Source: Enterococcus phage fHoEfa03 | Reading direction: 5' to 3' (one strand) | Length of the DNA stretch: 41,011 nt | Sequence record: PV296018.1 | Made by a program: the position numbers and the translations under genes | Shown here: positions 1 to 41,011 of the stretch, one piece after another | Layout: every line of letters begins with the position of its first letter | Position numbering within the stretch: the first letter of the stretch is position 1 | The notes under the pieces: model-generated | The model's database searches: none | Told to the model about the DNA's origin: nothing | The model's input: the letters and a program-made list of their open reading frames with translations, nothing else

Positions 1-11
1 CTTTCGCTTAA

Positions 12-177
12 ACGAATCTCCCTTTACGAAGTTTCAAAACAGCCTTTTTCCCTCGTAAAACACGATTAAAAACTGGTTTCTTTTCAATAATATCAACCGT
101 TTCACAGATTGTTTCATAATCTCACTAATACGAATTTCCTCCCTCATAAACAGCACAAAACCTGGTTTCTCAAACAA
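12..177. repeat. Two degenerate direct repeats (ACGAAT-TCCCT...AAACAGC...AAAACTGGTTTCT) at the genome left end. Candidate cos-proximal or terminase-binding repeats.
   Basis: Copy 1 ~12-85 and copy 2 ~131-177 share ordered sub-motifs: acgaatctccct / acgaatttcctccct, aaacagc, aaaactggtttct / aaacctggtttct. Non-coding. Confidence 0.4.
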
Positions 178-186
178 CAGGTTTTG
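156..186. repeat. Inverted repeat caaaacctg-N13-caggttttg (9-bp stem).
   Basis: Perfect reverse-complement arms at 156-164 and 178-186. No T-run follows, so it is not a terminator. Possible operator or binding site. Confidence 0.4.
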
Positions 187-195
187 TGGTACAAT
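187..195 (+). promoter_or_regulatory. Extended -10 promoter element TGgTACAAT preceded by a T-tract (TTTTGTGGTACAAT).
   Basis: Matches TGnTAnAAT. The same TTTTGTG(G/T)TAnAAT architecture recurs at 1483, ~3505 and 14283. Confidence 0.35.
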
Positions 196-257
196 ATTGG
201 TAGGGGAGTTTTTCTTTTAAACTAAAATATATAATGAAAGGTAGGTGACAAAGCCCT

Positions 258-371
258 ATGCCAGCTCCGAAACCTATTATGGTAAAAGATTTACGCACAC
301 AACAAACCAGAGCATTTAAATCACAGACTGAGGCAGATAGATTTTATAATAAAAAATCGGGCTATTTTTAA
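258..371 (+). CDS. Hypothetical 37-aa ORF (MPAPKPIMVKDLRTQQTRAFKSQTEADRFYNKKSGYF).
   Basis: ATG preceded by AGGTAGGTGA-like RBS. Below the ORF-track cutoff. No recognisable domain. Confidence 0.25.
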   Translation: MPAPKPIMVKDLRTQQTRAFKSQTEADRFYNKKSGYF

Positions 372-431
372 AGACGTCAAAACAAAGTTAGGTGGCAAGA
401 ATCGCCATTATGAAATTATTGAAGTTGTATA

Positions 432-466
432 GTTGACACCTCTTATATAATGTGTTAAGATAATAC
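432..466 (+). promoter_or_regulatory. Sigma-A-like promoter (TTGACA ... TATAAT / TAAGAT) upstream of the HNH-terS-terL genes.
   Basis: ttgacacctcttatataatgtgttaagataat. Consensus -35 with several possible -10 hexamers. Spacing is ambiguous. Confidence 0.4.
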
Positions 467-491
467 TATATTATATAGGAGGGATTCAATT

Positions 492-1001
492 ATGATTGAA
501 GAATGGAAAGATATTGAAGGATATGAAGGTTTATACCAGGTTAGTAATTTAGGACGGGTTAAACGGTCAAAAGGTAAGTATATGAAATCAGAAAGAATAT
601 TGATGCTATTTATAAATACACCTGGATATCTACAGGTGATGCTGTGTAAAAACAACAAATGTAAAAAATTTACAGTCCACAGATTAGTAGCAAACGCATT
701 CATACCAAACCCAGAAAACAAACCACAGGTAAACCATATTGACGAAGATAAAACAAACAACAAGGTTTCCAATCTTGAATGGGTAACAGCTAAAGAGAAT
801 GTAAATCACGGAACACGTAATGAACGGAGTTCAAAGAAAATCAAAGCTATTGATATAGCAAATGGAGAGTGGAATGACTATAAGTCAATAAGTGAATGTG
901 CGAGAGAGTTAGGACTCCACCAGTCAAGTATATCAATGTGCTTAAAAGGTAAACGTAAAACATCTGGTGGATACACCTTTAAATATAAGGAGGTGGACTA
1001 A
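492..1001 (+). CDS. Free-standing HNH homing endonuclease (NUMOD4-like N-terminus, HNH_3 core, C-terminal helix-turn-helix-like module).
   Basis: N-terminal EEWKDIEGYEGLYQVSNLGRVKR motif. Core HRLVANAFIPNPENKPQVNHIDEDKTNNKVSNLEWVTAKEN. One of five paralogous copies in the window. Confidence 0.8.
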   Translation: MIEEWKDIEGYEGLYQVSNLGRVKRSKGKYMKSERILMLFINTPGYLQVMLCKNNKCKKFTVHRLVANAFIPNPENKPQVNHIDEDKTNNKVSNLEWVTAKENVNHGTRNERSSKKIKAIDIANGEWNDYKSISECARELGLHQSSISMCLKGKRKTSGGYTFKYKEVD

Positions 1002-1475
1002 ATGGCAAGACCACGAAAATTAATCAACGCAACAAACAAACACTATACTGAAGAAGAACGTATTCAAAAACAAAAAGAAGAGGAAAAGTTATATAACTAT
1101 GAACCTTTAGACTTCTCATATTTTCCAATGGGATTGTTACGAGGTGCTTATGCAGAATGGGAACGAATTGGTAACTTCGTAGGAGATTTACCGCTTAGTG
1201 AGTTAGATTCACAGACCCTGGTTTCTTACTGTAACTACGTTTACTTATATAGTAAACTAGCTGAAGAGGTATCTATTGAGGGTGAAGTGACATCAGATGG
1301 CAAGCTAAACCCCAAAGTAACCGCAATGATGGGTTATAGTAAGCAAATCAAAAGCGCAACTAATGACTTAGGTTTAACTATCAATTCAAGATTGAAACTG
1401 GTAGCACCAAAAGAAGTAGAGGACGAAAGCAAAGACCCACTAGGTCAATTGCTTAAAATGCGTACACAAGCATAA
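1002..1475 (+). CDS. terS: Terminase small subunit (P27-family-like).
   Basis: ~157 aa. Sits immediately upstream of the large terminase and downstream of an HNH gene, the typical HNH-terS-terL arrangement of cos phages. Good RBS (GGAGGTGGACTAAATG). Confidence 0.65.
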   Translation: MARPRKLINATNKHYTEEERIQKQKEEEKLYNYEPLDFSYFPMGLLRGAYAEWERIGNFVGDLPLSELDSQTLVSYCNYVYLYSKLAEEVSIEGEVTSDGKLNPKVTAMMGYSKQIKSATNDLGLTINSRLKLVAPKEVEDESKDPLGQLLKMRTQA

Positions 1476-1482
1476 GATTTTG

Positions 1483-1491
1483 TGTTATAAT
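1483..1491 (+). promoter_or_regulatory. Extended -10 promoter TGtTATAAT (TTTTGTGTTATAAT) immediately after terS.
   Basis: Perfect TGnTATAAT. An identical tttgtgttataat occurs at 14279-14291. Confidence 0.45.
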
Positions 1492-1557
1492 GTATTTATG
1501 TAAAAGATATTCTATATTATTTGTATAGTATAATAATAGCGGGTATTATTATACAGG

Positions 1558-1640
1558 CGCAACTACTCCAATAGTTGCGGACATGTTAGCTAAAGTGTTG
1601 TTATACAGAAGGTCCGCTAACTGTATAACAACACTTTAGC
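1558..1640 (+). other. Structured non-coding segment: an 8-bp hairpin at 1558-1579 plus a perfect 20-bp stem (gctaaagtgttgttatacag / ctgtataacaacactttagc) with a 12-nt loop at 1589-1640.
   Basis: Exact reverse complements read directly from the sequence. No ORF spans this region. Confidence 0.6.
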
Positions 1641-1670
1641 ATTAAAGAATGGTTGCTGTGCGACCAATTG

Positions 1671-1725
1671 ACTTAGGTAAGTTTGTTATCCCCTTTGGAT
1701 AAACTCATGACCTAAGTCTTTTTAT
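1671..1725 (+). terminator. Intrinsic terminator or attenuator: nested hairpin acttaggt...acctaagt followed by CTTTTTATTT.
   Basis: 8-bp outer stem at 1671-1678/1710-1717, inner stem ttatcc/ggataa, T-run at 1718-1726. Confidence 0.5.
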
Positions 1726-1728
1726 TTG

Positions 1729-1737
1729 TGCTATAAT
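1729..1737 (+). promoter_or_regulatory. Extended -10 promoter TGcTATAAT just upstream of the terL RBS.
   Basis: tttgtgctataataatgataaggaggtaatacatATG. Confidence 0.45.
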
Positions 1738-1758
1738 AATGATAAGGAGGTAATACAT

Positions 1759-3483
1759 ATGAATAAGATTGATTATGTACAAGACTATATAGACTACGTA
1801 AAAGAAAATCAAATACCAATAGGTAATAAAATCAAACAAGCTATTAGACGACATGAAAAAGATTTAGAGAAGTCAAAAGACCAAGACTATCCATATTACT
1901 ATGACCCTAAAGAAGCATTAGAACCAGTGGTTTTTATTGAAATGCTACCAGACCCAAAGACACGCAAAACAAATAAGCTAGCTAAGTTCCAGAAGTTTAT
2001 TATTGCAATGATATATGGGTGGCGCAAAAAGAAAAACGGAATGCGCAGATTCAGAAAAGTATATATCAGTTTAGCACGTAAGAACGGAAAATCTATTCTG
2101 GTTGCTGGTATCTCACTATACGAGTTTCTATTAGGTCAATATCCACAGGCAAGCCGTCAGATAGTCGCCGCCGCCAACACCAAAGACCAAGCAGGTATTG
2201 TATTCAACATGTTAAAATCACAGCTAAAGGCATTGCGTGCAGTAAGTGATGGAACAAGGAAAGTAACCAAAGTTAATAAGAAAGACATTGAACACTTAGA
2301 AGATGAATCAACGGTTAAGCCACTATCAAGTGATGCAGATAGCTTAGACGGACTAGACGTGCTATGTGGTGTACTTGATGAGTATGGAGAAGCTAAAAGC
2401 ACAGCCATGATTGAGGTATTAGAAAGTTCACAGTCACAACAATTACAAGGTTTAATTTTGATTATTAGTACAACAACCAAAAACTTGAATGGACCAATGC
2501 ACAGCATAGAATACCCATTTATAACTAAGCTACTTAATGAGGAAGTGGAAGCTGATGCTTACCTTGCATTGTGTTGGGAAATGGATAGCCTAAGTGAAGT
2601 AGATGATGAAGCTAACTGGATTAAGAGCAACCCATTATTTGAGAATGCACAGTTACATGAAACAATGTACGAACATAAGGTTAACTCATTAGCAGAGTAT
2701 AAGGCTAAGGGTGACATGAGTGGTTGGCTAACTAAAGAGATGAACTTCTGGGTACAATCATCACAAGACAGTTTCATTGATAAAGAATCTTGGGAAGCTG
2801 TTAAACAAACACAACCGTATGACATAAAAGGTAGACCAGTTTATATAGGGCTGGATTTGGCACGTACAGGCGATATGACGGCTGTTAGTTGGGTGATACC
2901 TATTGCAGAGGAACGCAAGCTACTTCTTGACAGTCACGCTTTTATAGCCTCTGTGGGCGGTATTGAAGCTAAACAGATAAAAGATAAGATACCGTATAGA
3001 CAGTATGAGAACTTAGGACTAGTAAACATCAGTCAGCGACCAGATGGTTTGATAGACCATGAAGATATGTGCGAATGGATAAGAGAGTTCATAACAGAGT
3101 ATGACTTAGACCTACAAGGTATTTACTATGACGGACACCAAGCAACACCATCTGTAATCAACTTAAGCAAGGACTTTCCAGACAAACTAATTGAAGTACC
3201 ACAGCGCATCCAGTATTTAAATGCACCTACAAAGTACTTACGTGATGCAATTATCAAGGGTGAAGTGATTCAAACAGATAACCCACTACTAACTAGAGCG
3301 GTATATAATGCTATTATGCGTGAGTTTGCGGACAATATAGCTATTGAAAAGGCTATGAATCGTAACAAAATTGACCCTATAGATGCCTTAATTAATGCAA
3401 TGAGTGAAGCAATGTACTTTGATTATGAGTATATTAGCTTTAAAGAACTGATTGAAGAAGGTAAATTTGGATTTGGTGTATAA
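1759..3483 (+). CDS. terL: Terminase large subunit.
   Basis: ~575 aa. Position, size, and ATPase plus nuclease-type architecture fit terL. The likely true start is the ATG at 1759 (MNKIDYV) behind RBS TAAGGAGG; the ORF-track start at 1726 is probably too far upstream. Confidence 0.85.
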   Translation: MNKIDYVQDYIDYVKENQIPIGNKIKQAIRRHEKDLEKSKDQDYPYYYDPKEALEPVVFIEMLPDPKTRKTNKLAKFQKFIIAMIYGWRKKKNGMRRFRKVYISLARKNGKSILVAGISLYEFLLGQYPQASRQIVAAANTKDQAGIVFNMLKSQLKALRAVSDGTRKVTKVNKKDIEHLEDESTVKPLSSDADSLDGLDVLCGVLDEYGEAKSTAMIEVLESSQSQQLQGLILIISTTTKNLNGPMHSIEYPFITKLLNEEVEADAYLALCWEMDSLSEVDDEANWIKSNPLFENAQLHETMYEHKVNSLAEYKAKGDMSGWLTKEMNFWVQSSQDSFIDKESWEAVKQTQPYDIKGRPVYIGLDLARTGDMTAVSWVIPIAEERKLLLDSHAFIASVGGIEAKQIKDKIPYRQYENLGLVNISQRPDGLIDHEDMCEWIREFITEYDLDLQGIYYDGHQATPSVINLSKDFPDKLIEVPQRIQYLNAPTKYLRDAIIKGEVIQTDNPLLTRAVYNAIMREFADNIAIEKAMNRNKIDPIDALINAMSEAMYFDYEYISFKELIEEGKFGFGV

Positions 3484-3485
3484 AG

Positions 3486-3512
3486 AGTGCTTTAACTAGC
3501 ACTCTTTTTTCT
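3486..3512 (+). terminator. Intrinsic terminator after terL.
   Basis: agagtgct-ttaa-ctagcactct stem followed by TTTTTTCT. Confidence 0.6.
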
Positions 3513-3513
3513 A

Positions 3514-3717
3514 TTGTTTTGTGGTAAAATGGGGTATATAGGAGGGGTAAATATGCAAAATCCGGTATTGTTAGTAGTAATTTTCTACGTTTTAGGTATG
3601 CTATCACTAGTCACAGCAATGTTTTTCACTGGTTTAGTAGCTGGTTTAGTAGCCTTAGCAGTAGCATTATTAATTCCATCAGTAATCTTATACAAAGAAT
3701 TGGGAGAAGGTGAATAA
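3514..3717 (+). CDS. Small membrane protein (67 aa, two predicted TM helices).
   Basis: Hydrophobic segments LLVVIFYVLGMLSLVTAMFF and LVAGLVALAVALLIPSVIL. GGAGG RBS. Confidence 0.5.
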   Translation: MFCGKMGYIGGVNMQNPVLLVVIFYVLGMLSLVTAMFFTGLVAGLVALAVALLIPSVILYKELGEGE

Positions 3718-3721
3718 TTAA

Positions 3722-4873
3722 ATGGGAGTTTTTGTCGCACCTAGAAGCACAACAAAGCAGAACTTCATTGACTTTATCGAAAGCAGTGACATTTATTCAA
3801 CAGAAATCACAGGTGAAAAGGCATTACGTAATTCAGACATTTTCACAGGTATCAACATTATTAGTGGTGACTTAGGACAGTCAAAATTTAGACCAACTAA
3901 GAATAGTGAAGCTGATGAACAATTTCTAAAAATGATTAACAAACGACCAAACAATAAACAAAGTCATTACATGTTCATGTACGCAACAGTAGCAAACTTG
4001 ATTCTAAGCGGTAACTCATATGCATTAATCCACAGAGATAAATTAGGAGTAGTTGAGAGCTTGGAGTTTGTAAAACCTGAACAAGTAAATGTAATCCAAA
4101 ACGTTACAACAGGCGAATGGTCGTATGATGTAACAATGGAGTATGGTAGCATTATGTACAAATGTACACCAGAAGATATTTTGCACTTTAGAATTACAAC
4201 TGTAGATGGTTTCCTTGGTAGAAGTCCTTTACTATCATTGAAAGATGAAGTAGCTATGCAATCAAACGGTAGTAAGATTTTAAGCAAGTTCTTTGCCAAC
4301 GGTGTATTTGGTGGAGGTATCTTGAAACTAAAAGGCGGTTACGTTGATAACGAAACAAAAGCAAAAATCAGACAGGACTTTGAAAAGGCAAACGGTGGTA
4401 GCACTAACAGTAATGGTGTTATTGTCTTAGACGAATCAACAGAATTCCAAGAATACAAAATGAATACTGATATTCTTAAACTGATTCAAGGTAACAAGTT
4501 TAGTACACAACAGATTGCAAAAGTATTAGGTATTCCATTGAACCGCTTTGGTATGGAATTAGTAAACTCTACAGATAGTGGTGCAAATGACATCTATATT
4601 GCTTCAACTATTAGCCAATATGAAAGAGCTATCTGTGATGAAATTGAAATTAAAACAGGTAACGAGTTAGAATTAGACCTCACAACATTATTAAATGATA
4701 CCTATGAAGATAGACGTAAACGAGTTTTTGAAGGCAAACAGAATAAAGAGTTGCTAAAAGCAATTAAGACTAACGAAATTCGTGACTATTTAGGTTATGC
4801 AGATGTTGAAGAAGGTGAAGAATTAATGAAAGTAGATGAAAAAGAAGGAGTGTCAGCAAGTGAAGAATCTTGA
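3722..4873 (+). CDS. Portal protein (HK97-family-like).
   Basis: 383 aa. Lies between terL and the prohead protease in the conserved morphogenesis gene order. Confidence 0.8.
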   Translation: MGVFVAPRSTTKQNFIDFIESSDIYSTEITGEKALRNSDIFTGINIISGDLGQSKFRPTKNSEADEQFLKMINKRPNNKQSHYMFMYATVANLILSGNSYALIHRDKLGVVESLEFVKPEQVNVIQNVTTGEWSYDVTMEYGSIMYKCTPEDILHFRITTVDGFLGRSPLLSLKDEVAMQSNGSKILSKFFANGVFGGGILKLKGGYVDNETKAKIRQDFEKANGGSTNSNGVIVLDESTEFQEYKMNTDILKLIQGNKFSTQQIAKVLGIPLNRFGMELVNSTDSGANDIYIASTISQYERAICDEIEIKTGNELELDLTTLLNDTYEDRRKRVFEGKQNKELLKAIKTNEIRDYLGYADVEEGEELMKVDEKEGVSASEES

Positions 4874-5423
4874 AATTAGACAACTACAACAGGTTGAAAC
4901 AGTAACAGACAATATTGTTGAAGGCTACGCTTTAAAGTTTGATTCACCTAGTGAAAACTTAGGTGGATTCATTGAGTTCATAGATAAGCGTGCATTAGAT
5001 GGTGTTGATATGAGTGACGTTCGTATGTTCGTTGACCATGATTCAAGTAAGTTATTAGGACGGACAAAGAGTGGAACATTAACATTAGAGGTTGACGACA
5101 TTGGGTTAAAATTTAGAGCATTACTTCCTGATACATCAGTAGGACGTGATGCAATGGAACTAGTTAAACGCGGTGACCTTAGTCAGTGTTCGTTTGGATT
5201 CACAGTTGCTAAAGATGAATGGCGCAAAGCTGATGGAATAAATCACAGAACTATCAAACAAATCAAGTCACTATTTGAAATCTCACTGGTTTCAATTCCA
5301 GCATATGCAGACACAGATGTTAGTGTGGCTAAACGTTCATTAGAACAAATGGAAGAGGAAGCAAAACAATTTCAAAAGCGTAAACTAGAATTAGAATTAA
5401 ACCTATTAGGGTTATACAAGTAA
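4836..5423 (+). CDS. Prohead maturation protease (HK97 / S78-family-like).
   Basis: ~190 aa gene between portal and capsid. The real start may be the GTG at 4860 behind an AAGGAG RBS. Confidence 0.7.
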   Translation: MKKKECQQVKNLEIRQLQQVETVTDNIVEGYALKFDSPSENLGGFIEFIDKRALDGVDMSDVRMFVDHDSSKLLGRTKSGTLTLEVDDIGLKFRALLPDTSVGRDAMELVKRGDLSQCSFGFTVAKDEWRKADGINHRTIKQIKSLFEISLVSIPAYADTDVSVAKRSLEQMEEEAKQFQKRKLELELNLLGLYK

Positions 5424-5474
5424 CACCCACAAGTTCCCTTGTTCGTGATATACTATCTTTAGTAAGAAAAATAA
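5423..5474 (+). promoter_or_regulatory. Late promoter: box ACACCCACAA, 13 nt, extended -10 TGaTATACT, conserved leader ATCTTTAGTAAGAAAAATAA.
   Basis: The same architecture is found at 8484-8535, 9232-9283 and in modified form at 18861-18892. Confidence 0.55.
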
Positions 5475-5492
5475 TATTAAAGGGGTGTGCGT

Positions 5493-6740
5493 ATGTCACG
5501 GCAAGAACTTATGGAACAAGCACAAACTTTATTATCAGAAGGTAAACTTGATGAAGCTGAAAAAGTAATGCAACAAATTAAAGCTTTAGATGAGGAAAAA
5601 CCTAAAGAAGAAGAACGTGCAGTTGATAATAAAGAAGAGGAGAAACCAGAGGAAGAACCTAAAGCAGAAGATGCTAAGGACGAACCAAAGGAAGAACCTA
5701 AAGAAGATAAGGAAGAAACAAAAGAAGAACGTTCAGCAAAAACTGAACAAGATTTTGAAGAACCTAAAGAGGAACCAAAGGAAGAACCTAAAACAGAAAA
5801 ACGCTCACTAGAGCAAAAAGGAGAAGAAAATATGGAGAAAGTTATTTTAGATGGAAAAGAAGTAGAAAATAAAGAAGTGCGTGGATTCTTAGAATACTTA
5901 CGCTCAAAAGAAACACGTGCATTGCCTGAATCATTTGAAGGTGTTAAGTCTGCGGATGCATCAGCAATTATCCCAGAAGAAATCATCACAAAAGCTAAAA
6001 TGTTACCTGAAACAGTTGTTGACTTACGTAATATGGTTACACGTCAAAAAGTAACAAATGCTATGGGTAAATATCCAATCTTGAAAGCTAATGAAGCCGT
6101 GTTGGCATCAGTTGAAGAACTTAAAAAGAACCCTGATTTAGAAGGACCAGCTTTCGAAGAAGTCAAATATGAAGTTGAAACTTACCGTGGTCAAATTGCA
6201 GTAGCAGAAGAAGCTTTACAAGATTCTGATGATGACTTATCTGGAATCATTGCACGTCACATTCAACGTCAAGGTTTGAACACAGCTAACAAAGCTATCG
6301 TTACTAAATTAAAAACAGCAACAGCAGTAGCAGCAACATCAATTGATGACTTGAAAACACAAGTTAACACTGGTTTTGACCCAGCTTACAACTTAGAGTT
6401 TATTGTTTCTCAATCATTCTTTAACGCTTTAGACCAAATGAAAGACGCTAACGGTCGTTACTTACTAGAAGATGACATCAAAGCACCATCTGGTAAATCT
6501 CTATTAGGACGTAAAGTAACTGTTTTAGCTGATAAATTAATTGGTACAGTAGACGGTGACAAAGTAGCATTCTTAGGACAACCTGATGCATTCGCAGTCT
6601 TCTTCGACCGCGTAGACACAACTGTACGTTGGGTTGAGCATCAATACTTCGGTCAAGTATTAGCAGTAGCTATGCGCTTTGACTGTGAAGTCGTTGATAA
6701 AAACGCTGGTAAATATATCACTTTAACACCAGCACCCTAG
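5493..6740 (+). CDS. Major capsid protein (HK97 fold) with an N-terminal scaffold-like acidic EPKE-repeat 'delta' domain.
   Basis: Low-complexity N-terminus (EEPKEEPKE repeats) followed by a ~300-aa capsid domain. Sits in the capsid position. The ATG at 5493 has RBS AAAGGGGTG. The gene ends CCC-TAG. Confidence 0.85.
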   Translation: MSRQELMEQAQTLLSEGKLDEAEKVMQQIKALDEEKPKEEERAVDNKEEEKPEEEPKAEDAKDEPKEEPKEDKEETKEERSAKTEQDFEEPKEEPKEEPKTEKRSLEQKGEENMEKVILDGKEVENKEVRGFLEYLRSKETRALPESFEGVKSADASAIIPEEIITKAKMLPETVVDLRNMVTRQKVTNAMGKYPILKANEAVLASVEELKKNPDLEGPAFEEVKYEVETYRGQIAVAEEALQDSDDDLSGIIARHIQRQGLNTANKAIVTKLKTATAVAATSIDDLKTQVNTGFDPAYNLEFIVSQSFFNALDQMKDANGRYLLEDDIKAPSGKSLLGRKVTVLADKLIGTVDGDKVAFLGQPDAFAVFFDRVDTTVRWVEHQYFGQVLAVAMRFDCEVVDKNAGKYITLTPAP

Positions 6741-6804
6741 TACGCCACCTGTGGTAGGACAGGTGACACCAGCTGAAACATCAGCAACAATTGAATTATC
6801 GTAA
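6735..6804 (+). other. Conserved 3' element with a candidate +1 recoding site CCC_UAG plus hairpins (cacctg/caggtg and gctga/tcagc). The +1 frame encodes STPPVVGQVTPAETSATIELS and stops at 6802-6804.
   Basis: 63 nt match 9119-9181, downstream of the major tail gene, at 62 of 63 positions. Confidence 0.5.
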
Positions 6805-6808
6805 ACAC

Positions 6809-6840
6809 TAAGAGGTGGGGCATTCGCCTTACCTCTTTTT
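6809..6840 (+). terminator. Intrinsic terminator after the capsid gene.
   Basis: aagaggtggggcattcgccttacctcttttt. The aagaggt/acctctt stem is followed by a T-run. Confidence 0.6.
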
Positions 6841-6865
6841 AAACTATAAAAGGAGAGTGTAAATT

Positions 6866-7066
6866 ATGGCTAAAGTATTTAACGTATACAAGAAAACAGG
6901 TGAAAAGATTGTGACTGGACAACCCTCACCAGTAACAATCACTGGTTTAACAGCAGAAACACCATATAGTAAAGGTGATTTTCAAGTAACAGCTATTGAA
7001 GATGGAAAACCAGAGTCTAGTAAAGTAGATGTACCAGCATTCACTACAACTGCAACAGCTGGATAA
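6866..7066 (+). CDS. Small structural protein (66 aa). Possible Ig-like decoration or head fibre protein.
   Basis: PSPVTITGLTAETPYSKGDFQVTAIEDG has a beta-rich, Ig-like flavour. Strong RBS AAAGGAGAG. Confidence 0.45.
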   Translation: MAKVFNVYKKTGEKIVTGQPSPVTITGLTAETPYSKGDFQVTAIEDGKPESSKVDVPAFTTTATAG

Positions 7067-7068
7067 TA

Positions 7069-7092
7069 AAAGAGGGTTAAGCCCTCTTTTTA
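7069..7092 (+). terminator. Intrinsic terminator.
   Basis: aagagggttaagccctctttttaa. Confidence 0.55.
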
Positions 7093-7103
7093 ACTAAGGA
7101 GGT

Positions 7104-7406
7104 ATGATAATGTTAACATTAGCAGAAGTAAAAAACAATCTAAGATTAGACTATGATTTTGATGATACCTACCTACAAGGACTGATTGATACGAGTGAAC
7201 TATTCATCTTAGGAGCTATTGAGTTAAAGACCGCACCAGATGATAAACGATTCAAGACATTACAGTTCATGTTGGTTTCATTATGGTATGAAAACAGAGT
7301 ACCAGCAACAAGCGCATTACAACAACAAGTACCCTTTACAATCGTAGCAATGATTCATCAATTAAGGGGGTTACAAGATGCCACTGATACCAACACAACG
7401 ACTTGA
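7104..7406 (+). CDS. Head-tail connector (gp6-like DNA-packaging / connector protein).
   Basis: N-terminal LTLAEVKNNLRLDYDFDD motif typical of the gp6 head-tail connector family. Correct position in the gene order. Confidence 0.65.
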   Translation: MIMLTLAEVKNNLRLDYDFDDTYLQGLIDTSELFILGAIELKTAPDDKRFKTLQFMLVSLWYENRVPATSALQQQVPFTIVAMIHQLRGLQDATDTNTTT

Positions 7407-7713
7407 CAGAAAGATAAGTATCCAACATAAAACCACTCATAAGAACGAATATTATGAGTGGGTCACTGATTGGGAAACCAAGGGCACTATATGGTGTTCA
7501 GTAAAACAACAGTATTTCAAAGACTATAAAGAATCATTAGGTACTGTTTTAGAGGATACAACAAACTTCATTATCAGATACGAACAACAGATTCATATTG
7601 ACAATACTATGCGTGTTGTATACAACGGTGTTAACTATGACATCATACAAGTATTAGAAGGTAGCTTCCAACGTGACTTTACAACGCTTGTATGTAAGAG
7701 GGTGAAGGAATGA
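7378..7713 (+). CDS. Head closure / head-tail adaptor protein.
   Basis: 111 aa. Overlapping, translationally coupled gene in the head-tail joining block. Confidence 0.55.
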   Translation: MPLIPTQRLDRKISIQHKTTHKNEYYEWVTDWETKGTIWCSVKQQYFKDYKESLGTVLEDTTNFIIRYEQQIHIDNTMRVVYNGVNYDIIQVLEGSFQRDFTTLVCKRVKE

Positions 7714-8117
7714 GTAGTCCAAACTACGTTGACTTTTCACAAGTCTACAAGCGATTAGAAAAAAGCGGTAAAAAGGCTGACCTAATTGTTAGTAAGGCAG
7801 TGAATACAGCTGGTGAAAAAGCAATGAATGAACTAAAGCAAAATACACCACGTTTTAACGGCACAAAGTATAGTAGGGATGGTCAGGACTACAAAAAAGA
7901 ACATATGCGTGACCATGTTGTAATGAGTAAAGCAAATAAGAATAACCATATAGCAGAAGTTGGCTTTGATGATGATGTGGCATGGATGGCACACTTTCCA
8001 GAGTTAGGAACAATCAAACAACGACCACAAGGGTTTATACAAAAAACAATAAACAGTATTGAGAGTGAAGTTGCATCAATCATTCAAAAAGCATTGCAGG
8101 AGGCGTTTCTAAAATGA
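7710..8117 (+). CDS. HK97 gp10-like neck / tail-completion protein.
   Basis: 135 aa. Position and size fit. Start overlaps the upstream stop (ATGA). Confidence 0.5.
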   Translation: MSSPNYVDFSQVYKRLEKSGKKADLIVSKAVNTAGEKAMNELKQNTPRFNGTKYSRDGQDYKKEHMRDHVVMSKANKNNHIAEVGFDDDVAWMAHFPELGTIKQRPQGFIQKTINSIESEVASIIQKALQEAFLK

Positions 8118-8479
8118 GATTACCAATATTACAAGTAGCAGAAGCTTTAGAGCAAGCACACCCAGAAGTCAACTGGTTTACTAATGAAGTACCCACTGAA
8201 TTTCAAACATTACCACAATTACCAGTAGGTAGAATTGTAGAACTTGACGGACGGTACACAGAATATGCCAGTGCAGACCCTAATTATTTTGTAACACATG
8301 TTCAGGTGGATTTGTGGTGTGAGGACTTGAAAGAAGTTGAAAAGTATTACTTTGAAATTGACAAGACCATGCGTGCAGATAATGTGCAGTGCGTATTATC
8401 ACAACAATCGTATGACCCAGACCTGGAGGGTGCACGTAGAGTTATCAAACGTTACACAATCAGTCAAAGAGTTGTCTAA
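8114..8479 (+). CDS. Tail terminator-like protein.
   Basis: 121-aa gene immediately upstream of the major tail protein. Confidence 0.5.
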   Translation: MRLPILQVAEALEQAHPEVNWFTNEVPTEFQTLPQLPVGRIVELDGRYTEYASADPNYFVTHVQVDLWCEDLKEVEKYYFEIDKTMRADNVQCVLSQQSYDPDLEGARRVIKRYTISQRVV

Positions 8480-8483
8480 GTGA

Positions 8484-8535
8484 CACCCTAAAACACGTTG
8501 ATTAATGATATAATTATTCTAGTAAGAAAATATAA
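8484..8535 (+). promoter_or_regulatory. Late promoter copy: ACACCCTAAA box, TGaTATAAT, leader TATTCTAGTAAGAAAATATAA.
   Basis: Aligns with 5423-5474 and 9232-9283. Confidence 0.5.
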
Positions 8536-8557
8536 ACACTAAAGGAGAGAAACAAAT

Positions 8558-9124
8558 ATGGCAGTAGTAGGTTTTAAGAAAGCTATTATCAGCGTACCTA
8601 AAGCAGAAGGTTCTGGCGTTGATAAATACACAATTGATAAAAGCGGTGGCGGTACTATTGAAGCGTCAATTCAAGGAATTTCAGCAGAACAAACAACCGT
8701 TTATGCGTCAAACGTTCCAATTTGGGTATCAGCTAAAGGGGTTGGAGAGTTAACAGCTTCATTAAACGTATTTGACTTGTATAAAGACAACGTTTATGAG
8801 AAAATTTTAGGTATTGAACGTGGTGAAGATGGTATTGCAATCGTTGGCGAAGATACAGAAGCACCTTACGTTTCAGCAGTATTTGTTGCAGACGGTGCAG
8901 ACGGTAAAGAAATGTACTTTGGTTTAGTTAAAGGACGTTTCAGCCACCCAGAAATCGCATTGAATACAACAGAATCTGGTGGTACAGAACCAAACACAGA
9001 AACAATTGAAGGTTCATTTGTAACAGATTCACGTGGCTTCGCATACATGAGTGCTGTTTCAAGCGAAACATTAACACTTGATAAGTTTGTTGACAAAGTA
9101 AACAATATTAATCCATTGCCCTAG
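8558..9124 (+). CDS. Major tail protein.
   Basis: 188 aa. Sits directly before the G / G-T chaperone and tape measure genes. The gene ends CCC-TAG. Confidence 0.8.
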   Translation: MAVVGFKKAIISVPKAEGSGVDKYTIDKSGGGTIEASIQGISAEQTTVYASNVPIWVSAKGVGELTASLNVFDLYKDNVYEKILGIERGEDGIAIVGEDTEAPYVSAVFVADGADGKEMYFGLVKGRFSHPEIALNTTESGGTEPNTETIEGSFVTDSRGFAYMSAVSSETLTLDKFVDKVNNINPLP

Positions 9125-9188
9125 TACGCCACCTGTGGTAGGACCGGTGACACCAGCTGAAACATCAGCAACAATTGAATTGACTTAG
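9119..9188 (+). other. Second copy of the conserved 3' recoding-like element (CCC_UAG plus hairpins). The +1 frame encodes STPPVVGPVTPAETSATIELT and stops at 9186-9188.
   Basis: Near-identical to 6735-6797, with one A/C difference. Confidence 0.5.
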
Positions 9189-9214
9189 AAGAGCTTAACG
9201 GCTCTTCTTTTTTA
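9188..9214 (+). terminator. Intrinsic terminator after the major tail gene.
   Basis: gaagagc-ttaacg-gctcttc stem followed by TTTTTTT. Confidence 0.65.
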
Positions 9215-9231
9215 TTACACTGGTTTCACCA

Positions 9232-9283
9232 ACACCCACAACCACTAGTGTTTATGCTATAATATCTTTAGTAAGAAAAATAA
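9232..9283 (+). promoter_or_regulatory. Late promoter copy: ACACCCACAA box, TGcTATAAT, leader ATCTTTAGTAAGAAAAATAA.
   Basis: Aligns with 5423-5474. Confidence 0.55.
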
Positions 9284-9303
9284 CTTTATTGGAGGAATCA
9301 ATT

Positions 9304-9615
9304 ATGATTAAAATTACACTACAAAATGAAGAAGGAAAAAGTTTTACAGTCAAACAAAAATCAATTTCAACTCGTTCAATGCGTGAACTAATTAAATTCC
9401 ATGCAACAGTTGAAAAAGTTGAAGCTGGTGAAGTTGAAATGTCAGAATTACAAATGATTGATGAAATGATTCAATTAGTAGCTGATATGTTCATGGACCC
9501 ACGTGTTACATTTGATGCAATTCAAGATTCAATTACAGCTGATGACCTAATGCCTACGATTGAAGATATTTTCTCAAATGCAATGGGAAGCAATGACGAA
9601 GGAAAAAAAGCCTAG
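9304..9615 (+). CDS. Tail assembly chaperone (gpG-like).
   Basis: Acidic ~100-aa protein directly upstream of the TMP. The likely start is the ATG at 9304 behind GGAGGAA; the track start at 9289 is a TTG. The gene ends with an A7 slippery run before the stop. Confidence 0.7.
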   Translation: MIKITLQNEEGKSFTVKQKSISTRSMRELIKFHATVEKVEAGEVEMSELQMIDEMIQLVADMFMDPRVTFDAIQDSITADDLMPTIEDIFSNAMGSNDEGKKA

Positions 9616-9872
9616 GGGCTGATGAGTTAAAAGAATTAGAAAATACGTCATTCACAGAACAGTTAGAAAACTTTGATGACTTATATAGACAACTATTAGA
9701 AAGTGGTAATTGGAGTTTATCAGAGATAAACAATTCTGATTACTACTTTCTTTTAGATTTATTTAACAATCAGAAAGCCCCTAAAAAAGAGAAGAAGCAA
9801 GACCCTATGTCATTCTTTGGTTCAGTATTATCACCAGCAGAGATGGCTAGAGCGAAAGGAGAAGTTGAATAA
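9304..9872 (+). CDS. G-T fusion chaperone produced by a programmed -1 frameshift at AAAAAAA (9603-9609). The -1 frame is open for ~89 codons and ends at TAA 9870-9872, overlapping the TMP start.
   Basis: Poly-A heptamer read directly in the sequence. The stop-free -1 frame (SLGADELKELENTSFTEQLENFDDLYRQLLESGNWSLSEINNSDYYFLLDLFNNQKAPKKEKKQDPMSFFGSVLSPAEMARAKGEVE) exactly fills the gap to the TMP start. This matches the conserved G/GT paradigm of long-tailed phages. Confidence 0.65.
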
Positions 9873-12800
9873 TGGCAGATAAACCAATTGGTAACATGAA
9901 GTTTGGTATAGGTGTTGAGGGTGTAGATAATACCATTAAAACACTTGACCAGTTGCAAAGTAAAATGCGACAAGCTGAAAGTGCTATGCGTGCAAATGCA
10001 AAGGCTTTTGATGACGGTGGTAAGAGTATGCAAGGTTTAAGTCAAAAAACAAAAGACTTAAACACAGTAATGGGGTTAGAAGAACAAAAGATTAAGATTT
10101 TACAAAAGCGCAGAGATGAAGCCATTCAGAAATATGGTGCTGAATCTAAGCAAGTTGACAATCTTAACACTAAAATTAATCAATCAACAGCTAAGTATAA
10201 TGCATACAACCAACAGTTATCAAAAACAACAACAGCACTAGAGAAACAAGTGGTTTCTTCAAGTAAATACGGTAGACAAGTTGAAGCTAATAACAAGGCA
10301 ACAGAAAAAGAAGTTGCTATTGCCAAAAAACACGGTACAGAGATAGACGTTGTTAAGGCAAAACAAGAGGGTCAACGACGCAACCTAGAGATAATGAACA
10401 AGGCTGTCAGAGAACAGTCAAATGAGGTCACACAGTTAACTAAGAAGTATGGTGCTAACTCAACAGAGGTAAAAGAAGCACAACAAAAATTACAAGCATA
10501 CGCAAATGAAGCACGCAAAAGTGAAAAGAATGTAGATGCTTTAGGTGATGAACTAAAAGAAACAGAAAAAGCAATGAAGGGTGTAAGTACAGAATCAAAA
10601 GAAGCTAGTTCAAGTGCTAGTAAGTTAGATGGTGTGTTTTCATCACTTAAAAAGACAGCTTCTGGTGTAGGTAGTTCTATCAAGTCAGGATTTGGCAAGA
10701 TTGGTTCTGCTATTGGTTCAGCAACAAAAGGTGTAGGTATATTCTTAGGTGCTGGCGCATTAGGTGCAGTTGCAAACATTGGTTCAAAAGCGTTTGATAC
10801 TGTTAAATCATCTATTGATGGTGCATTAAATAGGATTGATACATTAAACAATAGTACACGTGCATTTGAGAACATGGGTGTAGCTACAAAAGACATCACT
10901 AAGAACATGGATAAGTTACAAGAGGCAACACGTGGTTTACCAACAGCCTTAGACAGTGCAGTGAGTAACGTTCAGTTGCTAACAGCTTCAACTGACGACA
11001 TGGGATTGTCCGTTGACGTATTTAAGGCAATGAATGATGCTATCCTAGGTTTTGGCGGAGATGCCCAAATGGTTGACAGCGCGGTTGTTCAGTTATCTCA
11101 ATCGTTCTCAAATGGTAAGGTAGATGCGCAAACGTGGAACTCAATGATTAACAGTGGTTTAGGACCTACCCTTAATGCCTTAGCTAAAGAAATGGGCATG
11201 ACAACAGGGGCATTAAAAGAAGGATTGTCATCAGGTAGCATATCAGTAAGACAGTTCCAAGACGCCTTAGTTAAAATGGATAAAGAAGGTGGTGGCGGTC
11301 TTAAGTCATTAGAAAAGATAGCTAAAGATAGCACACAAGGTTTTGGTACTGCAATAGCCAACATGAAGTCAGCTGTTACGCGTGGTACAGCTAAGATGAT
11401 TGAAGGACTAAACAAATCACTAGAGAAAATGGGTCTACCATCTTTCCAAGAGCAGATAACAAACACAGGTAAAAGGTTTGAAGCTTTCTTGGGTGGATTA
11501 GGTGACAGCCTACCTGAATTAGCCAAAAACCTTTCATGGGTTGGTAAGCTATTCAAGGGTACCTTTGATGTATTTGGAAAAGTTACAGGTGAAGCGTGGG
11601 GTTACTTATCAGACTTTGGTAAAAAAGTGGGCATGTGGGCAGAAAACATTAAACGCATCTGGAAAGGTGAAGGCATTATCAACGTTGGCGCACTTGGCTT
11701 AGACGCTAAGGGTATCAATAGAATTGATTCAGCAGTAAACCAATTCAAATCAGCATTTAGTGGGTTAAAATCATGGGGTTATAACTTTAAATCAGCATGG
11801 GAAGGCAAAGGATTAGTTGACCTAGACATGCTTGGTTTATCAGATGAAAAAATGAAAACAGTATCTGATGCCATTGTTGGTATTAAAGAATCACTAGGTA
11901 GATTTAAGGACTACATCAAAAACGCATTCACATTTGGTACTGGTGACGGTACACCAGCTGGATTCTTTGAAACATTAACAAAAGTAGTTGATTTTATCAC
12001 AGTTGAGGTTATACCAACAATTATACCATTAATTGACAAAGCCTTAAAAGCAATCACTAAGTTACTTGGTGGCGCTCAAAAGATTTTCAAATCAGTATTA
12101 AACTTCTTTGTAAAAGAGCTACTACCAATGATTATGCCAATTATTCAAGAGTTAGCAGAAGCATTAGGTAAGATATTTGACAAAATATCCAATTGGTGGG
12201 ACCAAAATGGTGACCGTATTGGTAAGGCAATTATGAACCTACTTACACTATTGAAACCAATATTTGCTATTGCAATTGAGGTTGTAAAATCATTTGTTAA
12301 ATCAGTTGTGGGATTCATTGATGGAATGGTAGATGTAATCACAGGTATTATTGATGTATTTTCAATGGTACTAACAGGTGACTTCACCGGTTTATGGGAT
12401 GCAATTAAACGTATCTTCTTTGGTGGAATCAAAGCCGTTTGGGAATGGTTCAATCTCATGTTCATTGGTAAGATTTTCAAAGGTGTTAAAGGACTAGGAA
12501 CATCAGTAAAAGGTACAATCAAAGGAATGTGGGATGCTGTTAAGAACTTCTTTACAAGTGGTGGAAGTAGTGCTGGTGCATTATTTGACAGATTTGGTGG
12601 AAGTATCAAAGGTATCGCAAACAACTTCAAGAATGCAATAAGTGGTACAGTAAGTAACATGTGGAATGGTGTTAAGAATTTCTTTAGTAGTGGGGCAAAT
12701 GGTGCTAAAAACATCTTTGATGGATTCAAGAATGGTATCAGTGGTATTGCTAACACTATGAAAAACCTAGTAAGTAACACTATCCGTAACCTTTGGAATG

Positions 12801-14242
12801 GAATTAAGAACACATTTAGTACAGGTATTAAAACAGTTTCAGGCTGGTTTGCTGACCTACCAAACCAAATGGTAAGAGCAGTGAAGAACGGTGCTGGTGC
12901 AATTACTAATGCATTCAAGAGTATTTTCAACGGTGTACTACGAGCAATTGGCGGTCCAGTAAATGGTATTATTGGCGGTGCTAACTGGGTACTAGAAAAG
13001 TTTGGTGCGCCAACAGTTGCTAAATGGGATGTACCACAGTACGAACAAGGAACTGGTTCAGGTGGTCACGTAGGTGGACCAATGGTTGTCAATGACGGTG
13101 GTGGTGCTGAAATGGTCATTACACCAGATGGTAATGCAATGATACCTAAAGGACGTAACGTACTGATGAACGCACCTAAAGGTACACATGTATTAAACGA
13201 ACATGAAACATCCGCATTCTTAGGTAAACGTGGGCGAGTTCCGTTCTACAAAAAAGGAACTGGTTTCATGGATGGGGTAAAAGACATGTGGTCTAATACA
13301 AAATCATTTGTAGGTAACGGAATCAACAAGGTAAAAGAAACCATTGGCGATATTATGGATTGGGTAGGTAAACCATTAGACCTAGCACGCAATGCTATTA
13401 TGGGTGCAATGGACTTAGGTGGACTATCACATATCCCACTTGACATGGCAAAAGGCTTAGGTGGTAAAGCGACAAATGCCTTTGCTGAAAAAGTTAAAGC
13501 CTTATTCAAGAAAAAAGAGGAAGAAGAATCAGCTGGGGCTGGTGGTGACTGGGCTCCTGTTATCCGCAAGGCGGCGAAATACATGGGTCAATCAATCAGT
13601 AGTTCACAGGTAGCTGGTTTAGTTGCTCAAATCATGCGTGAATCAGGTGGTAATGAAAAGATTGTTCAAAGTCCAGATGTGGTTGACATTAACACATTAA
13701 GTGGTAACCCAGCACGTGGATTATTACAATATATTCCACAGACGTTTGATGCCTACAAAGTTGCTGGTCATGGTAACATTAACAATGGTTATCACCAATT
13801 GTTAGCATTCTTCAATAATAGTAACTGGGAAAATGACTTACAGTACGGTAAGTCTGGTTGGGGTCCACGTGGTCACCGTATCAGAGGATACTTCAATGGT
13901 GGTATTGCAAGAACACCACAGATTGCAACACTAGCTGAAAATGGCTATCCAGAAGTTATCATACCTACTGAACCATCTAAACGAGGTAGAGCAATGGCAT
14001 TACTTAACCAAGCTAAACAAATGCTAGGGGTTAAGGATGAACGCAACCATGTTGGTGGAAGTGGTGAATCACAAGATATAGCATTATTAGTTGGTTTAAT
14101 GCAACAGCAGAACGAACTATTGCAAGCTATCTTAGCTAAAAATACAGATATTGTATTGGATGGTAAGAAAATGAACAAGGAACTAAATGCTATACAGGCA
14201 GTAAACGAACGTAACGCAAGACGTAACATGGGTATAATTTAA
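9872..14242 (+). CDS. Tape measure protein with a C-terminal lytic transglycosylase (SLT-like) domain.
   Basis: 1456 aa. Coiled-coil N-terminus. Gly-rich periodic FxNxxSG / WNGxKN repeats. C-terminal MRESGGNE...GLLQYIPQTF motif typical of an SLT catalytic domain. Confidence 0.85.
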   Translation: MADKPIGNMKFGIGVEGVDNTIKTLDQLQSKMRQAESAMRANAKAFDDGGKSMQGLSQKTKDLNTVMGLEEQKIKILQKRRDEAIQKYGAESKQVDNLNTKINQSTAKYNAYNQQLSKTTTALEKQVVSSSKYGRQVEANNKATEKEVAIAKKHGTEIDVVKAKQEGQRRNLEIMNKAVREQSNEVTQLTKKYGANSTEVKEAQQKLQAYANEARKSEKNVDALGDELKETEKAMKGVSTESKEASSSASKLDGVFSSLKKTASGVGSSIKSGFGKIGSAIGSATKGVGIFLGAGALGAVANIGSKAFDTVKSSIDGALNRIDTLNNSTRAFENMGVATKDITKNMDKLQEATRGLPTALDSAVSNVQLLTASTDDMGLSVDVFKAMNDAILGFGGDAQMVDSAVVQLSQSFSNGKVDAQTWNSMINSGLGPTLNALAKEMGMTTGALKEGLSSGSISVRQFQDALVKMDKEGGGGLKSLEKIAKDSTQGFGTAIANMKSAVTRGTAKMIEGLNKSLEKMGLPSFQEQITNTGKRFEAFLGGLGDSLPELAKNLSWVGKLFKGTFDVFGKVTGEAWGYLSDFGKKVGMWAENIKRIWKGEGIINVGALGLDAKGINRIDSAVNQFKSAFSGLKSWGYNFKSAWEGKGLVDLDMLGLSDEKMKTVSDAIVGIKESLGRFKDYIKNAFTFGTGDGTPAGFFETLTKVVDFITVEVIPTIIPLIDKALKAITKLLGGAQKIFKSVLNFFVKELLPMIMPIIQELAEALGKIFDKISNWWDQNGDRIGKAIMNLLTLLKPIFAIAIEVVKSFVKSVVGFIDGMVDVITGIIDVFSMVLTGDFTGLWDAIKRIFFGGIKAVWEWFNLMFIGKIFKGVKGLGTSVKGTIKGMWDAVKNFFTSGGSSAGALFDRFGGSIKGIANNFKNAISGTVSNMWNGVKNFFSSGANGAKNIFDGFKNGISGIANTMKNLVSNTIRNLWNGIKNTFSTGIKTVSGWFADLPNQMVRAVKNGAGAITNAFKSIFNGVLRAIGGPVNGIIGGANWVLEKFGAPTVAKWDVPQYEQGTGSGGHVGGPMVVNDGGGAEMVITPDGNAMIPKGRNVLMNAPKGTHVLNEHETSAFLGKRGRVPFYKKGTGFMDGVKDMWSNTKSFVGNGINKVKETIGDIMDWVGKPLDLARNAIMGAMDLGGLSHIPLDMAKGLGGKATNAFAEKVKALFKKKEEEESAGAGGDWAPVIRKAAKYMGQSISSSQVAGLVAQIMRESGGNEKIVQSPDVVDINTLSGNPARGLLQYIPQTFDAYKVAGHGNINNGYHQLLAFFNNSNWENDLQYGKSGWGPRGHRIRGYFNGGIARTPQIATLAENGYPEVIIPTEPSKRGRAMALLNQAKQMLGVKDERNHVGGSGESQDIALLVGLMQQQNELLQAILAKNTDIVLDGKKMNKELNAIQAVNERNARRNMGII

Positions 14243-14252
14243 AAAAACATTA

Positions 14253-14283
14253 AGACAACCCCTTTACAAGGGTTGTCTTTTGT
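14253..14283 (+). terminator. Intrinsic terminator after the TMP.
   Basis: agacaaccc-ctttacaa-gggttgtct stem followed by TTTGTG. An extended -10 TGtTATAAT follows at 14283-14291. Confidence 0.65.
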
Positions 14284-14317
14284 GTTATAATACTAGTATA
14301 GTAAATTATAAAGGAGA

Positions 14318-16399
14318 ATGAGAATGGCTGAAAATTATGATTTTTTAAGAAGCTTTACCTTTGATGGTAAGGAAACAACACACTTATTTCAAATAGCCAA
14401 AGTGAACATACCTTTTTTATCAAAAGATAATGACTTTTTCACAGTAGGCAACACTGATGGCAAACATTTCAGAAACAGTAAACTAGGTGACTACAGTATT
14501 AGCATTGATGGTTTCATCATTTCAGACAACAGTGGTATGAGTGTTTCAGAAACAAAGGATGAACTAGTCAAGATAATAAACAGTGATGAACCAAAAAGAC
14601 TTATCTTAGATTTATTTCCAGATAGGTATTTCAATGCTATCTACAGTGGAACACAAGAGTATGATGCAACAGACACAAAATACACACCATTCACATTAGT
14701 TTTTGATGTACCTGATGGACTGGCACATGCTATAAACCCAGCTGGGTTTACAAATGTAAAAAGTGGTAATATTAATTTAATCTATGATAGTGAGTTCACT
14801 AAGATTGACCAATACTTGAAACCTTGGGTAAAAGTGCTACCAGAAAAAAGATTGAACAGTACCGTTATTGGTGCAGACTTTACAACAGGTATACCGTTTG
14901 ACTACGATAAAAATAGTACAAAAGGACAAGCGTGGTTTCAAATGAACCAGTATACCAGAAGAATGATTCCTGATTTAAAAGTAGGTGACAGGGTTGTTGC
15001 TGGTATTACATTTAAAGGCTTTGTTGATTCAGATGATGCAGACATTGCTGGAAGAATTGTAGTAGAAGAATGGGGAGATGCACCACTTAGAATCTTGAAA
15101 CGACACACTAGAGATATTCCTAAAGGGACTACAGAATGGACCCACTTCTATTTAGACATTAAGCTTGAATCGCCAAATGTGAAAGGAATAAACTTCCAGT
15201 ATTCCGCATTTGGTAGTGAGTTTAGCGTTGCATATGCTAGACCTTACATGTATTTAAACCCAGAAACAACAGGGCAGTATGTTCCGTCAGAGTTTCAATA
15301 CACTGAAAACATCACAATTCAAAACAAAGGAACTTACAAATCATATCCAACATACACATTTAAAATGAATAGTGACAATGCATTCTGTGGTTTAGTTGAC
15401 GGTAAAGGAAATGTTTTACAATTTGGTTACCCAGCGGAAAAAGATTATATTGAAAAGACAAAGGTAGAAACAGTTAAGTGGTGGGACTTTTGGGGTAACA
15501 AGCCGTTAGATGACTTTAGAATTAACGAGGGGTTCGTTTCAAGCTATCCAAACTATGGTGGTGATATTAATAAGCCTAACATATTTGATGGTACAATAGA
15601 TATGACACTAGACCCAAATAGTGCCACACCTGTTTTTGGTAGCGCAAATGACCAATACTGGCATGGACCAAGCATGGTTGCAGTTATACCACCAAGTTCA
15701 ACCAATGACAGAACATTAAACTTTACAGCAAACATACGTTTCAACTTCAAGTATTCATATTCACCACAAGCAATGGGACGTGTTGAATTTAACCTTGTAG
15801 ATACAGCTGGTGAGTATGTAATGGGTGCAGTATTCCGTGATTCAACAACAACCAGCGATAACATCTTGATTGAGATTGTATACCAAGGTAAAGTAATTCA
15901 CACCCAAACATTTGATAAAAAGAAATTTGGCAATGGGTGGCGAGAAATCAACTTAGAACGCTTAGGTGATAAACTAGTATGGCGCTTGTGTTCAATCAAA
16001 TCAATTAATCAGTTTGACAATGTTGTCAAGAAAGATGAATATAAGTATACGCTTAATGAAAAAAACACACAACAGATTTACGAGTTCGGAACTTGGTTTC
16101 AAAGATGGCGCTCAAATCTGCATATATTAATGGATATTTCAGATGCTAAAATGCGTTGGAAAGATACACCATATCTACAAGATGTGAAAAACGTATTTCA
16201 AAACGGTGACCAAGTAACCATTGACACAGCAACACGTACGCTTTACGTTAATGGCACACCAAACGGAACACTAAACACACTAGGTAACGACTGGGAGAAA
16301 TTCGTATTACCAATAGGTGAAACCGTAATAAAACCAGTTTATTCTGATTTTGCACTAACACCAGTGGTTAATGTTTCAGTAAATGAAAGATATTTATAG
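14318..16399 (+). CDS. Distal tail protein (Dit) with a long C-terminal extension ('evolved' Dit, probably carrying carbohydrate-binding modules).
   Basis: Siphovirus distal-tail N-terminal region (first ~150 aa) in the canonical position after the TMP. 693 aa versus ~250-300 aa for a classical Dit. The start may be the ATG at 14324. Confidence 0.65.
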   Translation: MRMAENYDFLRSFTFDGKETTHLFQIAKVNIPFLSKDNDFFTVGNTDGKHFRNSKLGDYSISIDGFIISDNSGMSVSETKDELVKIINSDEPKRLILDLFPDRYFNAIYSGTQEYDATDTKYTPFTLVFDVPDGLAHAINPAGFTNVKSGNINLIYDSEFTKIDQYLKPWVKVLPEKRLNSTVIGADFTTGIPFDYDKNSTKGQAWFQMNQYTRRMIPDLKVGDRVVAGITFKGFVDSDDADIAGRIVVEEWGDAPLRILKRHTRDIPKGTTEWTHFYLDIKLESPNVKGINFQYSAFGSEFSVAYARPYMYLNPETTGQYVPSEFQYTENITIQNKGTYKSYPTYTFKMNSDNAFCGLVDGKGNVLQFGYPAEKDYIEKTKVETVKWWDFWGNKPLDDFRINEGFVSSYPNYGGDINKPNIFDGTIDMTLDPNSATPVFGSANDQYWHGPSMVAVIPPSSTNDRTLNFTANIRFNFKYSYSPQAMGRVEFNLVDTAGEYVMGAVFRDSTTTSDNILIEIVYQGKVIHTQTFDKKKFGNGWREINLERLGDKLVWRLCSIKSINQFDNVVKKDEYKYTLNEKNTQQIYEFGTWFQRWRSNLHILMDISDAKMRWKDTPYLQDVKNVFQNGDQVTIDTATRTLYVNGTPNGTLNTLGNDWEKFVLPIGETVIKPVYSDFALTPVVNVSVNERYL

Positions 16400-16410
16400 G
16401 AGGAATTTAA

Positions 16411-18765
16411 ATGGATTTTTATATTACAGACCGTGAGTTCAGACTAGAAACAGTTATAAGTACAGACGGTGATACATTATTCAAAGTAATTTCTGCACAG
16501 GACGTTTCCACGCTTGAAACGTCCTCGCGTAGAATGTCAATGGATATTAGCTTCACACCAGAAACAACAGGATTGGCAAAAGACTTTTTCAAGGTAGGTA
16601 ACTACGTTTTATACATTGACCTTAATGGTAAACATGAGTGGATGACCATTTTAAAATCAACACACAATCCACTTACACAGATTAGAACATTAGAATGTGA
16701 AGATGCTGGACTAGACTTATTAAATGAAACAGTAAGTGACTACAAAGCAGACAAAGCATATAATGTTGCGCATTACATTGAACGCTTTACGTATGACAGT
16801 GGTTTCAAGATTGGTGTAAATGAAATTTCAAAACTAACACGCAAACTTGAATGGGAAGGTGAAGCAACAGCATTAGAGCGTATCCAATCAGTTGCAACAC
16901 AATTTGACAATGCAGAAATAGAGTTTAGATTTGAATTTATTGGAAACCAACTAAGTCAACCTTATATTGATATTAAGAAAAAACGTGGTACAACTGATTT
17001 TCACAGAATGTTTGTGAATAAAGACATTCATTCAATTGTAGTTGAAGAAGATATATACCAACTTGTGAATGCTATCTATGCAACAGGTGGTACAGAAGAA
17101 GGTAAGGACCAACCAATTAACTTAAAAGGGTATAACTGGAAAGACCCAGAAGGTCGCTTTGTGTTGAATAAGACAGATGGTATCATACGTGATACACAGA
17201 ACATCAAACAATGGTCAAGAGATAATACTAACTCACATTACTTCTTACAACACAAGCAGTGGGAAACAACAAACAAGAATACACTTATAAACAACGTGGT
17301 TTCACACCTTAAAAAGTACAGTCAACCAGTGACAAATTACATTGTTGACATTGCCAATATTCCAGACATGTTACAAGTAGGTGATACTGTTGAATTAGTT
17401 GATGAAAACGAAAAACTATATCTTAGTTCACGTGTTCAAGAATTGACATTTAACTATGAATCAAACAGTTGTGAAGCGGTATTATCTGATTTCGTGCGTT
17501 TAGAATCTGGAATTGCTGAACAATTAAGAGAGATACAAATTAATCTAAATAATAAAACAGAACAAATGTTCAATAGTGTACCGCAAGTATTTGTACAGCC
17601 AGAACAACCAGAAGCACCAAAGGAAAACGATATATGGTGGGTTCAACAAAGCATAGAATATAGAGATATGACAACAGAGGGTGAACTAGTTAGAGTTGAT
17701 ACAGGAGAAGTAATGGTATCAGCCTACAAGGTGTTTAAAGATGGTCAGTGGCAAGACCAGACAATTGACCAGTCTATCCTAAACATTGAAACATTGAACG
17801 CTGTTAAAATCAATAGTTCAACAATCAATGGGTCTAAGTTTATCAATACTTGGAATACTAAGGAAAATATAGATGGTGGGATTGTTCGTAGACAAGGAGT
17901 TAATACCGTTGGTGAAGGTGAGATACTACAAGATAATGACACCTATATTATACCAACTGGTTCAACAATTGAAAAACTGCGGTCAGAAGAAACAACACTA
18001 ATTAAGTATGGTGAAATACTTAATACAATTAATAAGTATGATAACGCAACAGGTACAAAGATAGAAAGAAAAGCCAACGGGTTAATATCAGCAAACAGAG
18101 TGTACCTAAATGAACTTGATTATACTGTGGCAAACGTTGAAACAAACCAACAGGTAACACTAGAACCTAGAGGTCTTAGCTTTGTAACAACAACCAAGGA
18201 AGGTAGCAACCCAGCAGTATTGACAGGAACCACAGAGCTTACAGGCGGTCTAATAAAAGTTAATGGTCACAGCCCAAATATTTCAGCATGGGGCGAAGGT
18301 ACAAACATTACTAACGCAAAGAGTGGTAATCTATTCAAGTTTGGAAATCTGGTTGCACTTGGTTTTAATACTGACATTAAAGCATTAAACGGACTAGTTC
18401 AGAAGAATCAGGCTAATGACGCATTCCAAGCACAGCGTGACGCAAAAATTAAGTTTCAAGCAACAGTTCTATTTCAAGGTGATAATGCTAGCACATCATC
18501 AGACTATGCCTATTGTAAAATGCAAGTAAAAGATACCTACAATGAATTAAAGTCAACCAGTGGTGGTGTTTTGATAGCTTCAGCAATTGGTACTGGTACA
18601 CAAGACGCAATCAAACTTCAGTGGCTTGGTACTGCAACAGTTGTAATTGATGTGAAAGCTGGTCAATGGTTTGGTTGCGTACTAGAATTACGAGCAAGTA
18701 GAAATAATCTGTTTGCAATGCGTTTAGTAAACGTACAGATAGAAGAATTATTCCCAGTTGCATAA
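16411..18765 (+). CDS. Tail-associated lysin / tail tip protein (Tal), probably also the receptor-binding component.
   Basis: 784 aa. N-terminal MDFYITDREFRLETVISTDGDTLF region typical of the Tal N-terminal structural domain. No separate RBP gene lies before the lysis cassette. Confidence 0.65.
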   Translation: MDFYITDREFRLETVISTDGDTLFKVISAQDVSTLETSSRRMSMDISFTPETTGLAKDFFKVGNYVLYIDLNGKHEWMTILKSTHNPLTQIRTLECEDAGLDLLNETVSDYKADKAYNVAHYIERFTYDSGFKIGVNEISKLTRKLEWEGEATALERIQSVATQFDNAEIEFRFEFIGNQLSQPYIDIKKKRGTTDFHRMFVNKDIHSIVVEEDIYQLVNAIYATGGTEEGKDQPINLKGYNWKDPEGRFVLNKTDGIIRDTQNIKQWSRDNTNSHYFLQHKQWETTNKNTLINNVVSHLKKYSQPVTNYIVDIANIPDMLQVGDTVELVDENEKLYLSSRVQELTFNYESNSCEAVLSDFVRLESGIAEQLREIQINLNNKTEQMFNSVPQVFVQPEQPEAPKENDIWWVQQSIEYRDMTTEGELVRVDTGEVMVSAYKVFKDGQWQDQTIDQSILNIETLNAVKINSSTINGSKFINTWNTKENIDGGIVRRQGVNTVGEGEILQDNDTYIIPTGSTIEKLRSEETTLIKYGEILNTINKYDNATGTKIERKANGLISANRVYLNELDYTVANVETNQQVTLEPRGLSFVTTTKEGSNPAVLTGTTELTGGLIKVNGHSPNISAWGEGTNITNAKSGNLFKFGNLVALGFNTDIKALNGLVQKNQANDAFQAQRDAKIKFQATVLFQGDNASTSSDYAYCKMQVKDTYNELKSTSGGVLIASAIGTGTQDAIKLQWLGTATVVIDVKAGQWFGCVLELRASRNNLFAMRLVNVQIEELFPVA

Positions 18766-18770
18766 TATAA

Positions 18771-18798
18771 AACACCTCTTTTCAGGGGTGTTTTTATT
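18771..18798 (+). terminator. Intrinsic terminator after tal.
   Basis: aacacctcttttcaggggtgttttt. Confidence 0.6.
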
Positions 18799-18860
18799 TG
18801 CTTTTAAATGGATAATCACCCACATTGGCGACTGAAAAACGCTTAGAATGCTCCTATGAA
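18785..18860. repeat. 76-nt direct repeat copy A (terminator tail, TTTATTTGCTTTTAAATGGATAATCACC, then CGCTTAGAATGCTCCTATGAA) upstream of the lysis cassette.
   Basis: ~80% identical to 20558-20633 downstream of the endolysin. Confidence 0.6.
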
Positions 18861-18892
18861 GCACACCATTTCCCCTATTTAAGTGATATACT
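18861..18892 (+). promoter_or_regulatory. Late promoter variant (GCACACCATTT box, then TGATATACTATAAT) in front of the lysis genes.
   Basis: Aligns with the capsid promoter acacccacaagttcccttgttcgTGATATACTAT. Confidence 0.45.
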
Positions 18893-18943
18893 ATAATAGT
18901 AGCTGAAAGGCGGTGGTTTACTATAAAATAAGGAGATGCTAAC

Positions 18944-19189
18944 ATGGAAGAAAAGGACTTTATGGAAATAAAAGTACAACTGGCAAGAATTGAATCAAGC
19001 TTAGAAGGTATTCCAGAATTGAAAAATGAGTTAAAGGCTAACAATCATTTACTAAGTGAAACACATCACCGTTCAATTCAAAATGAGAAAGACATTGCTA
19101 GTATAAATGACCGCTTGAAATGGTTATCACGTACTGTAGGTAGCGCAATTATTGTAGCTGTCATTGGTGCGATTATTACATTATTATAA
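18944..19189 (+). CDS. XhlA-like lysis-associated membrane protein (coiled-coil N-terminus, single C-terminal TM).
   Basis: 81 aa. C-terminal WLSRTVGSAIIVAVIGAIITLL. First gene of the lysis cassette. Confidence 0.5.
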   Translation: MEEKDFMEIKVQLARIESSLEGIPELKNELKANNHLLSETHHRSIQNEKDIASINDRLKWLSRTVGSAIIVAVIGAIITLL

Positions 19190-19203
19190 GGAGAGTGTAA
19201 AAG

Positions 19204-19437
19204 ATGGATTGGAAAACACGTATCAAAAACAAAGCCTTCTGGATTGCTTTAATTCCAGCGGTAATTGTTCTGATTCAAGTTGTGGGTAACATTTTTGGAT
19301 TGGACTTATCAAACCTAACTGGTTTGAGCCAACAACTAATTGACGTTGTTAATGCGGTATTCGTTGTGTTAAGTATTTTAGGAGTAGTTATAGACCCAAC
19401 CACAAAAGGTATTAAAGACAATAAGGAGGATAAATAA
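19204..19437 (+). CDS. Holin (two TM helices).
   Basis: 77 aa. Two hydrophobic helices and a charged C-terminus (KDNKEDK). Immediately upstream of the endolysin. Confidence 0.65.
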   Translation: MDWKTRIKNKAFWIALIPAVIVLIQVVGNIFGLDLSNLTGLSQQLIDVVNAVFVVLSILGVVIDPTTKGIKDNKEDK

Positions 19438-19439
19438 GT

Positions 19440-20537
19440 ATGAAATTAAAAGGTATTTTATTTGGTGCATTAGCAACCATTGGTTTGTTTGCTGGAATGC
19501 AAACAGCTAACGCATATGAAGTTAATAACGAGTTTAATTTAAGCCCTTGGGAAGGTTCAGGACAGGTTGCAGTACCTAATAAGATTATCTTACATGAAAC
19601 TGCTAACGAACGTGCCACAGGACGAAATGAAGCAACGTACATGAAAAACAACTGGTTTAATGCTCATACAACAGCTATCGTTGGTGATGGTGGTATTGTT
19701 TATAAGATTGCACCAGAAGGTAACATCTCATGGGGAGCTGGTAATGCAAACCCATACGCACCTATTCAAATTGAGTTGCAACATACACATGATAAGGAAT
19801 TGTTCAAAAAGAACTATAAAGCATACATTGATTATACAAGGGACATGGGTAAAAAGTTTGGTATTCCTATGACACTTGACCAAGGTTCTTCTGTTTGGGA
19901 AAAAGGTGTTATATCTCATAAATGGGTATCAGATTATGTCTGGGGAGACCACACAGACCCATATGGTTACTTAGCAGAAATGGGAATCAGTAAAGCGCAA
20001 CTTGCTAAAGACTTAGCTAATGGGCTATCTGGTGAATCAGTAAAACCAACACCAAGCAAACCAAAGACATTCAAAAAAGGACAAAACGTTTACATTTATA
20101 ACGGTCACAAATCACACAATGGACCAGTGGTACCATTCGTAGCTGGTGCAAGTCTTTGGACCCAAGTTGGTACAATTACAGAAGTGAAACAAGGTACAGT
20201 CAATCCGTATAAGATTGAAAACACTGGTAAATTTGTAACATATGCTAACGCTGGCGACTTAGAGGACCTTAACACTAAGTTCCCGCCAAAACCAAGTAAA
20301 CCAGTTAATCAGTTTACAATTGGTGTTGACGCTATTGTTTTACGTAGTGGACGACCAAGCGTATATGCCCCAGTATACGGAACATGGAAACAAGGTGCAG
20401 TATTCAAGTATGATGAAATAACAGTTGGTGACGGTTATGTATGGATTGGTGGAACAGACACTAATGGTACACGTATTTACTTACCAATTGGACCAAATGA
20501 CGGAGACCCAAACAACACGTGGGGCACATTAGTATAA
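19440..20537 (+). CDS. Endolysin: N-acetylmuramoyl-L-alanine amidase (Amidase_2 / PGRP-type) with an N-terminal signal peptide and two C-terminal SH3b-type cell-wall-binding repeats.
   Basis: MKLKGILFGALATIGLFAGMQTANA is a Sec-type signal peptide. Amidase_2-like core ILHETANERATGRNEATYMKNNW...GAGNANPYAPIQIELQH. Two ~65-aa repeats follow. Confidence 0.8.
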   Translation: MKLKGILFGALATIGLFAGMQTANAYEVNNEFNLSPWEGSGQVAVPNKIILHETANERATGRNEATYMKNNWFNAHTTAIVGDGGIVYKIAPEGNISWGAGNANPYAPIQIELQHTHDKELFKKNYKAYIDYTRDMGKKFGIPMTLDQGSSVWEKGVISHKWVSDYVWGDHTDPYGYLAEMGISKAQLAKDLANGLSGESVKPTPSKPKTFKKGQNVYIYNGHKSHNGPVVPFVAGASLWTQVGTITEVKQGTVNPYKIENTGKFVTYANAGDLEDLNTKFPPKPSKPVNQFTIGVDAIVLRSGRPSVYAPVYGTWKQGAVFKYDEITVGDGYVWIGGTDTNGTRIYLPIGPNDGDPNNTWGTLV

Positions 20538-20540
20538 AAC

Positions 20541-20573
20541 AAAAAGACACCCTATATGGGGTGTCTTTATTTG
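20541..20573. terminator. Bidirectional-looking intrinsic terminator between the late and early operons (agacaccc-tatatg-gggtgtct, A-run before, T-run after).
   Basis: Perfect 8-bp stem. Located at the convergence of the + late and - early transcription units. Confidence 0.65.
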
Positions 20574-20633
20574 CGTTTTAATGTATAATCACCTTACTTT
20601 GAATCTGAAACGCGCTTAGAATGCTCCTATGAA
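20558..20633. repeat. 76-nt direct repeat copy B (terminator tail, TTTATTTGCGTTTTAATGTATAATCACC, then CGCTTAGAATGCTCCTATGAA). Overlaps the 3' end of the nrdH-like gene.
   Basis: See copy A at 18785-18860. Confidence 0.6.
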
Positions 20634-20854
20634 ACAATGGTTTCTAAGATATTTGGAGCATATCCGCCAATTACAACAGGTTCATCATCTTTGAAAACCA
20701 CTGGTAAGGAACGCAATCCGCATTTCATTAGATATTCTAGTGCTGCTAAATCTTCATCTACATTAATTTCTTTATAGTTAACTCCTAACTGTTGTAGTTT
20801 ACGTTTTGTAAAACTACAAGATGCACAATTGTTTTTAGTATACACTGTAATCAT
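20627..20854 (-). CDS. NrdH-like glutaredoxin.
   Basis: 75 aa with a CxxC motif (YTKNNCASCSFTKRKL) in a thioredoxin-fold context. Confidence 0.6.
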   Translation of the reverse strand: MITVYTKNNCASCSFTKRKLQQLGVNYKEINVDEDLAALEYLMKCGLRSLPVVFKDDEPVVIGGYAPNILETIVS

Positions 20855-20865
20855 TTTAATTCCTC

Positions 20866-21396
20866 CTATTTATATTTAAATGAATATCCTTTATGTGTTT
20901 TTTGTTTACCAGCTAAACATAAGGATATTGATGATACTGACAACTCAAGCTCGTTAGCGCATTCTGTCATTGATTTAAATTCATAAGTCTTTTTATTTGA
21001 TATACAAAATATACCTATATTACGGTTACCCTGATTTGAATACTGCTCTTTATAGGTAGCCCACCTTAAGTTTTCAACTCTGTTATCAAATCTATCCCTG
21101 TTTATATGGTCTACTGTAGGTTTGTTTTCTGGGTTTGGTATGAATGCTTCTGCTACTAAGCGGTGTAAATATTCAATACGCTTTACATTGTTATATAATG
21201 TTATTTTCTTGTAACCATTTGCTACCTTACCGCTTAGTTCTTTTAACTTTAATAACTGTCCTTTCCTATTTAACCTAGGTAAGGAAAAAACCCTACCTAG
21301 GGATGTTATTACATAGTTACCATTAATAACATATTCTTCGTTAGTCAATGTAATTTTTGACATTAAGTTTTCTATATCCAAGTTTTTCTCTTTCAT
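20866..21396 (-). CDS. Free-standing HNH homing endonuclease (paralog of 492-1001 and 29649-30182).
   Basis: HRLVAEAFIPNPENKPTVDHINRDRFDNRVENLRWATYKEQ core. The longest ORF (to 21435) overlaps the polymerase 3' end, so the true start is probably the internal Met (21396 or 21363). Confidence 0.75.
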   Translation of the reverse strand: MKEKNLDIENLMSKITLTNEEYVINGNYVITSLGRVFSLPRLNRKGQLLKLKELSGKVANGYKKITLYNNVKRIEYLHRLVAEAFIPNPENKPTVDHINRDRFDNRVENLRWATYKEQYSNQGNRNIGIFCISNKKTYEFKSMTECANELELSVSSISLCLAGKQKTHKGYSFKYK

Positions 21397-23632
21397 GATG
21401 TGCTTGTTCAACCCTTTCTTTGTAGTTTTCACCAAACCAAAGGACTAACGTGTCTTCTACCTGGTCAATATAGTATTGTTTGTCAATTTCATCAATGGTA
21501 ATACCTTCACCAATTGCTTCATTACTGATTGTGTAGTATTCTGGAGCGTTTGCCAATCCTTTTGTATATGAAATATTATCCTTAAATTCATCAGCTTCAA
21601 TATCTAATAATTGACCTTCTTTGACCTTAAACAATTCTACTGCATTAGTTTTGTCTTTTACTGCGAATACGCGGTTAACCTTTTGAGCATTGGTTTCATT
21701 ACCTTCAATGTCCCTTTTAATTGTTTTATCATAACTCCAGCCAGTTTTGGTAATAATTTGAAACTGTCTTACATCTTCACATTCTTCAATAAATTCTTTG
21801 TAGTCTTTACCAGCCACCAAATAGTTGATAAATGCATTTGAAACAACTGCTTTTGAAACTTTTAATCCACCAGTTAAACCAATAGCACCTTTAATTTTAA
21901 CCTTCCCATTTGGTTGTACTGCAATGTAGTTATTTACATCTTTTTGCCAAATTTCACGGAACATATCCTTATCTAATGTTAGCCCAATCTTGTTAGCAAA
22001 TTCATCTAATGCTTCATCAATAGCTTTATCATCTGCTTCACTGTTTGGAATATATGCGTGTGCGTCCGTATTTGATTGAATGAATTGTGCTTTACCTTTA
22101 ATTAATTCAAACATGTTTGTCATAATCAACTGACCTGTTGCACAAACCAAGAATTGGTTTCTTGGGTCATATAAACCATTAAACTGCGCACCACTGGCAC
22201 CAAACTTAGTGTTAAGCGGTAACTTGATACCGTTAATCATTACCCAAGTTGGTACCTTTACGCCTTTAATATCTGCTGTTTCTTCACCTGAATACTTAGC
22301 ATCCATGCGTTGTTTAAGTAAGTCACTATAGCGGTGAAGTTTATCTTTTGGAATGTTTCTTGATAGTAGGTTGAACTGAACCATTGTATTTGGATATAGT
22401 GAACCCCAGTCACGCATTGGGAATAATCCAATATGAATATAGCTAGGTACCGCACCGTGTACACCACCACTACCATAGACCATTTCATAACCATCTTCAG
22501 TAGTGTAGTTTAGTGACACGTTTAGTTTGCCTTTTTCGTTTAATTCAAATTCATGATTGAGATATGCGTCTGCAATCTCTTTTGTATTAATGTTTAATCG
22601 TTTATCTAACTCTAATGGGTCTGTCAAGTCTGGTCTAACTTCTTGTTTTGTTGCACCAAGTAACTTAGCTGTTAAGTTAGCATTGGTTTGTAATAAGTCT
22701 GTCTTATCCATGTCAAACATTAAAGCAATAGTTGCTTTAGCTAACAACATACTTATGTTTTGTTCAAAACGTTTTTCAGTTGCTAATACATCATTTTTAC
22801 AGTATGCAATGTTTTTCGCTTTTTCTTCCTCTGTCAATGGTCTATCCATATCAAAGTCTACTTCTGTTTCTTTAATGTTGATGCCTAAGAATGCTGAATG
22901 TTCTTTTAAGCTAAAACCTTTGTTATCTTGATATAGGTCCATACCAAAAAGTGGTGTTTTATGACTATCAAACATTTTGTAAACTAGACCTCTATTATCT
23001 GATTCAATAATTGCCTTAGACATCTGATAAGCATTTTTGCCTTGTAGATACCCACGCATTACATTGTTGTCATATGACGCATTATTATACCCAATAAACA
23101 TTGAATCACGGTATTCAAGGTAAAACTTGCGTAATTCGTCAAGGTTGTTATTAATGATAAACCATTCTTTGGTAAAGTAATCACGAAATACAAATAAACT
23201 GTCATGTTTAAAAATCTCAATATCAAATAATAAAATGGTTTGCTTTGTTAATGGTTCACTTGGTTTAAATGGTACAACATTACCACTTGAAATACTTCTG
23301 ATTGGTTTTACTGTAGCAAAACCATTACTGAACTTCAAATCAATCAATAAACGGTCACCAACTTCAACATTTTTCCATTTATCCCAGTCATATTTGCGAA
23401 ACTTCATGATATAGCTTGTAACGTCCCTACCATCTTCTAATGAACGCATTTTAACTACCTTCATTTCTTTTCCTTTTGCTGATAACTTTTTGGTAGATTC
23501 AATGACAACCACATCATGTTGACCAGCTCGCATAGGGTCAAGACTTCGTGAATTACCTTTTAGCTTACTGAATACTTCCAATAGTTTTTCAGCTAGTTTT
23601 GGTGCTTCTTTAAATTCTGCAATATTTTTCAT
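21341..23632 (-). CDS. Family B DNA polymerase.
   Basis: Exo I LLFDIEIF (DxE). Exo III-like YCKNDV. Motif A DWGSLYPNTM (DxxSLYPS). Motif B-like KFGASGAQFNGLY. Motif C-like SNTDAH. Confidence 0.8.
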   Translation of the reverse strand: MKNIAEFKEAPKLAEKLLEVFSKLKGNSRSLDPMRAGQHDVVVIESTKKLSAKGKEMKVVKMRSLEDGRDVTSYIMKFRKYDWDKWKNVEVGDRLLIDLKFSNGFATVKPIRSISSGNVVPFKPSEPLTKQTILLFDIEIFKHDSLFVFRDYFTKEWFIINNNLDELRKFYLEYRDSMFIGYNNASYDNNVMRGYLQGKNAYQMSKAIIESDNRGLVYKMFDSHKTPLFGMDLYQDNKGFSLKEHSAFLGINIKETEVDFDMDRPLTEEEKAKNIAYCKNDVLATEKRFEQNISMLLAKATIALMFDMDKTDLLQTNANLTAKLLGATKQEVRPDLTDPLELDKRLNINTKEIADAYLNHEFELNEKGKLNVSLNYTTEDGYEMVYGSGGVHGAVPSYIHIGLFPMRDWGSLYPNTMVQFNLLSRNIPKDKLHRYSDLLKQRMDAKYSGEETADIKGVKVPTWVMINGIKLPLNTKFGASGAQFNGLYDPRNQFLVCATGQLIMTNMFELIKGKAQFIQSNTDAHAYIPNSEADDKAIDEALDEFANKIGLTLDKDMFREIWQKDVNNYIAVQPNGKVKIKGAIGLTGGLKVSKAVVSNAFINYLVAGKDYKEFIEECEDVRQFQIITKTGWSYDKTIKRDIEGNETNAQKVNRVFAVKDKTNAVELFKVKEGQLLDIEADEFKDNISYTKGLANAPEYYTISNEAIGEGITIDEIDKQYYIDQVEDTLVLWFGENYKERVEQAHHEREKLGYRKLNVKNYID

Positions 23633-23666
23633 GTGTTAATTCCTCCAATTTGTTTATACTACTATC

Positions 23667-23897
23667 TTACTTTATTAATGTGATTCTGTCAAGTGTTTTT
23701 GTTGCTAATTTCAACTCACGTTGTAAGAACCCTTCTGTAGCACCATTTGCAAATCTACAGATAAGTTCTACACCATCTACTGGCTTAAACAGTTTAGCTA
23801 ATATATATACTTTATCACCTTTGTTACCAATACCGTTGTGGTTATCGTTTTTAAGTTCTACATAATTACCTACATTAAATGTGTTTTTCATTGTCAT
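23667..23897 (-). CDS. Hypothetical protein (76 aa).
   Basis: ORF with an AGGAGG RBS. No recognisable motif. Confidence 0.45.
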   Translation of the reverse strand: MTMKNTFNVGNYVELKNDNHNGIGNKGDKVYILAKLFKPVDGVELICRFANGATEGFLQRELKLATKTLDRITLIK

Positions 23898-23961
23898 TAC
23901 CTCCTATATGTATATAATAACAAAACCCCTAACATAAGTCAAGGGTTTTGTTTGTTTATTT

Positions 23962-24669
23962 TTAGAATGGTAAATCATCAGCTGTAATGTCAATTGAGTG
24001 ATAAACTTCTTCAACTGGTTTTTGTTCTGGTTGGTCCTCTGGGTCAAGAGGTAATGCTTCTAACCAACCAACGTTGCTTGTTGGGTCTAATTGATTTTTA
24101 TTAACTGTAACATCAACAACCATTCCAACCGCTTTTTCTGCTGTTTCCCATTCCACACCTACATCTTCAAATAGTTCGTTGAATCGCGCTTTTGCTTTTC
24201 CAAGTTTAGCCATGTTAGGAATGAACATTTCTTTTTTAGCAACCCATACCCCTGTGTTGAAGTTGAATGCGTAGTGCTTACCTTTATGTTCAATAACTAC
24301 TGAACGTCCTTTAGGTGAATCTTGAATTGCAACAATAGGTGCTTTCTTAATACGTTTTAAGCTAACCAGTGGTTTCTCAATTTTGATAAAACCGGAGCCT
24401 TCTGTAAAGTATGCTTTACCTGTTTGTTCATCAACGTATAACTCAATAGTGTTATCTTCTTCAAATGAGCCACCAGCAACTTCTAGTGCTTCATTATATT
24501 TTTTCATAGCTTCTTCTGAATCTTCCCATTTTTCAGTATCTTTGTTGTATTGCTGTTTGTATGCTACTGCATCAAACATTGCTGAATAATCTTCTTTTGC
24601 AACTTGTAACTTAGTTGAAATTTCTGAATCCTCTACACTCACGATAACTAATTTTTGTAATTCTGACAT
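23962..24669 (-). CDS. SSB-like / ssDNA-binding-type replication protein with an SSB-style acidic C-terminal tail (...ADDLPF).
   Basis: The C-terminus SIDITADDLPF mimics the bacterial SSB partner-binding tail (DDDIPF). Sits in the replication module next to the polymerase. The fold is not assignable by eye. Confidence 0.45.
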   Translation of the reverse strand: MSELQKLVIVSVEDSEISTKLQVAKEDYSAMFDAVAYKQQYNKDTEKWEDSEEAMKKYNEALEVAGGSFEEDNTIELYVDEQTGKAYFTEGSGFIKIEKPLVSLKRIKKAPIVAIQDSPKGRSVVIEHKGKHYAFNFNTGVWVAKKEMFIPNMAKLGKAKARFNELFEDVGVEWETAEKAVGMVVDVTVNKNQLDPTSNVGWLEALPLDPEDQPEQKPVEEVYHSIDITADDLPF

Positions 24670-24746
24670 AATAAAATTCCTCCAATAATTTGTTTTTATT
24701 TTTTACTACTTAAATAGTATAACATACTTTCCCTAACTTGTGTAGG

Positions 24747-24995
24747 TTATTTACCTAAAATAATATAACGCTTATTGTAATTAATGAAAATATTAATAGG
24801 TTTACCACCCAGTTCATGTACGCTACCTTTTAATGTGTATTCATTTTCATTTTTAGTAATTGTAAAATCATCTAAATAGTATCCTACATCATCAATCTTT
24901 ACCCAACTACTTACATACGTTGAAATACCAAAAACAACTTCTGATTTCGTTTTTCCATCTAATGTGTGTATATTCCACATTGGTAATTCTTTCAT
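24747..24995 (-). CDS. Hypothetical protein (82 aa).
   Basis: ORF translationally coupled to the upstream gene. Confidence 0.45.
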   Translation of the reverse strand: MKELPMWNIHTLDGKTKSEVVFGISTYVSSWVKIDDVGYYLDDFTITKNENEYTLKGSVHELGGKPINIFINYNKRYIILGK

Positions 24996-25814
24996 TTACA
25001 TTTCCTCCCATTCAATACCTAATTTTTTAAGTTTGGCTAAATCTGATGTCTTAACCTTAATACAAGTATAACTCACTTCAATTGGTTTGTCAACAACTTT
25101 ATCTTCATTTCCTGTTAAAATTACAATTTCAGGAACTTTCGTTTCTCTTACTCGTTGTTGTTCAGCTTCCAGTCGTTCACGTTCTGACTTCATTTCTTTA
25201 AACTCTTCAATAGCTTCACTCATATTGAAACCATTTCTTGAATATGCAATAAGTATTGCCATACGGTCATCTTTATCTGTTACCTCTTCTTTCAAGTCTG
25301 AATAGTCTTGTTTAAACAGTTCAAAATACATTACAACCGCTTGTGTGATTGTCTTTTGTGACGTTGCTTTGTTAGTTACTAAGCTTCTATTTTTGGCAAT
25401 GAACTTATCAAAAGATAGCCATTGTGGCGCATTATATGAAGCGTGGTACTTATTGAAAAGTTCTTCAATTTGTAATGTACGTTCTTTTTGTTCTTGCTCG
25501 TTGAACGTTTTAATTTGTACATTAACATGTTCTATACCTTCCTTCAATACATCTTTTAATGTCTGTATTTTTTCGTTTAGTTCCTCATAAGGTGTCATGA
25601 TTTCACTTTTCACTAGTTTACGTTGTGTGTCTAGCTCTCTGATTCGTTTATTGATTGTAGCTACTAGTTTTTTATTCTCTTTGATTGTTTCTTCTGTAAC
25701 TTCTTGCTCTTTCATTTTATCAGCCAACTTCTGTGCGTCATTTAGTATTTTTTCATAGTCTGCAAATTCGATTGACTGAACACCATTGGTTTTAATTGCA
25801 ATTTCAAATTCCAT
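24996..25814 (-). CDS. Hypothetical coiled-coil protein (272 aa). Possible recombination or replication accessory factor.
   Basis: Long Lys/Glu-rich heptad regions. Position between the MBL-fold and SSB-like genes. Confidence 0.45.
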   Translation of the reverse strand: MEFEIAIKTNGVQSIEFADYEKILNDAQKLADKMKEQEVTEETIKENKKLVATINKRIRELDTQRKLVKSEIMTPYEELNEKIQTLKDVLKEGIEHVNVQIKTFNEQEQKERTLQIEELFNKYHASYNAPQWLSFDKFIAKNRSLVTNKATSQKTITQAVVMYFELFKQDYSDLKEEVTDKDDRMAILIAYSRNGFNMSEAIEEFKEMKSERERLEAEQQRVRETKVPEIVILTGNEDKVVDKPIEVSYTCIKVKTSDLAKLKKLGIEWEEM

Positions 25815-26040
25815 TGCGTTCGTCCTCCGCCTTTAATCGTAACCACTTAGCTTTGAAAATCTCGTTAAATGTGAACCCCATTTTAATTAGGTCCGTTCGT
25901 TCCTCTAATGTGTTTAGTAGGTCATTTACAGTAAAACCATAGTCTAACATTAGTAACATTTTATAACTCATTTGTTCATTATTCATAAAAATTTTCCTCC
26001 GCTTCAATAATCTTTTTGATTGTTTCTTTAAATGGTTCAC
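25804..26040 (-). CDS. Hypothetical protein (78 aa).
   Basis: ORF only. Confidence 0.4.
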   Translation of the reverse strand: MNHLKKQSKRLLKRRKIFMNNEQMSYKMLLMLDYGFTVNDLLNTLEERTDLIKMGFTFNEIFKAKWLRLKAEDERNGI

Positions 26041-26112
26041 CTACATTATCATAACCAACTTTAATAATGTAACTATTCATCATGTCAATAATGTTCAGAA
26101 AGTCTGTTTGTG

Positions 26113-26892
26113 TTAGGTTAATTGATTTTTCTGTTTCCATTCTTCTACGTCCTCCATTGTCAATCTGTTTTCATCTTTTTTAGTACGTTTGATTAGTCCT
26201 TCAAAAGTTGAATATGTTTCGCTTTGGTGTAATGGTACCACAATTGAACCTGGTTTGCAATGCTTTTCTGTAAATTCTTTATGTTCAGTTGAAGCTAAGT
26301 GACGATATGAACCGTTACTAAAAATATCAAAGCCAGTATGTGCTTTTGTTGATTCATAAAATTCAATTACTAAAGGATTGTAATTAGATTCTAACAGACA
26401 GTAGTCTACTTGTAAAGAGTTTTTATCTAAATATTCCTGATAATCAATTGTAGTACTTAAATCAGTGGCATATAATAATACCTCTTTTGTTTCTATATCT
26501 TCAATAATAAAGCCATGACAGTCAACTAATTCCTCACCAGCACCATGATAGTTCTGAATAGTTGTGAATTTCATTGTACCAATTTGAAACTGAAAGTTAT
26601 CACTAAAAACAACATCAGCTGGAATTTTTGTTTTTTCAAACATTAGATTACTTACTTCTTCATTAGCTAAAATTTTAATGTTTGGAAAGTTTTCACGAAT
26701 CTTCTTATAAACAGCTGGCTTGAAATGGTCCCCGTGTCTATGGGTAAATATTAAAAAATGTTTTTCATATAGTAATGGCTCTATAAATTTGTAAGGCTTA
26801 CCTGCATCAACTAATATATTAAATTGATTAGTATATATTGATACTGAATTTCCTTTACTACCTGTGTAATGTACGTTCCATTTGAATGTCAT
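26113..26892 (-). CDS. Metallo-beta-lactamase-fold hydrolase.
   Basis: HxHxDH signature (FTHRHGDHF) followed by downstream His/Asp residues. Confidence 0.65.
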   Translation of the reverse strand: MTFKWNVHYTGSKGNSVSIYTNQFNILVDAGKPYKFIEPLLYEKHFLIFTHRHGDHFKPAVYKKIRENFPNIKILANEEVSNLMFEKTKIPADVVFSDNFQFQIGTMKFTTIQNYHGAGEELVDCHGFIIEDIETKEVLLYATDLSTTIDYQEYLDKNSLQVDYCLLESNYNPLVIEFYESTKAHTGFDIFSNGSYRHLASTEHKEFTEKHCKPGSIVVPLHQSETYSTFEGLIKRTKKDENRLTMEDVEEWKQKNQLT

Positions 26893-26902
26893 TTGCTACC
26901 TC

Positions 26903-27382
26903 CTAATATTGAGATGGTGTATTGCGTTCAGACCATGGGTTGCCCTCTAATTCCCATAACTCTTTACCAAGTCGTTTAGCGGTGTCCCACTTATCCTTGT
27001 CAATTGCTTTATTAATTTCAATAATTAATTTATGACGTTTATCCTCTACTTTTTTGCGCAGTGGACGTGCAACACGTTGTTTGCCTTCTTGTGGGTTAAT
27101 AGCCCACCCAAGGTTGTTGCAGTGTGTGTTGTTAACATCACCATCTTTATAATATAGGTAGCCTAGATTGTCTTTATTTAGTACGAATGATTCAGCTACT
27201 AAGTTAGCAATAAAAAACTTACGTGTCTTATTGTGTGAGCCTTCTAAGACTACGTATGGTTTGCCGTTATCCTCATATGAGTTCCAGACCGTTAAACCAG
27301 TGTCACGGTCTATTACATATCCCATGTTTGAAACTGCGTAACGGTCGTAGGGTTCAAACAATGGTTCAAATTTTTCAATCAT
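26903..27382 (-). CDS. HNH-family homing endonuclease, divergent (NUMOD4-like YAVSNMGYV N-terminus).
   Basis: FFIANLVAESFV...NNTHCNNLGWA resembles the HNH_3 core of the other copies but is more divergent. Confidence 0.5.
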   Translation of the reverse strand: MIEKFEPLFEPYDRYAVSNMGYVIDRDTGLTVWNSYEDNGKPYVVLEGSHNKTRKFFIANLVAESFVLNKDNLGYLYYKDGDVNNTHCNNLGWAINPQEGKQRVARPLRKKVEDKRHKLIIEINKAIDKDKWDTAKRLGKELWELEGNPWSERNTPSQY

Positions 27383-27588
27383 TTAAGTTCCTCCATTAGT
27401 TTTTCTAGGTCCTCTTTTCTTACCATTACACAAGGGTCATCATCTGATAAATTGTTCTTATCTCTTATACTAATCAAAGTATCGCCATCTGGGTACATTG
27501 TCAACTCTAAAATATCATTTTTTGAATATGCACAATCAACTGTAATTGTTTTGTAATTACCAATTAATCGTTTGAATACTTGAATCAT
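27379..27588 (-). CDS. Hypothetical protein (69 aa).
   Basis: ORF only. Confidence 0.4.
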   Translation of the reverse strand: MIQVFKRLIGNYKTITVDCAYSKNDILELTMYPDGDTLISIRDKNNLSDDDPCVMVRKEDLEKLMEELK

Positions 27589-27589
27589 A

Positions 27590-28072
27590 TTATAACCCTC
27601 TTTCTATAATCTTGTACAACTCATCCTCAAATATCTTATATACATGTATTCTGTTAGAAAAGAATTTCTTAGCTTTCCCAAAGTGATAGCTAGCATCATG
27701 CATATTATTAAATCTATATACCTTAAAATCTCTTTTATCCAATATGATTAGTGGTCTATGTCTACCAAGAGTTAGGTTATTATCCCAAGCATGTTTACAG
27801 TTTTCTTTAGCTGTAACCCACTCAAGATTGGGAACCCTGTTATTTGATTTATTAGCATCAATATGGTTTACTTGTGGTTTGTTTTCTGGATTTGGAATGA
27901 ATAGTTTAGCTACTATTCTGTGGACTTTTTCTGGGTGTGAGTTTACTGTAACTATGCGATAACCATCTTTATCTAGGTGACCCTTGTGTAATCCTTTTTG
28001 TTTCGTTATAACTAATCCTGATGGTGATACCTTTATATTATCATAGTCTACAAAATTATTGTTTTCTACCAT
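27590..28072 (-). CDS. Free-standing HNH homing endonuclease.
   Basis: HRIVAKLFIPNPENKPQVNHIDANKSNNRVPNLEWVTAKEN core, near-identical to the copy at 492-1001. Confidence 0.75.
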   Translation of the reverse strand: MVENNNFVDYDNIKVSPSGLVITKQKGLHKGHLDKDGYRIVTVNSHPEKVHRIVAKLFIPNPENKPQVNHIDANKSNNRVPNLEWVTAKENCKHAWDNNLTLGRHRPLIILDKRDFKVYRFNNMHDASYHFGKAKKFFSNRIHVYKIFEDELYKIIERGL

Positions 28073-28568
28073 TCTCCCACTCCTCTATCATCCAAGTTAA
28101 ATATGTTTTTGCTTTTTTTAAATCTTCTACTTTATTTTTTTTCTCGTGTCTAGAAATATATTTTTGTAAATTACCAAGCAAAAAGCCATAATATTGCTCT
28201 TCACTCATATTAGCTTTCATGATTTCAATTGGTTGAATTCCGTTGTTTGTGTAATGTTCTTGATTGTCAATTAAGTCTGAGTGTATTTTATGAGCTACTT
28301 TTTCTAAATGTTTTGTAACAACATCATCTGATGGGTTTAAATATTCAATACTTTTTTCTTGTTCAGGTTCAACACCATCACATTTTGAATCTTCAAAAGT
28401 AACTTCTAATTCAGGAATAACAAAATGGTTTTTAAAAGCACTCTCTGTAGTATATGTGTGTGTTCCGTCATGATATTTGACTTTCCACATTTTACCTTCC
28501 ATTTTATGTGCTACACCTGTTAAACCATTATCTTTGCGTTTTACTACCATTCCATCTTGTAATTTCAT
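28056..28568 (-). CDS. Hypothetical protein (170 aa). The C-terminal region is reminiscent of DUF3310-type phage proteins (uncertain).
   Basis: ORF with a GGAGG RBS. The C-terminal YYGFLLGNLQKYISRHEKKNKVEDLKKAKTYL pattern is suggestive only. Confidence 0.45.
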   Translation of the reverse strand: MKLQDGMVVKRKDNGLTGVAHKMEGKMWKVKYHDGTHTYTTESAFKNHFVIPELEVTFEDSKCDGVEPEQEKSIEYLNPSDDVVTKHLEKVAHKIHSDLIDNQEHYTNNGIQPIEIMKANMSEEQYYGFLLGNLQKYISRHEKKNKVEDLKKAKTYLTWMIEEWENGRKQ

Positions 28569-28598
28569 AATTAATTCCTCCTAATGTTTTATAATATC

Positions 28599-28627
28599 AG
28601 TCTATCATATTGACGTTCCTTTGTCAA
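28599..28627 (-). promoter_or_regulatory. Early promoter TTGACA-N17-TAGACT.
   Basis: Reverse complement of tgtcaa at 28622-28627 and agtcta at 28599-28604. Confidence 0.4.
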
Positions 28628-28645
28628 CACAAAACTTTTATTTTA

Positions 28646-28730
28646 TGGTATAATATATTTATAGTTGGTAAAGGTGATTCCTCCCACCTTACACCATCCC
28701 ACCTCACGTTACGGCGTGGGGTTTTTTATT
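28646..28730 (+). ncRNA. Candidate small plus-strand RNA inside the minus-strand early region: extended -10 TGgTATAAT (28646-28654), ~65-nt transcript, intrinsic terminator (cccac...gtggg then TTTTTTATTTT).
   Basis: A perfect TGnTATAAT and a plus-oriented hairpin with T-run sit with no plus-strand ORF. Divergent from the minus-strand promoter at 28599-28627. Confidence 0.3.
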
Positions 28731-28974
28731 TTGCATATTTTGCGATAAGTTGAAAAACTTCTTGCGCCGTTTCAATGTTTTCAAAACTAACAAATCCACT
28801 TGCTACATGTTGCATCATTACTGAATAGTTATAATTTGTACTATACATATCACCAAACCCATTTGGATTGTACTTTACATCAATAAGACAACCGTTTGGG
28901 AACAATTTTCTAAACATATGAGCGTTATTCATCTTTTGCCATTCTCCGTTCTTCTCGTTTTTTAACTGAATCAT
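28726..28974 (-). CDS. Hypothetical protein (82 aa).
   Basis: ORF only. Confidence 0.4.
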   Translation of the reverse strand: MIQLKNEKNGEWQKMNNAHMFRKLFPNGCLIDVKYNPNGFGDMYSTNYNYSVMMQHVASGFVSFENIETAQEVFQLIAKYAK

Positions 28975-29668
28975 ATGTGCGTTTCAGTTCTGTACTGTCA
29001 AGTGGTGGATTACATCCTATCTGGTTAGTATATTGCGCCCACACCCATACTTCTTCATGTTCTAAGCCTGTAGCAAACAATTTGCCAATCATTTGCGTTA
29101 TCCAGTTGTTTCGTCCTCCTTCATCACTTCCAGCGATAATATCACCTAACAGGTTTGCAGTCCATTTGCGTTCACGTTTTTTGTTTTGCTTTTGAATTGT
29201 TTTATCTGTAAAAATATCAAACCATTTCTCTGGTAGGTCTGCAATTGGTGAATTGTCAATCACTTCATATTTTACACCATCAATTGTTGAACCCCACCCT
29301 AAAACATATCTACCACTACACTGAAAGTCAACACCTTCAAGCTCCTTATGGTTTTGAATGAATTGCACATCATTATATTTTTCAGGTAGCTTGTAATACA
29401 TATGAAGTCCACCACTTGGTGTCATAACTGTTTTAGTGTCTGGTAATTCAATATCATACTTTTCGCAAAACTCTTTCAGGTTATCAGCACCACTAATACC
29501 ATTATGAGTGTCAATATCAATCACTACTACCCCATTTAATGAACCAGTTAGGTACCCCCAGTTACCACCTTCTTTTATCCATTCACGAACAACATTTTCA
29601 TTCTCTCCATTAAATGAACCTGCCACTAAAGGTGCTTTACCATTCTTTTTAATTCTCAATACTTTCAA
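28925..29668 (-). CDS. Primase-polymerase (PrimPol, bifunctional DNA primase/polymerase N-terminal-type) domain protein.
   Basis: VVIDIDTHNGISG places the DxD metal-binding motif in the PrimPol context. Confidence 0.55.
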   Translation of the reverse strand: MKVLRIKKNGKAPLVAGSFNGENENVVREWIKEGGNWGYLTGSLNGVVVIDIDTHNGISGADNLKEFCEKYDIELPDTKTVMTPSGGLHMYYKLPEKYNDVQFIQNHKELEGVDFQCSGRYVLGWGSTIDGVKYEVIDNSPIADLPEKWFDIFTDKTIQKQNKKRERKWTANLLGDIIAGSDEGGRNNWITQMIGKLFATGLEHEEVWVWAQYTNQIGCNPPLDSTELKRTYDSVKKREERRMAKDE

Positions 29669-30182
29669 ATTTAAAACCTCCTGCTGATTTGTTTATATAT
29701 TTATCCGAAATCACTTTACTTATTGTTCCTTCATCTATATTTAGTGTGTTACTTGCTTCTCGTATACTACTATAATATACTTCCTTACCTTCTTTGTCAA
29801 TAGATTTTATTTTCTTTTTTAAACCAGTTGCTTTTTTATTAACTTGTTGCTCTGCATATGTTGCCCACCTTAAGTTTTCAACTCTGTTATCAAATCTATC
29901 TCTGTTCACATGGTCTACTGTAGGCTTTTTTTCTGGGTTTGGTATGAATGCTTCTGCTACTAATCGGTGGACTGAATATGTTTTTGTATATCCGTTATTA
30001 TCACTAAGTCTTACACAATTATATTCAAACCCTCTTTTACCTCTTTTTTGATTTTTTAGTATAGTTTCTTTGGTTTCTAATAGACCAGTGTTACATCTAA
30101 CTATTCTTGCTTTTGACTTAATTCTACCAAAGTTTGATATTTTATATTTATTAAGATTATTCAGTTCTCTCCATTCTTCCAT
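29649..30182 (-). CDS. Free-standing HNH homing endonuclease.
   Basis: MEEWRELNNLNKYKISNFGRIKS N-terminus. HRLVAEAFIPNPEKKPTVDHVNRDRFDNRVENLRWATYAEQ core. Confidence 0.8.
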   Translation of the reverse strand: MEEWRELNNLNKYKISNFGRIKSKARIVRCNTGLLETKETILKNQKRGKRGFEYNCVRLSDNNGYTKTYSVHRLVAEAFIPNPEKKPTVDHVNRDRFDNRVENLRWATYAEQQVNKKATGLKKKIKSIDKEGKEVYYSSIREASNTLNIDEGTISKVISDKYINKSAGGFKFESIEN

Positions 30183-30194
30183 TTCGTTTCCTCC

Positions 30195-30392
30195 CTAAAA
30201 GTCTTTACTGATAGTTACTACTTGACCGTTATGGTCAACCTTTTCTGCACCCCATGTGTCTGTGGTATCAATGAATTTAAAAATAAAACATCCACCAAGA
30301 AACATAATGAATAGTAAGCAGAACCACGCTTGTATATAATCTTTGTATGTGTTTTTATACCATTTTTGATTTTTATCTTCTTTAGTAAACAT
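30195..30392 (-). CDS. Small membrane protein (65 aa).
   Basis: TM segment WFCLLFIMFLGGCFIF. GGAGG RBS. Confidence 0.5.
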   Translation of the reverse strand: MFTKEDKNQKWYKNTYKDYIQAWFCLLFIMFLGGCFIFKFIDTTDTWGAEKVDHNGQVVTISKDF

Positions 30393-30424
30393 TGTTGTTT
30401 CCTCCTTAGTTATCTTATGTACCT

Positions 30425-30453
30425 ACTATATCATAGGATATAGTAGTTGTCAA
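30425..30453 (-). promoter_or_regulatory. Early promoter TTGACA-N17-TATAGT with an embedded 10-bp palindrome (ctactatatc / gatatagtag) and CATAAGATAACTAAGGAGG leader.
   Basis: Read as the reverse complement of 30425-30453. The same architecture is at 37274-37302. Confidence 0.55.
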
Positions 30454-30630
30454 CTATTTAATTGTATAAAATACTAAATTTTCTAATTTTAAGGTGAATG
30501 TTTCTGAATCACCAAAACTAAGTTCTAAAAATCGTTGTGTGATATTTACACGTTTAACATTGGTAAATAAGATATTTCTATTATCTTTACCAGCCATAAA
30601 GTTTACTGTTACTTCTTTTAATTCTTTCAT
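30454..30630 (-). CDS. Hypothetical 58-aa protein. Its start ATG overlaps the stop of the helicase gene (ATGA).
   Basis: MKELKEVTVNFMAGKDNRNILFTNVKRVNITQRFLELSFGDSETFTLKLENLVFYTIK. Below the ORF-track cutoff. Confidence 0.4.
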   Translation of the reverse strand: MKELKEVTVNFMAGKDNRNILFTNVKRVNITQRFLELSFGDSETFTLKLENLVFYTIK

Positions 30631-31922
30631 TTTAATATATCCTCCATCATTTCATTAGTAAAGTCTTTTCCTTGTGTGATTGTCTCAAATATCTTTTTTT
30701 CTACAGGTGTATCAGGAACAATGAAATAGTAAAGTGGTTTCTCTGTTTGACCATGCCTGTCAATCCGTGCTTTAGCTTGTATTAACTCAACTGAACTTAA
30801 TGGTAAACTGTTAAACACCATAATATTCGCTATGACGAAGTCATTTATGCCCGTAGAAGCTGATTTGAAGTGTGCTAGGACTACTGCGTTAGATTTACCT
30901 TTGAACTCTTTTAAATCCTTTCTAGTGCCATTATATTCGCTTGTAGGGCGTTTTAGCTTGCTTAGTAATTGTTTTAGCATTTCAAGTTCTTTATTATAAT
31001 TATAGAAAATAACCACGCGCTCGTTGTTATGTGTTTCTAAGATAGCTTGTAATCTTTCAAATGGTTCTTTGCTTACCTGTTTATTGATTCCCAATAAGAA
31101 ACCATGTGACACACAGCGCATTGCGTTAAATAGTTTACTGCTATTATCTAACTCAATCACTTCACCGTTATCTGCTTTGTACATGCGGTTCTTTTTCAGC
31201 TTGCTGTACATACTTGGTTTTTTGGTTTTGTAGTAATAGTCTTCTGGAAAATATGGCTTGTCACGTTTGAATTTTACAGAACATTCATCAATCATTTGTT
31301 GCAATAAATGCTCGTTCTGATAGCCAACAATGTCCATAAATCGCATAGAACCCATTTGTCGCATTTGCTTAATAACAAATAGTTGCTCAAACTCTTTTTT
31401 AGGTTTTCTAAAAACATTAAGCATATATAATTGACTATAGTAGTTTTCAAGCTTTCCATTACTAACTGGTGTTGCTGTTAATAGTCTAACATACTTAGTT
31501 TTCTTTGTCAACTTCATTACAAACTTTGTAACCTTAGAACTAGTTACCCCCACTTTATGTGCTTCATCCACAATTATGAAAGTATCTTCATCAACCCACT
31601 TCAATAATTCAGTGATACGCCAAACACTTTCAAAACTGATTGCAACTCGTTTTGATTCAGCTAATAACTCTTTATTTTTCTTTGTTCCTTTGTTAAGTGG
31701 TGTAATATCAATACCCATCAAAGCCCCATCTTCTGCAAAGTCCGCCACCTTTGGGGCTAAACAGATAACTAATAGCTTACTACAGCCACTTTGCAGGTAG
31801 GCACCTAAGGCGGTGAAGGTCTTCCCTGTTCCAGCATCAGATAAATCGTAAGGGTGTGTATTCCATTTTTCAATACCTTCAATTTGCGTTGGTAATAGTT
31901 CAATTTTTCCAATCTTAGTCAT
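30627..31922 (-). CDS. SNF2 / DEAD-DEAH-box superfamily-2 helicase.
   Basis: Walker A DAGTGKT. DEAH-type IIVDEAHKV. C-terminal helicase domain. The probable start is the Met at 31922 (MTKIGKIELLPTQ), overlapping the VRR-NUC stop. Confidence 0.75.
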   Translation of the reverse strand: MTKIGKIELLPTQIEGIEKWNTHPYDLSDAGTGKTFTALGAYLQSGCSKLLVICLAPKVADFAEDGALMGIDITPLNKGTKKNKELLAESKRVAISFESVWRITELLKWVDEDTFIIVDEAHKVGVTSSKVTKFVMKLTKKTKYVRLLTATPVSNGKLENYYSQLYMLNVFRKPKKEFEQLFVIKQMRQMGSMRFMDIVGYQNEHLLQQMIDECSVKFKRDKPYFPEDYYYKTKKPSMYSKLKKNRMYKADNGEVIELDNSSKLFNAMRCVSHGFLLGINKQVSKEPFERLQAILETHNNERVVIFYNYNKELEMLKQLLSKLKRPTSEYNGTRKDLKEFKGKSNAVVLAHFKSASTGINDFVIANIMVFNSLPLSSVELIQAKARIDRHGQTEKPLYYFIVPDTPVEKKIFETITQGKDFTNEMMEDILK

Positions 31923-32316
31923 ATAGTACTTCCACCTTATCATCTTTAATATCTGGTAAATATGGTTGTTCATAATTGAAATAAATATCATCTGCACCAT
32001 AGTACACTGCACTTTCCATGTTATCCAAATAAAGTAATAGGTCCTCTAAATCATCAAGCGTATCTCTTAATAGTAAACCATATCCACCAGCACATCTAAC
32101 TTCTTGTAAGTATCTAATTTGTAATGGGTCTGGCTGGTAGTTCCCTGTTTTAAGCTCTAATGCAATGAAGTAACCACTATAACACGCTTCAATATCTGCA
32201 CGTCCCACACGGTCATATATGGTTGCTGTGTTAACATTTACAACCGCTCCTTTTGATTTCAAGTATTCTACTACTTCTTTACTAAATTTAGCTTCTTTTT
32301 TCACGTGCTGAACCAC
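31915..32316 (-). CDS. VRR-NUC domain nuclease (PD-(D/E)xK).
   Basis: GRADIEACYSGYFIALELKTG contains the D...E-L-K catalytic pattern. 133 aa. Confidence 0.6.
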   Translation of the reverse strand: MVQHVKKEAKFSKEVVEYLKSKGAVVNVNTATIYDRVGRADIEACYSGYFIALELKTGNYQPDPLQIRYLQEVRCAGGYGLLLRDTLDDLEDLLLYLDNMESAVYYGADDIYFNYEQPYLPDIKDDKVEVLYD

Positions 32317-32329
32317 CTTTTTTATTACC

Positions 32330-32521
32330 TTATAACATATTTGTCAATACTTCAATGGCTTTTTCTACATCAATATTATTTTGAGAAAATACACCTAACA
32401 TTGCTAATACTGTGTATGTTGCATACTTTTCTATGTCATCTTGTGAAACACCTTTACTTCTGAAATCATTTTCCAGTTCATTCAAAATATTGTCAATTGC
32501 AATATTACGTTCTGTTTTCAT
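32330..32521 (-). CDS. Hypothetical protein (63 aa).
   Basis: ORF only. Confidence 0.4.
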   Translation of the reverse strand: MKTERNIAIDNILNELENDFRSKGVSQDDIEKYATYTVLAMLGVFSQNNIDVEKAIEVLTNML

Positions 32522-32523
32522 TA

Positions 32524-32733
32524 TTATTCTTCCTCTCCAATTACTAATTCAATTCCGCCCCATGATTCATTGTAACTGATATTTAATACCTTTGTCAACT
32601 CATTATATTTATTAAATAATCGTGCCACTGACTTATCACTTGTTGTATCAATTACTAATGCAGTCATACCGTTTGATTCTTTCACTACTAAAAAATGACT
32701 GTCAACAACTTCATATGCTTGTAATAAATTCAT
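32524..32733 (-). CDS. Hypothetical protein (69 aa).
   Basis: ORF only. Confidence 0.4.
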   Translation of the reverse strand: MNLLQAYEVVDSHFLVVKESNGMTALVIDTTSDKSVARLFNKYNELTKVLNISYNESWGGIELVIGEEE

Positions 32734-32734
32734 T

Positions 32735-32929
32735 TTAGTTATCCTCCTTGAATGTTTGAGTTGCTAAGAACGTTAATACGAATGATATAGACCATGCTAT
32801 CATTACAGCATCCCTTGAACCTGTGAATACGATTGTAAAGATACCTACTAAAAATGCCACCAATACAGCTGTTAAAACTTCTAAATTTTCATTCATCTTA
32901 TTTTTCCTCCAATTTTTTAATTTTTTCAT
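32735..32929 (-). CDS. Small membrane protein (64 aa, two TM helices).
   Basis: LTAVLVAFLVGIFTIVF and MIAWSISFVLTFLAT. Confidence 0.45.
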   Translation of the reverse strand: MKKLKNWRKNKMNENLEVLTAVLVAFLVGIFTIVFTGSRDAVMIAWSISFVLTFLATQTFKEDN

Positions 32930-33170
32930 CTAGTTGTTTGATTAACTCTTTATTGTCTAATGTTTTTGTGATACTTGATACTTCAATTCCTGATACTACT
33001 TTATACTCTAAAATAATATCTTGTTGACGTTCGTTCAATTCTTTGTATAAGTGTAACTCTTGTTTAGCTTCATTCAATTTCTGCTTGTTTAAGTTGTTTG
33101 TCAACATTGCTGTACTTCCTGAAAAACTTAATCCTACTGCCAATCCAATAATTAATCCTTTATGTTTCAT
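32898..33170 (-). CDS. Secreted or membrane-anchored coiled-coil protein (90 aa, N-terminal signal peptide/lipoprotein-like anchor).
   Basis: MKHKGLIIGLAVGLSFSGSTAM followed by a charged coiled-coil. Confidence 0.45.
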   Translation of the reverse strand: MKHKGLIIGLAVGLSFSGSTAMLTNNLNKQKLNEAKQELHLYKELNERQQDIILEYKVVSGIEVSSITKTLDNKELIKQLDEKIKKLEEK

Positions 33171-33201
33171 TTATTTATTCCTCCTAATTGATTATATACT
33201 T

Positions 33202-33230
33202 AGTATAAATGATTGTTTTTATTTTGTCAA
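33202..33230 (-). promoter_or_regulatory. Early promoter TTGACA-N17-TATACT.
   Basis: Reverse complement of tgtcaa at 33225-33230 and agtata at 33202-33207. Confidence 0.45.
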
Positions 33231-33680
33231 GTGTTTTGGTAAATTAATTTTTAAATTTTTATTATATCGCCTTGGGTCAAGTGTCTTATGTCTATCACTA
33301 GCTTTGTTTAAATAGCTTGTAATTACTTTACCGCTATATAGAGAAACTACTATACATTGTACTACTATATCATCAATAGATTCACCTACATGCCCAATTC
33401 CTGAACGAATCAAAACACGTTTATCTGCACCTGTTTCGTTATATTCAATAATTTCACCATGTATCATTGCTTCCATTGCTCGCAGATATGAAAATTTAGT
33501 TTCACCGTTTCTTATTTTATCTTGTAAGTGATACCCTGTTTTTATACCACGCTTTAACCACAGGTCTTTCACTCTGTCTTTTGCTTTGTTTAGTTGTTCT
33601 TTCTCTTGTGTAGTACATTGCGTAATGTGTTTCTTTACTTGTCCTTGTGTTTTCTTTACTGTTCCAATTTGAAAGTCCAT
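33219..33680 (-). CDS. Hypothetical protein (153 aa).
   Basis: ORF with an AGGAGG RBS. Confidence 0.5.
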   Translation of the reverse strand: MDFQIGTVKKTQGQVKKHITQCTTQEKEQLNKAKDRVKDLWLKRGIKTGYHLQDKIRNGETKFSYLRAMEAMIHGEIIEYNETGADKRVLIRSGIGHVGESIDDIVVQCIVVSLYSGKVITSYLNKASDRHKTLDPRRYNKNLKINLPKHLTK

Positions 33681-33709
33681 CTCATATCCTCCTTTTAATT
33701 TATGAATTA

Positions 33710-33738
33710 AGTATATCAGTTGGGGCTGAACTTGTCAA
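33710..33738 (-). promoter_or_regulatory. Early promoter TTGACA-N17-TATACT with CATAAGTTAAGAGGAGG leader (copy 1 of a tandemly duplicated cassette).
   Basis: Identical copy at 33973-34001. Confidence 0.5.
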
Positions 33739-33752
33739 CCCCTTTTCTGATT

Positions 33753-33941
33753 TTATTTTAAGTTTTCTAATACTGTTTCAGTTAGTAAAATCACATCTAA
33801 CATGTTTTCTAGTCTGTCGTTTAGTTCATGTCCTAGTTCTTTGTTTCCGTTGTCGTATGCTTCAATCATTTGCGCTTTTAACTCGTCATATCTTTTATTT
33901 AGTCTTTCTAATTTCGCTTCATATCTTTGTTTTGTTGTCAT
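33753..33941 (-). CDS. Hypothetical 62-aa coiled-coil protein (paralog A).
   Basis: ~70% identical to 34016-34204. The C-terminal 24 aa (RLNDRLENMLDVILLTETVLENLK) match 23 of 24. Confidence 0.55.
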   Translation of the reverse strand: MTTKQRYEAKLERLNKRYDELKAQMIEAYDNGNKELGHELNDRLENMLDVILLTETVLENLK

Positions 33942-33972
33942 GTTTTTTTTCCTCCTCTTAACTTATGAATTA

Positions 33973-34001
33973 AGTATATCAGTTGGGGCTGAACTTGTCA
34001 A
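33973..34001 (-). promoter_or_regulatory. Early promoter TTGACA-N17-TATACT (copy 2 of the tandem cassette).
   Basis: See 33710-33738. Confidence 0.5.
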
Positions 34002-34015
34002 CCCCTTTTCTGATT

Positions 34016-34204
34016 TTATTTTAAGTTTTCTAATACTGTTTCAGTTAGTAAAATCACATCTAACATGTTTTCTAGTCTGTCGTTTAATCTATGTCCTTTT
34101 TCGTTATCTCCTTTGTCGTATGCTTCAATCATTTCAGCTTTTAATTTGTCAAATCTTTCGTTTAATTTTTGTAATTTGTTTTCGTATTTTTCTTTAGTTG
34201 TCAT
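34016..34204 (-). CDS. Hypothetical 62-aa coiled-coil protein (paralog B).
   Basis: Tandem paralog of 33753-33941. Confidence 0.55.
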   Translation of the reverse strand: MTTKEKYENKLQKLNERFDKLKAEMIEAYDKGDNEKGHRLNDRLENMLDVILLTETVLENLK

Positions 34205-34233
34205 TGTTTAATTCCTCCCTTAACTTATGAACT

Positions 34234-34262
34234 AAGTATACCATGCACAAAAAAGAAAGTCA
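34234..34262 (-). promoter_or_regulatory. Early promoter TTGACT-N17-TATACT with CATAAGTTAAGGGAGG leader.
   Basis: Reverse complement of agtcaa at 34257-34262 and agtata at 34234-34239. Confidence 0.45.
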
Positions 34263-34292
34263 ACTGTTTTAGTCAACTTTCTTTAAATTATT

Positions 34293-35879
34293 TTAAAAAA
34301 TATTATCTGTTTCAGAGGTATTGGTTTTCCATCTCACGTTAGTTGTACAACGTTGTACTCTTCCATCAACACGCTTAGTAATTACACTAAGAATAATGTT
34401 TTCTGATTGTGCTTTACGTTTCAATTCTGGAATGAACTTCTTGGCTGATACTTCCATTAGATTCTCTTCACGTAACATAGTGTTATATGCTTCTAATAAT
34501 TCTGTATTTGGAATTACATCATCAATATTGTTTGTAAATTCAAGTTCATTCAATTCAATAAAGTTAGCCATTGTGTCATTTCCTTGGATAAATGCGTCAC
34601 GTAATTTATTTGCATTATCACTGGTCCAGAACTGCCCTTTTGTTTCTCCATTTAGCCCAAACAATACATTTCTATATTGTTGCAGACAGTAGCTGATAAA
34701 CTCTGACTTTTCTTCATATGTGAAATTCTTTGAACGTTCTAGCCACATTGAATCTGTTGGGTTATCTCTTCCCATGGTCTTGTTAAATGGAAGCGTGATA
34801 ATACGGCGCAAGAAACCATGTGAAGTATCTGAAAAAGTAGGCATGTTATTAGTTGTGAAAATCATTAGTGCGTAGTTCGTAAATGTGAACTTGTTAATAC
34901 CTTTATACTCTGCACTCATTACGTCATTACCTGACAATGTTTTCAGTGTACCTGTTTGCTTAATGTGTTGCGCTGGCATATCAGTTTCAATATTTACCAT
35001 TTTACCAAATAATTGAGAGCTTGCGAATTTGTCATTATTACCTGATAAGCTGGCTAGTGTTGCATGACTTGTATTTGATTTACCTACTAGGTCCTCAATG
35101 AAGCTCATTACATGCGATTTACCGTTACTACCTTCACCAGTTGCAAATACCATTGCTTGTGGGTCTTGGTTGCGGTAGAAAATACGTCCAATCAATTGAA
35201 ATAGTGTTTTTGCGTCCTCTTCTAAAATATACTCAATCCATTCAGCAACGATATTGTGTTTAGGGTTCTCAATATAATCATATTCAATTCTTGTTGTTTG
35301 GTAGTCCTCTTTTACCGTTGGTTTTAATGTGTCCTCTTTAAAGCGATATGTGCCATTTTTAAATGCAATCTTATTTGGGTCCATTTTGTCATTAAATGGT
35401 AAGTTAGCACCAGAAGCAAGTGCATTTTTTGCCATTCTTTGAACTGCATTTCTAAATTGATTAGCAACCTTTGCATTTTCGGCGTAGTGTGGTGTATAGA
35501 CCATCATAAATTCATTGTAAAGCTTTTGCCATAAACGAGCTTCTAAGTTGTCCTCTGACACCTCATAAATTTTTGTGTCATGGTTGTAAACCACTGGTAA
35601 ACCAATTGTAGAACTTGCGTGTACTGGCAACACCTTAGCCATGTGAACTGCCAAGGCTTCTGCGTTTAAGCCATCATAACTTGGTTCTGGTCGTTGTGGC
35701 TCTGCATTCTTAGCCGCATCACCATTTTTAAAGTCAACTTCCCACTCTTTGTGGTCCTTTTCATAGTCCTTCAATGCTTTGATATATTGCTTACTTGGTG
35801 TCAAAGTCTTTTCAAGCGTGCTGATAAAGCTTAATTCAACTGGTTGGTCATATTCAACTTTTTGTAATTCATTTACCAT
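34293..35879 (-). CDS. D5-like / P4-family primase C-terminal SF3 helicase (NTPase).
   Basis: Walker A ATGEGSNGKSHV (GxGxNGKS is characteristic of phage/plasmid primase C-terminal D5-type helicases). 528 aa. Confidence 0.75.
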   Translation of the reverse strand: MVNELQKVEYDQPVELSFISTLEKTLTPSKQYIKALKDYEKDHKEWEVDFKNGDAAKNAEPQRPEPSYDGLNAEALAVHMAKVLPVHASSTIGLPVVYNHDTKIYEVSEDNLEARLWQKLYNEFMMVYTPHYAENAKVANQFRNAVQRMAKNALASGANLPFNDKMDPNKIAFKNGTYRFKEDTLKPTVKEDYQTTRIEYDYIENPKHNIVAEWIEYILEEDAKTLFQLIGRIFYRNQDPQAMVFATGEGSNGKSHVMSFIEDLVGKSNTSHATLASLSGNNDKFASSQLFGKMVNIETDMPAQHIKQTGTLKTLSGNDVMSAEYKGINKFTFTNYALMIFTTNNMPTFSDTSHGFLRRIITLPFNKTMGRDNPTDSMWLERSKNFTYEEKSEFISYCLQQYRNVLFGLNGETKGQFWTSDNANKLRDAFIQGNDTMANFIELNELEFTNNIDDVIPNTELLEAYNTMLREENLMEVSAKKFIPELKRKAQSENIILSVITKRVDGRVQRCTTNVRWKTNTSETDNIF

Positions 35880-35908
35880 TATTATTCCTCCTAATATCTT
35901 ATGACATT

Positions 35909-35937
35909 AATATACCATGTAAAAAAGAGAAAGTCAA
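35909..35937 (-). promoter_or_regulatory. Early promoter TTGACT-N17-TATATT with CATAAGATATTAGGAGG leader.
   Basis: Reverse complement of agtcaa at 35932-35937 and aatata at 35909-35914. Confidence 0.45.
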
Positions 35938-35973
35938 CTGTTTTATTTAACTTTCTCCCTTATAATAGCATAT

Positions 35974-36180
35974 TTAATTATATTTTTGTTTATCATATTG
36001 GTATATGCCAACCCAAAGCATTAATATTAATACTAACGCAACACCCACAATTAACCATTCTATAGTGTTTAATGATAGTAAAATGCACACAACTGCGATT
36101 CCTAACAATATGAAACAACCTAATAAAACAACGAATGCCACTGCTAAACATAATGCTTCTAATTTATTAATTCTACTCAT
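35974..36180 (-). CDS. Small membrane protein (68 aa, two TM helices).
   Basis: Highly hydrophobic: LCLAVAFVVLLGCFILLGIAVVCILL. Confidence 0.45.
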   Translation of the reverse strand: MSRINKLEALCLAVAFVVLLGCFILLGIAVVCILLSLNTIEWLIVGVALVLILMLWVGIYQYDKQKYN

Positions 36181-36395
36181 TTTGCTGCCTCCTCAAATTG
36201 TTGTTTTTGTGCTTTTGTTGCTTTTGTGTCACACATTGTAGCTTGCTTGTGTATCCATGCTTTAGAAACCATGTTTATTTCATTATCTAACAATGTGATA
36301 AAATAACCACGTGTGTCTATCTGGTCAATTCTGTAAATATTTAGACCATCAGTTGAAGCCCAAATTGAGCCAATAACCTTCACTGAATCACTCAT
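36177..36395 (-). CDS. Hypothetical protein (72 aa).
   Basis: ORF only. Confidence 0.4.
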   Translation of the reverse strand: MSDSVKVIGSIWASTDGLNIYRIDQIDTRGYFITLLDNEINMVSKAWIHKQATMCDTKATKAQKQQFEEAAK

Positions 36396-36609
36396 ATTTT
36401 CCCATCACCTCAATCAGGTAGTTATTCATTTCAAAATTATCACTTGGTATAAAGTCAATTGTTTGTTCGTGGTTCATCATCATAAAACTAATTTGATTGT
36501 TTGAAGTGTCAATTGCACATACACTAACTTCATCTTCAAAACTACCAATAATAAAGAAGTACCATGAATCATTTTCAAATTTCCAAAACGTACCTACATC
36601 TTTCTTCAT
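36388..36609 (-). CDS. Hypothetical protein (73 aa).
   Basis: ORF only. Confidence 0.4.
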   Translation of the reverse strand: MKKDVGTFWKFENDSWYFFIIGSFEDEVSVCAIDTSNNQISFMMMNHEQTIDFIPSDNFEMNNYLIEVMGKYE

Positions 36610-36623
36610 TACTATTCCTCCTA

Positions 36624-36779
36624 CTTAATCATAATATATAGAACAATTAACATTAACCAAATACCAGCCCAGCCAGCAGTTACATATGACATATAGATAA
36701 TAAATACAAACGCTAGTGGTAGTGCGATTCCTAATGTTACCAATAGTGCGAATGCGATTGCTTTTAATAATTTAATCAT
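36624..36779 (-). CDS. Hypothetical 51-aa membrane peptide. Its start overlaps the upstream stop (ATGA).
   Basis: MIKLLKAIAFALLVTLGIALPLAFVFIIYMSYVTAGWAGIWLMLIVLYIMIK. Below the ORF-track cutoff. Confidence 0.35.
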
Positions 36780-37027
36780 TTTGCGTCCTCCAATACATAT
36801 AATATTGAATCTAATGGAATGGTGATAAATGTGTCTTGCATTTCACCATCAATTTCAATTGCTTCTGGTTTTTCCAATTTCAATAACTTTTCATCATTTT
36901 CAACCGCTTGTTCATACATTACAAGAATTGGTTCTTCTGTGTATAAGCTGAATAGTTCATTATTTGTTAAACAAATATAATAGTTCGTTTTTACTGGCAT
37001 TCTTGTTCCTCCAATTTTATAATACAA
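36776..37027 (-). CDS. Hypothetical protein (~75-83 aa).
   Basis: Likely start at the internal Met (MPVKTNYY) behind GGAGGAACAAGA. Confidence 0.4.
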   Translation of the reverse strand: MYYKIGGTRMPVKTNYYICLTNNELFSLYTEEPILVMYEQAVENDEKLLKLEKPEAIEIDGEMQDTFITIPLDSILYVLEDAK

Positions 37028-37273
37028 TATAAACCATTTATACGCTTAGCTCTGCGTAACGCTTCATTATAGTGATATGCTTTAAGATATGCACGCTGTA
37101 CCTTGTTTTCTATATTTCCATATGTTACTTTAAATGTTTTTAGCTTACTCATCTTTATTGTACCTCCTAATCCTCAATATACTTGATAATGTTGTAAGTT
37201 CCCCAGATTCCAATTGTTACAAATACTAAACCAAATAGTGCCATTTTGTTTTCCTCCTTTATCTTATACACCT

Positions 37274-37302
37274 ACTATATCACATGGTATAGTAGGTGTC
37301 AA
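37274..37302 (-). promoter_or_regulatory. Early promoter TTGACA-N17-TATAGT with an embedded 11-bp palindrome (cacctactata / tatagtaggtg) and TATAAGATAAAGGAGG leader.
   Basis: Same architecture as 30425-30453. Confidence 0.55.
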
Positions 37303-37307
37303 GTGTT

Positions 37308-37919
37308 TTACTTAAATTCTTTTAAAATTTCTAGCGCTTCTTTTGCTTCATTTAGTTTCTGAATTTTATCACGCAATTTAACTCGTTGTCCTTCCATTCT
37401 TTCAATTTTATCAATAATGTTCATACGTTCCTTGTGTAGTAATTCAATTCTATCATTTAGTTGTTTTTCAATGTCCACTGTGATTGTTGCGGTTGGTTCT
37501 ACTTTTTTAAGTTCGTCTTTAGTAATGAGGTTTGTCCATTTGTGGTTACCTATTCTTACCGTTGTGCTATACACATCTGTAATTATTACTTTTTCACCTA
37601 CATTATAAAGTTCATCTTTTTCATTTCTTGCGTTTGATGTGTTACTAGTGATTTCTACTAAATCTCCTATTTTAAATTCTTGCATTGTTTCCTCCTCATT
37701 AACAATTTCAAATACTACTAGTCTATGGTTTCCGTTTAAACAGTCTAACATGTAATCTGTATATGCGTCATGTCCATGGTCGTCCTTAATTGATAAACTA
37801 TCATCTTTAGTTAGTTTTACTTCATACAATTTACCTACGGTCCACCAGATTATATTGCTTTTTGTGCAAATTAATTTTGTTCCTACTGTAATATCATTTT
37901 CAGTATACTTCATATGCAT
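37308..37919 (-). CDS. Hypothetical protein (203 aa) with a C-terminal coiled coil.
   Basis: ORF with a GGGAGGAAAATG RBS. Confidence 0.5.
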   Translation of the reverse strand: MHMKYTENDITVGTKLICTKSNIIWWTVGKLYEVKLTKDDSLSIKDDHGHDAYTDYMLDCLNGNHRLVVFEIVNEEETMQEFKIGDLVEITSNTSNARNEKDELYNVGEKVIITDVYSTTVRIGNHKWTNLITKDELKKVEPTATITVDIEKQLNDRIELLHKERMNIIDKIERMEGQRVKLRDKIQKLNEAKEALEILKEFK

Positions 37920-38127
37920 TTTCCTCCCAAATTAATAAGTCTAGTGTTTCAAATGCTTTTTTCATTACTCTAATACTGTCTAAATTATACCCATGATTTC
38001 CTAACAATGTCTGAACTTCACCAGCTGAACCATTTTCCCAACCGTATAAAATACCCTCGTTGTCCCAACCACCTATAATATCTCTAATCTGTTCAATTGT
38101 GAAATTTTCTTTAAATAGTTGTTTCAT
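37900..38127 (-). CDS. Hypothetical protein (75 aa).
   Basis: ORF with a GGAGGAACAG RBS. Confidence 0.45.
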   Translation of the reverse strand: MKQLFKENFTIEQIRDIIGGWDNEGILYGWENGSAGEVQTLLGNHGYNLDSIRVMKKAFETLDLLIWEENAYEVY

Positions 38128-38140
38128 TTAACTGTTCCTC

Positions 38141-38329
38141 CTATTTTTCCACTTTTTCAAAATAGTTTGGTTCGAATGTATAAGTAAAGCCCGCTAATCG
38201 TAATACTGTTTCAGAAGCCCATTCCACTGTAAACACTATTGTGTTTGGTTGTTCACCTTCAATTTTTCCTAATTCATCAAACCAAAAACTATCCGTGTAT
38301 TTCACCTTATCGCCTTTTTTGAATGTCAT
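38141..38329 (-). CDS. Hypothetical protein (62 aa).
   Basis: ORF with a GAGGAGGAAACA RBS. Confidence 0.45.
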   Translation of the reverse strand: MTFKKGDKVKYTDSFWFDELGKIEGEQPNTIVFTVEWASETVLRLAGFTYTFEPNYFEKVEK

Positions 38330-38343
38330 TTTGTTTCCTCCTC

Positions 38344-38739
38344 TTATCTTATGAAACCAGTATAGTCTAACTTAACTAGTTTGTCAAGCTTATTTGCCAA
38401 TTTTCTTTGTTCTTCGTTGTATGCTTCTACTGCGTCCTCCCTACGTTGCATATACAACTTAGCCACCTCATGGTTTAATGTTACGTTATGCTCATGTATT
38501 AGTTGTTCACACTTATTTATTCTGCGTTCCCAACGTTCGTTGCATTCTTTAATTTGCTTTTTAAGCTGCTTTAACTTAAACTGTTTAGCTTCATCATCTG
38601 TCATTTGGCGTTCAGTAATAATGTAATGTATACCGTCATAGACAGTATATTGAGACAGTGTTTCGTTATCTTCCATTTGGTACAAGTGTTCTTGTAATGC
38701 TACCTGTGTGTGAAATAAGTGTGCTTCACGTTTAATCAT
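38344..38739 (-). CDS. Hypothetical coiled-coil protein (131 aa).
   Basis: ORF with a GGAGGACTTAAAATG RBS. Confidence 0.5.
   Translation of the reverse strand: MIKREAHLFHTQVALQEHLYQMEDNETLSQYTVYDGIHYIITERQMTDDEAKQFKLKQLKKQIKECNERWERRINKCEQLIHEHNVTLNHEVAKLYMQRREDAVEAYNEEQRKLANKLDKLVKLDYTGFIR
38359..38387 (-). promoter_or_regulatory. Early promoter TTGACA-N17-TATACT with CATAAGATAAGAGGAGG leader. It is embedded in the 3' end of the upstream ORF.
   Basis: Reverse complement of tgtcaa at 38382-38387 and agtata at 38359-38364. Confidence 0.45.
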
Positions 38740-38927
38740 TTTAAGTCCTCCAATTGTTTTTCTAATTCTTCAATTCTACGTTCTCTTTTTGCCAGCTCGT
38801 TGATTGTCTTAAGTCGTTTATTAAACTCTATATCGTGCATATACTTCCAATACTTTACGTCAAGCTCTGTTTCTTTTAGCTCTCGTTTTAGAATTAAATA
38901 CTTACTTTTTAGTGTTAGTCCTAACAT
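38736..38927 (-). CDS. Hypothetical protein (63 aa, charged coiled-coil).
   Basis: ORF with an AGGAGGAACAATAATG RBS. Confidence 0.45.
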   Translation of the reverse strand: MLGLTLKSKYLILKRELKETELDVKYWKYMHDIEFNKRLKTINELAKRERRIEELEKQLEDLK

Positions 38928-38939
38928 TATTGTTCCTCC

Positions 38940-39383
38940 TTATAATTGTTTACTATAGCAACCGTTTATTTTAACACCAATGAAACCATATTGTGGTTCT
39001 CCGTTTACTCGTAAGCGTGTTCTTTCTAAAATATTTCCACCGTCTTTTCCTACCTCTTTAAATAGTCTCATAAATAATTCATATGAAATATCTGAGTTGT
39101 TCCAATCGTTGAAGTCATCACGCAACATTTTACTGCTCGTAAATACTGGTTCATGTTCACTGTAGTATACTTTTCTTGCTGTACACCATTGTTTGACACG
39201 TTCTTTCATATGTCTGTTAAACTCTGGTGCTTTTCGCTCTTGTAACACCTCATACTCTGTAATAATGTAATGCCACTCACCTTGAATAGTGTGTGAGATA
39301 ATAGTTGTTTCTTCACCTAATGATTCAATGTATTCTGTTACGTTGTTCATTCCACAAAATTCTTTGATTGTCTTTTTCTTCAT
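38940..39383 (-). CDS. First early gene product, hypothetical (147 aa).
   Basis: ORF with an ACGAGGAGGAAATATTATG RBS. Lies immediately downstream of the early promoter and the iteron array. Confidence 0.5.
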   Translation of the reverse strand: MKKKTIKEFCGMNNVTEYIESLGEETTIISHTIQGEWHYIITEYEVLQERKAPEFNRHMKERVKQWCTARKVYYSEHEPVFTSSKMLRDDFNDWNNSDISYELFMRLFKEVGKDGGNILERTRLRVNGEPQYGFIGVKINGCYSKQL

Positions 39384-39430
39384 AATATTTCCTCCTCGTT
39401 TGTTTATAATTGTTGTGGTTTACATTTATT

Positions 39431-39459
39431 ATACTAAACCATGTTTGGTAATTTGTCAA
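39431..39459 (-). promoter_or_regulatory. Leftward early promoter: TTGACA at rc 39454-39459, -10 TAGTAT at 17-nt spacing (or TATAAT at 20-nt).
   Basis: Reverse complement reads aactgTTGACAaattaccaaacatggttTAGTATAATaaatg. Confidence 0.5.
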
Positions 39460-39480
39460 CAGTTTTGTTTAAATTTATTG

Positions 39481-39890
39481 AAATTTGTTTAATGTAACGC
39501 TTTGTAACACTTATTGTAACGCTTTGTAACGTTTAAGTGTTACGAAAAAAACCTATATAAACATTGATATATCAACGTTTCAAACCAAGTGTAACACTTG
39601 TAACGCTTGTAACGCTTTTTTTCAAGTTCTATACCCCACACCTATATACTATATTATTTTATTAATTATATTTCTATAGAGTTGTTTTAAAGCGTTACAA
39701 GTGTTACACTTATAAGATAACATAGTATAAAGATTGGTTTATCAACGTTTATAGGTGTAACACTTAGACCAACATGGTTATGTATAAGCGTTACATAAGT
39801 GTTACACTTATTGGTTTCTACAAGCTGTATCAATTGATATCACTATGTTTTAGTTGAAAATACTAAGTGTTACAAAGCGTTACACTTCAA
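39481..39890. repeat. Iteron array: 8-9 copies of GTAACGC(TT) / (AA)GTGTTACAC motifs in both orientations, two copies of TTTATCAACGTTT, and a TCAATTGATATCA palindrome. Candidate origin of replication and/or operator array.
   Basis: Units include tgtaacgctttgtaacac, ttgtaacgctttgtaacg, aagtgtaacacttgtaacgcttgtaacgc, aagcgttacaagtgttacactt, aggtgtaacactt, aagcgttacataagtgttacactt and taagtgttacaaagcgttacactt. Non-coding, AT-rich flanks. Confidence 0.6.
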
Positions 39891-39987
39891 GTTAAACAAG
39901 AGTAAAAGTACAACAATGGTTTGTTATTTAATAAAAATAATAGATTAAAATTAATGATTAATCTATTCCCTAAAGCACAAATAAGTA

Positions 39988-39996
39988 TGCTATAAT
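39988..39996 (+). promoter_or_regulatory. Extended -10 promoter TGcTATAAT for the rightward right-end module.
   Basis: ataagtatgctataatatag. Confidence 0.45.
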
Positions 39997-40045
39997 ATAG
40001 AAGTAAAGTAAAAACAAATAGGAGGAAACAATTATTAATAAAGGA

Positions 40046-40237
40046 ATGCAATTAGTAGTAGCACTAATCATCTTAGTATTTACAGTAGGAATGGCAGGAC
40101 TAATGTATGTGTATCTACCCTATGTATTGTGGACATCAGGTAACACTGGTTTAGCTATTGTCTATATCTTATGGAATGTATTTGGACGTATGCTACTAAC
40201 AGGTATGAAGTCCACACTAGAGGGCTACAACAAATAA
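40046..40237 (+). CDS. Small membrane protein (63 aa, two TM helices).
   Basis: LVVALIILVFTVGMAGLMYVYL and LAIVYILWNVF. Confidence 0.45.
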   Translation: MQLVVALIILVFTVGMAGLMYVYLPYVLWTSGNTGLAIVYILWNVFGRMLLTGMKSTLEGYNK

Positions 40238-40319
40238 GTACCACCATATACAATATAGAATGGAGGGTATAGTTTAATACTGTACCCTTGACAACACAAC
40301 ATAGAGGAGGGTATACTAT

Positions 40320-40523
40320 ATGAACATGGAGGGCATGACAGACAAGCAACTACTATCTCATACTAAGTTAGAGTTAGTATCATACATCAGACAGTTAGAG
40401 CAAGCAATGGTTACCAACACATCAGACACAACAGAACAACCAACAACAGAACCAACAACCAAAGCTAAAGTATCTTATGACATCTTTAATAGTAATACTA
40501 ACAAAGATATGTGGGGCTTCTAA
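40320..40523 (+). CDS. Hypothetical protein (67 aa) with a Thr/Pro/Glu-rich linker.
   Basis: ORF with a GGAGGGTATACTATATG RBS. A/C-rich codon usage unlike the rest of the genome. Confidence 0.45.
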   Translation: MNMEGMTDKQLLSHTKLELVSYIRQLEQAMVTNTSDTTEQPTTEPTTKAKVSYDIFNSNTNKDMWGF

Positions 40524-40894
40524 TGCCTAAGCGACGGTGTAAGGTTGCACACTGCAGGGAGTATGTAGATATACCTGAAGTGTACTGTGAACAACACAGA
40601 GGACAACAAGCAAAGACATACAACAAGCAAGTAAGACATTCACCAGATAACAAGAAGTATGCGGACTTCTATGCATCAACACAGTGGCGAAACGTTAGAG
40701 CAAGAAAGCTATCAATGAATCCAATGTGTGAAGTATGTAATGCAAGCATAGCAACCATAGTGCATCATAGGCAAGAGGTACGGACCGCAATGGGTTGGGA
40801 ACATAGGTTAGATATAGATAATCTAGAAAGTATCTGTCAAGAGTGTCACAACAAAGAAGAACATTCAGCCAGCTTCCGCCACCGCAAGGGGTGA
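40511..40894 (+). CDS. Packaging-associated HNH endonuclease (zinc-finger HNH of the type paired with terS/terL in cos phages).
   Basis: Cys pairs CKVAHC / CEQH and CEVC...CQECH with HH (IVHH). ~127 aa. Lies at the genome right end adjacent to the putative cos. Confidence 0.7.
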   Translation: MGLLMPKRRCKVAHCREYVDIPEVYCEQHRGQQAKTYNKQVRHSPDNKKYADFYASTQWRNVRARKLSMNPMCEVCNASIATIVHHRQEVRTAMGWEHRLDIDNLESICQECHNKEEHSASFRHRKG

Positions 40895-40914
40895 TTGTAG
40901 GCAGGGCTATCATA

Positions 40915-41011
40915 TTTTAAAAAGTGGGAGGGAGTACCAAAATAAAATGGGAGGGAGAGCTAAATTTTTTAGACCCCCCCTCGATTTTTTGGTGGAACTA
41001 ATTCATCACCG
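40915..41011. repeat. Right-end cos-proximal sequence: direct repeat TGGGAGGGAG x2 (40915-40924, 40938-40947) and G/C-rich GACCCCCCCTCG.
   Basis: Read directly. Non-coding tail after the HNH gene. Local GC is unusually high for this genome. Confidence 0.35.

Follow-up and report, generated by a model that had tools for sequence, protein, structure and literature searches.

The stretch of DNA analysed here (the window, 41,011 nucleotides of Enterococcus phage fHoEfa03, record PV296018.1) is the genome of an Efquatrovirus-type Enterococcus siphophage, which looks complete and has EF-M80 as its closest record. It contains three different kinds of HNH gene: four homing genes (S1, S2, S4 and S5), one domesticated gene (S3) and one packaging gene (Table 1). 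An earlier note had placed five ORFs at coordinates that are all correct and had described them as free-standing HNH homing genes, which stands for the four I-HmuI-type genes and not for S3.

Table 1. HNH genes of the window, their shared cores and the segments associated with them
Feature	Position	Strand	Description
S1 HNH gene, 169 aa	492-1001	+	intact, I-HmuI-like; separates the terS start codon from its ribosome-binding site
S1 insertion boundaries	478-993	+	from alignment with empty sites
Type I catalytic core, S1 copy	674-799	+	85% identity to 27801-27926 over 126 nt
S2 HNH gene, 176 aa	20866-21396	-	intact, I-HmuI-like; between the DNA polymerase gene and nrdH
Type II catalytic core, S2 copy	21044-21165	-	92% identity to 29848-29969 over 122 nt
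Overlap of polymerase 3' end and S2 5' end, 56 nt	21341-21396	-	HNH-linked polymerase C-terminal allele
S3 HNH-like core gene, 159 aa	26903-27382	-	conserved, catalytically degenerate, not a mobile element
S4-linked haplotype block	27400-28400	-	ORF 27379-27588, S4 HNH gene, 3' two-thirds of DUF3310
S4 HNH_3 gene, 160 aa	27590-28072	-	inserted at the end of DUF3310, within its last ~8 codons
Type I catalytic core, S4 copy	27801-27926	-	pairs with 674-799
S5 HNH gene, 177 aa	29649-30182	-	intact, I-HmuI-like; upstream of PrimPol
Type II catalytic core, S5 copy	29848-29969	-	pairs with 21044-21165
Packaging-type HNH, PF01844	40511-40894	+	adjoins terS across the genome ends

The assignment of all five to the NUMOD4/HNH_3 type was likewise true in part when Pfam matches were judged against curated cut-offs. 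S1 and S5 exceed them for NUMOD4, HNH_3 and I-HmuI_NUMOD-like; S2 exceeds them for the last two, with NUMOD4 just under its cut-off (20.8 vs 23.4 bits); S4 matches HNH_3 only, and S3 has no Pfam match. I-HmuI of Bacillus phage SPO1 (PDB 1U3E), an HNH_3/NUMOD4 nicking homing endonuclease, aligns with S1 over its full length (E 6e-24), with S2 over chain residues 10-171 (E 1e-9) and with S4 over residues 13-102 (E 1e-6). The likeness extends to the domain order, in which a beta-sheet DNA-binding part at the N-terminus is followed by the HNH motif and then by a helix-turn-helix at the C-terminus, and to the association of S2 with a DNA polymerase gene; S4 has a short N-terminus and an unrelated C-terminal part that lacks the helix-turn-helix. 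Whereas I-HmuI is encoded in a group I intron, S1, S2, S4 and S5 are free-standing, and they are intron-less as had been claimed: no intron was found at the HNH genes (an Rfam search gave no match and the host genes are contiguous). Residues 74/75/96, D-H-N in I-HmuI, are N-H-N in S1 and S4 and D-H-Q in S2 and S5. His75 is thus kept in all four, and the variation at these metal-ligand positions means that their nuclease activity is not guaranteed.

The four genes were said to lie next to key genes, and this is so: S1 adjoins terS, S2 the DNA polymerase at its 3' end, S4 the terminal part of DUF3310 and S5 the PrimPol start. At the first site, GGAGG occurs at both boundaries of a ~511-nt insert: the copy at 478-482 serves the HNH gene and that at 989-993, within its last codons, serves terS. 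The gene is found there in 14 of 62 matching records. IME-EF4 and LY0323 have empty sites, in which AATAGGAGG is followed directly by TGGACTAAATGG, and phage 271 retains an internally deleted remnant of 63 nt. The DNA just 3' of S1 is 99% identical in the two empty-site phages, so no linked allele is seen at S1.

The other three inserts each come with a variant end of the neighbouring essential gene. The ATG of S2 falls within the polymerase reading frame, and the polymerase allele linked to it ends in EKLGYRKLNVKNYID, against ELQGFKPVEVKNYID in genomes lacking S2; LY0322 switches alleles exactly at CATCATGAAAGAGAA. Identity over 21300-21399 is 100% in S2 carriers and 69-80% in genomes without the gene, and LY0323 is 100% identical to the S2 segment, though only ~89.7% identical to the window overall. 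S2 is present in 3 of 107 records; other relatives have at this site either nothing or different occupants (other HNH genes, Mom-like genes, methylase genes), and in phage 271 a deletion between AAATAGGA repeats has left ~130 nt from the start of an S2-type gene. S4 ends in ERGL and a stop codon, which is also the end of DUF3310 in empty alleles. It was found jointly with the adjoining S3 in 6 of 104 surveyed records and, among 10 fetched relatives, only in EF-M80, AL3 and EF326P1. The block containing it is 99-100% identical in the carriers EF-M80 and AL3 and unalignable or 63-93% identical in seven genomes without S4, while the DNA around it shows 90-100% identity. S5 (11 of 102 records) replaces a 189-nt ORF of the relatives and overlaps the PrimPol start with its last 20 nt; this start is TTG (MKVLRI) in the window and ATG (MELLRL) in empty alleles. 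Identity over 29500-29599 of PrimPol is 85-100% in S5 carriers vs 61-66% in genomes without S5, and Ef5.1 is 99-100% identical to the S5 segment, though only ~89.7% identical to the window overall; the matches to LY0323 and Ef5.1 point to horizontal movement of the S2 and S5 segments. Away from these sites, EF-M80, AL3 and EF326P1 also carry remnants of ~175 nt between VRR-NUC and the helicase gene.

S3, the gene singled out earlier as a divergent fifth HNH gene, is a significant relative of the others, matching phrog_59 (E 9e-17) and an HMM made from S1, S2, S4 and S5 (E 1.6e-7), but it is not a homing gene: it is fixed, shows strong purifying selection and has Tyr-Tyr at the positions of I-HmuI D74-H75. 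It occupies the same position in 11 of 11 genomes, none of which has an empty allele, with 95-99% amino-acid identity. A family alignment of 23 sequences (the window and 22 clusters, down to ~55-56% identity) has YY or YF at those two positions throughout, and the gene order DUF3310-S3-MBL hydrolase is kept in distant contigs. The structure model has a pLDDT of 66, falling to <50 across the HNH-like region, and its match to the I-HmuI fold is weak (E 0.023). S3 is a domesticated pseudo-nuclease, judged from its residues probably non-catalytic; we infer that it is most likely a DNA-binding protein without nuclease activity.

Near-identical DNA cores had been attributed to all five genes. They are present in S1, S2, S4 and S5, in two types, one common to S1 and S4 and the other to S2 and S5, and absent from S3, where SFVLNKDNLG replaces the peptide AFIPNPENKP. 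Cross-pairs between the two types are 68-70% identical in a repeat search. The 41-mer TTAGTAGCAGAAGCATTCATACCAAACCCAGAAAACAAACC occurs three times with <=3 mismatches (684, 21119 and 29923; 0 expected from 100 shuffles), and the copy in S4 (27590) has 7 mismatches to it. The cores do create spurious antisense ORFs, as had been noticed: those at 455-772(-), 27744-27962(+) and 29794-30051(+) are mirror images of the core and each contains FSGFGMN. Nucleotide identity between S1 and S4 is 84% in the core, 48% in the N-terminal part and 41% in the C-terminal part; for S2 and S5 the core reaches 92% and either flank 47%. The suggestion that the repeated cores serve as substrates for rearrangement was not borne out, all 10 relatives examined being fully collinear. 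A crossover between direct core copies would delete the polymerase; the data show instead non-crossover exchange of the core between paralogues.

These near-identical cores might have been thought to reflect purifying selection on the catalytic motif combined with codon bias, with no exchange: no part of the protein is more constrained than the one encoded by the core (57-92% amino-acid identity vs 23-46% outside), and the AT-rich genome narrows codon choice. Selection at the protein level, however, does not hold synonymous sites, and dS is 0.26 in the core vs 1.29 outside for S2-S5 and 0.52 vs 1.81 for S1-S4. Where S2 and S5 encode the same amino acid, the codon is identical in 29 of 33 cases in the core (15.1 expected, P 6e-7) and in 19 of 36 outside it (16.8 expected). 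The comparison rests on 37 codons per pair, and the excess extends to the cores of S1-S2 (P 0.002), S1-S5 (P 0.003) and S1-S4 (P 0.012), while codon identity outside the cores is at the codon-usage expectation (P 0.3-0.85); the shared codons include the minority codons TTC (36% usage) and ATA (18%). Selection without exchange is thus improbable. Since synonymous sites are conserved in the catalytic core alone, the homing genes are mosaics with exchanged cores, which accounts for the near-identity: gene conversion or recombination has moved a stretch of ~120 nt, encoding the catalytic beta-beta-alpha-metal motif, between paralogues of otherwise ancient divergence, leaving out the flanking target-recognition parts. 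As for S3, it could be read as a decaying homing-endonuclease pseudogene heading for loss, given that it lacks the catalytic Asp-His, the C-terminal helix-turn-helix and any Pfam match. Decay is hardly conceivable, however, for a gene whose 159-aa frame is intact in all 11 genomes, with a dN/dS of 0.02-0.15 at dS up to 0.5, whose family has 40 invariant columns in 23 aligned sequences, and which in distant phages shows translational coupling to the genes beside it.

S1, S2, S4 and S5 show, to judge from their sequences and occurrence, the behaviour of free-standing homing-endonuclease genes. No more than 3-14 of ~60-107 related phage records contain any given one of them, and all four have precise empty-site alleles. 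Each fits seamlessly into an operon, overlapping or abutting the end of an essential gene and using or supplying the ribosome-binding site of that gene. Gene identity, distribution, junctions, linked haplotypes, selection on S3 and mosaic structure are observed; cleavage, homing and an immunity role of the variant gene ends are inferred by analogy. In the proposed mechanism, the enzyme would, during a mixed infection, nick or cut the allele lacking the gene near the insertion point, and recombinational repair from the carrier genome would transfer the gene along with the variant gene end beside it, from which the immunity of the carrier would stem. Copies would be lost later by deletion, so that homing and subsequent loss may explain why the genes are distributed patchily, why one site has alternative occupants and why remnants occur.

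It has also to be considered that the four genes are accessory cargo shuffled by general homologous recombination only, their nucleases being useless for their own spread or serving another purpose, such as an attack on satellites, the exclusion of competitor markers or a contribution to replication or packaging. Recombination has made the entire genus a mosaic in which blocks of 100% identity alternate with blocks of 70-80%, so the linked flanks could be due to ordinary recombination and not to nuclease-driven co-conversion. Moreover, the Mom-like and methylase genes at the nrdH-polymerase site are non-nuclease cargo that marks it as a general hot spot, S1 lacks a linked flank allele, and Barth et al. 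(PMC10448857) caution that homing is not inferable from sequence alone. We nevertheless regard this account as unlikely, because at three of the four sites the end of an essential gene is altered in linkage with the insert, the same gene families occupy the same sites in otherwise divergent genomes, the catalytic His is intact and the full I-HmuI architecture is kept, and related lactococcal enzymes gave experimental marker exclusion (PMC12724721). The view that the lineage has harboured all five genes in domesticated form since ancient times fits S3 (fixed in 11/11, purifying selection, conserved synteny), but the empty-site survey refutes it for four of the five: comparison with relatives, which had been suggested earlier, showed S1, S2, S4 and S5 to be sporadic (3-14 of 62-107 records), with clean empty alleles and deletion remnants, and hence not ancient fixed copies. 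For the full set of five, it has next to no credibility. We consider it probable that the window combines four homing genes, a domesticated S3, a packaging HNH and exchanged cores, with the mechanism proposed above.

The separate packaging-type HNH gene of the earlier note was confirmed as a PF01844 member (E 2.8e-7; phrog_144, E 9e-33), conserved in 10 of 10 relatives with 89-100% amino-acid identity. Like the terminase-associated HNH proteins of the HK97 gp74 type, it adjoins terminase genes and is invariant in relatives; it is assigned a putative terminase-associated role in packaging. It lies upstream of terS, whereas the 'GVE2-like HrdP' of Skunavirus lies between terL and the portal gene (PMC12724721).

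The same paper (Yu et al. 2025) reports that the I-HmuI-like HNH genes of lactococcal Skunavirus phages vary in number and position over 11 sites, belong for the most part to the replication module and group according to insertion site, with truncated remnants, marker exclusion and one invariant packaging HNH. Skunavirus resembles the present case as a small siphophage genome of a Gram-positive host with several HNH genes and differs in host, phage genus and insertion sites; neither a fixed, catalytically degenerate family member comparable to S3 nor nucleotide-level conservation of the catalytic core between paralogues is reported for it in the text available. Domain shuffling in HEGs located close to essential genes is also known (PMC10448857). 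T4-like mobE, the Seg proteins and the HEGs of vibriophage ICP1 are similarly intron-less, sporadic and located beside essential genes, and such HEGs are found at recombination boundaries, carry flanking markers along by co-conversion and have undergone domain shuffling (PMC2790892, PMC2988022, PMC10448857). They belong, however, mostly to other nuclease subfamilies (GIY-YIG Seg, T5orf172) and to much larger genomes, and for several of them homing was shown experimentally, while S1, S2, S4 and S5 are known from sequence. S3 in turn resembles the domesticated homing-endonuclease relatives of ICP1/PLE (PMC10448857) in being fixed, under purifying selection and not sporadic; one of these is a satellite regulator of endonuclease origin (PMID 33823541, as cited in PMC10448857). 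Unlike those cases, S3 is of the HNH_3 lineage and, instead of being retargeted, lost its catalytic residues.

The homing-endonuclease load, previously called unusually high for a 41-kb genome, did not prove so. By tblastn count, related records hold 1-6 HNH places each (6 in phiNASRA1, 5 in AL2 and 5 in DEfc27b), and Skunavirus phages of ~30 kb have 1-8 HNH genes per genome (PMC12724721). A load of four copies is normal within the Efquatrovirus-type phage group, and the pattern, real and tidy as it is, is yet ordinary for these phages and has already been described for comparable ones.

Four of the five free-standing HNH genes of fHoEfa03 (handles S1, S2, S4 and S5) are sporadically present, I-HmuI-like genes with empty-site alleles among related phages, while the fifth (S3) is a domesticated and almost certainly non-catalytic member of the family. 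The gene order of the window (41,011 bp) is that of a whole genome, with packaging, head, tail and lysis genes on the plus strand to ~20.5 kb and replication and early genes on the minus strand. A megablast search of a phage collection returned ~115 related records, all Efquatrovirus-type Enterococcus siphophages (including IME-EF4, AL2, AL3, phiSHEF4 and LY0322), of which EF-M80 is the closest to the window (94-98% identity). Ten relatives' whole genomes (L001-L010) formed the comparison set; their alignments cover 80-93% of the window with 88-96% identity, and each is collinear with it.

The five ORFs that the earlier note had read as homing endonuclease genes with near-identical cores were all found (see the table). 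By Pfam, HNH_3 (PF13392) is present in S1 (38.9 bits), S2 (45.2), S4 (42.7) and S5 (42.0), with a curated cut-off of 24.8, and S3 has no Pfam match at all, HNH_3 included. NUMOD4 and the I-HmuI_NUMOD-like helix-turn-helix both exceed their cut-offs in S1 and S5, beside HNH_3; in S2 the C-terminal I-HmuI_NUMOD-like domain exceeds its cut-off and NUMOD4 falls just below (20.8 vs 23.4 bits). S4 shows neither of these flanking domains by Pfam, only HNH_3, and is therefore a partial member of the I-HmuI-like class. The I-HmuI structure (1U3E) aligns with S1 over the full length (E 6e-24), with S2 at E 1e-9, and with S4 in the N-terminal and catalytic parts only (E 1e-6). D74, H75 and N96 of I-HmuI are named as catalytic in Yu et al. 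(2025) (PMC12724721); in the alignments all four genes retain the H75 equivalent, and at positions 74 and 96 S1 and S4 have N and N, S2 and S5 D and Q, the replacements being conservative changes. A further HNH gene next to the terminase genes matches PF01844 (31 bits, cut-off 21.4) and phrog_144 (E 9e-33) and is found in all ten relatives at 89-100% amino-acid identity; domain, neighbour and invariance in the group are those by which a terminase-associated (packaging) HNH would be recognized. A tblastn search of the window for HNH remnants with 23 HNH proteins recovered only the five known genes and one weak match; the 57-aa ORF listed at that place, immediately upstream of S1, is possibly the orphaned relic of an HNH DNA-binding module.

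Coordinates of HNH genes, remnants and other features in the window and its relatives (L001-L010)
Feature	Genome	Coordinates (strand)	Details
S1	window	492-1001 (+)	I-HmuI-like HNH gene; insert of ~511 nt, bounded by repeated GGAGG
S2	window	20866-21396 (-)	I-HmuI-like HNH gene
S3	window	26903-27382 (-)	HNH-like core gene
S4	window	27590-28072 (-)	I-HmuI-like HNH gene
S5	window	29649-30182 (-)	I-HmuI-like HNH gene
Packaging-type HNH	window	40511-40894 (+)	
S2-type remnant	L010 (vB_EfaS-271)	22152-22284	first ~130 nt, joined to nrdH via a deletion between AAATAGGA direct repeats
S1-site remnant	L010 (vB_EfaS-271)	1802-1864	63 nt, internally deleted
VRR-NUC/helicase junction	window	31915-32012	empty
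VRR-NUC/helicase remnants	L001; L003; L007; L006	31886-32065; 32846-33025; 15760-15939; 8287-8571	~175-285 nt
Weak tblastn match	window	270-368	E 0.003 to C-terminal part of IME-EF4 HNH gp28; no Pfam support
57-aa ORF	window	259-425	interrupted in window and EF-M80, where a T-run (~364-368) is one T longer
57-aa ORF	L003 (AL3)	252-425	intact
Sigma-70 site	window	30453-30425 (-)	11/12 with extended -10
Sigma-70 site	window	28627-28599 (-)	
Promoter-like site	window	29800-29772 (-)	TTGACA, 17 nt, TATTAT; 11/12
Tandem duplication	window	33687-34212	263 nt, 88% identity; paralogous 62-aa genes at 33753-33941 and 34016-34204 (-)
Repeated intergenic blocks	window	30403-30459, 34213-34282, 35895-35956, 37252-37308 (-)	TTGACA-type promoter-like hexamers, then ribosome-binding sites
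Intergenic block in three copies	window	5423-5479, 8483-8530, 9231-9288	48-58 nt, 67-79% identity
Repeat with terminator-like hairpin	window	18769-18863, 20542-20636	95 nt, 77% identity; hairpin at 20543-20568 terminator-like on both strands
Direct repeat	window	6694-6797, 9078-9181	104 nt, 81% identity
GTAACG-rich repeats	window	39515-39884	perfect 22-nt inverted repeat (39587-39608 / 39690-39711)

The distribution of the genes was surveyed by searching flank + gene + flank queries against the phage collection. Among the matching records, 14 of 62 carry S1 at the site that it occupies in the window; for S2 this is true of 3 of 107, and for S5 of 11 of 102. S4 and S3 occur together in 6 of 104, and seven of the ten relatives fetched lack S4. 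Records without S1, S2, S4 or S5 have either a clean empty site or another occupant, and the nrdH-polymerase site in particular may be empty or hold the S2 gene, other HNH genes, Mom-like genes or a methylase. The earlier note had opposed empty-site alleles to ancient, domesticated copies fixed at one place, and sporadic presence with empty-site alleles is what these four genes display.

Against the empty alleles, the junctions of S1, S2, S4 and S5 are exact. Of the two GGAGG copies that bound S1, the first provides the HNH gene with its ribosome-binding site, and the second, among the last codons of that gene, does the same for terS. S2 starts at an ATG within the polymerase reading frame (56-nt overlap), the polymerase ending in ...EKLGYRKLNVKNYID in S2 carriers vs ...ELQGFKPVEVKNYID in non-carriers; LY0322 equals the window up to ...CATCATGAAAGAGAA of the polymerase and then has the non-carrier allele. 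S4 is inserted in the last ~8 codons of DUF3310, and its protein ends in ...ERGL*, the DUF3310 ending of the empty alleles, so that the insert supplies a new DUF3310 C-terminus. S5 stands in place of a 189-nt ORF and overlaps PrimPol codons 1-6, the PrimPol start changing from ATG (MELLRL) to TTG (MKVLRI). Polymerase, PrimPol, DUF3310 and terS are full length and contiguous. No group I intron was detected around the HNH genes, and no Rfam family reached its gathering threshold in the window, indicating that the four genes are free-standing. A scan for sigma-70 promoters belonging to the HNH genes returned 48 sites vs 47.1 expected from shuffled sequences. The best minus-strand sites lie upstream of the operons holding S5 and S4 (30453-30425 and 28627-28599, respectively), and another, 29800-29772, within the 3' half of S5 and upstream of PrimPol, is a lead only, since the scan overall did no better than chance.

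Comparing carriers with non-carriers in 100-nt bins revealed sequence linked to three of the genes. Over the last 100 nt of the polymerase gene, S2 carriers match the window at 100% and non-carriers at 69-80%, the linked flank corresponding to the last 17 codons; a ~1-kb block around S4 (27400-28400) has 99-100% identity in EF-M80 and AL3 and is unalignable or 63-93% identical in non-carriers; and PrimPol at 29500-29599 is 85-100% identical in S5 carriers vs 61-66% in non-carriers. The same bin comparison found no flank linkage for S1. It is in these flanks of S2, S4 and S5 that one would expect to find a target site and its immune form. Signs of transfer are also present: LY0323 shares the S2 segment at 100% identity and Ef5.1 the S5 segment at 99-100%, two phages with whole-genome identity to the window of only ~89.7%. 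Decay is represented by vB_EfaS-271, in which two remnants but no intact HNH_3 gene are left, and by the VRR-NUC/helicase junction, the most often occupied HNH site of the genus, which is empty in the window and holds short HNH remnants in EF-M80, AL3 and EF326P1. (A 29-codon upstream extension of the window's helicase ORF is possible from a GTG, but is probably not real.) Together, the relatives show all the stages of the expected cycle of a homing element (invasion, replacement, decay and loss), a cycle in which the HNH enzymes presumably cleave and home. Both the linked flanks and the homing reading are confounded by the mosaicism that the genus shows in general.

The sharing of DNA cores is real and far from chance, with the qualification that there are two core types and that S3 stands apart from both. 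A repeat search paired 21044-21165 with 29848-29969 (92% over 122 nt) and 674-799 with 27801-27926 (85% over 126 nt), and a 41-mer occurs three times with up to three mismatches where none is expected. Codon alignment assigns S1 and S4 to type I (...PQVNHID..K.NN.V.NLEWV) and S2 and S5 to type II (...PTVDHINRDRFDNRVENLRWA). The cores also produce the spurious antisense ORFs that had been described, each of which holds ...FSGFGMN..., the mirror image of the core. Nucleotide identity in the N-terminal, core and C-terminal parts is 47%, 92% and 47% between S2 and S5, and 48%, 84% and 41% between S1 and S4. When only positions with the same amino acid were counted, with the window's own codon usage as expectation, the S2 and S5 cores had identical codons at 29 of 33 positions vs 15.1 expected (P 6e-7), and an excess was also found for S1-S2 (P 0.002), S1-S5 (P 0.003) and S1-S4 (P 0.012), the minority codons TTC and ATA being among those shared; outside the core, identical-codon counts match expectation. 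Synonymous divergence (dS) is 0.26 in the core vs 1.29 outside it for S2/S5, and 0.52 vs 1.81 for S1/S4. No single divergence time can account for both values: either old lineages have recently exchanged the catalytic core, or selection acts on its synonymous sites.

The 23 HNH genes of the 11 genomes (the window and its ten relatives) give a reticulate picture: the terS-site gene of AL3 is 63%, 91% and 56% identical to S1 in the three parts, and the 29-nt centre of the core, with up to three mismatches, is found in genes at four different sites. The exact 29-nt core was found in a single IMG/VR contig, so it is not widespread outside this phage group. Crossover between core copies would remove or invert essential regions, and the suggestion that the repeated cores are substrates of rearrangement within the genome is not supported by the ten collinear relatives, none of which is rearranged between copies. 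Core exchange thus appears to be of a non-crossover kind, or to take place between co-infecting genomes.

The observation in the earlier note is largely right, and its homing interpretation is right for four of the genes and wrong for S3. S3 belongs to the HNH family by phrog_59 (E 9e-17) and by an HMM of the other four genes (E 1.6e-7), and its position is the same in each of the 11 genomes, none of which has an empty allele. At the positions of D74, H75 and N96 it has Tyr, Tyr and Glu. Protein identity is 95-99%, with synonymous divergence up to 0.5 and dN/dS of 0.02-0.15. Its homologues form 22 clusters, down to 56% identity and 153-160 aa each, with YY or YF at the Asp-His position in every cluster and 40 invariant columns; in two distant contigs, which have active HNH_3 genes elsewhere, the homologue is likewise flanked by DUF3310 on one side and an MBL-fold hydrolase on the other, with stop and start codons that overlap. 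The fixed position, low dN/dS, Tyr-Tyr-Glu residues and conserved family and neighbours indicate that S3 is domesticated and almost certainly non-catalytic, which agrees with the description of ancient, domesticated copies in the earlier note itself. The survey coverage of ~50% might have pointed to DNA-level divergence of S3 in most relatives; this was ruled out by 76-100% identity per 100-nt bin, the unaligned part being a small ORF and the DUF3310 3' region. An AlphaFold2 model of S3 (23-sequence alignment; pLDDT 66, below 50 over residues 60-99) has I-HmuI as its best Foldseek match, at a weak E of 0.023 and TM of 0.33. The most economical guess for its function is that it binds DNA but does not cut it. 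It is possible, though on balance unlikely, that the Tyr-Tyr family is a captured and disarmed homing endonuclease, now a sequence-specific DNA binder acting as a regulator or helper of the replication module or shielding target sites against the nucleases of co-infecting relatives; separately, and just as tentatively, the ~120-nt core could be a portable homology allowing swaps of recognition parts and hence new target specificities.

The number of HNH genes in the window falls at the top of the genus's normal range, and the description of an unusually high load does not hold. S1 homologues were found by tblastn in 2,463 records among all phages, and related enterococcal records have 1-6 such places among the matches listed (six in phiNASRA1, five in AL2 and DEfc27b, four in several others). 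In the 11 genomes, intact copies number four in the window, three in each of four relatives, three or four in LY0322, one in each of four relatives and none in vB_EfaS-271. The same kind of picture is found in lactococcal Skunavirus genomes, for which Yu et al. (2025) (PMC12724721) describe 1-8 HNH genes in each of 89 genomes, I-HmuI-like genes at ten of 11 mapped sites (chiefly in the replication module), 56 truncated remnants, one invariant packaging HNH and an experimental demonstration of marker exclusion. Homing endonuclease genes next to essential genes and at recombination boundaries, with domain shuffling and domestication, were described by Barth et al. (2023) (PMC10448857).

Several other repeats were observed in the window, including a tandem duplication that gives two paralogous genes. 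The minus-strand intergenic blocks are probably a family of early promoters, and the block found three times in the structural module may represent late promoters or processing sites. The hairpin-containing repeat flanks the holin-lysin cassette, and the 104-nt direct repeat has one copy downstream of the capsid gene and the other downstream of the major tail gene. The GTAACG-rich stretch, which separates the divergent blocks of early and late genes, is a possible origin or regulator-binding region.

These findings leave unchanged the general picture known from T4, ICP1 and Skunavirus phages. What is modestly new is the fixed Tyr-Tyr pseudo-nuclease family, the synonymous-site evidence pointing to catalytic-core exchange between paralogues, and the exact junctions and remnants, which make the target sites easy to test. 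Efquatrovirus phages are in development for Enterococcus faecalis therapy. Much of the difference between isolates in the replication and packaging modules is probably homing-endonuclease traffic and not adaptive variation, and the HNH genes are predicted to bias marker inheritance in cocktails of mixed phages. The window and its relatives cover the full life cycle of such elements (intact copy, replacement, deletion remnant, empty site and domesticated copy), which the exact junctions and clear candidate target regions make directly testable.

Follow-up and report, generated by a model that had tools for sequence, protein, structure and literature searches.

Phage morons are autonomous promoter-gene-terminator cassettes located between conserved late genes, in lambdoid and HK97-like phages. 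Other phage elements to be considered here comprise (i) the R-sites of T7, ~50-nt intergenic hairpins of late transcripts with two stems split by an internal loop; (ii) HK022 put, formed by two adjacent stem-loops right after a promoter and before a terminator; and (iii) the phi29 pRNA, a structured phage RNA encoded beside packaging genes. Finally, RNA hairpins are linked to abortive-infection toxins. The abiF RNA serves as the antitoxin of AbiF/Abi_2 abortive-infection systems. It acts in trans, binding AbiF directly and thereby neutralising it (PMC12373285). As recounted in PMC13064643, with reference to Rince 2000 and Zilberzwige-Tal 2025, a hairpin in the cos region of the lactococcal phage sk1, unlike the AbiF RNA, also inhibits AbiF, and the pseudo-ToxI of phage PhiTE, cited by the same source, is a phage mimic of an RNA antitoxin.

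The stretch of DNA analysed here (the window; 41,011 nt) is the complete genome of phage fHoEfa03, an Efquatrovirus and thus an Enterococcus siphophage, in which the genes for the small and large terminase subunits, terS and terL, are separated by a gap of 283 nt (1476-1758). The element filling this gap resembles a moron in its own predicted promoter and terminator, its insertion between conserved neighbours, its presence or absence between the same genes (the site is empty in the relative L025), its dispensability and its horizontal exchange. In contrast to morons, the cargo is a chain of RNA hairpins and not a protein gene, with no ORF of at least 20 aa and none preceded by an RBS, and the cassette is internally modular. 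As in abiF RNA and pseudo-ToxI, a terminator comes after short hairpins close to the promoter; unlike ToxI, the gap displays no tandem repeats. The sk1 hairpin, likened here by description, also lies next to packaging genes, its phage being a siphophage of the cos type that infects a lactic-acid bacterium; nevertheless, it is located at cos, whereas the gap element is found between terS and terL, and its inhibition of AbiF is known, whereas we infer the function of the gap element.

Architecture of the terS-terL gap

Pfam domains identify terS as Terminase_4 and terL as TerL_ATPase plus TerL_nuclease, with an I-HmuI-like homing HNH endonuclease encoded upstream of terS (492-1001). The gap extends up to the ATG of terL at position 1759 and, as the original prediction had claimed, holds no plausible ORF: those of 8-18 aa all lack a Shine-Dalgarno sequence, and the indels among relatives preserve no reading frame. 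That prediction also regarded such a gap as not standard for the locus, which holds in general but not inside the genus, where the gap is the rule. Almost all the deposited annotations that were checked leave it blank, a few placing a short hypothetical ORF there. ARAGORN detected no tRNA or tmRNA across the 41-kb window or in six relatives, and the 4227 covariance models of Rfam 15 returned no match over all 41 kb, either at the gathering threshold or at E ≤ 1; when run on 1400-1800 alone, they retrieved generic long hairpins far under threshold (STnc540, 23.7 vs 38 bits, and miRNA precursors).

All the signals and modules described below are given on the plus strand. The putative promoter P1 (1463-1491) comprises a -35-like TACACA (1463-1468) that sits within the 3' end of terS, a 17-nt spacer, and a TG-extended -10, TGTTATAAT (1483-1491), which fits the sigma-A/sigma-70 extended -10 consensus TGnTATAAT. 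At 1480-1491, P1 is a member of a phage promoter family, TTGTGNTANAAT, with five exact sites vs 0.49 expected, all on the plus strand and all intergenic; at those that were checked (184, 1726, and 3519), the T-run of the upstream hairpin continues into the promoter. Among the filled gaps sampled in relatives, nearly all begin with the motif TGnTATAAT, which is absent in Ec-ZZ2 (L017), and P1 probably drives transcription. No terminator is found between terS and P1 in fHoEfa03, so that the gap would also form the 3' untranslated part of the HNH-terS transcript, in keeping with a function in cis, be it in stabilising or in processing that transcript.

At the other end, the terL signals (1726-1761) comprise the predicted promoter P2, TTGTGCTATAAT (1726-1737), the RBS AAGGAGG (1744-1750), and the ATG (1759-1761). 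The extended -10 of P2, TGCTATAAT (1729-1737), corresponds to the second promoter that had been proposed ahead of terL and, like the RBS, is kept in all relatives, including the empty-site L025.

The predicted RNA opens with a 5' leader (1498-1527), its start near 1498 being placed by the usual -10 spacing; this 'window-type' allele differs from that of most relatives, AAAACGCCTTCCAGATGATTTGTAG. Hairpin A (1528-1554) displays a perfect 11-bp AU-rich stem (1528-1538/1544-1554) and the loop GCGGG, and hairpin B (1558-1579) an 8-bp stem, CGCAACTA/TAGTTGCG (1558-1565/1572-1579), with a 6-nt loop. The linker GGACATGTTAG (1579-1589), mostly unpaired and nearly invariant in its alignment columns, leads to hairpin C (1589-1640), with a perfect 20-bp stem (1589-1608/1621-1640) and the 12-nt loop AAGGTCCGCTAA (1609-1620). 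Hairpin D (1651-1665), GGTTGC-TGT-GCGACC, has a 6-bp stem in which a U.G wobble is conserved. Finally, terminator E (1670-1727) comprises a base stem, GACTTAGG(T)/(A)CCTAAGTC (1670-1678/1710-1718), enclosing an inner hairpin (TTATCC, 1686-1691, with GGATAA, 1697-1702), and the T-run TTTTTATTT (1719-1727). This nested hairpin (1670-1718) followed by a T-run had been recognised in the original prediction and is consistent with an intrinsic terminator, a stable 9-bp stem being directly followed by a U-tract, at which the transcript probably ends; a terminator pattern scan left it unreported because the enclosed loop exceeds 8 nt. The other features listed by the original prediction, both -10 elements, the 8-bp hairpin, and the 20-bp stem, were likewise found in their places. 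Hairpins A and D had been overlooked.

Covariation and module content among relatives

The gap folds with -93.4 kcal/mol vs -58.0 ± 4.7 kcal/mol for shuffled sequences (z = -7.6; none of 200 shuffles equal), and the predicted transcript (1498-1725) reaches z = -8.6. The earlier description, of a folded non-coding region that opens at a promoter-like site and closes with a terminator-like hairpin and T-run, is thus supported. In its minimum-energy fold, the transcript is a row of separate hairpins closed by a short helix between the 5' and 3' ends. The minus strand of the gap folds about equally well (z = -8.0), and folding energy alone therefore cannot choose the strand; across the relatives, the plus-versus-minus difference in minimum free energy averages -2.4 kcal/mol with mixed signs, the plus strand not being consistently favoured. 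The cues to the strand are (i) the T-run after hairpin E, found on the plus strand alone and without a counterpart on the minus strand, the promoters also being on the plus strand, and (ii) the conserved U.G wobble of hairpin D, a position that becomes a C.A mismatch on the minus strand. In addition, single-side changes in the stems produce nine G.U cells vs two A.C cells.

Compensatory substitutions maintain hairpins A, B, and C, as disclosed by MAFFT alignments of 15-16 distinct sequences. In hairpin C, 99.6% of the cells are paired and 9 of the 16 pairs have changed on both sides; in hairpins A and B taken together, 98.2% are paired and 7 of 14 pairs have changed on both sides, with none of 500 shuffles as good in either case. 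Sliding the partner columns, as a control, reduces pairing to 24-57%. The individual changes comprise AU to GC or UA at two pairs of hairpin A, both-side changes in five of the eight pairs of hairpin B (16 distinct sequences), and at least five alleles of the upper stem of hairpin C, each fully complementary. Selection thus bears on the pairing of the stems and not on their sequence. While the stems vary, the loop of hairpin C, ArGGUCCGCYAA, and a bulge, GAGGnnnKnnG, remain constant across the relatives.

This 11-nt bulge is always present in hairpin C of the relatives, after the ninth pair from the AAGTGTTGT core (position 1601). The perfect 20-bp stem of fHoEfa03 is a derived, lineage-specific state, due to loss of the bulge between 1601 and 1602, and a bulge-less hairpin C has no second record among 50,697 phage genomes. 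The perfect stem highlighted by the original prediction is therefore present but does not represent the conserved state, and the module may be altered or inactive in fHoEfa03.

Among ~35 relatives, the terS-terL gap ranges from 44 to 603 nt. The filled gaps draw on one set of hairpin modules, combined differently from phage to phage and framed by a conserved promoter and terminator; in the empty site of L025, the stop of terS is followed by a small terminator, TTTGTGTTATAAT, the RBS, and terL, and by nothing else. Viable phages lack (i) A, C, and D (AL2); (ii) P1, A, and B (Ec-ZZ2); or (iii) A and C (EF-M80), with A also missing in LY0322, and reduced forms of the gap are found in AL2 and L030. 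Hairpin B is the internal module retained most widely, hairpin D is present in most relatives but not in every one, and the junction at the linker is the insertion point of variable modules. The base stem of terminator E is invariant, with 8-9 bp, and occurs together with the T-run in every filled gap, enclosing a replaceable inner hairpin for which five different interiors are found, including a minimal canonical form in L030 (GACTTAGGTATAACCTAAGTCTTTTTT). Three phages share an identical 56-nt allele of hairpin C, although the identity of their terS DNA is no higher than 74-89%, which points to module exchange. EF-M80, considered as a case of the same flanks around a different gap, was dropped, its flanks being locally 81-87% identical to those of fHoEfa03. 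A metagenome scan yielded largely chance matches, with six relatives gained.

The gap element is dispensable, single-copy, and modular. Covariance models of hairpin C and of hairpins A and B each find one copy in the window, in the gap only, and none in the Enterococcus phage dArtagnan, and the arms of hairpin C have no further copy in the window; a repeated or mobile hairpin element was rejected on this basis. The modules constitute an RNA family backed by covariation, of unusual modular architecture, and matching no described RNA family.

Additional pairings were considered and rejected, including (i) a pseudoknot between the loop of hairpin C (GGUCCGC) and GCGGAC after hairpin B, for which visual inspection of the variants in L011, L020, L024, and L019 showed no covariation; (ii) an antiterminator pairing of 1440-1451, within terS, with 1665-1676, which is not kept in the relatives with CCAAAAGACTTAGG and was consequently taken as chance; and (iii) an anti-Shine-Dalgarno pairing of the loop of hairpin B with the terL RBS, which comprises just 4 bp and involves an unconserved loop.

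A proposed trans-acting RNA and its alternatives

Our tentative reading, to which we would give slightly less than an even chance, is that the gap is an accessory, moron-like ncRNA cassette of ~225 nt that acts in trans, likely as a decoy, and does not control terL. P1, a host-type TG-extended -10 promoter, would start the ncRNA near 1498, hairpins A, B, C, and D would fold independently as a chain, and the intrinsic terminator E would end the RNA. The hairpins would represent exchangeable modules, with related phages holding other subsets and extras at the same site, and selection would keep the stems paired and certain loop and bulge sequences fixed. Paired stems with constant loops are typical of protein-binding RNA hairpins, which leads us to propose an action in trans; by analogy, the RNA would most likely act on a host factor that binds RNA, as its decoy or sponge, and this factor could plausibly be an abortive-infection toxin of the RNA-antitoxin type (type III TA, AbiD/F). 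Expression of terL appears not to need the cassette, since a promoter and an RBS of its own are always kept ahead of this gene. An attenuator for terL, one of the four options offered by the original prediction, is accordingly unlikely, as these signals are unchanged whether the gap measures 44 or 603 nt and no single internal hairpin is common to all viable relatives; a small stable RNA, another of the four, is the best fit to the predicted features.

A cis architecture, in which the hairpins act as 3' stabilisers and as RNase III or RNase Y sites of the HNH-terS message while E and P2 insulate the transcription of terS from that of terL and thereby set the terS:terL ratio, is a possible but rather unlikely explanation. 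The transcripts of terS must enter the gap, given the lack of a terminator before P1, and the only feature that every relative shares, L025 too, is a terminator-promoter pair separating terS from terL; such terminator-promoter junctions recur in the genome at 150-195 and 3482-3530. In addition, a perfect helix of 20 bp is the textbook minimal substrate of RNase III, a length (at least 20 bp, about two turns) reached by 1589-1640, and the bulged hairpin C of the relatives, its helix broken by the 11 nt, resembles the R-sites of T7. RNase III processing, one of the four options of the original prediction, had been suggested by the perfect helix, a derived deletion form peculiar to fHoEfa03. Unlike the R-sites, however, the gap element displays its own promoter and terminator, conserved loops, and a mosaic content. 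A minimal terminator of 20-30 nt, as in L025 and L030, suffices to insulate, which leaves 5-12 hairpins superfluous, and invariant loop and bulge sequences are unnecessary for hairpins that merely confer stability. Moreover, the promoter of the gap belongs to the same class as those of the phage's genes, and the module content varies freely while the terL signals stay constant.

Antitermination of the HK022 put type, with hairpins A and B modifying RNA polymerase to pass E and later terminators, is improbable. The two hairpins are conserved and covarying, lie 3 nt apart, with a promoter directly before them and a terminator beyond, much as the stem-loops of put, and several predicted hairpin terminators follow in the late region (e.g., 3482-3507). 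Nevertheless, every downstream unit, terL included, has its own promoter, and phages are viable without A (AL2, LY0322, and EF-M80), without P1 and A/B (Ec-ZZ2), and without everything (L025). The variable modules between B and E would also be left unexplained, and neither sequence nor model comparison reveals similarity to the Rfam antitermination RNAs.

Functionless debris, produced by repeated insertions and deletions near a homing endonuclease gene, would account for a mosaic locus whose parts are individually dispensable, and the I-HmuI-like HNH gene at 492-1001 belongs to a type that promotes local gene conversion. This explanation is very improbable, as the compensatory changes in three hairpins and the near-invariant loops point to purifying selection on structure, and both promoter and terminator are conserved.

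A DNA-level element, be it a cos or pac site, binding sites of the terminase small subunit, or a replication origin built from inverted repeats, deserves hardly any credence, even though the two strands fold equally well and the gap sits between packaging genes. The genome ends of fHoEfa03 match the experimentally mapped termini of IME-EF4, both in the terminal sequence GAGATTCGTTTAAGCGAAAG and in TCATCACCG, a 3' overhang of 9 nt, and are located ~1.5 kb from the gap; the gap is consequently not cos, which refutes the packaging structure suggested by the original prediction. Furthermore, the stems tolerate G.U and rarely show A.C, hairpin D preserves its U.G wobble, no iterated direct repeats are found, and the element is absent or much reduced in viable relatives. 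The location beside packaging genes is also reminiscent of the phi29 pRNA; on the other hand, the gap RNA has no Rfam match, belongs to a terS/terL cos phage, and is missing from relatives that share its terminase.

Scarcely credible as well is an anti-CRISPR role of the RNA, or its mimicry of a crRNA or tracrRNA from the enterococcal type II-A system, for which the relatives show weak likenesses, of the bulge GAGGCAGUCCGUAU to what we take to be the nexus of the S. pyogenes tracrRNA, AAGGCUAGUCCGUUAU, and of GTTTAGAAT or GTTTTAGAA at hairpin A of some of them to what is presumably the E. faecalis CRISPR repeat, but which is opposed by the absence of both likenesses from the bulge-less allele of fHoEfa03, an order of parts unlike repeat:anti-repeat-nexus, the lack of a match to the Rfam CRISPR repeat (CRISPR-DR) or tracrRNA models, and a covariation that reveals selection of stems, not sequences.

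The abiF-like hairpin and a possible anti-defence role

A hint at the cargo is given by an abiF-like hairpin located directly after P1 in at least nine Efquatrovirus records, in the contig L110, and in the unrelated dArtagnan. Its top Rfam match is the abiF RNA (RF03085), which for L110 is the sole match, with scores below the gathering score of 37 bits: 31.1 bits for RioGrande (E = 0.024), 20.5 for L110, and 19.9 for dArtagnan. Members of RF03085 form a hairpin of 37 nt whose conserved loop is CCUCUCAACGAUGC, score at least 37 bits, and lie upstream of an Abi_2/AbiF toxin gene; the hairpin of the relatives, with the loop CGCCUCUUAACAAUGCG, instead opens the cassette at its 5' end, between terS and terL, where it has no toxin gene as a neighbour and the annotation shows no Abi gene. 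An Rfam search by E-value in 13 relatives returned abiF-like sub-threshold matches alone and none for the modules of fHoEfa03. Unlike these relatives, fHoEfa03 has no abiF-like hairpin (Rfam, E ≤ 1, all 41 kb). The anti-defence idea extends to fHoEfa03 solely by analogy with them.

Phages of Bacillus and Staphylococcus gave BLAST matches to the abiF-like hairpin, which were discarded, as the covariance model did not confirm them. Comparison with hosts revealed no RNA or locus like hairpins A-D: the largest gap variant has no Enterococcus match by BLAST against 72,556 plasmids, and a pattern of hairpin B plus the linker found two chance matches in GC-rich coding DNA among 185,579 species-representative genomes. 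The conserved loop and bulge of hairpin C are too short to make such a pattern specific.

A wider interpretation, which we regard as possible though doubtful, is that the terS-terL gap of Enterococcus siphophages is an RNA anti-defence island, a cassette between promoter and terminator with modules recombining between phages and each blocking a different host toxin. The targets would be RNA-binding abortive-infection toxins, such as an AbiD/F-type HEPN RNase or another type III toxin-antitoxin system, the abiF-like hairpin of the relatives would be the first recognisable module, and hairpins A-D would be decoys for toxins with antitoxin RNAs still undescribed.

Efquatroviruses are among the Enterococcus phages most frequently isolated as therapy candidates, and a candidate RNA gene in their packaging module has been overlooked. 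Should the RNA prove to be a decoy for toxins that bind RNA, module content would help set which strains can be infected, and the locus would represent a small natural collection of RNAs that inhibit abortive-infection systems, a type of counter-defence of which very few cases are known to date. Whether or not it has a decoy role, the locus provides an RNA family backed by covariation, together with a clean empty-site control for genetics.

Genome ends and gene context

At 41,011 bases, the window covers the entire genome of an Enterococcus siphophage belonging to Efquatrovirus, matched by 114 phage records, with EF-M80 displaying 98% identity across most of the first 4.2 kb. Bases 1-20, when reverse-complemented, give the terminal sequence GAGATTCGTTTAAGCGAAAG, and the 3' end (41003-41011) is TCATCACCG. 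In IME-EF4, the first was mapped experimentally as the end sequence and the second as a 9-nt 3' cohesive end (PMC4445525); the window starts and finishes exactly at these termini of phages of the IME-EF4 type. Because both ends coincide with mapped IME-EF4 termini, cos lies at the ends of the window, which disposes of the cos structure considered for the terS-terL gap in the original prediction.

The locus comprises (i) a homing HNH endonuclease, I-HmuI-like (492-1001; domains NUMOD4, HNH_3, and NUMOD-like), located upstream of terS and exchanged in many relatives for different small genes; (ii) terS (1002-1475, Terminase_4); (iii) the gap (1476-1758); and (iv) terL (1759-3483), with ATPase and nuclease domains. 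A second, distinct HNH gene, the classic cos-associated HNH (PF01844; 40511-40894), adjoins the right genome end. A 16-17-nt sequence (AAGTGTTACACTTATAA) is present three times at 39699-39811, in alternating orientation and at intervals of ~30-35 nt; together with nearby palindromes at 39559-39580 and 39074-39091, these copies could be operator or origin-like repeats.

Structure and strand of the predicted gap RNA

The predicted elements of the gap are all present, including the promoter P1 at its 5' end, with an extended -10 at 1483-1491, hairpins B (1558-1579) and C (1589-1640), the terminator E (1670-1727), and the terL promoter P2 (1726-1737), and are complemented by two more hairpins: A, a perfect 11-pair stem at 1528-1554, and D, at 1651-1665. 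The gap was also correctly judged to be without a plausible ORF, since none reaches 20 aa and the very short ORFs all lack a ribosome-binding site. A tRNA identity was ruled out, with no tRNA found, and the families of Rfam 15 disclosed no match to the gap RNA. The element was found neither repeated elsewhere in the genome nor in plasmids, and a scan of 185,579 species-representative genomes for the pattern formed by B and its linker gave no genuine occurrence.

Folding gives z = -7.6 for the gap and z = -8.6 for the predicted transcript (1498-1725), the minimum-energy fold of the latter comprising separate hairpins in a row closed by a short helix between the 5' and 3' ends. The minus strand of the gap folds equally well (z = -8.0), so energy alone leaves the strand undecided. 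The T-run 3' of E occurs only on the plus strand, where the cassette promoters also lie; single-side stem changes yield 9 G.U cells versus 2 A.C cells, and hairpin D preserves a U.G wobble, at a position where the opposite strand would have a C.A mismatch.

Among 15 distinct sequences of hairpin C, 99.6% of cells are paired and both partners have changed in 9 of the 16 pairs, with at least five fully complementary versions of the upper stem (TATACAG/CTGTATA, TATGTGG/CCACATA, TATGCGA/TCGCATA, CGTTTGA/TCAAACG, and TATGCGG/CCGCATA). For hairpins A and B (16 distinct sequences), the values are 98.2% and 7 of 14 pairs. In both sets, none of 500 column shuffles equalled the observed values, and sliding the partner columns reduced pairing to 24-57%. 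The unpaired sequences ArGGUCCGCYAA, GAGGnnnKnnG, and the linker GGACATGTTAG are near-constant. A real, selected plus-strand RNA structure is very probable.

In all relatives having hairpin C, a bulge of 11 nt follows the ninth pair from the AAGTGTTGT core, and the window has lost exactly these 11 nucleotides; a search of 50,697 phage genomes turned up the bulge-less form nowhere else. As judged from this comparison, the perfect 20-bp stem is a derived state.

Modular cassettes in the relatives

The terS-terL gaps gathered from ~35 relatives, including GenBank phages, IMG/VR contigs, and metagenome contigs, preserve the order of terS and terL throughout and are 44-603 nt long. The shortest, in record L025, is an empty site, where a small hairpin terminator, TTTGTGTTATAAT, and the RBS are all that lies from the terS stop codon to terL. 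In all other relatives, P1 (the first TGnTATAAT) opens the cassette, Ec-ZZ2 excepted; next come hairpin modules, in a chain that varies, then a constant terminator base stem (GACTTAGG/CCTAAGTC) with its T-run, and finally P2 with the RBS for terL. The window cassette contains a leader and A to E, and other phages add modules X, Y, Z, V, or W, further hairpins at the 5' end, or another unit of terminator and promoter. No universal internal module was found among viable isolates: AL2 retains B and E alone, Ec-ZZ2 is without P1, A, and B, and EF-M80 is without A and C. Across the gaps, only one element is constant: a terminator with the terL promoter after it.

The same 56-nt allele of hairpin C occurs in EFRM31, Efm 3-10, and G01 (L001, L008, and L009), with flanking terS DNA 74-89% identical, which points to module exchange or very strong constraint. 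In the Q69 gap (463-490; L014 1060-1087), the 28 nt that separate the second terminator from the third promoter, a segment absent from the window, exactly match unannotated intergenic DNA of Ligilactobacillus salivarius megaplasmids (E = 1e-3), at one to three places per record.

Exact copies of the promoter sequence TTGTGNTANAAT occur five times in the window (184-195, 1480-1491, 1726-1737, 3519-3530, and 14280-14291) versus 0.49 expected, all on the plus strand and all intergenic. Since the T-run of the preceding terminator-like hairpin extends into the promoter at 184, 1726, and 3519, the structural region resembles a row of short transcription units insulated from one another, the RNA cassette among them.

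abiF-like hairpins and the possible role of the RNA

The first hairpin after P1 carries the loop CGCCUCUUAACAAUGCG in RioGrande, at least eight other Efquatrovirus records, and dArtagnan, and the variant CACCUCUUAGCAAUGUG in record L110. The best Rfam match of these hairpins is the abiF RNA (the only match for L110), with RioGrande (L013 521-556) scoring 31.1 bits, L110 (5739-5774, minus strand) 20.5 bits, and dArtagnan (L158 1495-1529) 19.9 bits, all below the gathering score of 37; their outer stems differ through compensatory changes. No Abi or toxin gene is adjacent to these orphan hairpins. Because the window itself has no such hairpin, the clue bears on the type of locus and not directly on the fHoEfa03 modules. 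The abiF RNA is an antitoxin that binds and neutralizes the AbiF HEPN toxin in trans (PMC12373285). A cos-region hairpin of lactococcal phage sk1 inhibits AbiF, though it is unlike AbiF RNA, and RNA antitoxin mimics are a known route of phage escape (PMC13064643). A BLAST match of Bacillus phage phiNIT1 to the abiF-like hairpin was unconfirmed by the covariance model; this phage encodes a skipping-rope RNA (RF02924, 46.8 bits, above gathering) inside a tRNA cluster (L156 2492-2562).

dArtagnan (LR991625), an unrelated Enterococcus phage from a different group, carries a 607-nt terS-terL cassette (L158 1380-1986) of the same layout, comprising a TTTTGTGTTATAAT promoter, a structured RNA segment with z = -4.1, and a terminator whose T-run is T7, ahead of TATGCTATAAT, the RBS, and terL. 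Its sequence is unrelated to that of the window, and covariance models of the window hairpins (R1 and R2) found no match in it.

The reading with the best support, which we favour tentatively, is that the gap holds a moron-like accessory gene for a non-coding RNA, whose hairpins would offer conserved loops to a binding partner and act in trans; a specific decoy or anti-defence function is less likely than not. The main rival, a role in cis, stabilizing or processing the 3' end of the HNH-terS message and insulating terS from terL, accounts for the universal terminator-promoter pair but leaves the many hairpins, the invariant loops, and the cassette's own promoter unexplained, and appears less probable. 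Four further readings are each unlikely, namely antitermination, action at the DNA level, mimicry of CRISPR elements, and neutral debris. Small RNAs of phages, morons, and mimics of RNA antitoxins are all kinds of element already known. This RNA family, with its modular swap-in architecture and fixed terS-terL home, is absent from Rfam 15, and no description of it was found in the literature searched.

Follow-up and report, generated by a model that had tools for sequence, protein, structure and literature searches.

A conserved five-base box in place of the -35 element at predicted delayed promoters of an Enterococcus faecalis Efquatrovirus phage

The capsid, major tail protein (MTP) and tail assembly chaperone (G) genes of Enterococcus phage fHoEfa03, an Enterococcus faecalis siphophage of the genus Efquatrovirus, are each preceded by a real promoter, predicted from its sequence to be used by the host sigma-A RNA polymerase and to belong to a delayed (middle/late) class. 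The class is recognized by an extended -10 element, TRTGnTATAAT, and by a 5-bp box, C(A/T)(C/A)AA and mostly CACAA, which stands at -33..-29 instead of TTGACA. It has about ten members per genome and is kept in relatives down to ~67% DNA identity. By analogy with the middle promoters of phage T4, we propose, at a probability of roughly 0.5, that the box is read by a factor tethered to the sigma-A polymerase. The window referred to below is the whole stretch of DNA analysed, all 41,011 nucleotides of record PV296018.1.

Three cassettes and the class they belong to

It had been predicted from the letters alone that one cassette is shared by three sites, lying in front of the capsid, major tail and G chaperone genes, and both points are borne out (Table 1). 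The composite pattern ACACCC-N17-TGNTATAMT-N5-TAGTAAGAAAA has three matches, starting at 5423, 8483 and 9232, and none in any of 100 dinucleotide-preserving shuffles. An independent repeat search recovers the same cassettes as families D9 and D16, and the exact matches of TAGTAAGAAAA in the window are these three only. The pattern ACACCCWMAA taken alone is not significant (20 matches with up to one mismatch, 15.2 expected), and YACAA-N13-TGNTATAMT gives six matches where 0.01 would be expected. The excellent extended -10 noticed originally is present at all three sites as TGnTATA(A/C)T, with CGTG, AATG and TATG, respectively, at -17..-14. The element at the -35 position is indeed a conserved one other than TTGACA, which the three sites match at no more than 2-3 of 6 bases. 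The 13-nt spacers between box and -10 are unrelated among the cassettes; their likeness is thus limited to discrete elements, with no recent duplication. Relatives of the ORF downstream of the third cassette carry PF23857 (Phage_TAC_19).

A family of three or four late sites, as first described, turned out to be too narrow. The members of the wider class occupy intergenic gaps before the capsid, MTP, TAC, Dit and SSB-like genes, and since the box also drives the SSB-like gene and an antisense promoter, the class is better called delayed than strictly late. Several members have a setting of their own. The one just after terS has no RBS downstream and is directed into the structured terS-terL gap. 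The box of the distal tail protein promoter falls within the loop of a terminator (14252-14279), and its -35 hexamer, TTTACA, is also a 5/6 match to the sigma-A consensus. The member on the replication strand precedes a 235-aa gene (23962-24669) whose product ends in an SSB-like tail, DDLPF, and the antisense member adjoins, back-to-back, an early TTGACA box that reads TGTCAA in plus-strand letters (28622-28627). The promoter before the lysis cassette, located ~70 nt after a terminator at 18769-18794, had been taken as a related version of the cassette. It does carry the extended -10, but with CCATT rather than C(A/T)(C/A)AA, and is only a weak relative.

Table 1. Promoters, terminators and leaders in the window. 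The +1 positions are predicted from the usual 7-nt distance to the -10; L001 to L006 are our labels for related genomes.
Feature	Position	Strand	Elements	Orthologues
Cassette 1, capsid promoter	5423..5474	+	ACACCC 5423-5428; lineage-specific ACACC 5423-5427; box CACAA 5428-5432 (-33..-29); extended -10 TGATATACT 5446-5454; TAGTAAGAAAA 5460-5470; leader AGTAAGAAAAATAA; predicted +1 A5461; RBS AAAGGGG ~5478; capsid ATG 5493	
Cassette 2, MTP promoter	8483..8535	+	ACACCC 8483-8488; box variant CTAAA 8488-8492; extended -10 TGATATAAT 8506-8514; TAGTAAGAAAA 8520-8530; leader AGTAAGAAAATATAA; predicted +1 A8521; MTP ATG 8558	
Cassette 3, tail assembly chaperone (G) promoter	9232..9283	+	ACACCC 9232-9237; box CACAA 9237-9241; extended -10 TGCTATAAT 9255-9263; TAGTAAGAAAA 9269-9279; predicted +1 A9270; chaperone ATG 9304	
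Probable main delayed-class promoter at early/late divergence point	39970..39996	+	box CTAAA 39970-39974; TGCTATAAT 39988-39996; leader ATAGAAGTAAAGTAAAAAC; first plus-strand ORF at 40046	CTAAA at L002 40166, L003 4407; CACAA at L004 37215, L006 42450
Member upstream of small ORF/HNH/terS block	169..195	+	box variant CTCAA 169-173; TGGTACAAT 187-195	CACAA at L006 194; CACAG at L004 35571, L005 1646
Member just after terS	1465..1491	+	CACAA 1465-1469; TGTTATAAT 1483-1491	L001 1487, L003 6261, L004 34761, L005 2678, L006 924
Member before distal tail protein gene	14265..14291	+	TACAA 14265-14269; TGTTATAAT 14283-14291; leader ACTAGTATAGTAAAT; ATG 14318	
Sole replication-strand member	24716..24742	-	CACAA, then TGTTATACT, then leader ATTTAAGTAGTAAAAAATAA	
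Antisense member inside early region	28628..28654	+	CACAA 28628-28632; TGGTATAAT 28646-28654	kept in 6/7 genomes; not found in L005
Lysis-cassette promoter	18861..18892	+	CCATT at -33..-29; TGATATACT 18884-18892; leader ATAATAGTAGCTGAAAGG	C(C/T)ATT
Terminator-like hairpin after capsid gene	6812..6840	+		
Intrinsic terminator after MTP gene	9187..9214	+	9187-9208 plus T run; 9 pairs, 4 GC, then TTTTTT; just upstream of cassette 3	
Leader segment			AGTAAGAAAA	
Early-class leader			CATAAGATAA	

Each of the three sites had also been placed just after an intrinsic terminator. This is true of the third site only; a search upstream of cassettes 1 and 2 found no terminator-like site, and these two cassettes begin at, or a few bases from, the stop codon of the upstream gene. 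Judged by its flanks, the capsid gene would be an expression unit of its own, bracketed by cassette 1 and the hairpin that follows the gene. Several extended -10 promoters of the structural strand stand directly after terminators and have no box.

Composition and conservation of the box and the leader

In a frequency matrix of 40 unique class members, the -10 hexamer is TATAAT in 32 and TATACT in eight, with T-17 in 36/40 and R-16 in all 40. At the first base of the box, C-33 occurs in 37 members and T in the other three, never A or G. T-34 is found in three of the 40, no G occurs at -35, and A-29, which lies beyond the -35 hexamer, is conserved. The box thus has a C at -33, where sigma-A prefers G. 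With a 17-bp spacing, its ACA falls on positions 4-6 of TTGACA, so that sigma-A region 4 may retain a residual contact with it.

The footprint was compared in six orthologous promoter groups, each from 5-6 lineages. At -33..-29 the lineages agree with a mean pairwise identity of 0.90-1.00, and at -17..-7 with one of 0.72-1.00 (the free n at -13 excepted); in the spacer and the flanks the value is only ~0.4-0.6. Read from these alignments, the pattern is that of a box under selection. At cassette 1, orthologues from six lineages retain (A/G)CCCACAA and TGnTATAMT with a variable spacer between them; at cassette 2, the orthologues in E. faecium phages have CACAA in the same register. The box was originally written as ACACCC(A/T)(C/A)AA, and its tail, C(A/T)(C/A)AA, stands as the real core, but the ACACC half is conserved inside Efquatrovirus only; the E. 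faecium-phage relatives have AACACAA, TACACAA, TGCACAA or GCCCACAA in its place. Searching with the tail-tube protein reached relatives down to 57% identity, and two further lineages were examined. These more distant relatives retain C-33 and the extended -10, with the other bases of the box changed coherently within a genome, as in L074, whose MTP and chaperone promoters share CTTAT. Such coherent change would fit a reader that is specific to the lineage.

The early genes, on the opposite strand, are served by perfect TTGACA promoters, and the classes are kept apart. This was counted over extended -10 sites followed by an RBS in seven genomes. On the structural strand, [CT]ACAA is in exact register at 24 of 76 sites and TTGAC at none; on the replication strand, TTGAC is found at 52 of 84 sites and YACAA at seven, one in each of the seven genomes (the background for YACAA is 0.0037 per position). 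Both classes carry the TG. Several early promoters have a perfect palindrome over the -10, for example CACCTACTATA-N8-TATAGTAGGTG at ~37270-37300.

The shared leader had been suggested to be an RNA processing or translation-enhancer element of the highest-copy genes. The cassette 2 leader AGTAAGAAAATA is nearly invariant over six lineages. The suggested role is not supported. The 5' UTRs of the three cassettes are unstructured, with folding z-scores of +1.25, +0.84 and -0.17 that are no better than shuffles; an Rfam search of the window gave no match, and the complement of the leader, sought across the window, is absent. The idea of a structured or known RNA was rejected on the first two grounds. 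The same arrangement of -10 and TAGTAAGAAAA was moreover found behind canonical TTGAC -35 boxes in unrelated phage contigs; a scan of the collection gave ~15 distinct sites vs 3 for each of two permuted controls, making the arrangement about five times commoner there than composition-matched controls. The leader is therefore not particular to the box class, and a class-specific role was rejected too. We read the conserved start region as most probably a favorable initiation context with an open leader for ribosome loading, not as a processing site.

How the box may be read

We favor a tethered factor because a dimeric regulator standing on its own would need more than a 5-bp element in the -35 slot. 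Even with a poor -35, the extended -10 could bind sigma regions 2 and 3, while the factor on the box would take over from sigma region 4 or remodel it, in the manner of MotA and AsiA at the T4 middle promoters. If the factor is produced from early transcripts, the box promoters would fire with a delay. They would then boost the bulk proteins (capsid, tail tube, chaperone, distal tail protein and SSB-like protein), with the capsid and tail-tube genes each further bracketed by a promoter and a terminator of their own. Transcription would most likely start at the A of TAGTAAG, giving an A-rich, unstructured 5' UTR of 32-37 nt. Further starts would be expected at about 1498, 14298, 28661 and 40003 on the plus strand and about 24709 on the minus strand. 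The factor may nevertheless be dispensable, since TRTGnTATAAT can work without any -35 in Gram-positive bacteria.

That last point is the starting place of a rather unlikely alternative, in which no factor exists at all. The extended -10 would suffice for sigma-A, the box would be what is left of a -35, kept weak (xxCACA against TTGACA) so as to set promoter strength, and the timing would follow from genome copy number and early shut-off. The extended -10 is complete at nearly every member, the ACA sits where the 3' half of TTGACA should be, box-less promoters do occur after terminators on the structural strand, and the palindromes over the early -10 elements look like shut-off operators, all of which speaks for this explanation. 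However, a weakened -35 would not hold a single base as C-33 is held, and the avoidance of T-34, the conservation of A-29 outside the hexamer, a box conservation between lineages that equals that of the -10, and the lack of TTGAC among the 76 structural-strand sites all speak against a mere remnant. It is more doubtful still that the box is a negative element, through which a host or early phage protein silences the promoters early, with relief coming later, perhaps as replicated DNA titrates the protein away. Activity without help is to be expected of extended -10 promoters, the box is placed where a bound protein blocks RNA polymerase, and it is conserved across lineages; but known operators do not resemble an asymmetric 5-bp box that lacks a partner half-site, no conserved dyad or second copy lies at a fixed distance, and no repressor candidate came out of the PHROGs and Pfam scans of 41 ORFs.

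The original prediction named a late activator or an alternative sigma factor as the reader. A phage-encoded activator is plausible, but a sigma factor, of the kind of SPO1 gp28 and gp33/34, is very improbable. It would explain the non-canonical element at -35 and the conserved start-site region, whereas the positions -17..-7 match the sigma-A consensus exactly, including TG and T-17/R-16, and alternative sigmas have a -10 of their own; no sigma-70-family or ArpU-like ORF was found among the 41 ORFs scanned in this 41-kb genome. Least likely of all is that the three copies arose from one regulatory cassette through recent duplication or recombination, as with the mobile promoter/stem-loop cassettes of T4-type phages, and that their likeness is one of descent. 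The copies do share ACACC and an identical 11-nt leader, more than they share with other class members, and the genome has other long repeats (D6, D8). Against this, their spacers are unrelated, and each copy has an ortholog in the same place at ~67% identity, with the box and the -10 kept and the rest changed.

A search for a small early protein that activates the promoters had been recommended as a check; it identified no candidate. The 41 ORFs, from the early arm and upstream of terS, were scanned with PHROGs (30 ORFs) and Pfam (20 ORFs), which reach sequence-detectable relatives only, and contained no relative of a sigma factor, ArpU, RinA, Ltr, MotA or AsiA. Upstream of terS, the ORFs encode HNH endonucleases and small proteins without a family match. 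One weak lead for the reader of the box is a core, syntenic 159-aa protein (26903-27382) confined to this phage group. It is I-HmuI-like/HNH-like, with the catalytic His changed to Tyr or Phe in 19 of 19 homologues; its model has a pLDDT of 65, and the best Foldseek match is I-HmuI (E 0.05). The 235-aa product was considered as an activator and rejected, as its C-terminal DDLPF is an SSB-type tail; judged by this tail, it is probably an SSB and not a regulator. The protein that binds the iterons of the early/late divergent region (15 copies of TGTAAC(G/A)CTT, 39489-39888) was considered as well. The capsid box begins GTAACAC, and the ACACC extension is found only in lineages with these iterons. 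This candidate was rejected when the top 60 matches of the iteron weight matrix included no late promoter, because the invariant CTT is missing from them.

Going one step beyond the tethered factor, we would tentatively suggest that the Efquatrovirus group and its E. faecium-phage relatives may possess an undescribed switch resembling sigma appropriation, in which an early protein unrelated to MotA or AsiA redirects the sigma-A polymerase to the ~10 box promoters, turning the structural genes on and part of the early programme off. If true, the back-to-back antisense promoter would let the same factor shut that part of the early programme.

Significance and comparison with known systems

How late genes are switched on with the host polymerase is still open in model virulent Gram-positive phages such as SPP1 and K. 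Efquatrovirus-type phages offer a sharp, recurrent signature of late type, cleanly apart from the early TTGACA class, which enables single-base tests (C-33G) and pull-down of the reading factor. It can also guide the choice of insertion sites and promoters for payloads, since phages of this sort serve as the base for engineered Enterococcus therapeutic and reporter phages. Our literature search turned up no paper on transcription in Efquatrovirus or its relatives, be it on starts, timing or factor dependence.

The closest parallel to our proposal is found in phage T4. Its middle promoters are activated through "sigma appropriation" by MotA and AsiA with a MotA box, (a/t)(a/t)(a/t)TGCTT(t/c)A, and its structural genes use gp55-dependent late promoters. 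As in T4 middle promoters, the -10 here is of the sigma-70/sigma-A type, often with TGn, and a short box near -30 takes the place of the -35; the class would likewise be used after the early one and serve replication genes too (here the SSB-like gene). Unlike in T4, the box is C(A/T)(C/A)AA and not TGCTT, the 41 ORFs scanned include no MotA or AsiA relative, the host is Gram-positive, and the same promoter class also serves structural genes. In the Thermus phage P23-45, gp39 blocks sigma region 4, and the extended -10 middle/late promoters need neither a -35 nor a box. The shift from -35-dependent to extended -10 promoters would be similar in our phage, except that TG is present in both classes and a conserved box marks the delayed one. 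The Gram-positive "-16 region" (TRTG) extended -10 promoters have no defined substitute for the -35; our promoters match this class completely at -17..-7 and differ from it by the box that replaces the -35.

In phages with RinA, ArpU or Ltr, the genes for packaging, morphogenesis and lysis are switched on by a phage activator at one regulated promoter upstream of terS, with the activator gene just before it (PMC3152322, PMC3753634). Here, in contrast, there are many internal promoters (~10 through the structural arm and others) and no member of these families among the 41 ORFs scanned. SPP1, a virulent siphophage, has canonical sigma-A early promoters and a late promoter, PL1, with a canonical -10 and an atypical -35; its late transcription uses the host polymerase with an unidentified early phage factor, and no late consensus was found elsewhere in the genome (PMC6316719). 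Our phage is also a virulent siphophage of a Gram-positive host with sigma-A early promoters and a late -10 next to an atypical -35, although its consensus, compared with PL1 by description, recurs ~10 times per genome and across lineages. In phage K, the late genes are preceded by a -10 that sometimes carries TG, a -35 cannot be recognised, and the host polymerase is suspected to work with a phage factor; an alignment of its late promoters shows nothing conserved upstream of the -10 (PMC11598898). Unlike phage K, the Efquatrovirus phage studied here has a defined box at that place.

The cassettes and their wider family

The window covers essentially the whole genome of a virulent siphophage of Enterococcus faecalis (genus Efquatrovirus), and vB_Efa_VP15 and LY0322 are 99.9% identical to it over 4.9 kb. 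The original prediction described a late promoter family with an ACACCC(A/T)(C/A)AA box and a shared leader, and rereading confirmed its sequence description of three sites. A search for ACACCC-N17-TGNTATAMT-N5-TAGTAAGAAAA matched the predicted promoters of the capsid (5423), tail-tube (8483) and tail chaperone (9232) genes and nothing else in the window, with no match in 100 shuffles; an independent repeat search also recovered them (families D9 and D16). The 13-nt spacers of the three copies are mutually unrelated, and the likeness is thus confined to discrete elements. A terminator had been placed before each site, but this holds for the chaperone site only (9187-9208); the other two have no terminator-like hairpin and start at, or a few bases from, the stop codon of the preceding gene. 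At 18884, about 70 nt from the terminator at 18769-18794, the lysis promoter is no more than a loose relative.

While the three sites stand, the family is larger. Listing every TGnTAnnnT in the window that agrees with TATAAT in five or more of its six positions brought out further members in the same register (Table), and (C/T)ACAA-N13-TGNTATAMT has six matches against 0.01 expected. The member behind terS has no RBS and opens the terS-terL gap, which has a number of hairpins, among them a perfect stem of 20 bp (1591-1642), and no match in Rfam; possible explanations of the gap are a non-coding RNA, an RNA processing site and a signal for packaging. The 95-nt direct repeats flanking the lysis cassette on both sides consist of a terminator and the sequence downstream of it, and suggest that the cassette is exchanged as a module.

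Table. Positions of promoters and other features in the window
Feature	Position	Strand	Box	Remark
Box-class promoter	169-195	+	CTCAA	upstream of small ORF/HNH/terS block
Box-class promoter	1465-1491	+	CACAA	directly 3' of terS
Box-class promoter	14265-14291	+	TACAA	5' of distal tail protein gene
Box-class promoter	24716-24742	-	CACAA	5' of 235-aa gene; product ends in SSB-type tail DDLPF
Box-class promoter	28628-28654	+	CACAA	antisense, inside early region
Box-class promoter	39970-39996	+	CTAAA	5' of first plus-strand ORF; probably main promoter of plus-strand arm
Weaker TTGACA promoter	433-461	+		-10 TAAGAT; 5' of HNH endonuclease gene
Packaging, head, tail, lysis genes	about 490-20540	+
Replication and early genes	20627-39383	-
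Few small ORFs	40046-40894	+		5' of HNH/terS block
terS-terL gap	1476-1761			286 nt
Lysis-flanking repeats	18769-18863, 20542-20636			95 nt, 77% identical
Tandem duplication	33687-34212			263 nt, 88% identical
159-aa protein gene	26903-27382	-
Iterons	39489-39888			15 copies, both orientations

Two promoter classes

The minus-strand early promoters follow a different pattern, TTGAC(A/T)-N17-TGnTATA(G/C)T, with six exact matches where 0.05 were expected, none of them on the plus strand; they have a conserved start region of their own, CATAAG(A/T)TAA, which leads directly into AGGAGG. The scan was repeated in seven genomes ranging from about 100% to 67% identity (the window, AL3, Ef6.4, heks, IME-EFm5, vB_EhiS_268 and 9184), counting those extended -10 sites that have an RBS behind them. 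On the structural strand, 24 of 76 such sites have (C/T)ACAA in exact register (background frequency 0.0037 per position) and 0/76 have TTGAC, a complete split from the TTGAC class. On the replication strand TTGAC is found in 52/84 and (C/T)ACAA in 7/84, the latter being one per genome and in each case the promoter of the SSB-like gene. The single plus-strand exception in the window precedes an HNH endonuclease gene that by tblastn is absent from two lineages and elsewhere has its best matches at other positions.

Several early promoters (minus strand, about 37270-37302 and 30425-30453) carry a 10-11-bp perfect inverted repeat, CACCTACTATA-N8-TATAGTAGGTG, across the spacer and -10. In appearance this is an operator at which a dimeric repressor would control some of the early promoters. 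The tandem duplication in the early region has produced a pair of 62-aa paralogues, and each of them is preceded by a separate early promoter. The antisense box-class promoter points into the early genes and adjoins an early TTGACA box in back-to-back orientation (28622-28654); it is kept in six of the seven genomes, was not found in the remaining one (L005), and may contribute to a shut-off of early genes.

Conserved elements and the leader

In a frequency matrix of 40 unique box-class members, T-17 (36/40) and a purine at -16 (40/40) complete the full Gram-positive TRTGnTATAAT. C is found at -33 in 37/40, and there is no TT 5' of the box (T-34 in 3/40, G-35 in 0/40). When six orthologous promoter groups (capsid, tail tube, chaperone, SSB-like, post-terS and antisense) were compared over five or six lineages, only -33 to -29 (mean pairwise identity 0.90-1.00) and -17 to -7 stood out from a spacer and flanks at about 0.4-0.6. 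The box region of the E. faecium-phage lineages reads AACACAA, TACACAA, TGCACAA or GCCCACAA. The degenerate tail of the predicted box, C(A/T)(C/A)AA, is therefore the functional core, while ACACC (-38 to -34) is kept only within Efquatrovirus. Two more distant relatives, found via the tail-tube protein, retain the extended -10 and C-33 with the remaining box altered. In L074, one of these two relatives, the tail-tube and chaperone promoters both have CTTAT, a coherent change within one genome that would be expected from a lineage-specific reader, albeit seen in two promoters only.

Counting the customary 7 nt from the -10, the predicted start is the A of TAGTAAG (5461, 8521 and 9270), giving 32-37-nt 5' UTRs. 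These fold no better than shuffles, and Rfam has no match in the window; we see no evidence for a processing site, as had been suggested for the leader. The tail-tube leader AGTAAGAAAATA is almost invariant in all lineages compared, and so is under selection. It is not the box that the leader motif is tied to: among 2.9 million viral contigs, TGNTATAMT-N5-TAGTAAGAAAA has 79 matches, about 15 of them distinct sites in unrelated contigs, against three in each of two composition-matched permuted controls. The -35 in the unrelated contigs is typically canonical (TTGAC or TTGAT), and the motif often runs directly into a Shine-Dalgarno sequence. With TGnTATAAT it recurs several times per genome behind a canonical -35, as in one 154-kb viral contig (L026, L055 and L057), and in other unrelated phage contigs (L015/L053, L029, L054 and L063), which points to a shared preferred start region in low-GC phages. 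The excess over controls and the canonical -35 make the motif a more general feature of strong promoters in such phages; it probably provides a favourable context for initiation and, after that, an open, A-rich leader.

The capsid and tail-tube genes also share their ends (6735-6801 and 9119-9185): both finish in CCC TAG and then share a stretch of about 60 nt, with a perfect 7-bp hairpin (CACCTGT-ggtagg-ACAGGTG) beginning 9 nt past the stop. In both, the +1 frame continues as STPPVVG(Q/P)VTPAETSATIEL(S/T) to a stop. CCC-stop +1 programmed frameshifting is known from Listeria phage PSA, and by analogy these ends look like another case, which if true would put the same 21-aa tail on a fraction of both proteins. 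Degenerate 12-nt repeats encode an EEPK-rich stretch in the N-terminal part of the capsid gene (5571-5800).

Reading of the box and known systems

The enzyme at box-class promoters is almost certainly the host sigma-A holoenzyme, judging from the sequence, because every detail of the -10 region is of sigma-A type, and PHROGs on 30 and Pfam on 20 of the 41 ORFs scanned showed none that is sigma-like. The best reading, by inference, is that a polymerase-attached factor taking the place of sigma region 4 would read the box. A serious rival needs no factor at all: the extended -10 would suffice, and timing would come from copy number and early shut-off, to which the perfect palindrome across the -10 of several early promoters would fit. 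A merely weakened -35, however, would not hold a specific C-33 (37/40), avoid T-34, or conserve A-29, which lies outside the hexamer. The box is also unlikely to be an operator, being 5 bp long, asymmetric and without a partner half-site.

As to the polymerase-attached factor, neither PHROGs (30 ORFs) nor Pfam (20 ORFs) returned a regulator. Among the proteins conserved across all lineages, as listed by tblastn, the 159-aa protein is core and syntenic, and no other phages have it. Although HNH-like, it has Tyr or Phe where the catalytic His would be in 19/19 homologues; its structure weakly resembles that of I-HmuI, a homing endonuclease that binds DNA, and it appears to be a domesticated homing-endonuclease fold. 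It is the only lead with DNA-binding character, and a weak one; the modelled likeness to I-HmuI gives no link to the box. The iterons, TGTAAC(G/A)CTT, often paired about 10 nt apart, sit in the 660 nt that separate the early arm from the late one; they are present in Efquatrovirus, with no cluster in the E. faecium-phage relatives, and are a probable replication origin or regulatory array. A weight-matrix test rejected an iteron-binding protein as the reader of the GTAACACC part of the box.

No study of transcription in these phages turned up in our literature search, and the main value of the box class is as a clean, testable entry point. In function it comes nearest to the T4 middle promoter, which has the same architecture of box and -10, although the box sequence differs and MotA/AsiA were not found among the 41 ORFs scanned here. 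In biology the nearest cases are SPP1 and phage K, whose late promoters have a canonical -10, sometimes with TG in phage K, and no normal -35; an early phage factor is required in SPP1, and a phage factor is suspected in phage K (PMC6316719, PMC11598898). Neither of those two phages allowed a conserved element upstream to be defined, whereas this phage group does (PMC6316719, PMC11598898).

What the first reader, a model, noticed from the sequence alone, without database searches (positions are those of the whole stretch)
6735..6804. The same 63-nt element with a CCC_UAG shift-prone stop follows both the major capsid and the major tail gene
The major capsid gene (…TPAP*) and the major tail gene (…NPLP*) both end CCC-TAG. 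Both are followed by a stretch identical at 62 of 63 nucleotides: tacgccacctgtggtaggac(a/c)ggtgacaccagctgaaacatcagcaacaattgaatt, at 6735-6797 and 9119-9181. Everything around it is divergent.

The element contains a hairpin 6 nt downstream of the stop (cacctg / caggtg) and a second small hairpin (gctga-aaca-tcagc). A +1 slip of tRNA-Pro from CCC to CCU would append essentially the same 21-aa tail to both proteins, STPPVVG(Q/P)VTPAETSATIEL(S/T). Each +1 frame closes at an in-frame stop about 20 codons later (6802-6804 and 9186-9188).

This resembles the programmed +1 frameshifting at CCC_UGA, with downstream structure, described for the capsid and tail genes of Listeria phage PSA. Here the stop is UAG and the extension is short. 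Alternatively the element could be a shared mRNA 3' stability or processing signal for the two most abundant structural transcripts.
Basis: partly seen in the sequence, partly recalled or inferred. Interest (0 to 1): 0.85.

Follow-up and report, generated by a model that had tools for sequence, protein, structure and literature searches.

The report
Frameshift-delivered docking tag on capsid and tail
In this Enterococcus phage the capsid and tail-tube genes both end in a slippery CCC-stop that probably lets some ribosomes add the same 21-residue tag, and that tag looks like the missing first two strands of a small fibronectin-like protein encoded just downstream, suggesting a natural tag-and-catcher way of decorating virus particles.

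Summary
Positions 6735-6797 and 9119-9181 are 62/63 identical. Each starts at the CCC_TAG that ends the major capsid gene (5487-6740) or the tail-tube gene (8558-9124), and each carries a 21-codon +1 ORF closed just before a terminator.

The window is an Enterococcus faecalis Efquatrovirus. Comparative evidence strongly supports translation of the +1 ORF:
- CCC is 2.5% of Pro codons, yet it is the last sense codon in 39 of 42 distinct contexts.
- pN/pS is 0.45 in the +1 frame against 1.7-2.3 in the other frames.
- Homologous peptides follow capsid and tail genes of unrelated phages through other devices: -1 at G_GGA_AAG_TAG in EFC-1, -1 at A_AAA_TAA/TAG in Lactobacillus iLp84, +1 at CCC_AGC_TAA in Staphylococcus phi12, and in frame in phage 812 and Bxb1.

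So the peptide is what selection keeps, not an RNA 3' signal. The recoding resembles PSA and SPP1 and is not new.

What appears new is the payload. The tag aligns to strands A-B of an FN3-like domain, and the 66-aa ORF at 6866-7066 aligns to the rest. 102 of 213 retrieved relatives start at that same truncation point, and tag and truncated gene co-occur in every locus examined. I infer fragment complementation that docks ORF66 onto capsid and tail. Docking is not shown: AlphaFold2 did not place the tag.

The parts
5487..6740 (+). Major capsid protein gene (HK97 type), zero frame, ending ...ACA CCA GCA CCC TAG
   Evidence: Pfam Phage_capsid E 2.2e-27; 99.8% identical to the annotated capsid proteins of IME-EF4 and EFRM31
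6735..6741 (+). Putative +1 shift site CCC_UAG_U of the capsid gene (CCC 6735-6737, stop 6738-6740, first +1 codon AGU 6739-6741)
   Evidence: It is the only CCC codon in the gene, and CCC is 2.5% of Pro codons. CCC_TAG is conserved in 39 of 42 distinct contexts.
6739..6804 (+). +1-frame extension ORF (tag): STPPVVGQVTPAETSATIELS, stop TAA 6802-6804
   Evidence: pN/pS is 0.45 in this frame against 2.25 and 1.71 in the others. It is the top hit (22.8 bits, E 8e-6) of an independent tag profile among 1860 six-frame segments of the window. It aligns to positions 1-18 of the intact-domain profile.
6746..6765 (+). Hairpin CACCUGU-GGUAGG-ACAGGUG, 5 nt after the stop; possible frameshift stimulator
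   Evidence: -11.6 kcal/mol, z -1.9. Its four synonymous third positions never vary, against 12 of 17 variable elsewhere in the extension (Fisher p 0.02).
6812..6840 (+). Intrinsic-terminator-like hairpin plus T run directly after the capsid extension ORF
   Evidence: scan_promoters_terminators
6866..7066 (+). 66-aa gene (ORF66) encoding an FN3-like domain that lacks strands A-B (the catcher); RBS AAAGGAGAG lies upstream
   Evidence: phrog_341 E 1.5e-18. Pfam fn3 aligns residues 8-54 to profile positions 36-81 of 84 (weak). It aligns to positions 29-85 of the intact-domain profile. The AF2 model has pLDDT 84-93 and best matches Bxb1 gp30 and FN3 domains. The homologue in vB_EfaS-271 was detected by mass spectrometry (PMC7503890).
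8558..9124 (+). Major tail (tail tube) protein gene, zero frame, ending ...CCA TTG CCC TAG
   Evidence: Pfam Phage_TTP_1 E 3.2e-8; annotated as major tail protein in relatives
9119..9125 (+). Putative +1 shift site CCC_UAG_U of the tail tube gene
   Evidence: It is the only CCC codon in the gene and is conserved across relatives.
9123..9188 (+). +1-frame extension ORF (tag): STPPVVGPVTPAETSATIELT, stop TAG 9186-9188
   Evidence: Second-best hit of the independent tag profile (21.3 bits, E 2e-5); 62/63 nt identical to the capsid copy
9130..9149 (+). Counterpart of the hairpin, weakened here by the single A-to-C difference (9145)
   Evidence: -6.9 kcal/mol, z +0.44
9187..9218 (+). Intrinsic-terminator-like hairpin plus T run overlapping the stop of the tail extension ORF
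   Evidence: scan_promoters_terminators

Best explanation
The 63-nt element is coding sequence read in the +1 frame. When a ribosome reaches the last sense codon of the capsid or tail-tube mRNA, the rare CCC is in the P site and UAG is in the A site. A fraction of peptidyl-tRNA-Pro slips one base forward onto CCU, and translation continues for 21 codons: AGU ... UUA UCG, then stop. A hairpin 5 nt downstream probably helps at the capsid site. This gives two forms of each protein, a majority short form and a minority form carrying the tag STPPVVG(Q/P)VTPAETSATIEL(S/T).

The tag corresponds to beta-strands A and B of an FN3-like domain. The 66-aa protein encoded at 6866-7066 corresponds to strands C to G of the same domain and cannot complete its fold alone. 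I propose that ORF66 docks onto tagged capsid and tail-tube subunits by fragment (strand) complementation. That would decorate head and tail with the same small module, with the frameshift frequency setting how many subunits are occupied. In other phages the same truncated module sits at the N-terminus of proteins carrying other domains (Big_2 Ig-like domains, a Thr-rich linker, a carboxypeptidase), so it appears to act as a general adaptor.

Shown by sequence: the sites, the conservation, and the homology of both halves to one domain. Inferred: that frameshifting occurs and at what rate, and that the two halves bind.
For: Translation of the +1 ORF:
- CCC is 8 of 314 Pro codons. Two of the eight are the terminal codons of exactly these two genes, and both are followed by TAG.
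- CCC_TAG is present in 39 of 42 distinct contexts (67 copies), while the preceding codon varies: GCA 15, TTG 12, ACA 11.
- pN/pS is 0.45 in the +1 frame, 2.25 in the zero frame and 1.71 in the +2 frame. Serine TCA/AGT switches occur.
- tblastn finds the 21-aa peptide in 108 Enterococcus phage records, usually twice per genome.

Homologous tags reached by other routes:
- EFC-1 and IME197: -1 at G_GGA_AAG_TAG (tail) and at GCG_GGG_GAG_TAA (capsid).
- Staphylococcus phi12: +1 at TTA_CCC_AGC_TAA on both genes. Lactobacillus iLp84: -1 at TCA_AAA_TAA/TAG on both genes. Phage 812: in frame.

Split-domain reading:
- A profile built from 7 intact domains aligns the extension+ORF66 fusion end to end (1-85). 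The extension covers 1-18 and ORF66 covers 29-85.
- The extension adds 7.6 bits. 0 of 1000 shuffled extensions reach that score, and 13 of 1000 do when the two closest seeds are removed.
- A tag profile built without any Efquatrovirus or EFC-1 sequence ranks the two extensions first and second among 1860 six-frame segments (22.8 and 21.3 bits; next best 6.5).
- 102 of 213 retrieved relatives begin at profile position 26-31.
- Every locus with tags has a truncated-domain gene. IME-EFm1, KEN20 and PSA have neither.
- Proteins exist that start truncated and end with an orphan tag: P0089, P0115, P0142 and 812_155.

Solved complex PDB 9d93 (Bxb1): tail spike gp29 ends ...PPNVSALHVDVSATSTSITIT..., and tail wing base gp30 starts with the truncated domain. 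gp30 is reported to attach to the spike (PMC12646305). gp30 is the best structural match to the ORF66 model.

The ORF66 homologue was detected by mass spectrometry with a high protein score in a vB_EfaS-271 lysate (PMC7503890).

Precedent for the recoding: SPP1 CCCUAA +1 adds an FN3 motif at a 3:1 ratio (PMC6316719). PSA uses CCC_UGA and ACA_CCC_UCC (PMC5009743).
Against: - No experiment shows the extended proteins in this phage group. The published mass spectrometry searched annotated ORFs only.
- AlphaFold2 of the fusion did not place the tag: pLDDT 56-58 with no strand assigned when the alignment was used. The single-sequence model that did make it a strand is of low quality and found nothing in the PDB.
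- Pfam fn3 scores ORF66 below its threshold (13.4 against 25 bits), and Foldseek E-values are weak (0.009 or higher).
- The tail copy in this window has a weakened hairpin.
- PMBT2's tail tag contains an in-frame TAG, and one metagenomic genome has GCC_TAG instead of CCC_TAG. The tail tag therefore may be dispensable, or those records contain errors.
- In EFAP-1 and IME_EF3 the zero-frame stop is GAG_TAA. The likely shift site there (ACA_CCC_AGY, a few codons upstream) has a sense codon in the A site, and its distance to the hairpin varies.
- Co-occurrence was tested in only about eight independent lineages.
- I could not inspect the 9d93 coordinates.
Confidence: 0.6

Rival explanations
1. The +1 frameshift occurs, but the 21-aa tail works on its own or is a relic. 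In this reading it is the stump of a once complete frameshift-delivered FN3 domain of the SPP1 gp17.1* type. A terminator and a new start split the domain, and ORF66 now binds the virion some other way or acts independently.
For: The homology of the tag and ORF66 to one domain fits a fission event equally well. AF2 did not dock the tag. PMBT2's tail tag is interrupted by a stop.
Against: A relic should decay. Instead the tag is under purifying selection (pN/pS 0.45). It keeps its 21-codon length in 108 records. It is maintained on two genes at once in at least four unrelated lineages that use different recoding devices. It also exists as an in-frame C-terminal tag next to truncated-domain genes in phage 812 and Bxb1. 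The truncation point is the same in 102 proteins.
Confidence: 0.22
2. The element is an untranslated nucleic-acid signal shared by the two most abundant late transcripts. It could be an mRNA 3' stability or processing element, part of the terminators, or a recombination site. The +1 ORF would then be incidental.
For: Both copies lie at the 3' ends of highly expressed genes just before terminators. The first hairpin is moderately stable and its synonymous sites are invariant. The repeat breaks assemblies such as AUEF3.
Against: Substitutions follow the codon structure of the +1 frame only. The second hairpin is not conserved, and the first is weakened in this window's tail copy. No Rfam family matches. 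Unrelated phages keep the peptide, not the nucleotide sequence, and reach it from a different frame through canonical slippery heptamers. A protein profile built from other lineages finds both ORFs with E about 1e-5.
Confidence: 0.05
3. The capsid extension is joined in cis to ORF66 by translational bypassing (hopping) over the 61-nt terminator gap, as in T4 gene 60. This would make a capsid fused to a complete FN3 domain, so no trans complementation would be needed.
For: The extension stops 61 nt before the ORF66 start codon and a hairpin lies between them. Joined, the two halves make one domain.
Against: No matching take-off and landing codons are evident in the gap. The tail tag has no catcher gene downstream; the next gene is the tail assembly chaperone at 9289. 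In EFC-1 and phi12 the catcher gene follows the tail gene, not the capsid gene, yet both genes carry tags. ORF66 has its own RBS and start codon, and the homologue was detected as a 7-kDa protein.
Confidence: 0.03

Closest known systems
Bacillus phage SPP1 tail tube proteins gp17.1 / gp17.1* (+1 frameshift at CCC_UAA)
   Same: The last sense codon of the tail tube gene is a rare CCC overlapping CCU and is directly followed by the stop. A +1 shift gives a minority longer form (3:1 in SPP1) whose extension is FN3-related and surface-exposed (PMC6316719).
   Different: SPP1 adds a complete 87-residue FN3 motif in cis and only to the tail tube protein. Here the stop is UAG and the extension is 21 residues (strands A-B only). 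The rest of the domain is a separate gene, and the same tag is also added to the major capsid protein.
Listeria phage PSA Cps/Cps-L and Tsh/Tsh-L (+1 frameshifting at CCC)
   Same: Both the capsid and the tail gene of one phage use +1 shifting on a CCC proline codon: tsh at ACA_CCC_UGA and cps at ACA_CCC_UCC (PMC5009743; sequence checked). The sense-codon variant parallels ACA_CCC_AGY in EFAP-1 and IME_EF3.
   Different: PSA's two extensions are unrelated to each other and to the FN3 tag: a helical ...KVVELKEELDKRGI... segment and an acidic tail. The PSA structural region I examined (genome positions 1-14000) has no ORF66-like domain. Here the two extensions are the same peptide.
Ig-like/FN3 domains displayed on phage structural proteins by -1, +1 or in-frame reading (Fraser et al., as summarised in PMC5009743; T3 10B, Lactobacillus phage A2)
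   Same: A beta-sandwich module is added to a fraction of capsid or tail subunits, and evolution appears indifferent to the recoding route. I see +1, -1 and in-frame versions of the same tag.
   Different: In the known cases the whole domain is appended in cis. Here only a two-strand fragment is appended and the domain would be completed in trans.
Mycobacteriophage Bxb1 tail spike gp29 / tail wing base gp30 (PDB 9d93)
   Same: gp29 ends with a tag-like PPNVSALHVDVSATSTSITIT segment. gp30 begins with the truncated domain (33% identical to ORF66 in the structural alignment). The two are in one solved complex and gp30 is reported to attach to the spike (PMC12646305).
   Different: The tag is in frame, so no recoding is needed. 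The partners are tail-tip proteins and gp30 carries a carboxypeptidase. I could not read the structure paper or the coordinates, so whether the junction is a composite sandwich is a prediction.
Donor-strand complementation in chaperone-usher pili, and engineered split domains (SpyTag/SpyCatcher; split FN3 monobodies) - from general knowledge
   Same: An Ig-like fold lacks one or more strands and is completed by a short peptide from another polypeptide. That gives specific, modular attachment.
   Different: Pili donate a single strand between identical or similar subunits. SpyTag forms a covalent isopeptide bond. Here two strands (an A-B hairpin) would be donated, by the main shell and tube proteins of a virus, and their supply would be set by ribosomal frameshifting.

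Membership tests
Programmed +1 ribosomal frameshifting at CCC_stop (PSA tsh / SPP1 gp17.1* type) | A rare, shift-prone CCC codon as the last sense codon, with the zero-frame stop in the A site and a CCU overlap in +1 | tested here: met
   CCC_TAG_T at 6735-6741 and 9119-9125. CCC is 2.5% of Pro codons and is the only CCC in each gene. It is conserved in 39 of 42 distinct contexts.
Programmed +1 ribosomal frameshifting at CCC_stop (PSA tsh / SPP1 gp17.1* type) | A +1 ORF open across the shift site, without its own start signal, conserved and under purifying selection | tested here: met
   21 codons in both copies. pN/pS is 0.45 against 1.7-2.3 in the other frames. The peptide is found in 108 phage records.
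Programmed +1 ribosomal frameshifting at CCC_stop (PSA tsh / SPP1 gp17.1* type) | A downstream stimulatory RNA structure | tested here: inconclusive
   The capsid copy has a 7-bp hairpin 5 nt after the stop (z -1.9), and its synonymous sites are invariant (p 0.02). The tail copy in this window is weakened (z +0.4). No Rfam match.
Programmed +1 ribosomal frameshifting at CCC_stop (PSA tsh / SPP1 gp17.1* type) | Two protein products with a common N-terminus detected in infected cells or virions | not testable with these tools
   The published mass spectrometry of vB_EfaS-271 used annotated ORFs only (PMC7503890).
Frameshift-appended complete Ig-like/FN3 domain on a virion protein (Fraser class; SPP1 gp17.1*, T3 10B, A2) | The extension encodes a whole beta-sandwich domain (about 80-100 residues) | tested here: not met
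   The extension is 21 residues and covers only positions 1-18 of the 85-position domain profile.
Pfam fn3 (PF00041) | Score at or above the gathering threshold (25 bits) | tested here: not met
   ORF66 scores 13.4 bits, E 0.096, aligned to profile positions 36-81 of 84. The structural matches are to FN3 domains, but with weak E-values. An HMM built from ORF66 relatives hits tandem FN3 repeats in giant proteins. It is FN3-like but not a certified member.
PHROG 341 ('major tail protein', small N-terminally truncated FN3-like module, with or without Big_2) | A significant match starting at profile position 1 | tested here: met
   E 1.5e-18; residues 1-63 align to profile positions 1-64 of 154.
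Split-domain (fragment or donor-strand) complementation systems | One polypeptide carries an incomplete fold that lacks defined strands | tested here: met
   ORF66 aligns to positions 29-85 of the intact-domain profile. 102 of 213 relatives start at position 26-31.
Split-domain (fragment or donor-strand) complementation systems | The missing strands are supplied by a partner polypeptide encoded in the same genome | tested here: met
   By sequence only. The tags align to positions 1-18 (0 of 1000 shuffles reach the score). An independent tag profile finds only these two ORFs in the window. Tag and catcher co-occur in all loci examined.
Split-domain (fragment or donor-strand) complementation systems | A physical complex in which the two fragments form one domain | tested here: inconclusive
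   AF2 of the fusion left the tag unplaced. The Bxb1 complex 9d93 contains a tag-bearing and a catcher-bearing protein that interact (PMC12646305), but I could not inspect the coordinates.

The most novel reading that the evidence does not exclude
Many phages of Gram-positive hosts (Enterococcus, Staphylococcus, Lactobacillus, Mycobacterium) use a natural, genetically split FN3-like domain as a tag-and-catcher docking system. A roughly 20-residue A-B hairpin tag is placed at the C-terminus of a virion protein, either in frame or in sub-stoichiometric amounts by +1 or -1 ribosomal frameshifting. A family of proteins starts with the strand-C-to-G remainder and carries varied cargo domains, and these proteins snap onto the tag. 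In this phage one 66-aa catcher would decorate both head and tail through identical frameshift-delivered tags.
Probability: 0.55. Interest if true: 0.85.

Novelty: new variant of a known kind. Interest (0 to 1): 0.72.

Why it matters
If correct, three things follow.

1. About a hundred sequenced Enterococcus therapy-candidate phages, and many Staphylococcus and Lactobacillus phages, make unannotated longer forms of their two most abundant structural proteins. None of the five annotated Efquatrovirus records I inspected marks them.

2. It explains a puzzling class of very short frameshift extensions. It also explains small "major tail protein" genes that look like incomplete FN3 domains: they would be two halves of one fold.

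3. It describes a compact natural system for attaching modules to capsids and tails, a 21-residue tag and a 66-residue catcher, with frameshift frequency setting how many subunits are occupied. That is directly useful for phage display and for engineering phage surfaces. It also gives a sequence rule for predicting which virion proteins dock onto which.

The claim can be tested now by re-searching existing mass-spectrometry data and by inspecting one deposited structure, PDB 9d93.

Tried and rejected
- **AF2, single sequence.** The tag+ORF66 fusion gave a low-quality 7-strand model (pLDDT 72). Foldseek against the PDB found nothing significant, so this was uninformative.
- **AF2 with an alignment.** The accepted alignment had only three rows covering the tag. 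AF2 modelled ORF66 well but left the tag unplaced, so this neither supports nor refutes docking.
- **Concerted evolution.** Within-genome homogenisation of the two copies is not significant (p 0.08), so the 62/63 identity is not a general property.
- **Second hairpin (6772-6785).** One variant shows a compensatory pair, but several variants break it. I rejected it as a conserved structure.
- **Routine scans.** Rfam shows nothing at the element and the window has no tRNA genes.
- **PSA.** Its extensions are unrelated peptides and the PSA region examined has no catcher, so the resemblance to PSA is in the recoding only.
- **Translational bypass** from the capsid extension into ORF66: rejected (see rivals).
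- **EFap02's GAA_TAA_C tail context.** I first took it as evidence for a CCC-independent shift site. I set it aside because the same record has a homopolymer frameshift inside its ORF66 gene.
- **The search for related loci** with the capsid protein and with the ORF66 alignment returned only close Efquatrovirus relatives. The cross-genus cases had to be fetched one at a time.
- **The Bxb1 structure paper** (PMC12124961) is not held, and another mycobacteriophage paper was irrelevant. I therefore cannot say whether strand complementation between gp29 and gp30 has already been described.
- **Tag/catcher co-variation** within Efquatrovirus was looked at informally. Capsid tag type tracks catcher type, but the two are adjacent; tail tags do not track it. 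This was uninformative.
Full report
**1. The observation**

The two stretches exist exactly as described. Positions 6735-6797 and 9119-9181 are identical at 62 of 63 positions; the difference is A6761 versus C9145. The sequence diverges on both sides. Each copy starts with the CCC TAG that closes a long ORF. ORF 5487-6740 is an HK97-type major capsid protein and ORF 8558-9124 is a tail tube protein (Pfam). The +1 frame gives STPPVVGQVTPAETSATIELS* (6739-6804) and STPPVVGPVTPAETSATIELT* (9123-9188). Each extension ends a few bases before, or overlapping, a terminator-like hairpin with a T run (6812-6840 and 9187-9218).

**2. What the window is**

The region is 99.9% identical to Enterococcus phage vB_Efa_VP15 and 99.8% to LY0322 (genus Efquatrovirus). 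The 63-mer occurs in 105 phage records, all from Enterococcus and mostly twice per genome. In the five annotated relatives I inspected, neither gene is annotated with a frameshift.

**3. Is the +1 ORF translated?**

Four lines of sequence evidence say yes.

(a) Codon choice. In 35 ORFs of the window (10,647 codons), CCC accounts for 8 of 314 proline codons. Two of the eight are the last sense codons of the capsid and tail genes. Each is the only CCC in its gene and each is followed by TAG. Across 42 distinct sequence contexts (67 copies, roughly 30 genomes including metagenomic ones), 39 keep CCC_TAG. The codon before it varies freely: GCA 15, TTG 12, ACA 11.

(b) Substitution pattern. Among 20 distinct versions, pN/pS is 0.45 in the +1 frame, 2.25 in the capsid frame and 1.71 in the third frame. 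Serine is kept through TCA/AGT switches.

(c) Other routes to the same peptide.
- The temperate phages EFC-1 and IME197 have a different head module, yet homologous peptides follow both capsid and tail genes in the -1 frame. On the tail gene the peptide follows the classic heptamer G_GGA_AAG placed against the stop. On the capsid gene it follows a run of five G.
- In Staphylococcus phi12 both genes end TTA CCC AGC TAA with a +1 tag.
- In Lactobacillus iLp84 both genes end ACG TCA AAA TAA/TAG with a -1 tag.
- In the Staphylococcus myovirus 812 the tags are in frame.
- One Efquatrovirus metagenomic genome uses the phi12 context, TTA CCC AGC TAA, on its tail gene.

(d) Independent recognition. 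A profile built only from tags of other lineages and from intact domains ranks the two extensions first and second among all 1860 six-frame segments of the window. They score 22.8 and 21.3 bits, and the next best scores 6.5.

An untranslated RNA or DNA signal cannot explain (b) to (d).

**4. The RNA context**

The capsid copy has a 7-bp hairpin 5 nt after the stop (-11.6 kcal/mol, z -1.9). Its four synonymous third positions never vary, whereas 12 of 17 third positions elsewhere in the extension do (Fisher p 0.02). This suggests some selection on the stem. The single difference in this window's tail copy falls in the stem and weakens it (z +0.4).

Most other lineages have stable structures right after their own shift sites:

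| Site | z-score |
|---|---|
| phi12 capsid | -2.7 |
| iLp84 capsid | -3.1 |
| EFC-1 capsid | -2.1 |
| EFC-1 tail | -2.0 |
| EFAP-1 capsid | -0.7 |

A stimulatory structure is therefore plausible but not established. No Rfam family matches and the phage carries no tRNA genes.

**5. What the tag is**

The gene just after the capsid terminator (6866-7066, 66 aa) is annotated "major tail protein" in RefSeq. Its homologue in the close relative vB_EfaS-271 was detected by mass spectrometry as a 7-kDa protein with a high protein score (79.7) in a purified lysate (PMC7503890). It belongs to phrog_341 (E 1.5e-18). Its weak Pfam fn3 match covers only profile positions 36-81 of 84, as if the first third of the domain were missing.

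An HMM search of 1.84 billion representative proteins with an ORF66 alignment found 574 relatives. They include tandem FN3 repeats in giant proteins and many small proteins that start at the same point as ORF66. Where the domain is intact, the segment preceding the ORF66-like part resembles the extension closely. Examples are PPTVESVTPTDTTASIEM in P0122 and NITDTSATITV in P0183, against PPVVGQVTPAETSATIEL here.

I built a profile from seven such intact domains. It aligns the extension+ORF66 fusion end to end (1-85), with the extension on positions 1-18 and ORF66 on 29-85. The extension adds 7.6 bits. None of 1000 shuffled extensions reaches that score, and 13 of 1000 do when the two closest seeds are left out. 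Of the 213 retrieved proteins, 102 begin at profile position 26-31, so the truncation is a family trait. In a joint alignment, tags from five lineages align with strands A-B of intact domains and the break falls in the B-C loop.

**6. Co-occurrence**

Every locus with tags has a truncated-domain gene. It follows the capsid gene in Efquatrovirus and iLp84, and follows the tail gene in EFC-1, IME197 and phi12. IME-EFm1 and KEN20 have capsids 60% identical to this one, and both lack the tags as well as the gene. PSA also lacks both.

In phage 812 three neighbouring genes form a chain. Gene 154 ends in a tag, gene 155 starts truncated and ends in a tag, and gene 156 is the truncated domain alone. 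Several database proteins likewise start truncated and end with an orphan tag.

**7. A solved example**

The only PDB sequence match to the ORF66 family is Bxb1 gp30, "tail wing base", in entry 9d93, starting at its residue 6. The upstream gene product gp29, "tail spike" in the same entry, ends ...PPNVSALHVDVSATSTSITITPSGAVDDA. gp30 is reported to attach to the tail spike (PMC12646305; that text labels the spike gp22, but the PDB entry names it gp29). The alignment-based AF2 model of ORF66 matches gp30 best (probability 1.00, 33% identity, rmsd 3.2 Å over 70 columns). Classical FN3 domains come next, and then anastellin, which from my own recollection is an FN3 fragment lacking strands A-B. 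I could not open the coordinates or the structure paper.

**8. What is not shown**

No experiment demonstrates the longer proteins or the complex. AF2 modelled ORF66 with confidence (pLDDT 84-93) but left the tag unplaced (56-58), and only three alignment rows covered the tag. PMBT2's tail tag contains a stop codon and one metagenomic tail gene has GCC_TAG. These may be errors or may mean the tail tag is dispensable. In EFAP-1 and IME_EF3 the shift probably occurs at ACA_CCC_AGY, a sense-codon context like PSA cps ACA_CCC_UCC (PMC5009743), but I cannot locate it with certainty.

**9. Comparison with what is known**

Programmed +1 frameshifting at CCC_stop in capsid and tail genes of Firmicutes phages is established. 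SPP1 uses CCCUAA to add an 87-aa FN3 extension at a 3:1 ratio, and the extension is non-essential (PMC6316719). PSA, A118 and A500 use CCC_UGA (PMC5009743). Adding Ig-like domains by +1, -1 or in-frame reading is a recognised theme (PMC5009743). The recoding here is a new member of that class, with UAG as the stop.

The difference lies in the payload. It is only two strands, identical on head and tail, and the rest of the domain is encoded separately. In nine full-text searches I found no description of such a split-domain arrangement.

**10. Verdict**

- The frameshift interpretation is supported by comparative evidence (my estimate is about 0.9 that the tag is translated).
- The RNA-signal alternative is not supported.
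- The most likely function is a frameshift-delivered docking tag that completes the FN3-like ORF66 protein in trans (about 0.6).
- Novelty: a new variant of a known kind. The split tag-and-catcher reading would be of broad interest if confirmed.

Noticed in passing
window 5422-5479 and 9231-9288: A second shared element, 58 nt and 79% identical (AACACCCACAA...TATCTTTAGTAAGAAAAATAA...). It lies just upstream of the capsid gene and just upstream of the tail assembly chaperone gene. The second copy contains TGCTATAAT, an extended -10-like motif. It is possibly a shared late promoter or leader (family D9).
   Followed up: no
window 9289-9615 and on to about 9870: The tail assembly chaperone gene (Pfam Phage_TAC_19) is followed by a gap before the tape measure gene (9872). 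The relative Sigurd annotates a frameshift-joined second chaperone product here. The window therefore probably holds a third recoding site of the lambda G/GT type.
   Followed up: partly
L022 (PMBT2), about 6884: The tail-gene tag of phage PMBT2 has CAG changed to TAG inside the extension (STPPVVG*). It is either a natural truncation of the tail tag or a sequencing error. The change keeps the hairpin as a G-U pair.
   Followed up: partly
L018 (EFap02) about 2255-2290 and 4490-4510: The EFap02 record has a homopolymer frameshift (A7) inside its ORF66 homologue and an odd tail-gene end, TCC GAA TAA C. The record probably contains indel errors.
   Followed up: partly
L025 (Staphylococcus phage 812) 10819-12228: Three consecutive genes lie away from the head and tail modules. 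Gene 154 (annotated 'putative Ig-like protein') ends in an in-frame tag. Gene 155 is truncated domain + Big_2 + tag. Gene 156 is the truncated domain only. They look like a head-to-tail docking chain.
   Followed up: partly
L017 (AUEF3) 1-65, 38673-38892 and 41199-41257: The AUEF3 GenBank assembly is broken exactly at the repeated element: there is a gap after the capsid gene, and the record starts and ends inside the tail copy. The repeat confounds assemblers.
   Followed up: yes
window 5571-5800: A Lys/Glu/Pro-rich repetitive coding stretch (...EEPKEE...) sits near the N-terminus of the capsid ORF. It is likely a scaffolding-like delta region removed by the prohead protease (family D1).
   Followed up: no
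window 33687-34212; also 21044-21165, 27801-27922 and 29848-29969: There is a 263-nt tandem duplication (88% identical) and a three-copy 122-nt dispersed repeat in the early/replication region. Several repeated intergenic motifs containing TGTCAA(C/G)TGTTT also occur (families D2-D4, D6, D8, D10).
   Followed up: no
H24 (vB_Efs19_KEN07, PP582182.1): This relative has a homing endonuclease gene inserted within the capsid-to-tail region, and the match is split into two pieces.
   Followed up: no
P0077 (167 aa, metagenomic protein): A sequence unrelated to the FN3-like domain is fused to the C-terminal 46 residues of an ORF66 homologue. It is most likely an assembly chimera.
   Followed up: no

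What the first reader, a model, noticed from the sequence alone, without database searches (positions are those of the whole stretch)
9119..9188. Second copy of the putative +1 recoding cassette, at the major tail protein 3' end
See the previous finding. This copy differs by a single A/C change, which alters one residue (Q to P) in the predicted extension. The predicted extension reading frame is conserved while the flanks are not. That argues for selection on the element rather than a recent random duplication.
Basis: partly seen in the sequence, partly recalled or inferred. Interest (0 to 1): 0.75.

Follow-up and report, generated by a model that had tools for sequence, protein, structure and literature searches.

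The report
Frameshift tag on phage tail protein
The tail-tube gene of this Enterococcus phage, like its capsid gene, ends in a slippery CCC-stop site that most likely lets some ribosomes add a 21-residue tail, and that tail looks like the missing first two strands of a small incomplete FN3 protein encoded next to the capsid gene, suggesting a natural tag-and-catcher way of decorating both head and tail.

Summary
The window is an Efquatrovirus (Enterococcus siphophage). The major tail protein (MTP) and capsid genes both end CCC_TAG. They share a 63-nt block (62/63 identical) whose +1 frame is open for 21 codons. The last 7 nt differ, so two residues differ, not one. The C at 9145 (Q to P) is absent from all GenBank relatives. 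The +1 recoding reading is well supported: CCC is rare (10/11,992 codons) and closes only these two genes; codon differences are about 54% synonymous in the +1 frame against about 6% in the others; and the peptide persists in about 20 relatives, some with a different shift site (CCC_AGY). This matches the known shifty-stop +1 frameshifts of SPP1 gp17.1* and Listeria phage PSA Tsh. The new part is inferred: the 21-residue peptide resembles FN3 strands A-B, and the 66-aa ORF at 6866..7066 is an FN3 lacking those strands. The pairing [quoted passage not shown] recurs in ten further contexts, reached by +1, -1 or no frameshift. Physical docking is not shown.

The parts
8558..9124 (+). Major tail (tube) protein gene, 188 aa, 19.9 kDa in the zero frame
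   Evidence: ORF list. Pfam Phage_TTP_1 at E 3e-8. PHROG 88 'major tail protein' at E 3e-42. Annotated as major tail protein in relatives.
9119..9124 (+). Proposed +1 shift site CCC_UAG. Peptidyl-tRNA(Pro) would re-pair from CCC to CCU while UAG waits in the A site.
   Evidence: Sequence. CCC is rare and closes only this gene and the capsid gene. CCC_TAG is conserved at this place in most Efquatrovirus genomes and replaced by CCC_AGY in EFA1, IME_EF3 and EFAP-1. Precedents are SPP1 CCCUAA and Listeria CCC_UGA.
9123..9188 (+). +1-frame extension: 21 codons plus TAG, reading STPPVVGPVTPAETSATIELT*. It would raise the MTP to 209 aa and 21.9 kDa. Proposed FN3 A-B strand 'tag'.
   Evidence: It scores 9.9 bits against an HMM of A-B strands taken from intact FN3 homologues, reached by 3 of 500 shuffles. 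It scores E 5e-4 against a tag HMM built without any Efquatrovirus sequence, and it is one of only two hits in the six-frame window.
9130..9149 (+). Hairpin region 8 nt after CCC (CACCUGU-GGUAGG-ACCGGUG). In this copy it is weakened by the private C at 9145, which gives a U.C mismatch.
   Evidence: Folds. The capsid copy forms a 7-bp stem (-17.8 kcal/mol, z -2.5). In this copy the stem is lost from the minimum-energy structure (z -1.4). Relatives carry A or G here.
9187..9215 (+). Intrinsic terminator directly after (and overlapping) the extension's stop codon
   Evidence: (9-bp stem followed by a T run).
5487..6740 (+). Major capsid protein gene (417 aa), which also ends in CCC_TAG (6735-6740)
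   Evidence: Pfam Phage_capsid at E 2e-27.
6739..6804 (+). First copy of the +1 extension, STPPVVGQVTPAETSATIELS*, with an intact hairpin at 6746-6765 and a terminator at 6812-6840
   Evidence: A-B strand HMM score 11.7 bits, reached by 0 of 500 shuffles. Independent tag HMM E 6e-6.
6866..7066 (+). 66-aa ORF (6.9 kDa): an FN3 domain that lacks strands A and B. Proposed 'catcher' for both tags. It has its own RBS and sits after the capsid terminator.
   Evidence: A weak Pfam fn3 match (E 0.1) covers only HMM positions 36-81 of 84. AlphaFold2 model has pLDDT 88.8 and leaves the E strand unpaired. Foldseek hits are FN3 domains, best Bxb1 gp30. A profile search gave 630 hits, including multi-FN3 proteins. 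The homologue in phage vB_EfaS-271 was detected by MS at 94% coverage.

Best explanation
The 70 nt at the end of the tail-tube gene are a programmed +1 ribosomal frameshift site of the 'shifty stop' type.

Step 1 (inferred). A ribosome holds peptidyl-tRNA(Pro) on the rare CCC codon with UAG in the A site. A fraction of such ribosomes slip one base forward onto the overlapping CCU. A hairpin starting 8 nt downstream probably helps; it is weakened in this genome's tail copy.

Step 2 (inferred). Those ribosomes add 21 residues and stop just before the transcription terminator. The same cassette does the same job on the capsid gene. That the +1 frame is translated is supported only by comparative sequence analysis.

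Step 3 (inferred). The added peptide is not a whole domain. It corresponds to beta-strands A and B of an FN3 domain. The 66-aa protein encoded after the capsid gene (6866..7066) is the rest of that domain, strands C to G. I propose that the peptide acts as a docking tag, and that the 66-aa fragment binds it by completing its own beta-sandwich (strand complementation).

Consequence. One small gene would decorate a frameshift-determined fraction of both head and tail-tube subunits with FN3 modules.
For: Frameshift.
- Rare CCC sits at the end of only these two genes, both with TAG.
- The +1 ORF is reachable only by a shift.
- Substitutions follow the +1 codon frame: 849/711 synonymous/non-synonymous, against 85/1448 and 84/1406 in the other frames.
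- The cassette is more conserved than the flanking coding sequence.
- The peptide is retained where the shift site differs: CCC_AGY in IME_EF3, EFAP-1 and EFA1.
- Stem-loops are predicted shortly downstream of the shift site, starting 3-9 nt after it in 8 of 14 cassettes from several lineages; five of these eight reach z <= -2.3 against shuffles.
- Experimental precedents are SPP1 CCCUAA and Listeria tsh CCC_UGA.
- For phiEf11, two capsid bands were reported together with a proposed 21-aa -1 extension. Here that extension turns out to be a homologous tag.

Tag and catcher.
- The 66-aa ORF aligns to fn3 HMM positions 36-81 only.
- Adding the extension through a neutral linker extends the match to position 12 and raises the score from 13.6 to 16.2 bits. 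In the scrambled and reversed controls the match, where reported, still began at position 31.
- Intact homologues carry extension-like A-B strands just upstream, for example PPTVESVTPTDTTASIEM in P0118.
- An A-B HMM scores the extensions above 497-500 of 500 shuffles.
- 43 of 91 N-complete matches among remote homologues start at residue 1 of their protein.
- In 10 further contexts the gene before a truncated FN3 ORF ends with an A-B-like peptide. It is reached by +1 (phi12), by -1 (Aramis, iLp84, L. plantarum prophage, L030, E. faecium prophage) or in frame (phiEf11 MTP, Levilactobacillus capsid, Kayvirus TmpH, Bxb1 gp29).
- Three other lineages also tag both capsid and tail.
- A tag HMM built without Efquatrovirus sequences finds exactly the two extensions in the six-frame window.
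- An untrained prediction was met: Kayvirus gpORF127 carries a C-terminal tag just before TmpH.
- KEN18 has neither tag nor catcher.
- In Bxb1, gp29 (tail spike) and gp30 (tail wing base) are both chains of the solved structure 9d93 and are reported to bind each other.
Against: - No protein-level data exist for this phage or any Efquatrovirus. The published MS of vB_EfaS-271, as far as read here, reports matches to annotated proteins only.
- The Pfam fn3 matches are all below the gathering score, and the gain from adding the extension is only about 2.6 bits.
- The one natural proxy, P0091 (catcher plus a C-terminal tag-like peptide), did not dock its tag with confidence (pLDDT 59-69).
- The Aramis extension is not significant against the A-B HMM.
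- The tags used for the tag HMM were picked by position but judged by eye.
- PMBT2 has a stop codon 7 codons into its tail-gene extension, so the tail tag may be dispensable.
- The window's own tail copy has a weakened hairpin and a Q-to-P change.
- I could not inspect the 9d93 coordinates or read the Bxb1 structure paper.
Confidence: 0.62

Rival explanations
1. The +1 frameshift is real, but the 21-residue extension works on its own. It could be a short linker, a surface peptide, or a decayed remnant of a once-complete frameshifted FN3 domain. The neighbouring 66-aa protein would be an independent decoration or tail protein that does not bind it.
For: Short recoded extensions with no domain are known: PSA Tsh gains 24 acidic residues by +1 at CCC_UGA and has no catcher. 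AlphaFold2 models the 66-aa protein alone with pLDDT 88.8. The proxy P0091 did not dock its own tag. PMBT2 tolerates a truncated tail tag.
Against: The tag co-occurs with the truncated FN3 gene, at the junction with it, in all 10 further contexts examined and across four host genera. Both are absent in KEN18. The tag matches the strands that the 66-aa protein lacks. A decaying remnant would not keep +1-frame synonymous substitution patterns, nor be more conserved than the genes it follows.
Confidence: 0.2
2. The repeat is a non-coding 3' element shared by two highly expressed late transcripts. It could be an RNA stability, processing or terminator-associated structure, kept alike by gene conversion and not translated.
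For: Both copies lie between a stop codon and an intrinsic terminator. They contain predicted hairpins. Within-genome copies are as alike as orthologous copies in other genomes, which suggests sequence exchange.
Against: Substitutions follow the +1 codon frame, with roughly ten-fold more synonymous differences than in the other frames, including TCA<->AGT serine switches. The peptide, not the nucleotide sequence, is what is conserved in IME_EF3/EFAP-1 and in other genera, where it is reached in a different frame or in frame. There is no Rfam match. The main hairpin is broken in the window's own tail copy.
Confidence: 0.05
3. The extension is made by another route than +1 ribosomal slippage: UAG readthrough, -1 slippage or transcriptional slippage.
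For: Homologous tags in other phages are reached by -1 shifts, so the direction is not fixed in the family.
Against: Here the zero frame after TAG reads YATCGRTGDTS* and the -1 frame reads LVRHLW*. Neither frame shows coding-like substitution. There is no homopolymer run longer than CCC for polymerase slippage. Only CCC-to-CCU allows re-pairing within the short overlap of the two frames.
Confidence: 0.03
4. A recent chance duplication or a recombination scar with no function.
For: 62/63 identity in this genome.
Against: Both copies are present in all ~20 Efquatrovirus genomes examined, down to about 76% genome-region identity. Analogous double tagging exists in three unrelated lineages with different sequences.
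Confidence: 0.02

Closest known systems
Bacillus phage SPP1 tail tube proteins gp17.1 / gp17.1* (+1 frameshift at CCC_UAA)
   Same: Same gene class (tail tube protein). The shift site has the same logic: a rare CCC immediately before the stop and an overlapping CCU in the +1 frame. The extension belongs to an FN3 domain, and the product is sub-stoichiometric, 3:1 in SPP1.
   Different: SPP1 adds a whole 87-residue FN3 domain in cis. Here only 21 residues (strands A-B) are added, and the rest of the domain is a separate gene product. The stop codon is UAG rather than UAA. The same cassette is also on the capsid gene.
Listeria phages PSA, A118 and A500: +1 frameshift at CCC_UGA in tsh, with recoding of both cps and tsh
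   Same: Shifty-stop +1 slippage on CCC at the 3' end of the major tail gene, in a low-GC host where CCC is rare. Both major structural genes are recoded, the extension is short (24 aa in PSA Tsh) and it ends at a terminator.
   Different: The PSA Tsh extension (ETPLELPLENESGIGDDSEETTQD) is acidic, is not tag-like, and has no catcher gene in the first 12 kb of the genome, which holds the head and tail genes. The PSA capsid and tail extensions differ from each other, whereas here they are the same peptide.
Enterococcus phage phiEf11 major head protein ORF10 (published proposal of a -1 frameshift adding 21 aa; two virion bands of 38 and 41 kDa)
   Same: An Enterococcus siphophage with a 21-residue recoded capsid extension and a stem-loop just downstream. 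Two capsid species were seen on gels. The extension, IEAPKVESVIPTTDGASIVLS, is a homologous tag. Its MTP also carries the tag, and a truncated-FN3 gene (ORF16) follows.
   Different: The shift is -1 on A_AAA_AAA rather than +1 on CCC_UAG. The MTP tag is in frame, so all subunits carry it. The catcher gene follows the MTP rather than the capsid gene and carries an extra Big_2 domain. The published paper did not link the extension to ORF16.
Mycobacteriophage Bxb1 tail spike gp29 / tail wing base gp30 (PDB 9d93)
   Same: gp29 ends with FN3 A-B-like strands (PPNVSALHVDVSATSTSITITPS). The overlapping next gene, 30, starts with the C-G fragment that is the best PDB match to the 66-aa ORF. The two proteins are reported to bind in the solved tail tip.
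   Different: No frameshift is involved. The proteins are tail-tip components, not capsid or tube. The host phylum differs. I could not check whether the two pieces form one sandwich in the coordinates.
Donor-strand complementation in chaperone-usher pili, and engineered split-domain tag/catcher pairs
   Same: It would work like these: an incomplete Ig-like sandwich completed by strand(s) supplied by another polypeptide (established knowledge; not tested here).
   Different: There is no homology and no chaperone or usher, and here two N-terminal strands are missing rather than the C-terminal G strand. No covalent bond is implied. This is an analogy of mechanism, not family membership.

Membership tests
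Shifty-stop +1 programmed ribosomal frameshift (SPP1 gp17.1*, Listeria tsh type) | A rare CCC proline codon immediately 5' of the zero-frame stop codon | tested here: met
   CCC_TAG at 9119-9124. CCC accounts for 10 of 11,992 codons and is the last sense codon of only the capsid and MTP genes.
Shifty-stop +1 programmed ribosomal frameshift (SPP1 gp17.1*, Listeria tsh type) | An overlapping synonymous Pro codon in the +1 frame (CCU) that allows P-site re-pairing, with a +1 ORF reachable only from that site | tested here: met
   CC-C-U reads CCU in the +1 frame. The +1 ORF opens 7 codons upstream (9102) and runs to 9188.
Shifty-stop +1 programmed ribosomal frameshift (SPP1 gp17.1*, Listeria tsh type) | The extension frame is under protein-coding selection and is conserved in relatives | tested here: met
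   849 synonymous / 711 non-synonymous codon differences in the +1 frame against 85/1448 and 84/1406 in the others. The extension is present in all Efquatrovirus genomes examined.
Shifty-stop +1 programmed ribosomal frameshift (SPP1 gp17.1*, Listeria tsh type) | A stimulatory element (downstream structure or slow termination) | tested here: inconclusive
   A 7-bp hairpin 8 nt after CCC is present in the capsid copy and in relatives' tail copies, but it is disrupted in this tail copy by C9145. There is one compensatory pair between IME_EF3 and EFAP-1. No upstream SD-like motif is visible.
Shifty-stop +1 programmed ribosomal frameshift (SPP1 gp17.1*, Listeria tsh type) | Two protein species that share an N-terminus, with a junction peptide shown by MS or sequencing | not testable with these tools
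   No proteomic data searched against recoded sequences exist for this genus. Indirect support comes from the two ORF10 bands in phiEf11.
Ig-like/FN3 domain appended to a phage structural protein by frameshift (Fraser et al. 2006 class; SPP1 gp17.1*) | The recoded extension encodes a complete Ig-like/FN3 domain (about 80-100 aa) | tested here: not met
   The extension is 21 aa and corresponds only to strands A-B. It is therefore not a member in the strict sense, although it may reach the same end in trans.
Proposed split-FN3 tag/catcher pairs (this report; no published family found) | The catcher is an FN3 domain that begins at strand C at the protein's N-terminus | tested here: met
   fn3 HMM positions 36-81 of 84 align with residues 8-54. 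43 of 91 N-complete remote matches start at residue 1. The model has FN3-like Foldseek hits.
Proposed split-FN3 tag/catcher pairs (this report; no published family found) | The tag is a C-terminal peptide homologous to FN3 strands A-B | tested here: met
   A-B HMM scores are 11.7 and 9.9 bits, reached by 0 and 3 of 500 shuffles. The independent tag HMM gives E 6e-6 and 5e-4, the only two hits in the window.
Proposed split-FN3 tag/catcher pairs (this report; no published family found) | The tag-bearing gene lies immediately upstream of the catcher gene | tested here: not met
   This is met for the capsid copy (6739-6804, then 6866). It is not met for the tail copy under review, which lies 2.1 kb downstream of the catcher gene and is followed by the tail chaperone gene. 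The same second, non-adjacent copy is seen in the L. plantarum prophage, L030 and phiEf11.
Proposed split-FN3 tag/catcher pairs (this report; no published family found) | Physical complementation of tag and catcher into one beta-sandwich | not testable with these tools
The natural proxy was inconclusive.
Tail assembly chaperone G/GT -1 frameshift | A slippery heptamer inside the chaperone gene between the MTP and tape-measure genes | tested here: not met
   That element exists separately, in the run GGAAAAAAAG at 9600-9609 inside ORF 9289..9615. The finding at 9119-9188 is a different site in a different gene.

The most novel reading that the evidence does not exclude
Programmed frameshifting here appends not a domain but a two-strand 'tag'. 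A separately encoded, incomplete FN3 'catcher' binds the tag by fold complementation. One 66-aa gene could then decorate both capsid and tail at levels set by frameshift efficiency. The same split-FN3 junction would be a widespread, unrecognised way of attaching accessory proteins in phages of Firmicutes and Actinobacteria. Examples seen here are Enterococcus, Lactobacillus and Staphylococcus sipho- and myophages and mycobacteriophage Bxb1. In some phages catchers carry their own tags and could form chains.
Probability: 0.55. Interest if true: 0.9.

Novelty: new variant of a known kind. Interest (0 to 1): 0.8.

Why it matters
If only the frameshift holds, this adds a genus of therapeutic Enterococcus phages to the short list with +1 shifty-stop recoding. 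About 120 GenBank genomes would then be annotated without two virion protein isoforms.

If the tag/catcher reading also holds, four things follow.

- It explains why identical short peptides are appended to two unrelated structural proteins.
- It explains why many small phage 'major tail protein' or 'Ig-like' ORFs begin abruptly in the middle of an FN3 domain.
- It gives a general rule for predicting which phage proteins bind each other: a C-terminal A-B peptide pairs with the N-terminal C-G fragment of the next gene.
- It offers a natural, non-covalent display system for engineering Enterococcus, Staphylococcus and Lactobacillus phages.

It also makes an old question testable: what frameshift-added Ig-like modules do, and how their copy number is set. 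Tag, catcher and shift site can each be mutated separately.

Tried and rejected
- AlphaFold2 of a natural homologue that carries catcher plus a C-terminal tag-like peptide (P0091) gave a confident core but a low-confidence, undocked tail, so it was inconclusive.
- Pfam on the 66-aa ORF alone gave no hit at E<=0.01 and only a sub-threshold fn3 match at relaxed E. My first linker contained a Trp, which biases the fn3 score, so I discarded that result and repeated with GSGSGS plus scrambled controls.
- Close homologues of the 66-aa ORF are all 43-76 aa and gave no intact-domain relatives. The profile search was needed for that.
- Rfam showed nothing on the cassette, and there are no tRNA genes.
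- Literature searches for Efquatrovirus plus frameshift, for strand complementation in phage tails, and for Enterococcus phage cryo-EM found no description of this element or of split FN3 domains. The library lacks most subscription journals.
- The Bxb1 structure paper and the Lactobacillus A2 frameshift paper are not held.
- I considered and rejected readthrough, -1 slippage and transcriptional slippage on the basis of frame content and substitution pattern.
- I also rejected the idea that the tail copy is part of the G/GT chaperone frameshift, which is a separate site.
- IMG/VR returned mostly the same GenBank phages and added little.
Full report
WHAT THE WINDOW IS. Region 5400-9300 is 99.9% identical to Enterococcus phage vB_Efa_VP15 and 99% or more to LY0322, AL3 and IME-EF4. 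All are lytic E. faecalis siphophages of the genus Efquatrovirus, and 124 GenBank records match. The gene order is protease, capsid (5487..6740, Pfam Phage_capsid), a 66-aa ORF (6866..7066), four head-tail connector genes, the major tail protein or MTP (8558..9124, Phage_TTP_1), the tail chaperone (9289..9615) and the tape measure. No relative whose annotation I inspected marks a frameshift in the capsid or MTP gene.

THE OBSERVATION. The MTP gene ends CCC TAG at 9119-9124. The +1 frame from 9123 is open for 21 codons, reads STPPVVGPVTPAETSATIELT, and ends at TAG 9186-9188, which overlaps the stem of an intrinsic terminator. The capsid gene ends with the same CCC TAG (6735-6740), followed by STPPVVGQVTPAETSATIELS, then TAA at 6802-6804 and a terminator. 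The shared block is 63 nt (6735-6797 / 9119-9181) with one mismatch, and the sequences on both sides are unrelated. Over the quoted 70 nt there are 5 differences, because the last 7 nt differ, so the peptides differ at two residues. No GenBank phage matches the 101-nt tail region exactly: the eleven closest are each one mismatch away, and IME196, one of these eleven, has A at the position of C9145. The Q-to-P change is therefore a private mutation of this genome (or a sequencing error), not a property of the element.

IS THE +1 FRAME TRANSLATED? Five independent lines say yes.
(i) CCC is the rarest proline codon: 10 of 350 Pro codons and 10 of 11,992 codons in 56 ORFs. It is the last sense codon of only the capsid and MTP genes, each time followed by TAG. 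CCCTAG occurs nowhere else on the + strand.
(ii) In every genome the +1 ORF opens only 3-8 codons before the stop and has no start codon with an RBS, so it can be entered only by shifting.
(iii) Among 23 distinct cassettes from about 20 genomes, codon differences are 849 synonymous to 711 non-synonymous in the +1 frame, against 85:1448 and 84:1406 in the other two frames. They include TCA<->AGT serine switches. The pairwise counts are not independent events, but the contrast between frames is large.
(iv) Between genomes the cassette differs at 6-7 of 63 positions, whereas the adjoining 63 nt of the capsid and MTP genes differ at 13.6 and 26.9.
(v) The peptide survives where the nucleotide context does not. 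IME_EF3 and EFAP-1 have CCC_AGY a few codons before the stop in both genes, and EFA1 has TTA CCC AGC TAA in the MTP. The same peptide still follows in the +1 frame.
The zero frame (YATCGRTGDTS*) and the -1 frame (LVRHLW*) are short and show no coding signal.

MECHANISM OF THE SHIFT (inferred). The site has exactly the anatomy of two experimentally proven cases. In SPP1, ribosomes pause on a rare CCC and shift to the overlapping CCU in CCCUAA, which makes gp17.1* at a 3:1 ratio. In Listeria phages PSA, A118 and A500, tsh is decoded with a +1 shift at CCC_UGA. In the capsid copy a 7-bp hairpin (CACCUGU/ACAGGUG) starts 8 nt after CCC, which would place it at the mRNA entrance when CCC is in the P site (-17.8 kcal/mol, z -2.5). 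Stem-loops are predicted to start 3-9 nt after the shift site in 8 of 14 cassettes from several lineages, and five of these eight reach z <= -2.3 against shuffles. IME_EF3 and EFAP-1 differ by one compensatory pair. In the window's own tail copy C9145 breaks this stem, so shifting there may be less efficient than in relatives. There is no Rfam match and no phage tRNA.

TWO COPIES. Capsid and tail cassettes within one genome differ at 0-13 of 63 positions (mean 5.5). This is no more than orthologous cassettes differ between genomes: 6.6 and 6.0, with 6.8 for cross comparisons. The two loci therefore do not evolve as separate lineages. Either they exchange sequence or they are held to one optimum. 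PMBT2 is an exception: a CAG-to-TAG change truncates its tail extension after 7 residues while the rest of the cassette is still intact.

WHAT THE PEPTIDE IS. The 66-aa ORF after the capsid gene gives only a weak Pfam fn3 match (E 0.1). That match covers HMM positions 36-81 of 84, which are strands C to G, and the protein has only seven residues before it. Joining the extension to it through a neutral GSGSGS linker extends the match to HMM position 12 and raises the score to 16.2 bits. The linker-only control scores 13.6 bits, and in the scrambled and reversed controls the match, where reported, still begins at position 31. The effect is small, and all scores are below Pfam's threshold.

AlphaFold2 models the ORF with pLDDT 88.8. 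Strand E, which would normally pair with strand B, is left unpaired. Foldseek returns FN3 domains, including anastellin, a fibronectin FN3 fragment.

A profile search of 1.8 billion representatives gave 630 hits. One class is large multi-FN3 proteins. The other is many small proteins in which the match begins at residue 1 (43 of 91 N-complete matches). In intact homologues, the residues just upstream of the matched part look like the extension: PPTVESVTPTDTTASIEM-loop-TMILY in P0118, VSNITDTSATITV-loop-RTFNIY in P0188, against TPPVVGQVTPAETSATIELS here. An HMM of 43 such upstream segments scores the capsid and tail extensions at 11.7 and 9.9 bits, reached by 0 and 3 of 500 shuffles. The sizes fit too: 21 + 66 = 87 residues, the length of the FN3 that SPP1 adds in one piece.

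THE PATTERN RECURS. I looked at every other context I could fetch in which an ORF begins with this truncated FN3. In all ten, the upstream gene ends with an A-B-like peptide.
- Aramis capsid: -1 on a GGGGG run.
- S. aureus phage phi12 MTP: +1 at TTA CCC AGC TAA.
- Lactobacillus iLp84 capsid: -1.
- Kayvirus A5W TmpH, followed by TmpI: in frame (all three).
- L. plantarum prophage capsid: -1 at G_GGA_AAA.
- Metagenomic phage L030 capsid: -1 at A_AAG.
- E. faecium prophage MTP: -1, with VTSPVVGAITPTINEATVELS, clearly homologous to the window's tag.
- Levilactobacillus capsid: in frame (all three).
- phiEf11 MTP, followed by ORF16: in frame.
- Bxb1 gp29, followed by gp30: in frame, with overlapping genes.

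Three of these lineages also carry a second copy of the tag on the other major structural gene, as the window does: the L. plantarum prophage, L030 and phiEf11. The phiEf11 capsid copy is the 21-aa -1 extension that its authors proposed in order to explain two ORF10 bands in virions. KEN18, which has no truncated FN3 gene, has no tag.

A tag HMM built without any Efquatrovirus sequence was scanned over all six-frame fragments of the window. It finds only 6727-6801 (E 6e-6) and 9102-9185 (E 5e-4), with the next hit at E 1.3. The catcher profile finds only 6863-7063. One untrained prediction came true: Kayvirus gpORF127, the gene before TmpH (which itself starts with a catcher), ends ...PSAPKNVQVTPKEDGADVSAE. 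Some small homologues carry both a catcher and a C-terminal tag (P0091, P0214, P0215, P0218), which would allow chains.

HOW IT PROBABLY WORKS. Shown by sequence: the shift-site anatomy, coding selection in the +1 frame, and the complementary halves of an FN3 fold on separate polypeptides with conserved synteny. Inferred: a fraction of capsid and tube subunits carry the 21-residue tag; the 6.9-kDa fragment binds the tag by completing its sandwich; the result is FN3 decoration of head and tail at a level set by shift efficiency. A homologue of the fragment is abundantly detected by MS in vB_EfaS-271 lysate at 94% coverage.

The best outside support comes from Bxb1. The best PDB sequence match to the catcher is the N-terminus of gp30, the 'tail wing base' (9d93_S). 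The tag-bearing gp29 is the 'tail spike' in the same entry, and gp30 is reported to attach to the tail spike. I could not inspect the coordinates or the paper. Direct modelling was not possible, and the one proxy was inconclusive. The docking step therefore remains a hypothesis, which I put at about 0.55-0.65. I put the frameshift itself at about 0.85.

COMPARISON WITH KNOWN SYSTEMS. As a recoding signal this is a new member of the CCC-stop +1 class (SPP1, PSA, A118, A500). PSA's Tsh also gains only 24 residues and ends at a terminator, but that peptide is acidic, is unrelated, and has no partner gene. As a way of displaying Ig-like modules it fails the defining feature of the Fraser/SPP1 class, because the extension is not a domain. 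It would reach the same end in trans. In mechanism it resembles donor-strand complementation and engineered tag/catcher pairs, without being related to them. I found no description of split FN3 domains at phage gene junctions, or of this element in Efquatrovirus, in the searchable literature. That search is incomplete.

VERDICT. The +1 recoding interpretation is supported. The element is most likely one of two tags for a trans-completed FN3 decoration, which makes it a new variant of a known kind and worth experimental follow-up.

Noticed in passing
window 9598-9700 (inside and after ORF 9289..9615): This is the canonical tail-assembly-chaperone -1 frameshift. The run GGAAAAAAAG (9600-9609) lies just before the stop, and the -1 frame continues as KKSLGADELKELENTSF... 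for about 90 codons up to the tape-measure gene. The G/GT element is known, and it is separate from the finding.
   Followed up: partly
window 5422-5479, 8480-8540, 9231-9288: A repeated motif (ACACCC...TATAAT-like...TTTAGTAAGAAAA) lies upstream of the capsid, MTP and chaperone genes; repeat family D9 is 79% identical. It is probably a shared late promoter or leader. Each of these units ends in its own terminator.
   Followed up: no
L004 (phage PMBT2) 4011-4080: The PMBT2 tail-gene cassette has CAG changed to TAG in the +1 frame. Its tail extension would stop after STPPVVG, although the downstream cassette sequence is still intact. This may be a natural knock-out of the tail tag.
   Followed up: partly
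L028 (Staphylococcus Kayvirus A5W) 1319-2728: Three consecutive virion genes look like a chain of split FN3 junctions. gpORF127 ends with a tag. TmpH starts with a catcher and ends with a tag. TmpI starts with a catcher.
   Followed up: partly
L034 (mycobacteriophage Bxb1) 13950-14200: gp29 (tail spike) ends with FN3 A-B-like strands. The overlapping gene 30 (tail wing base, a D-Ala-D-Ala carboxypeptidase) begins with strands C-G. Both are chains of PDB 9d93, so the complementation could be checked directly in a solved structure.
   Followed up: partly
L029 (L. plantarum prophage) 2900-2971 and 5380-5451; proteins P0091, P0214, P0215, P0218: Capsid and MTP both end G_GGA_AAA plus a stop, with homologous -1 extensions and a 9-12 bp stem. 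The catcher here also carries its own C-terminal tag-like peptide, so catchers could polymerise head to tail.
   Followed up: partly
L035 (Listeria phage PSA) 5120-5290: The annotated +1 extension of PSA Cps (..MKVVELKEELDKRGITYNTSDLKSDLILKLEEDD..) looks like a SAP/HeH-type helix-extended-helix motif. That is an unexpected thing to append to a capsid protein.
   Followed up: no
window 5571-5800: E/K/P-rich imperfect 12-nt-phased repeats (family D1) lie in the N-terminal part of the capsid gene. They probably belong to a scaffolding-like delta domain that the prohead protease removes.
   Followed up: no
window 33687-34212 and 30403-38406: There is a 263-nt tandem duplication (88% identity). Several 57-62-nt repeats ending in GTCAACT/TGTCAAG motifs also lie in the early region. 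They may be repeated early promoters or operators.
   Followed up: no
L012 (phage EF36P2) 1-175: The record starts with three tandem copies of a segment encoding VEDGKESAKVDVPEFTTLA, the C-terminal part of the catcher. This is probably an assembly artefact at the genome end.
   Followed up: no
L033 (phiEf11) and paper PMC5221750: The phiEf11 MTP (ORF15) is predicted at 21.5 kDa but ran at 28-30 kDa on SDS-PAGE. This MTP carries the tag in frame. Whether the anomalous migration relates to the tag or its partner is unknown.
   Followed up: no
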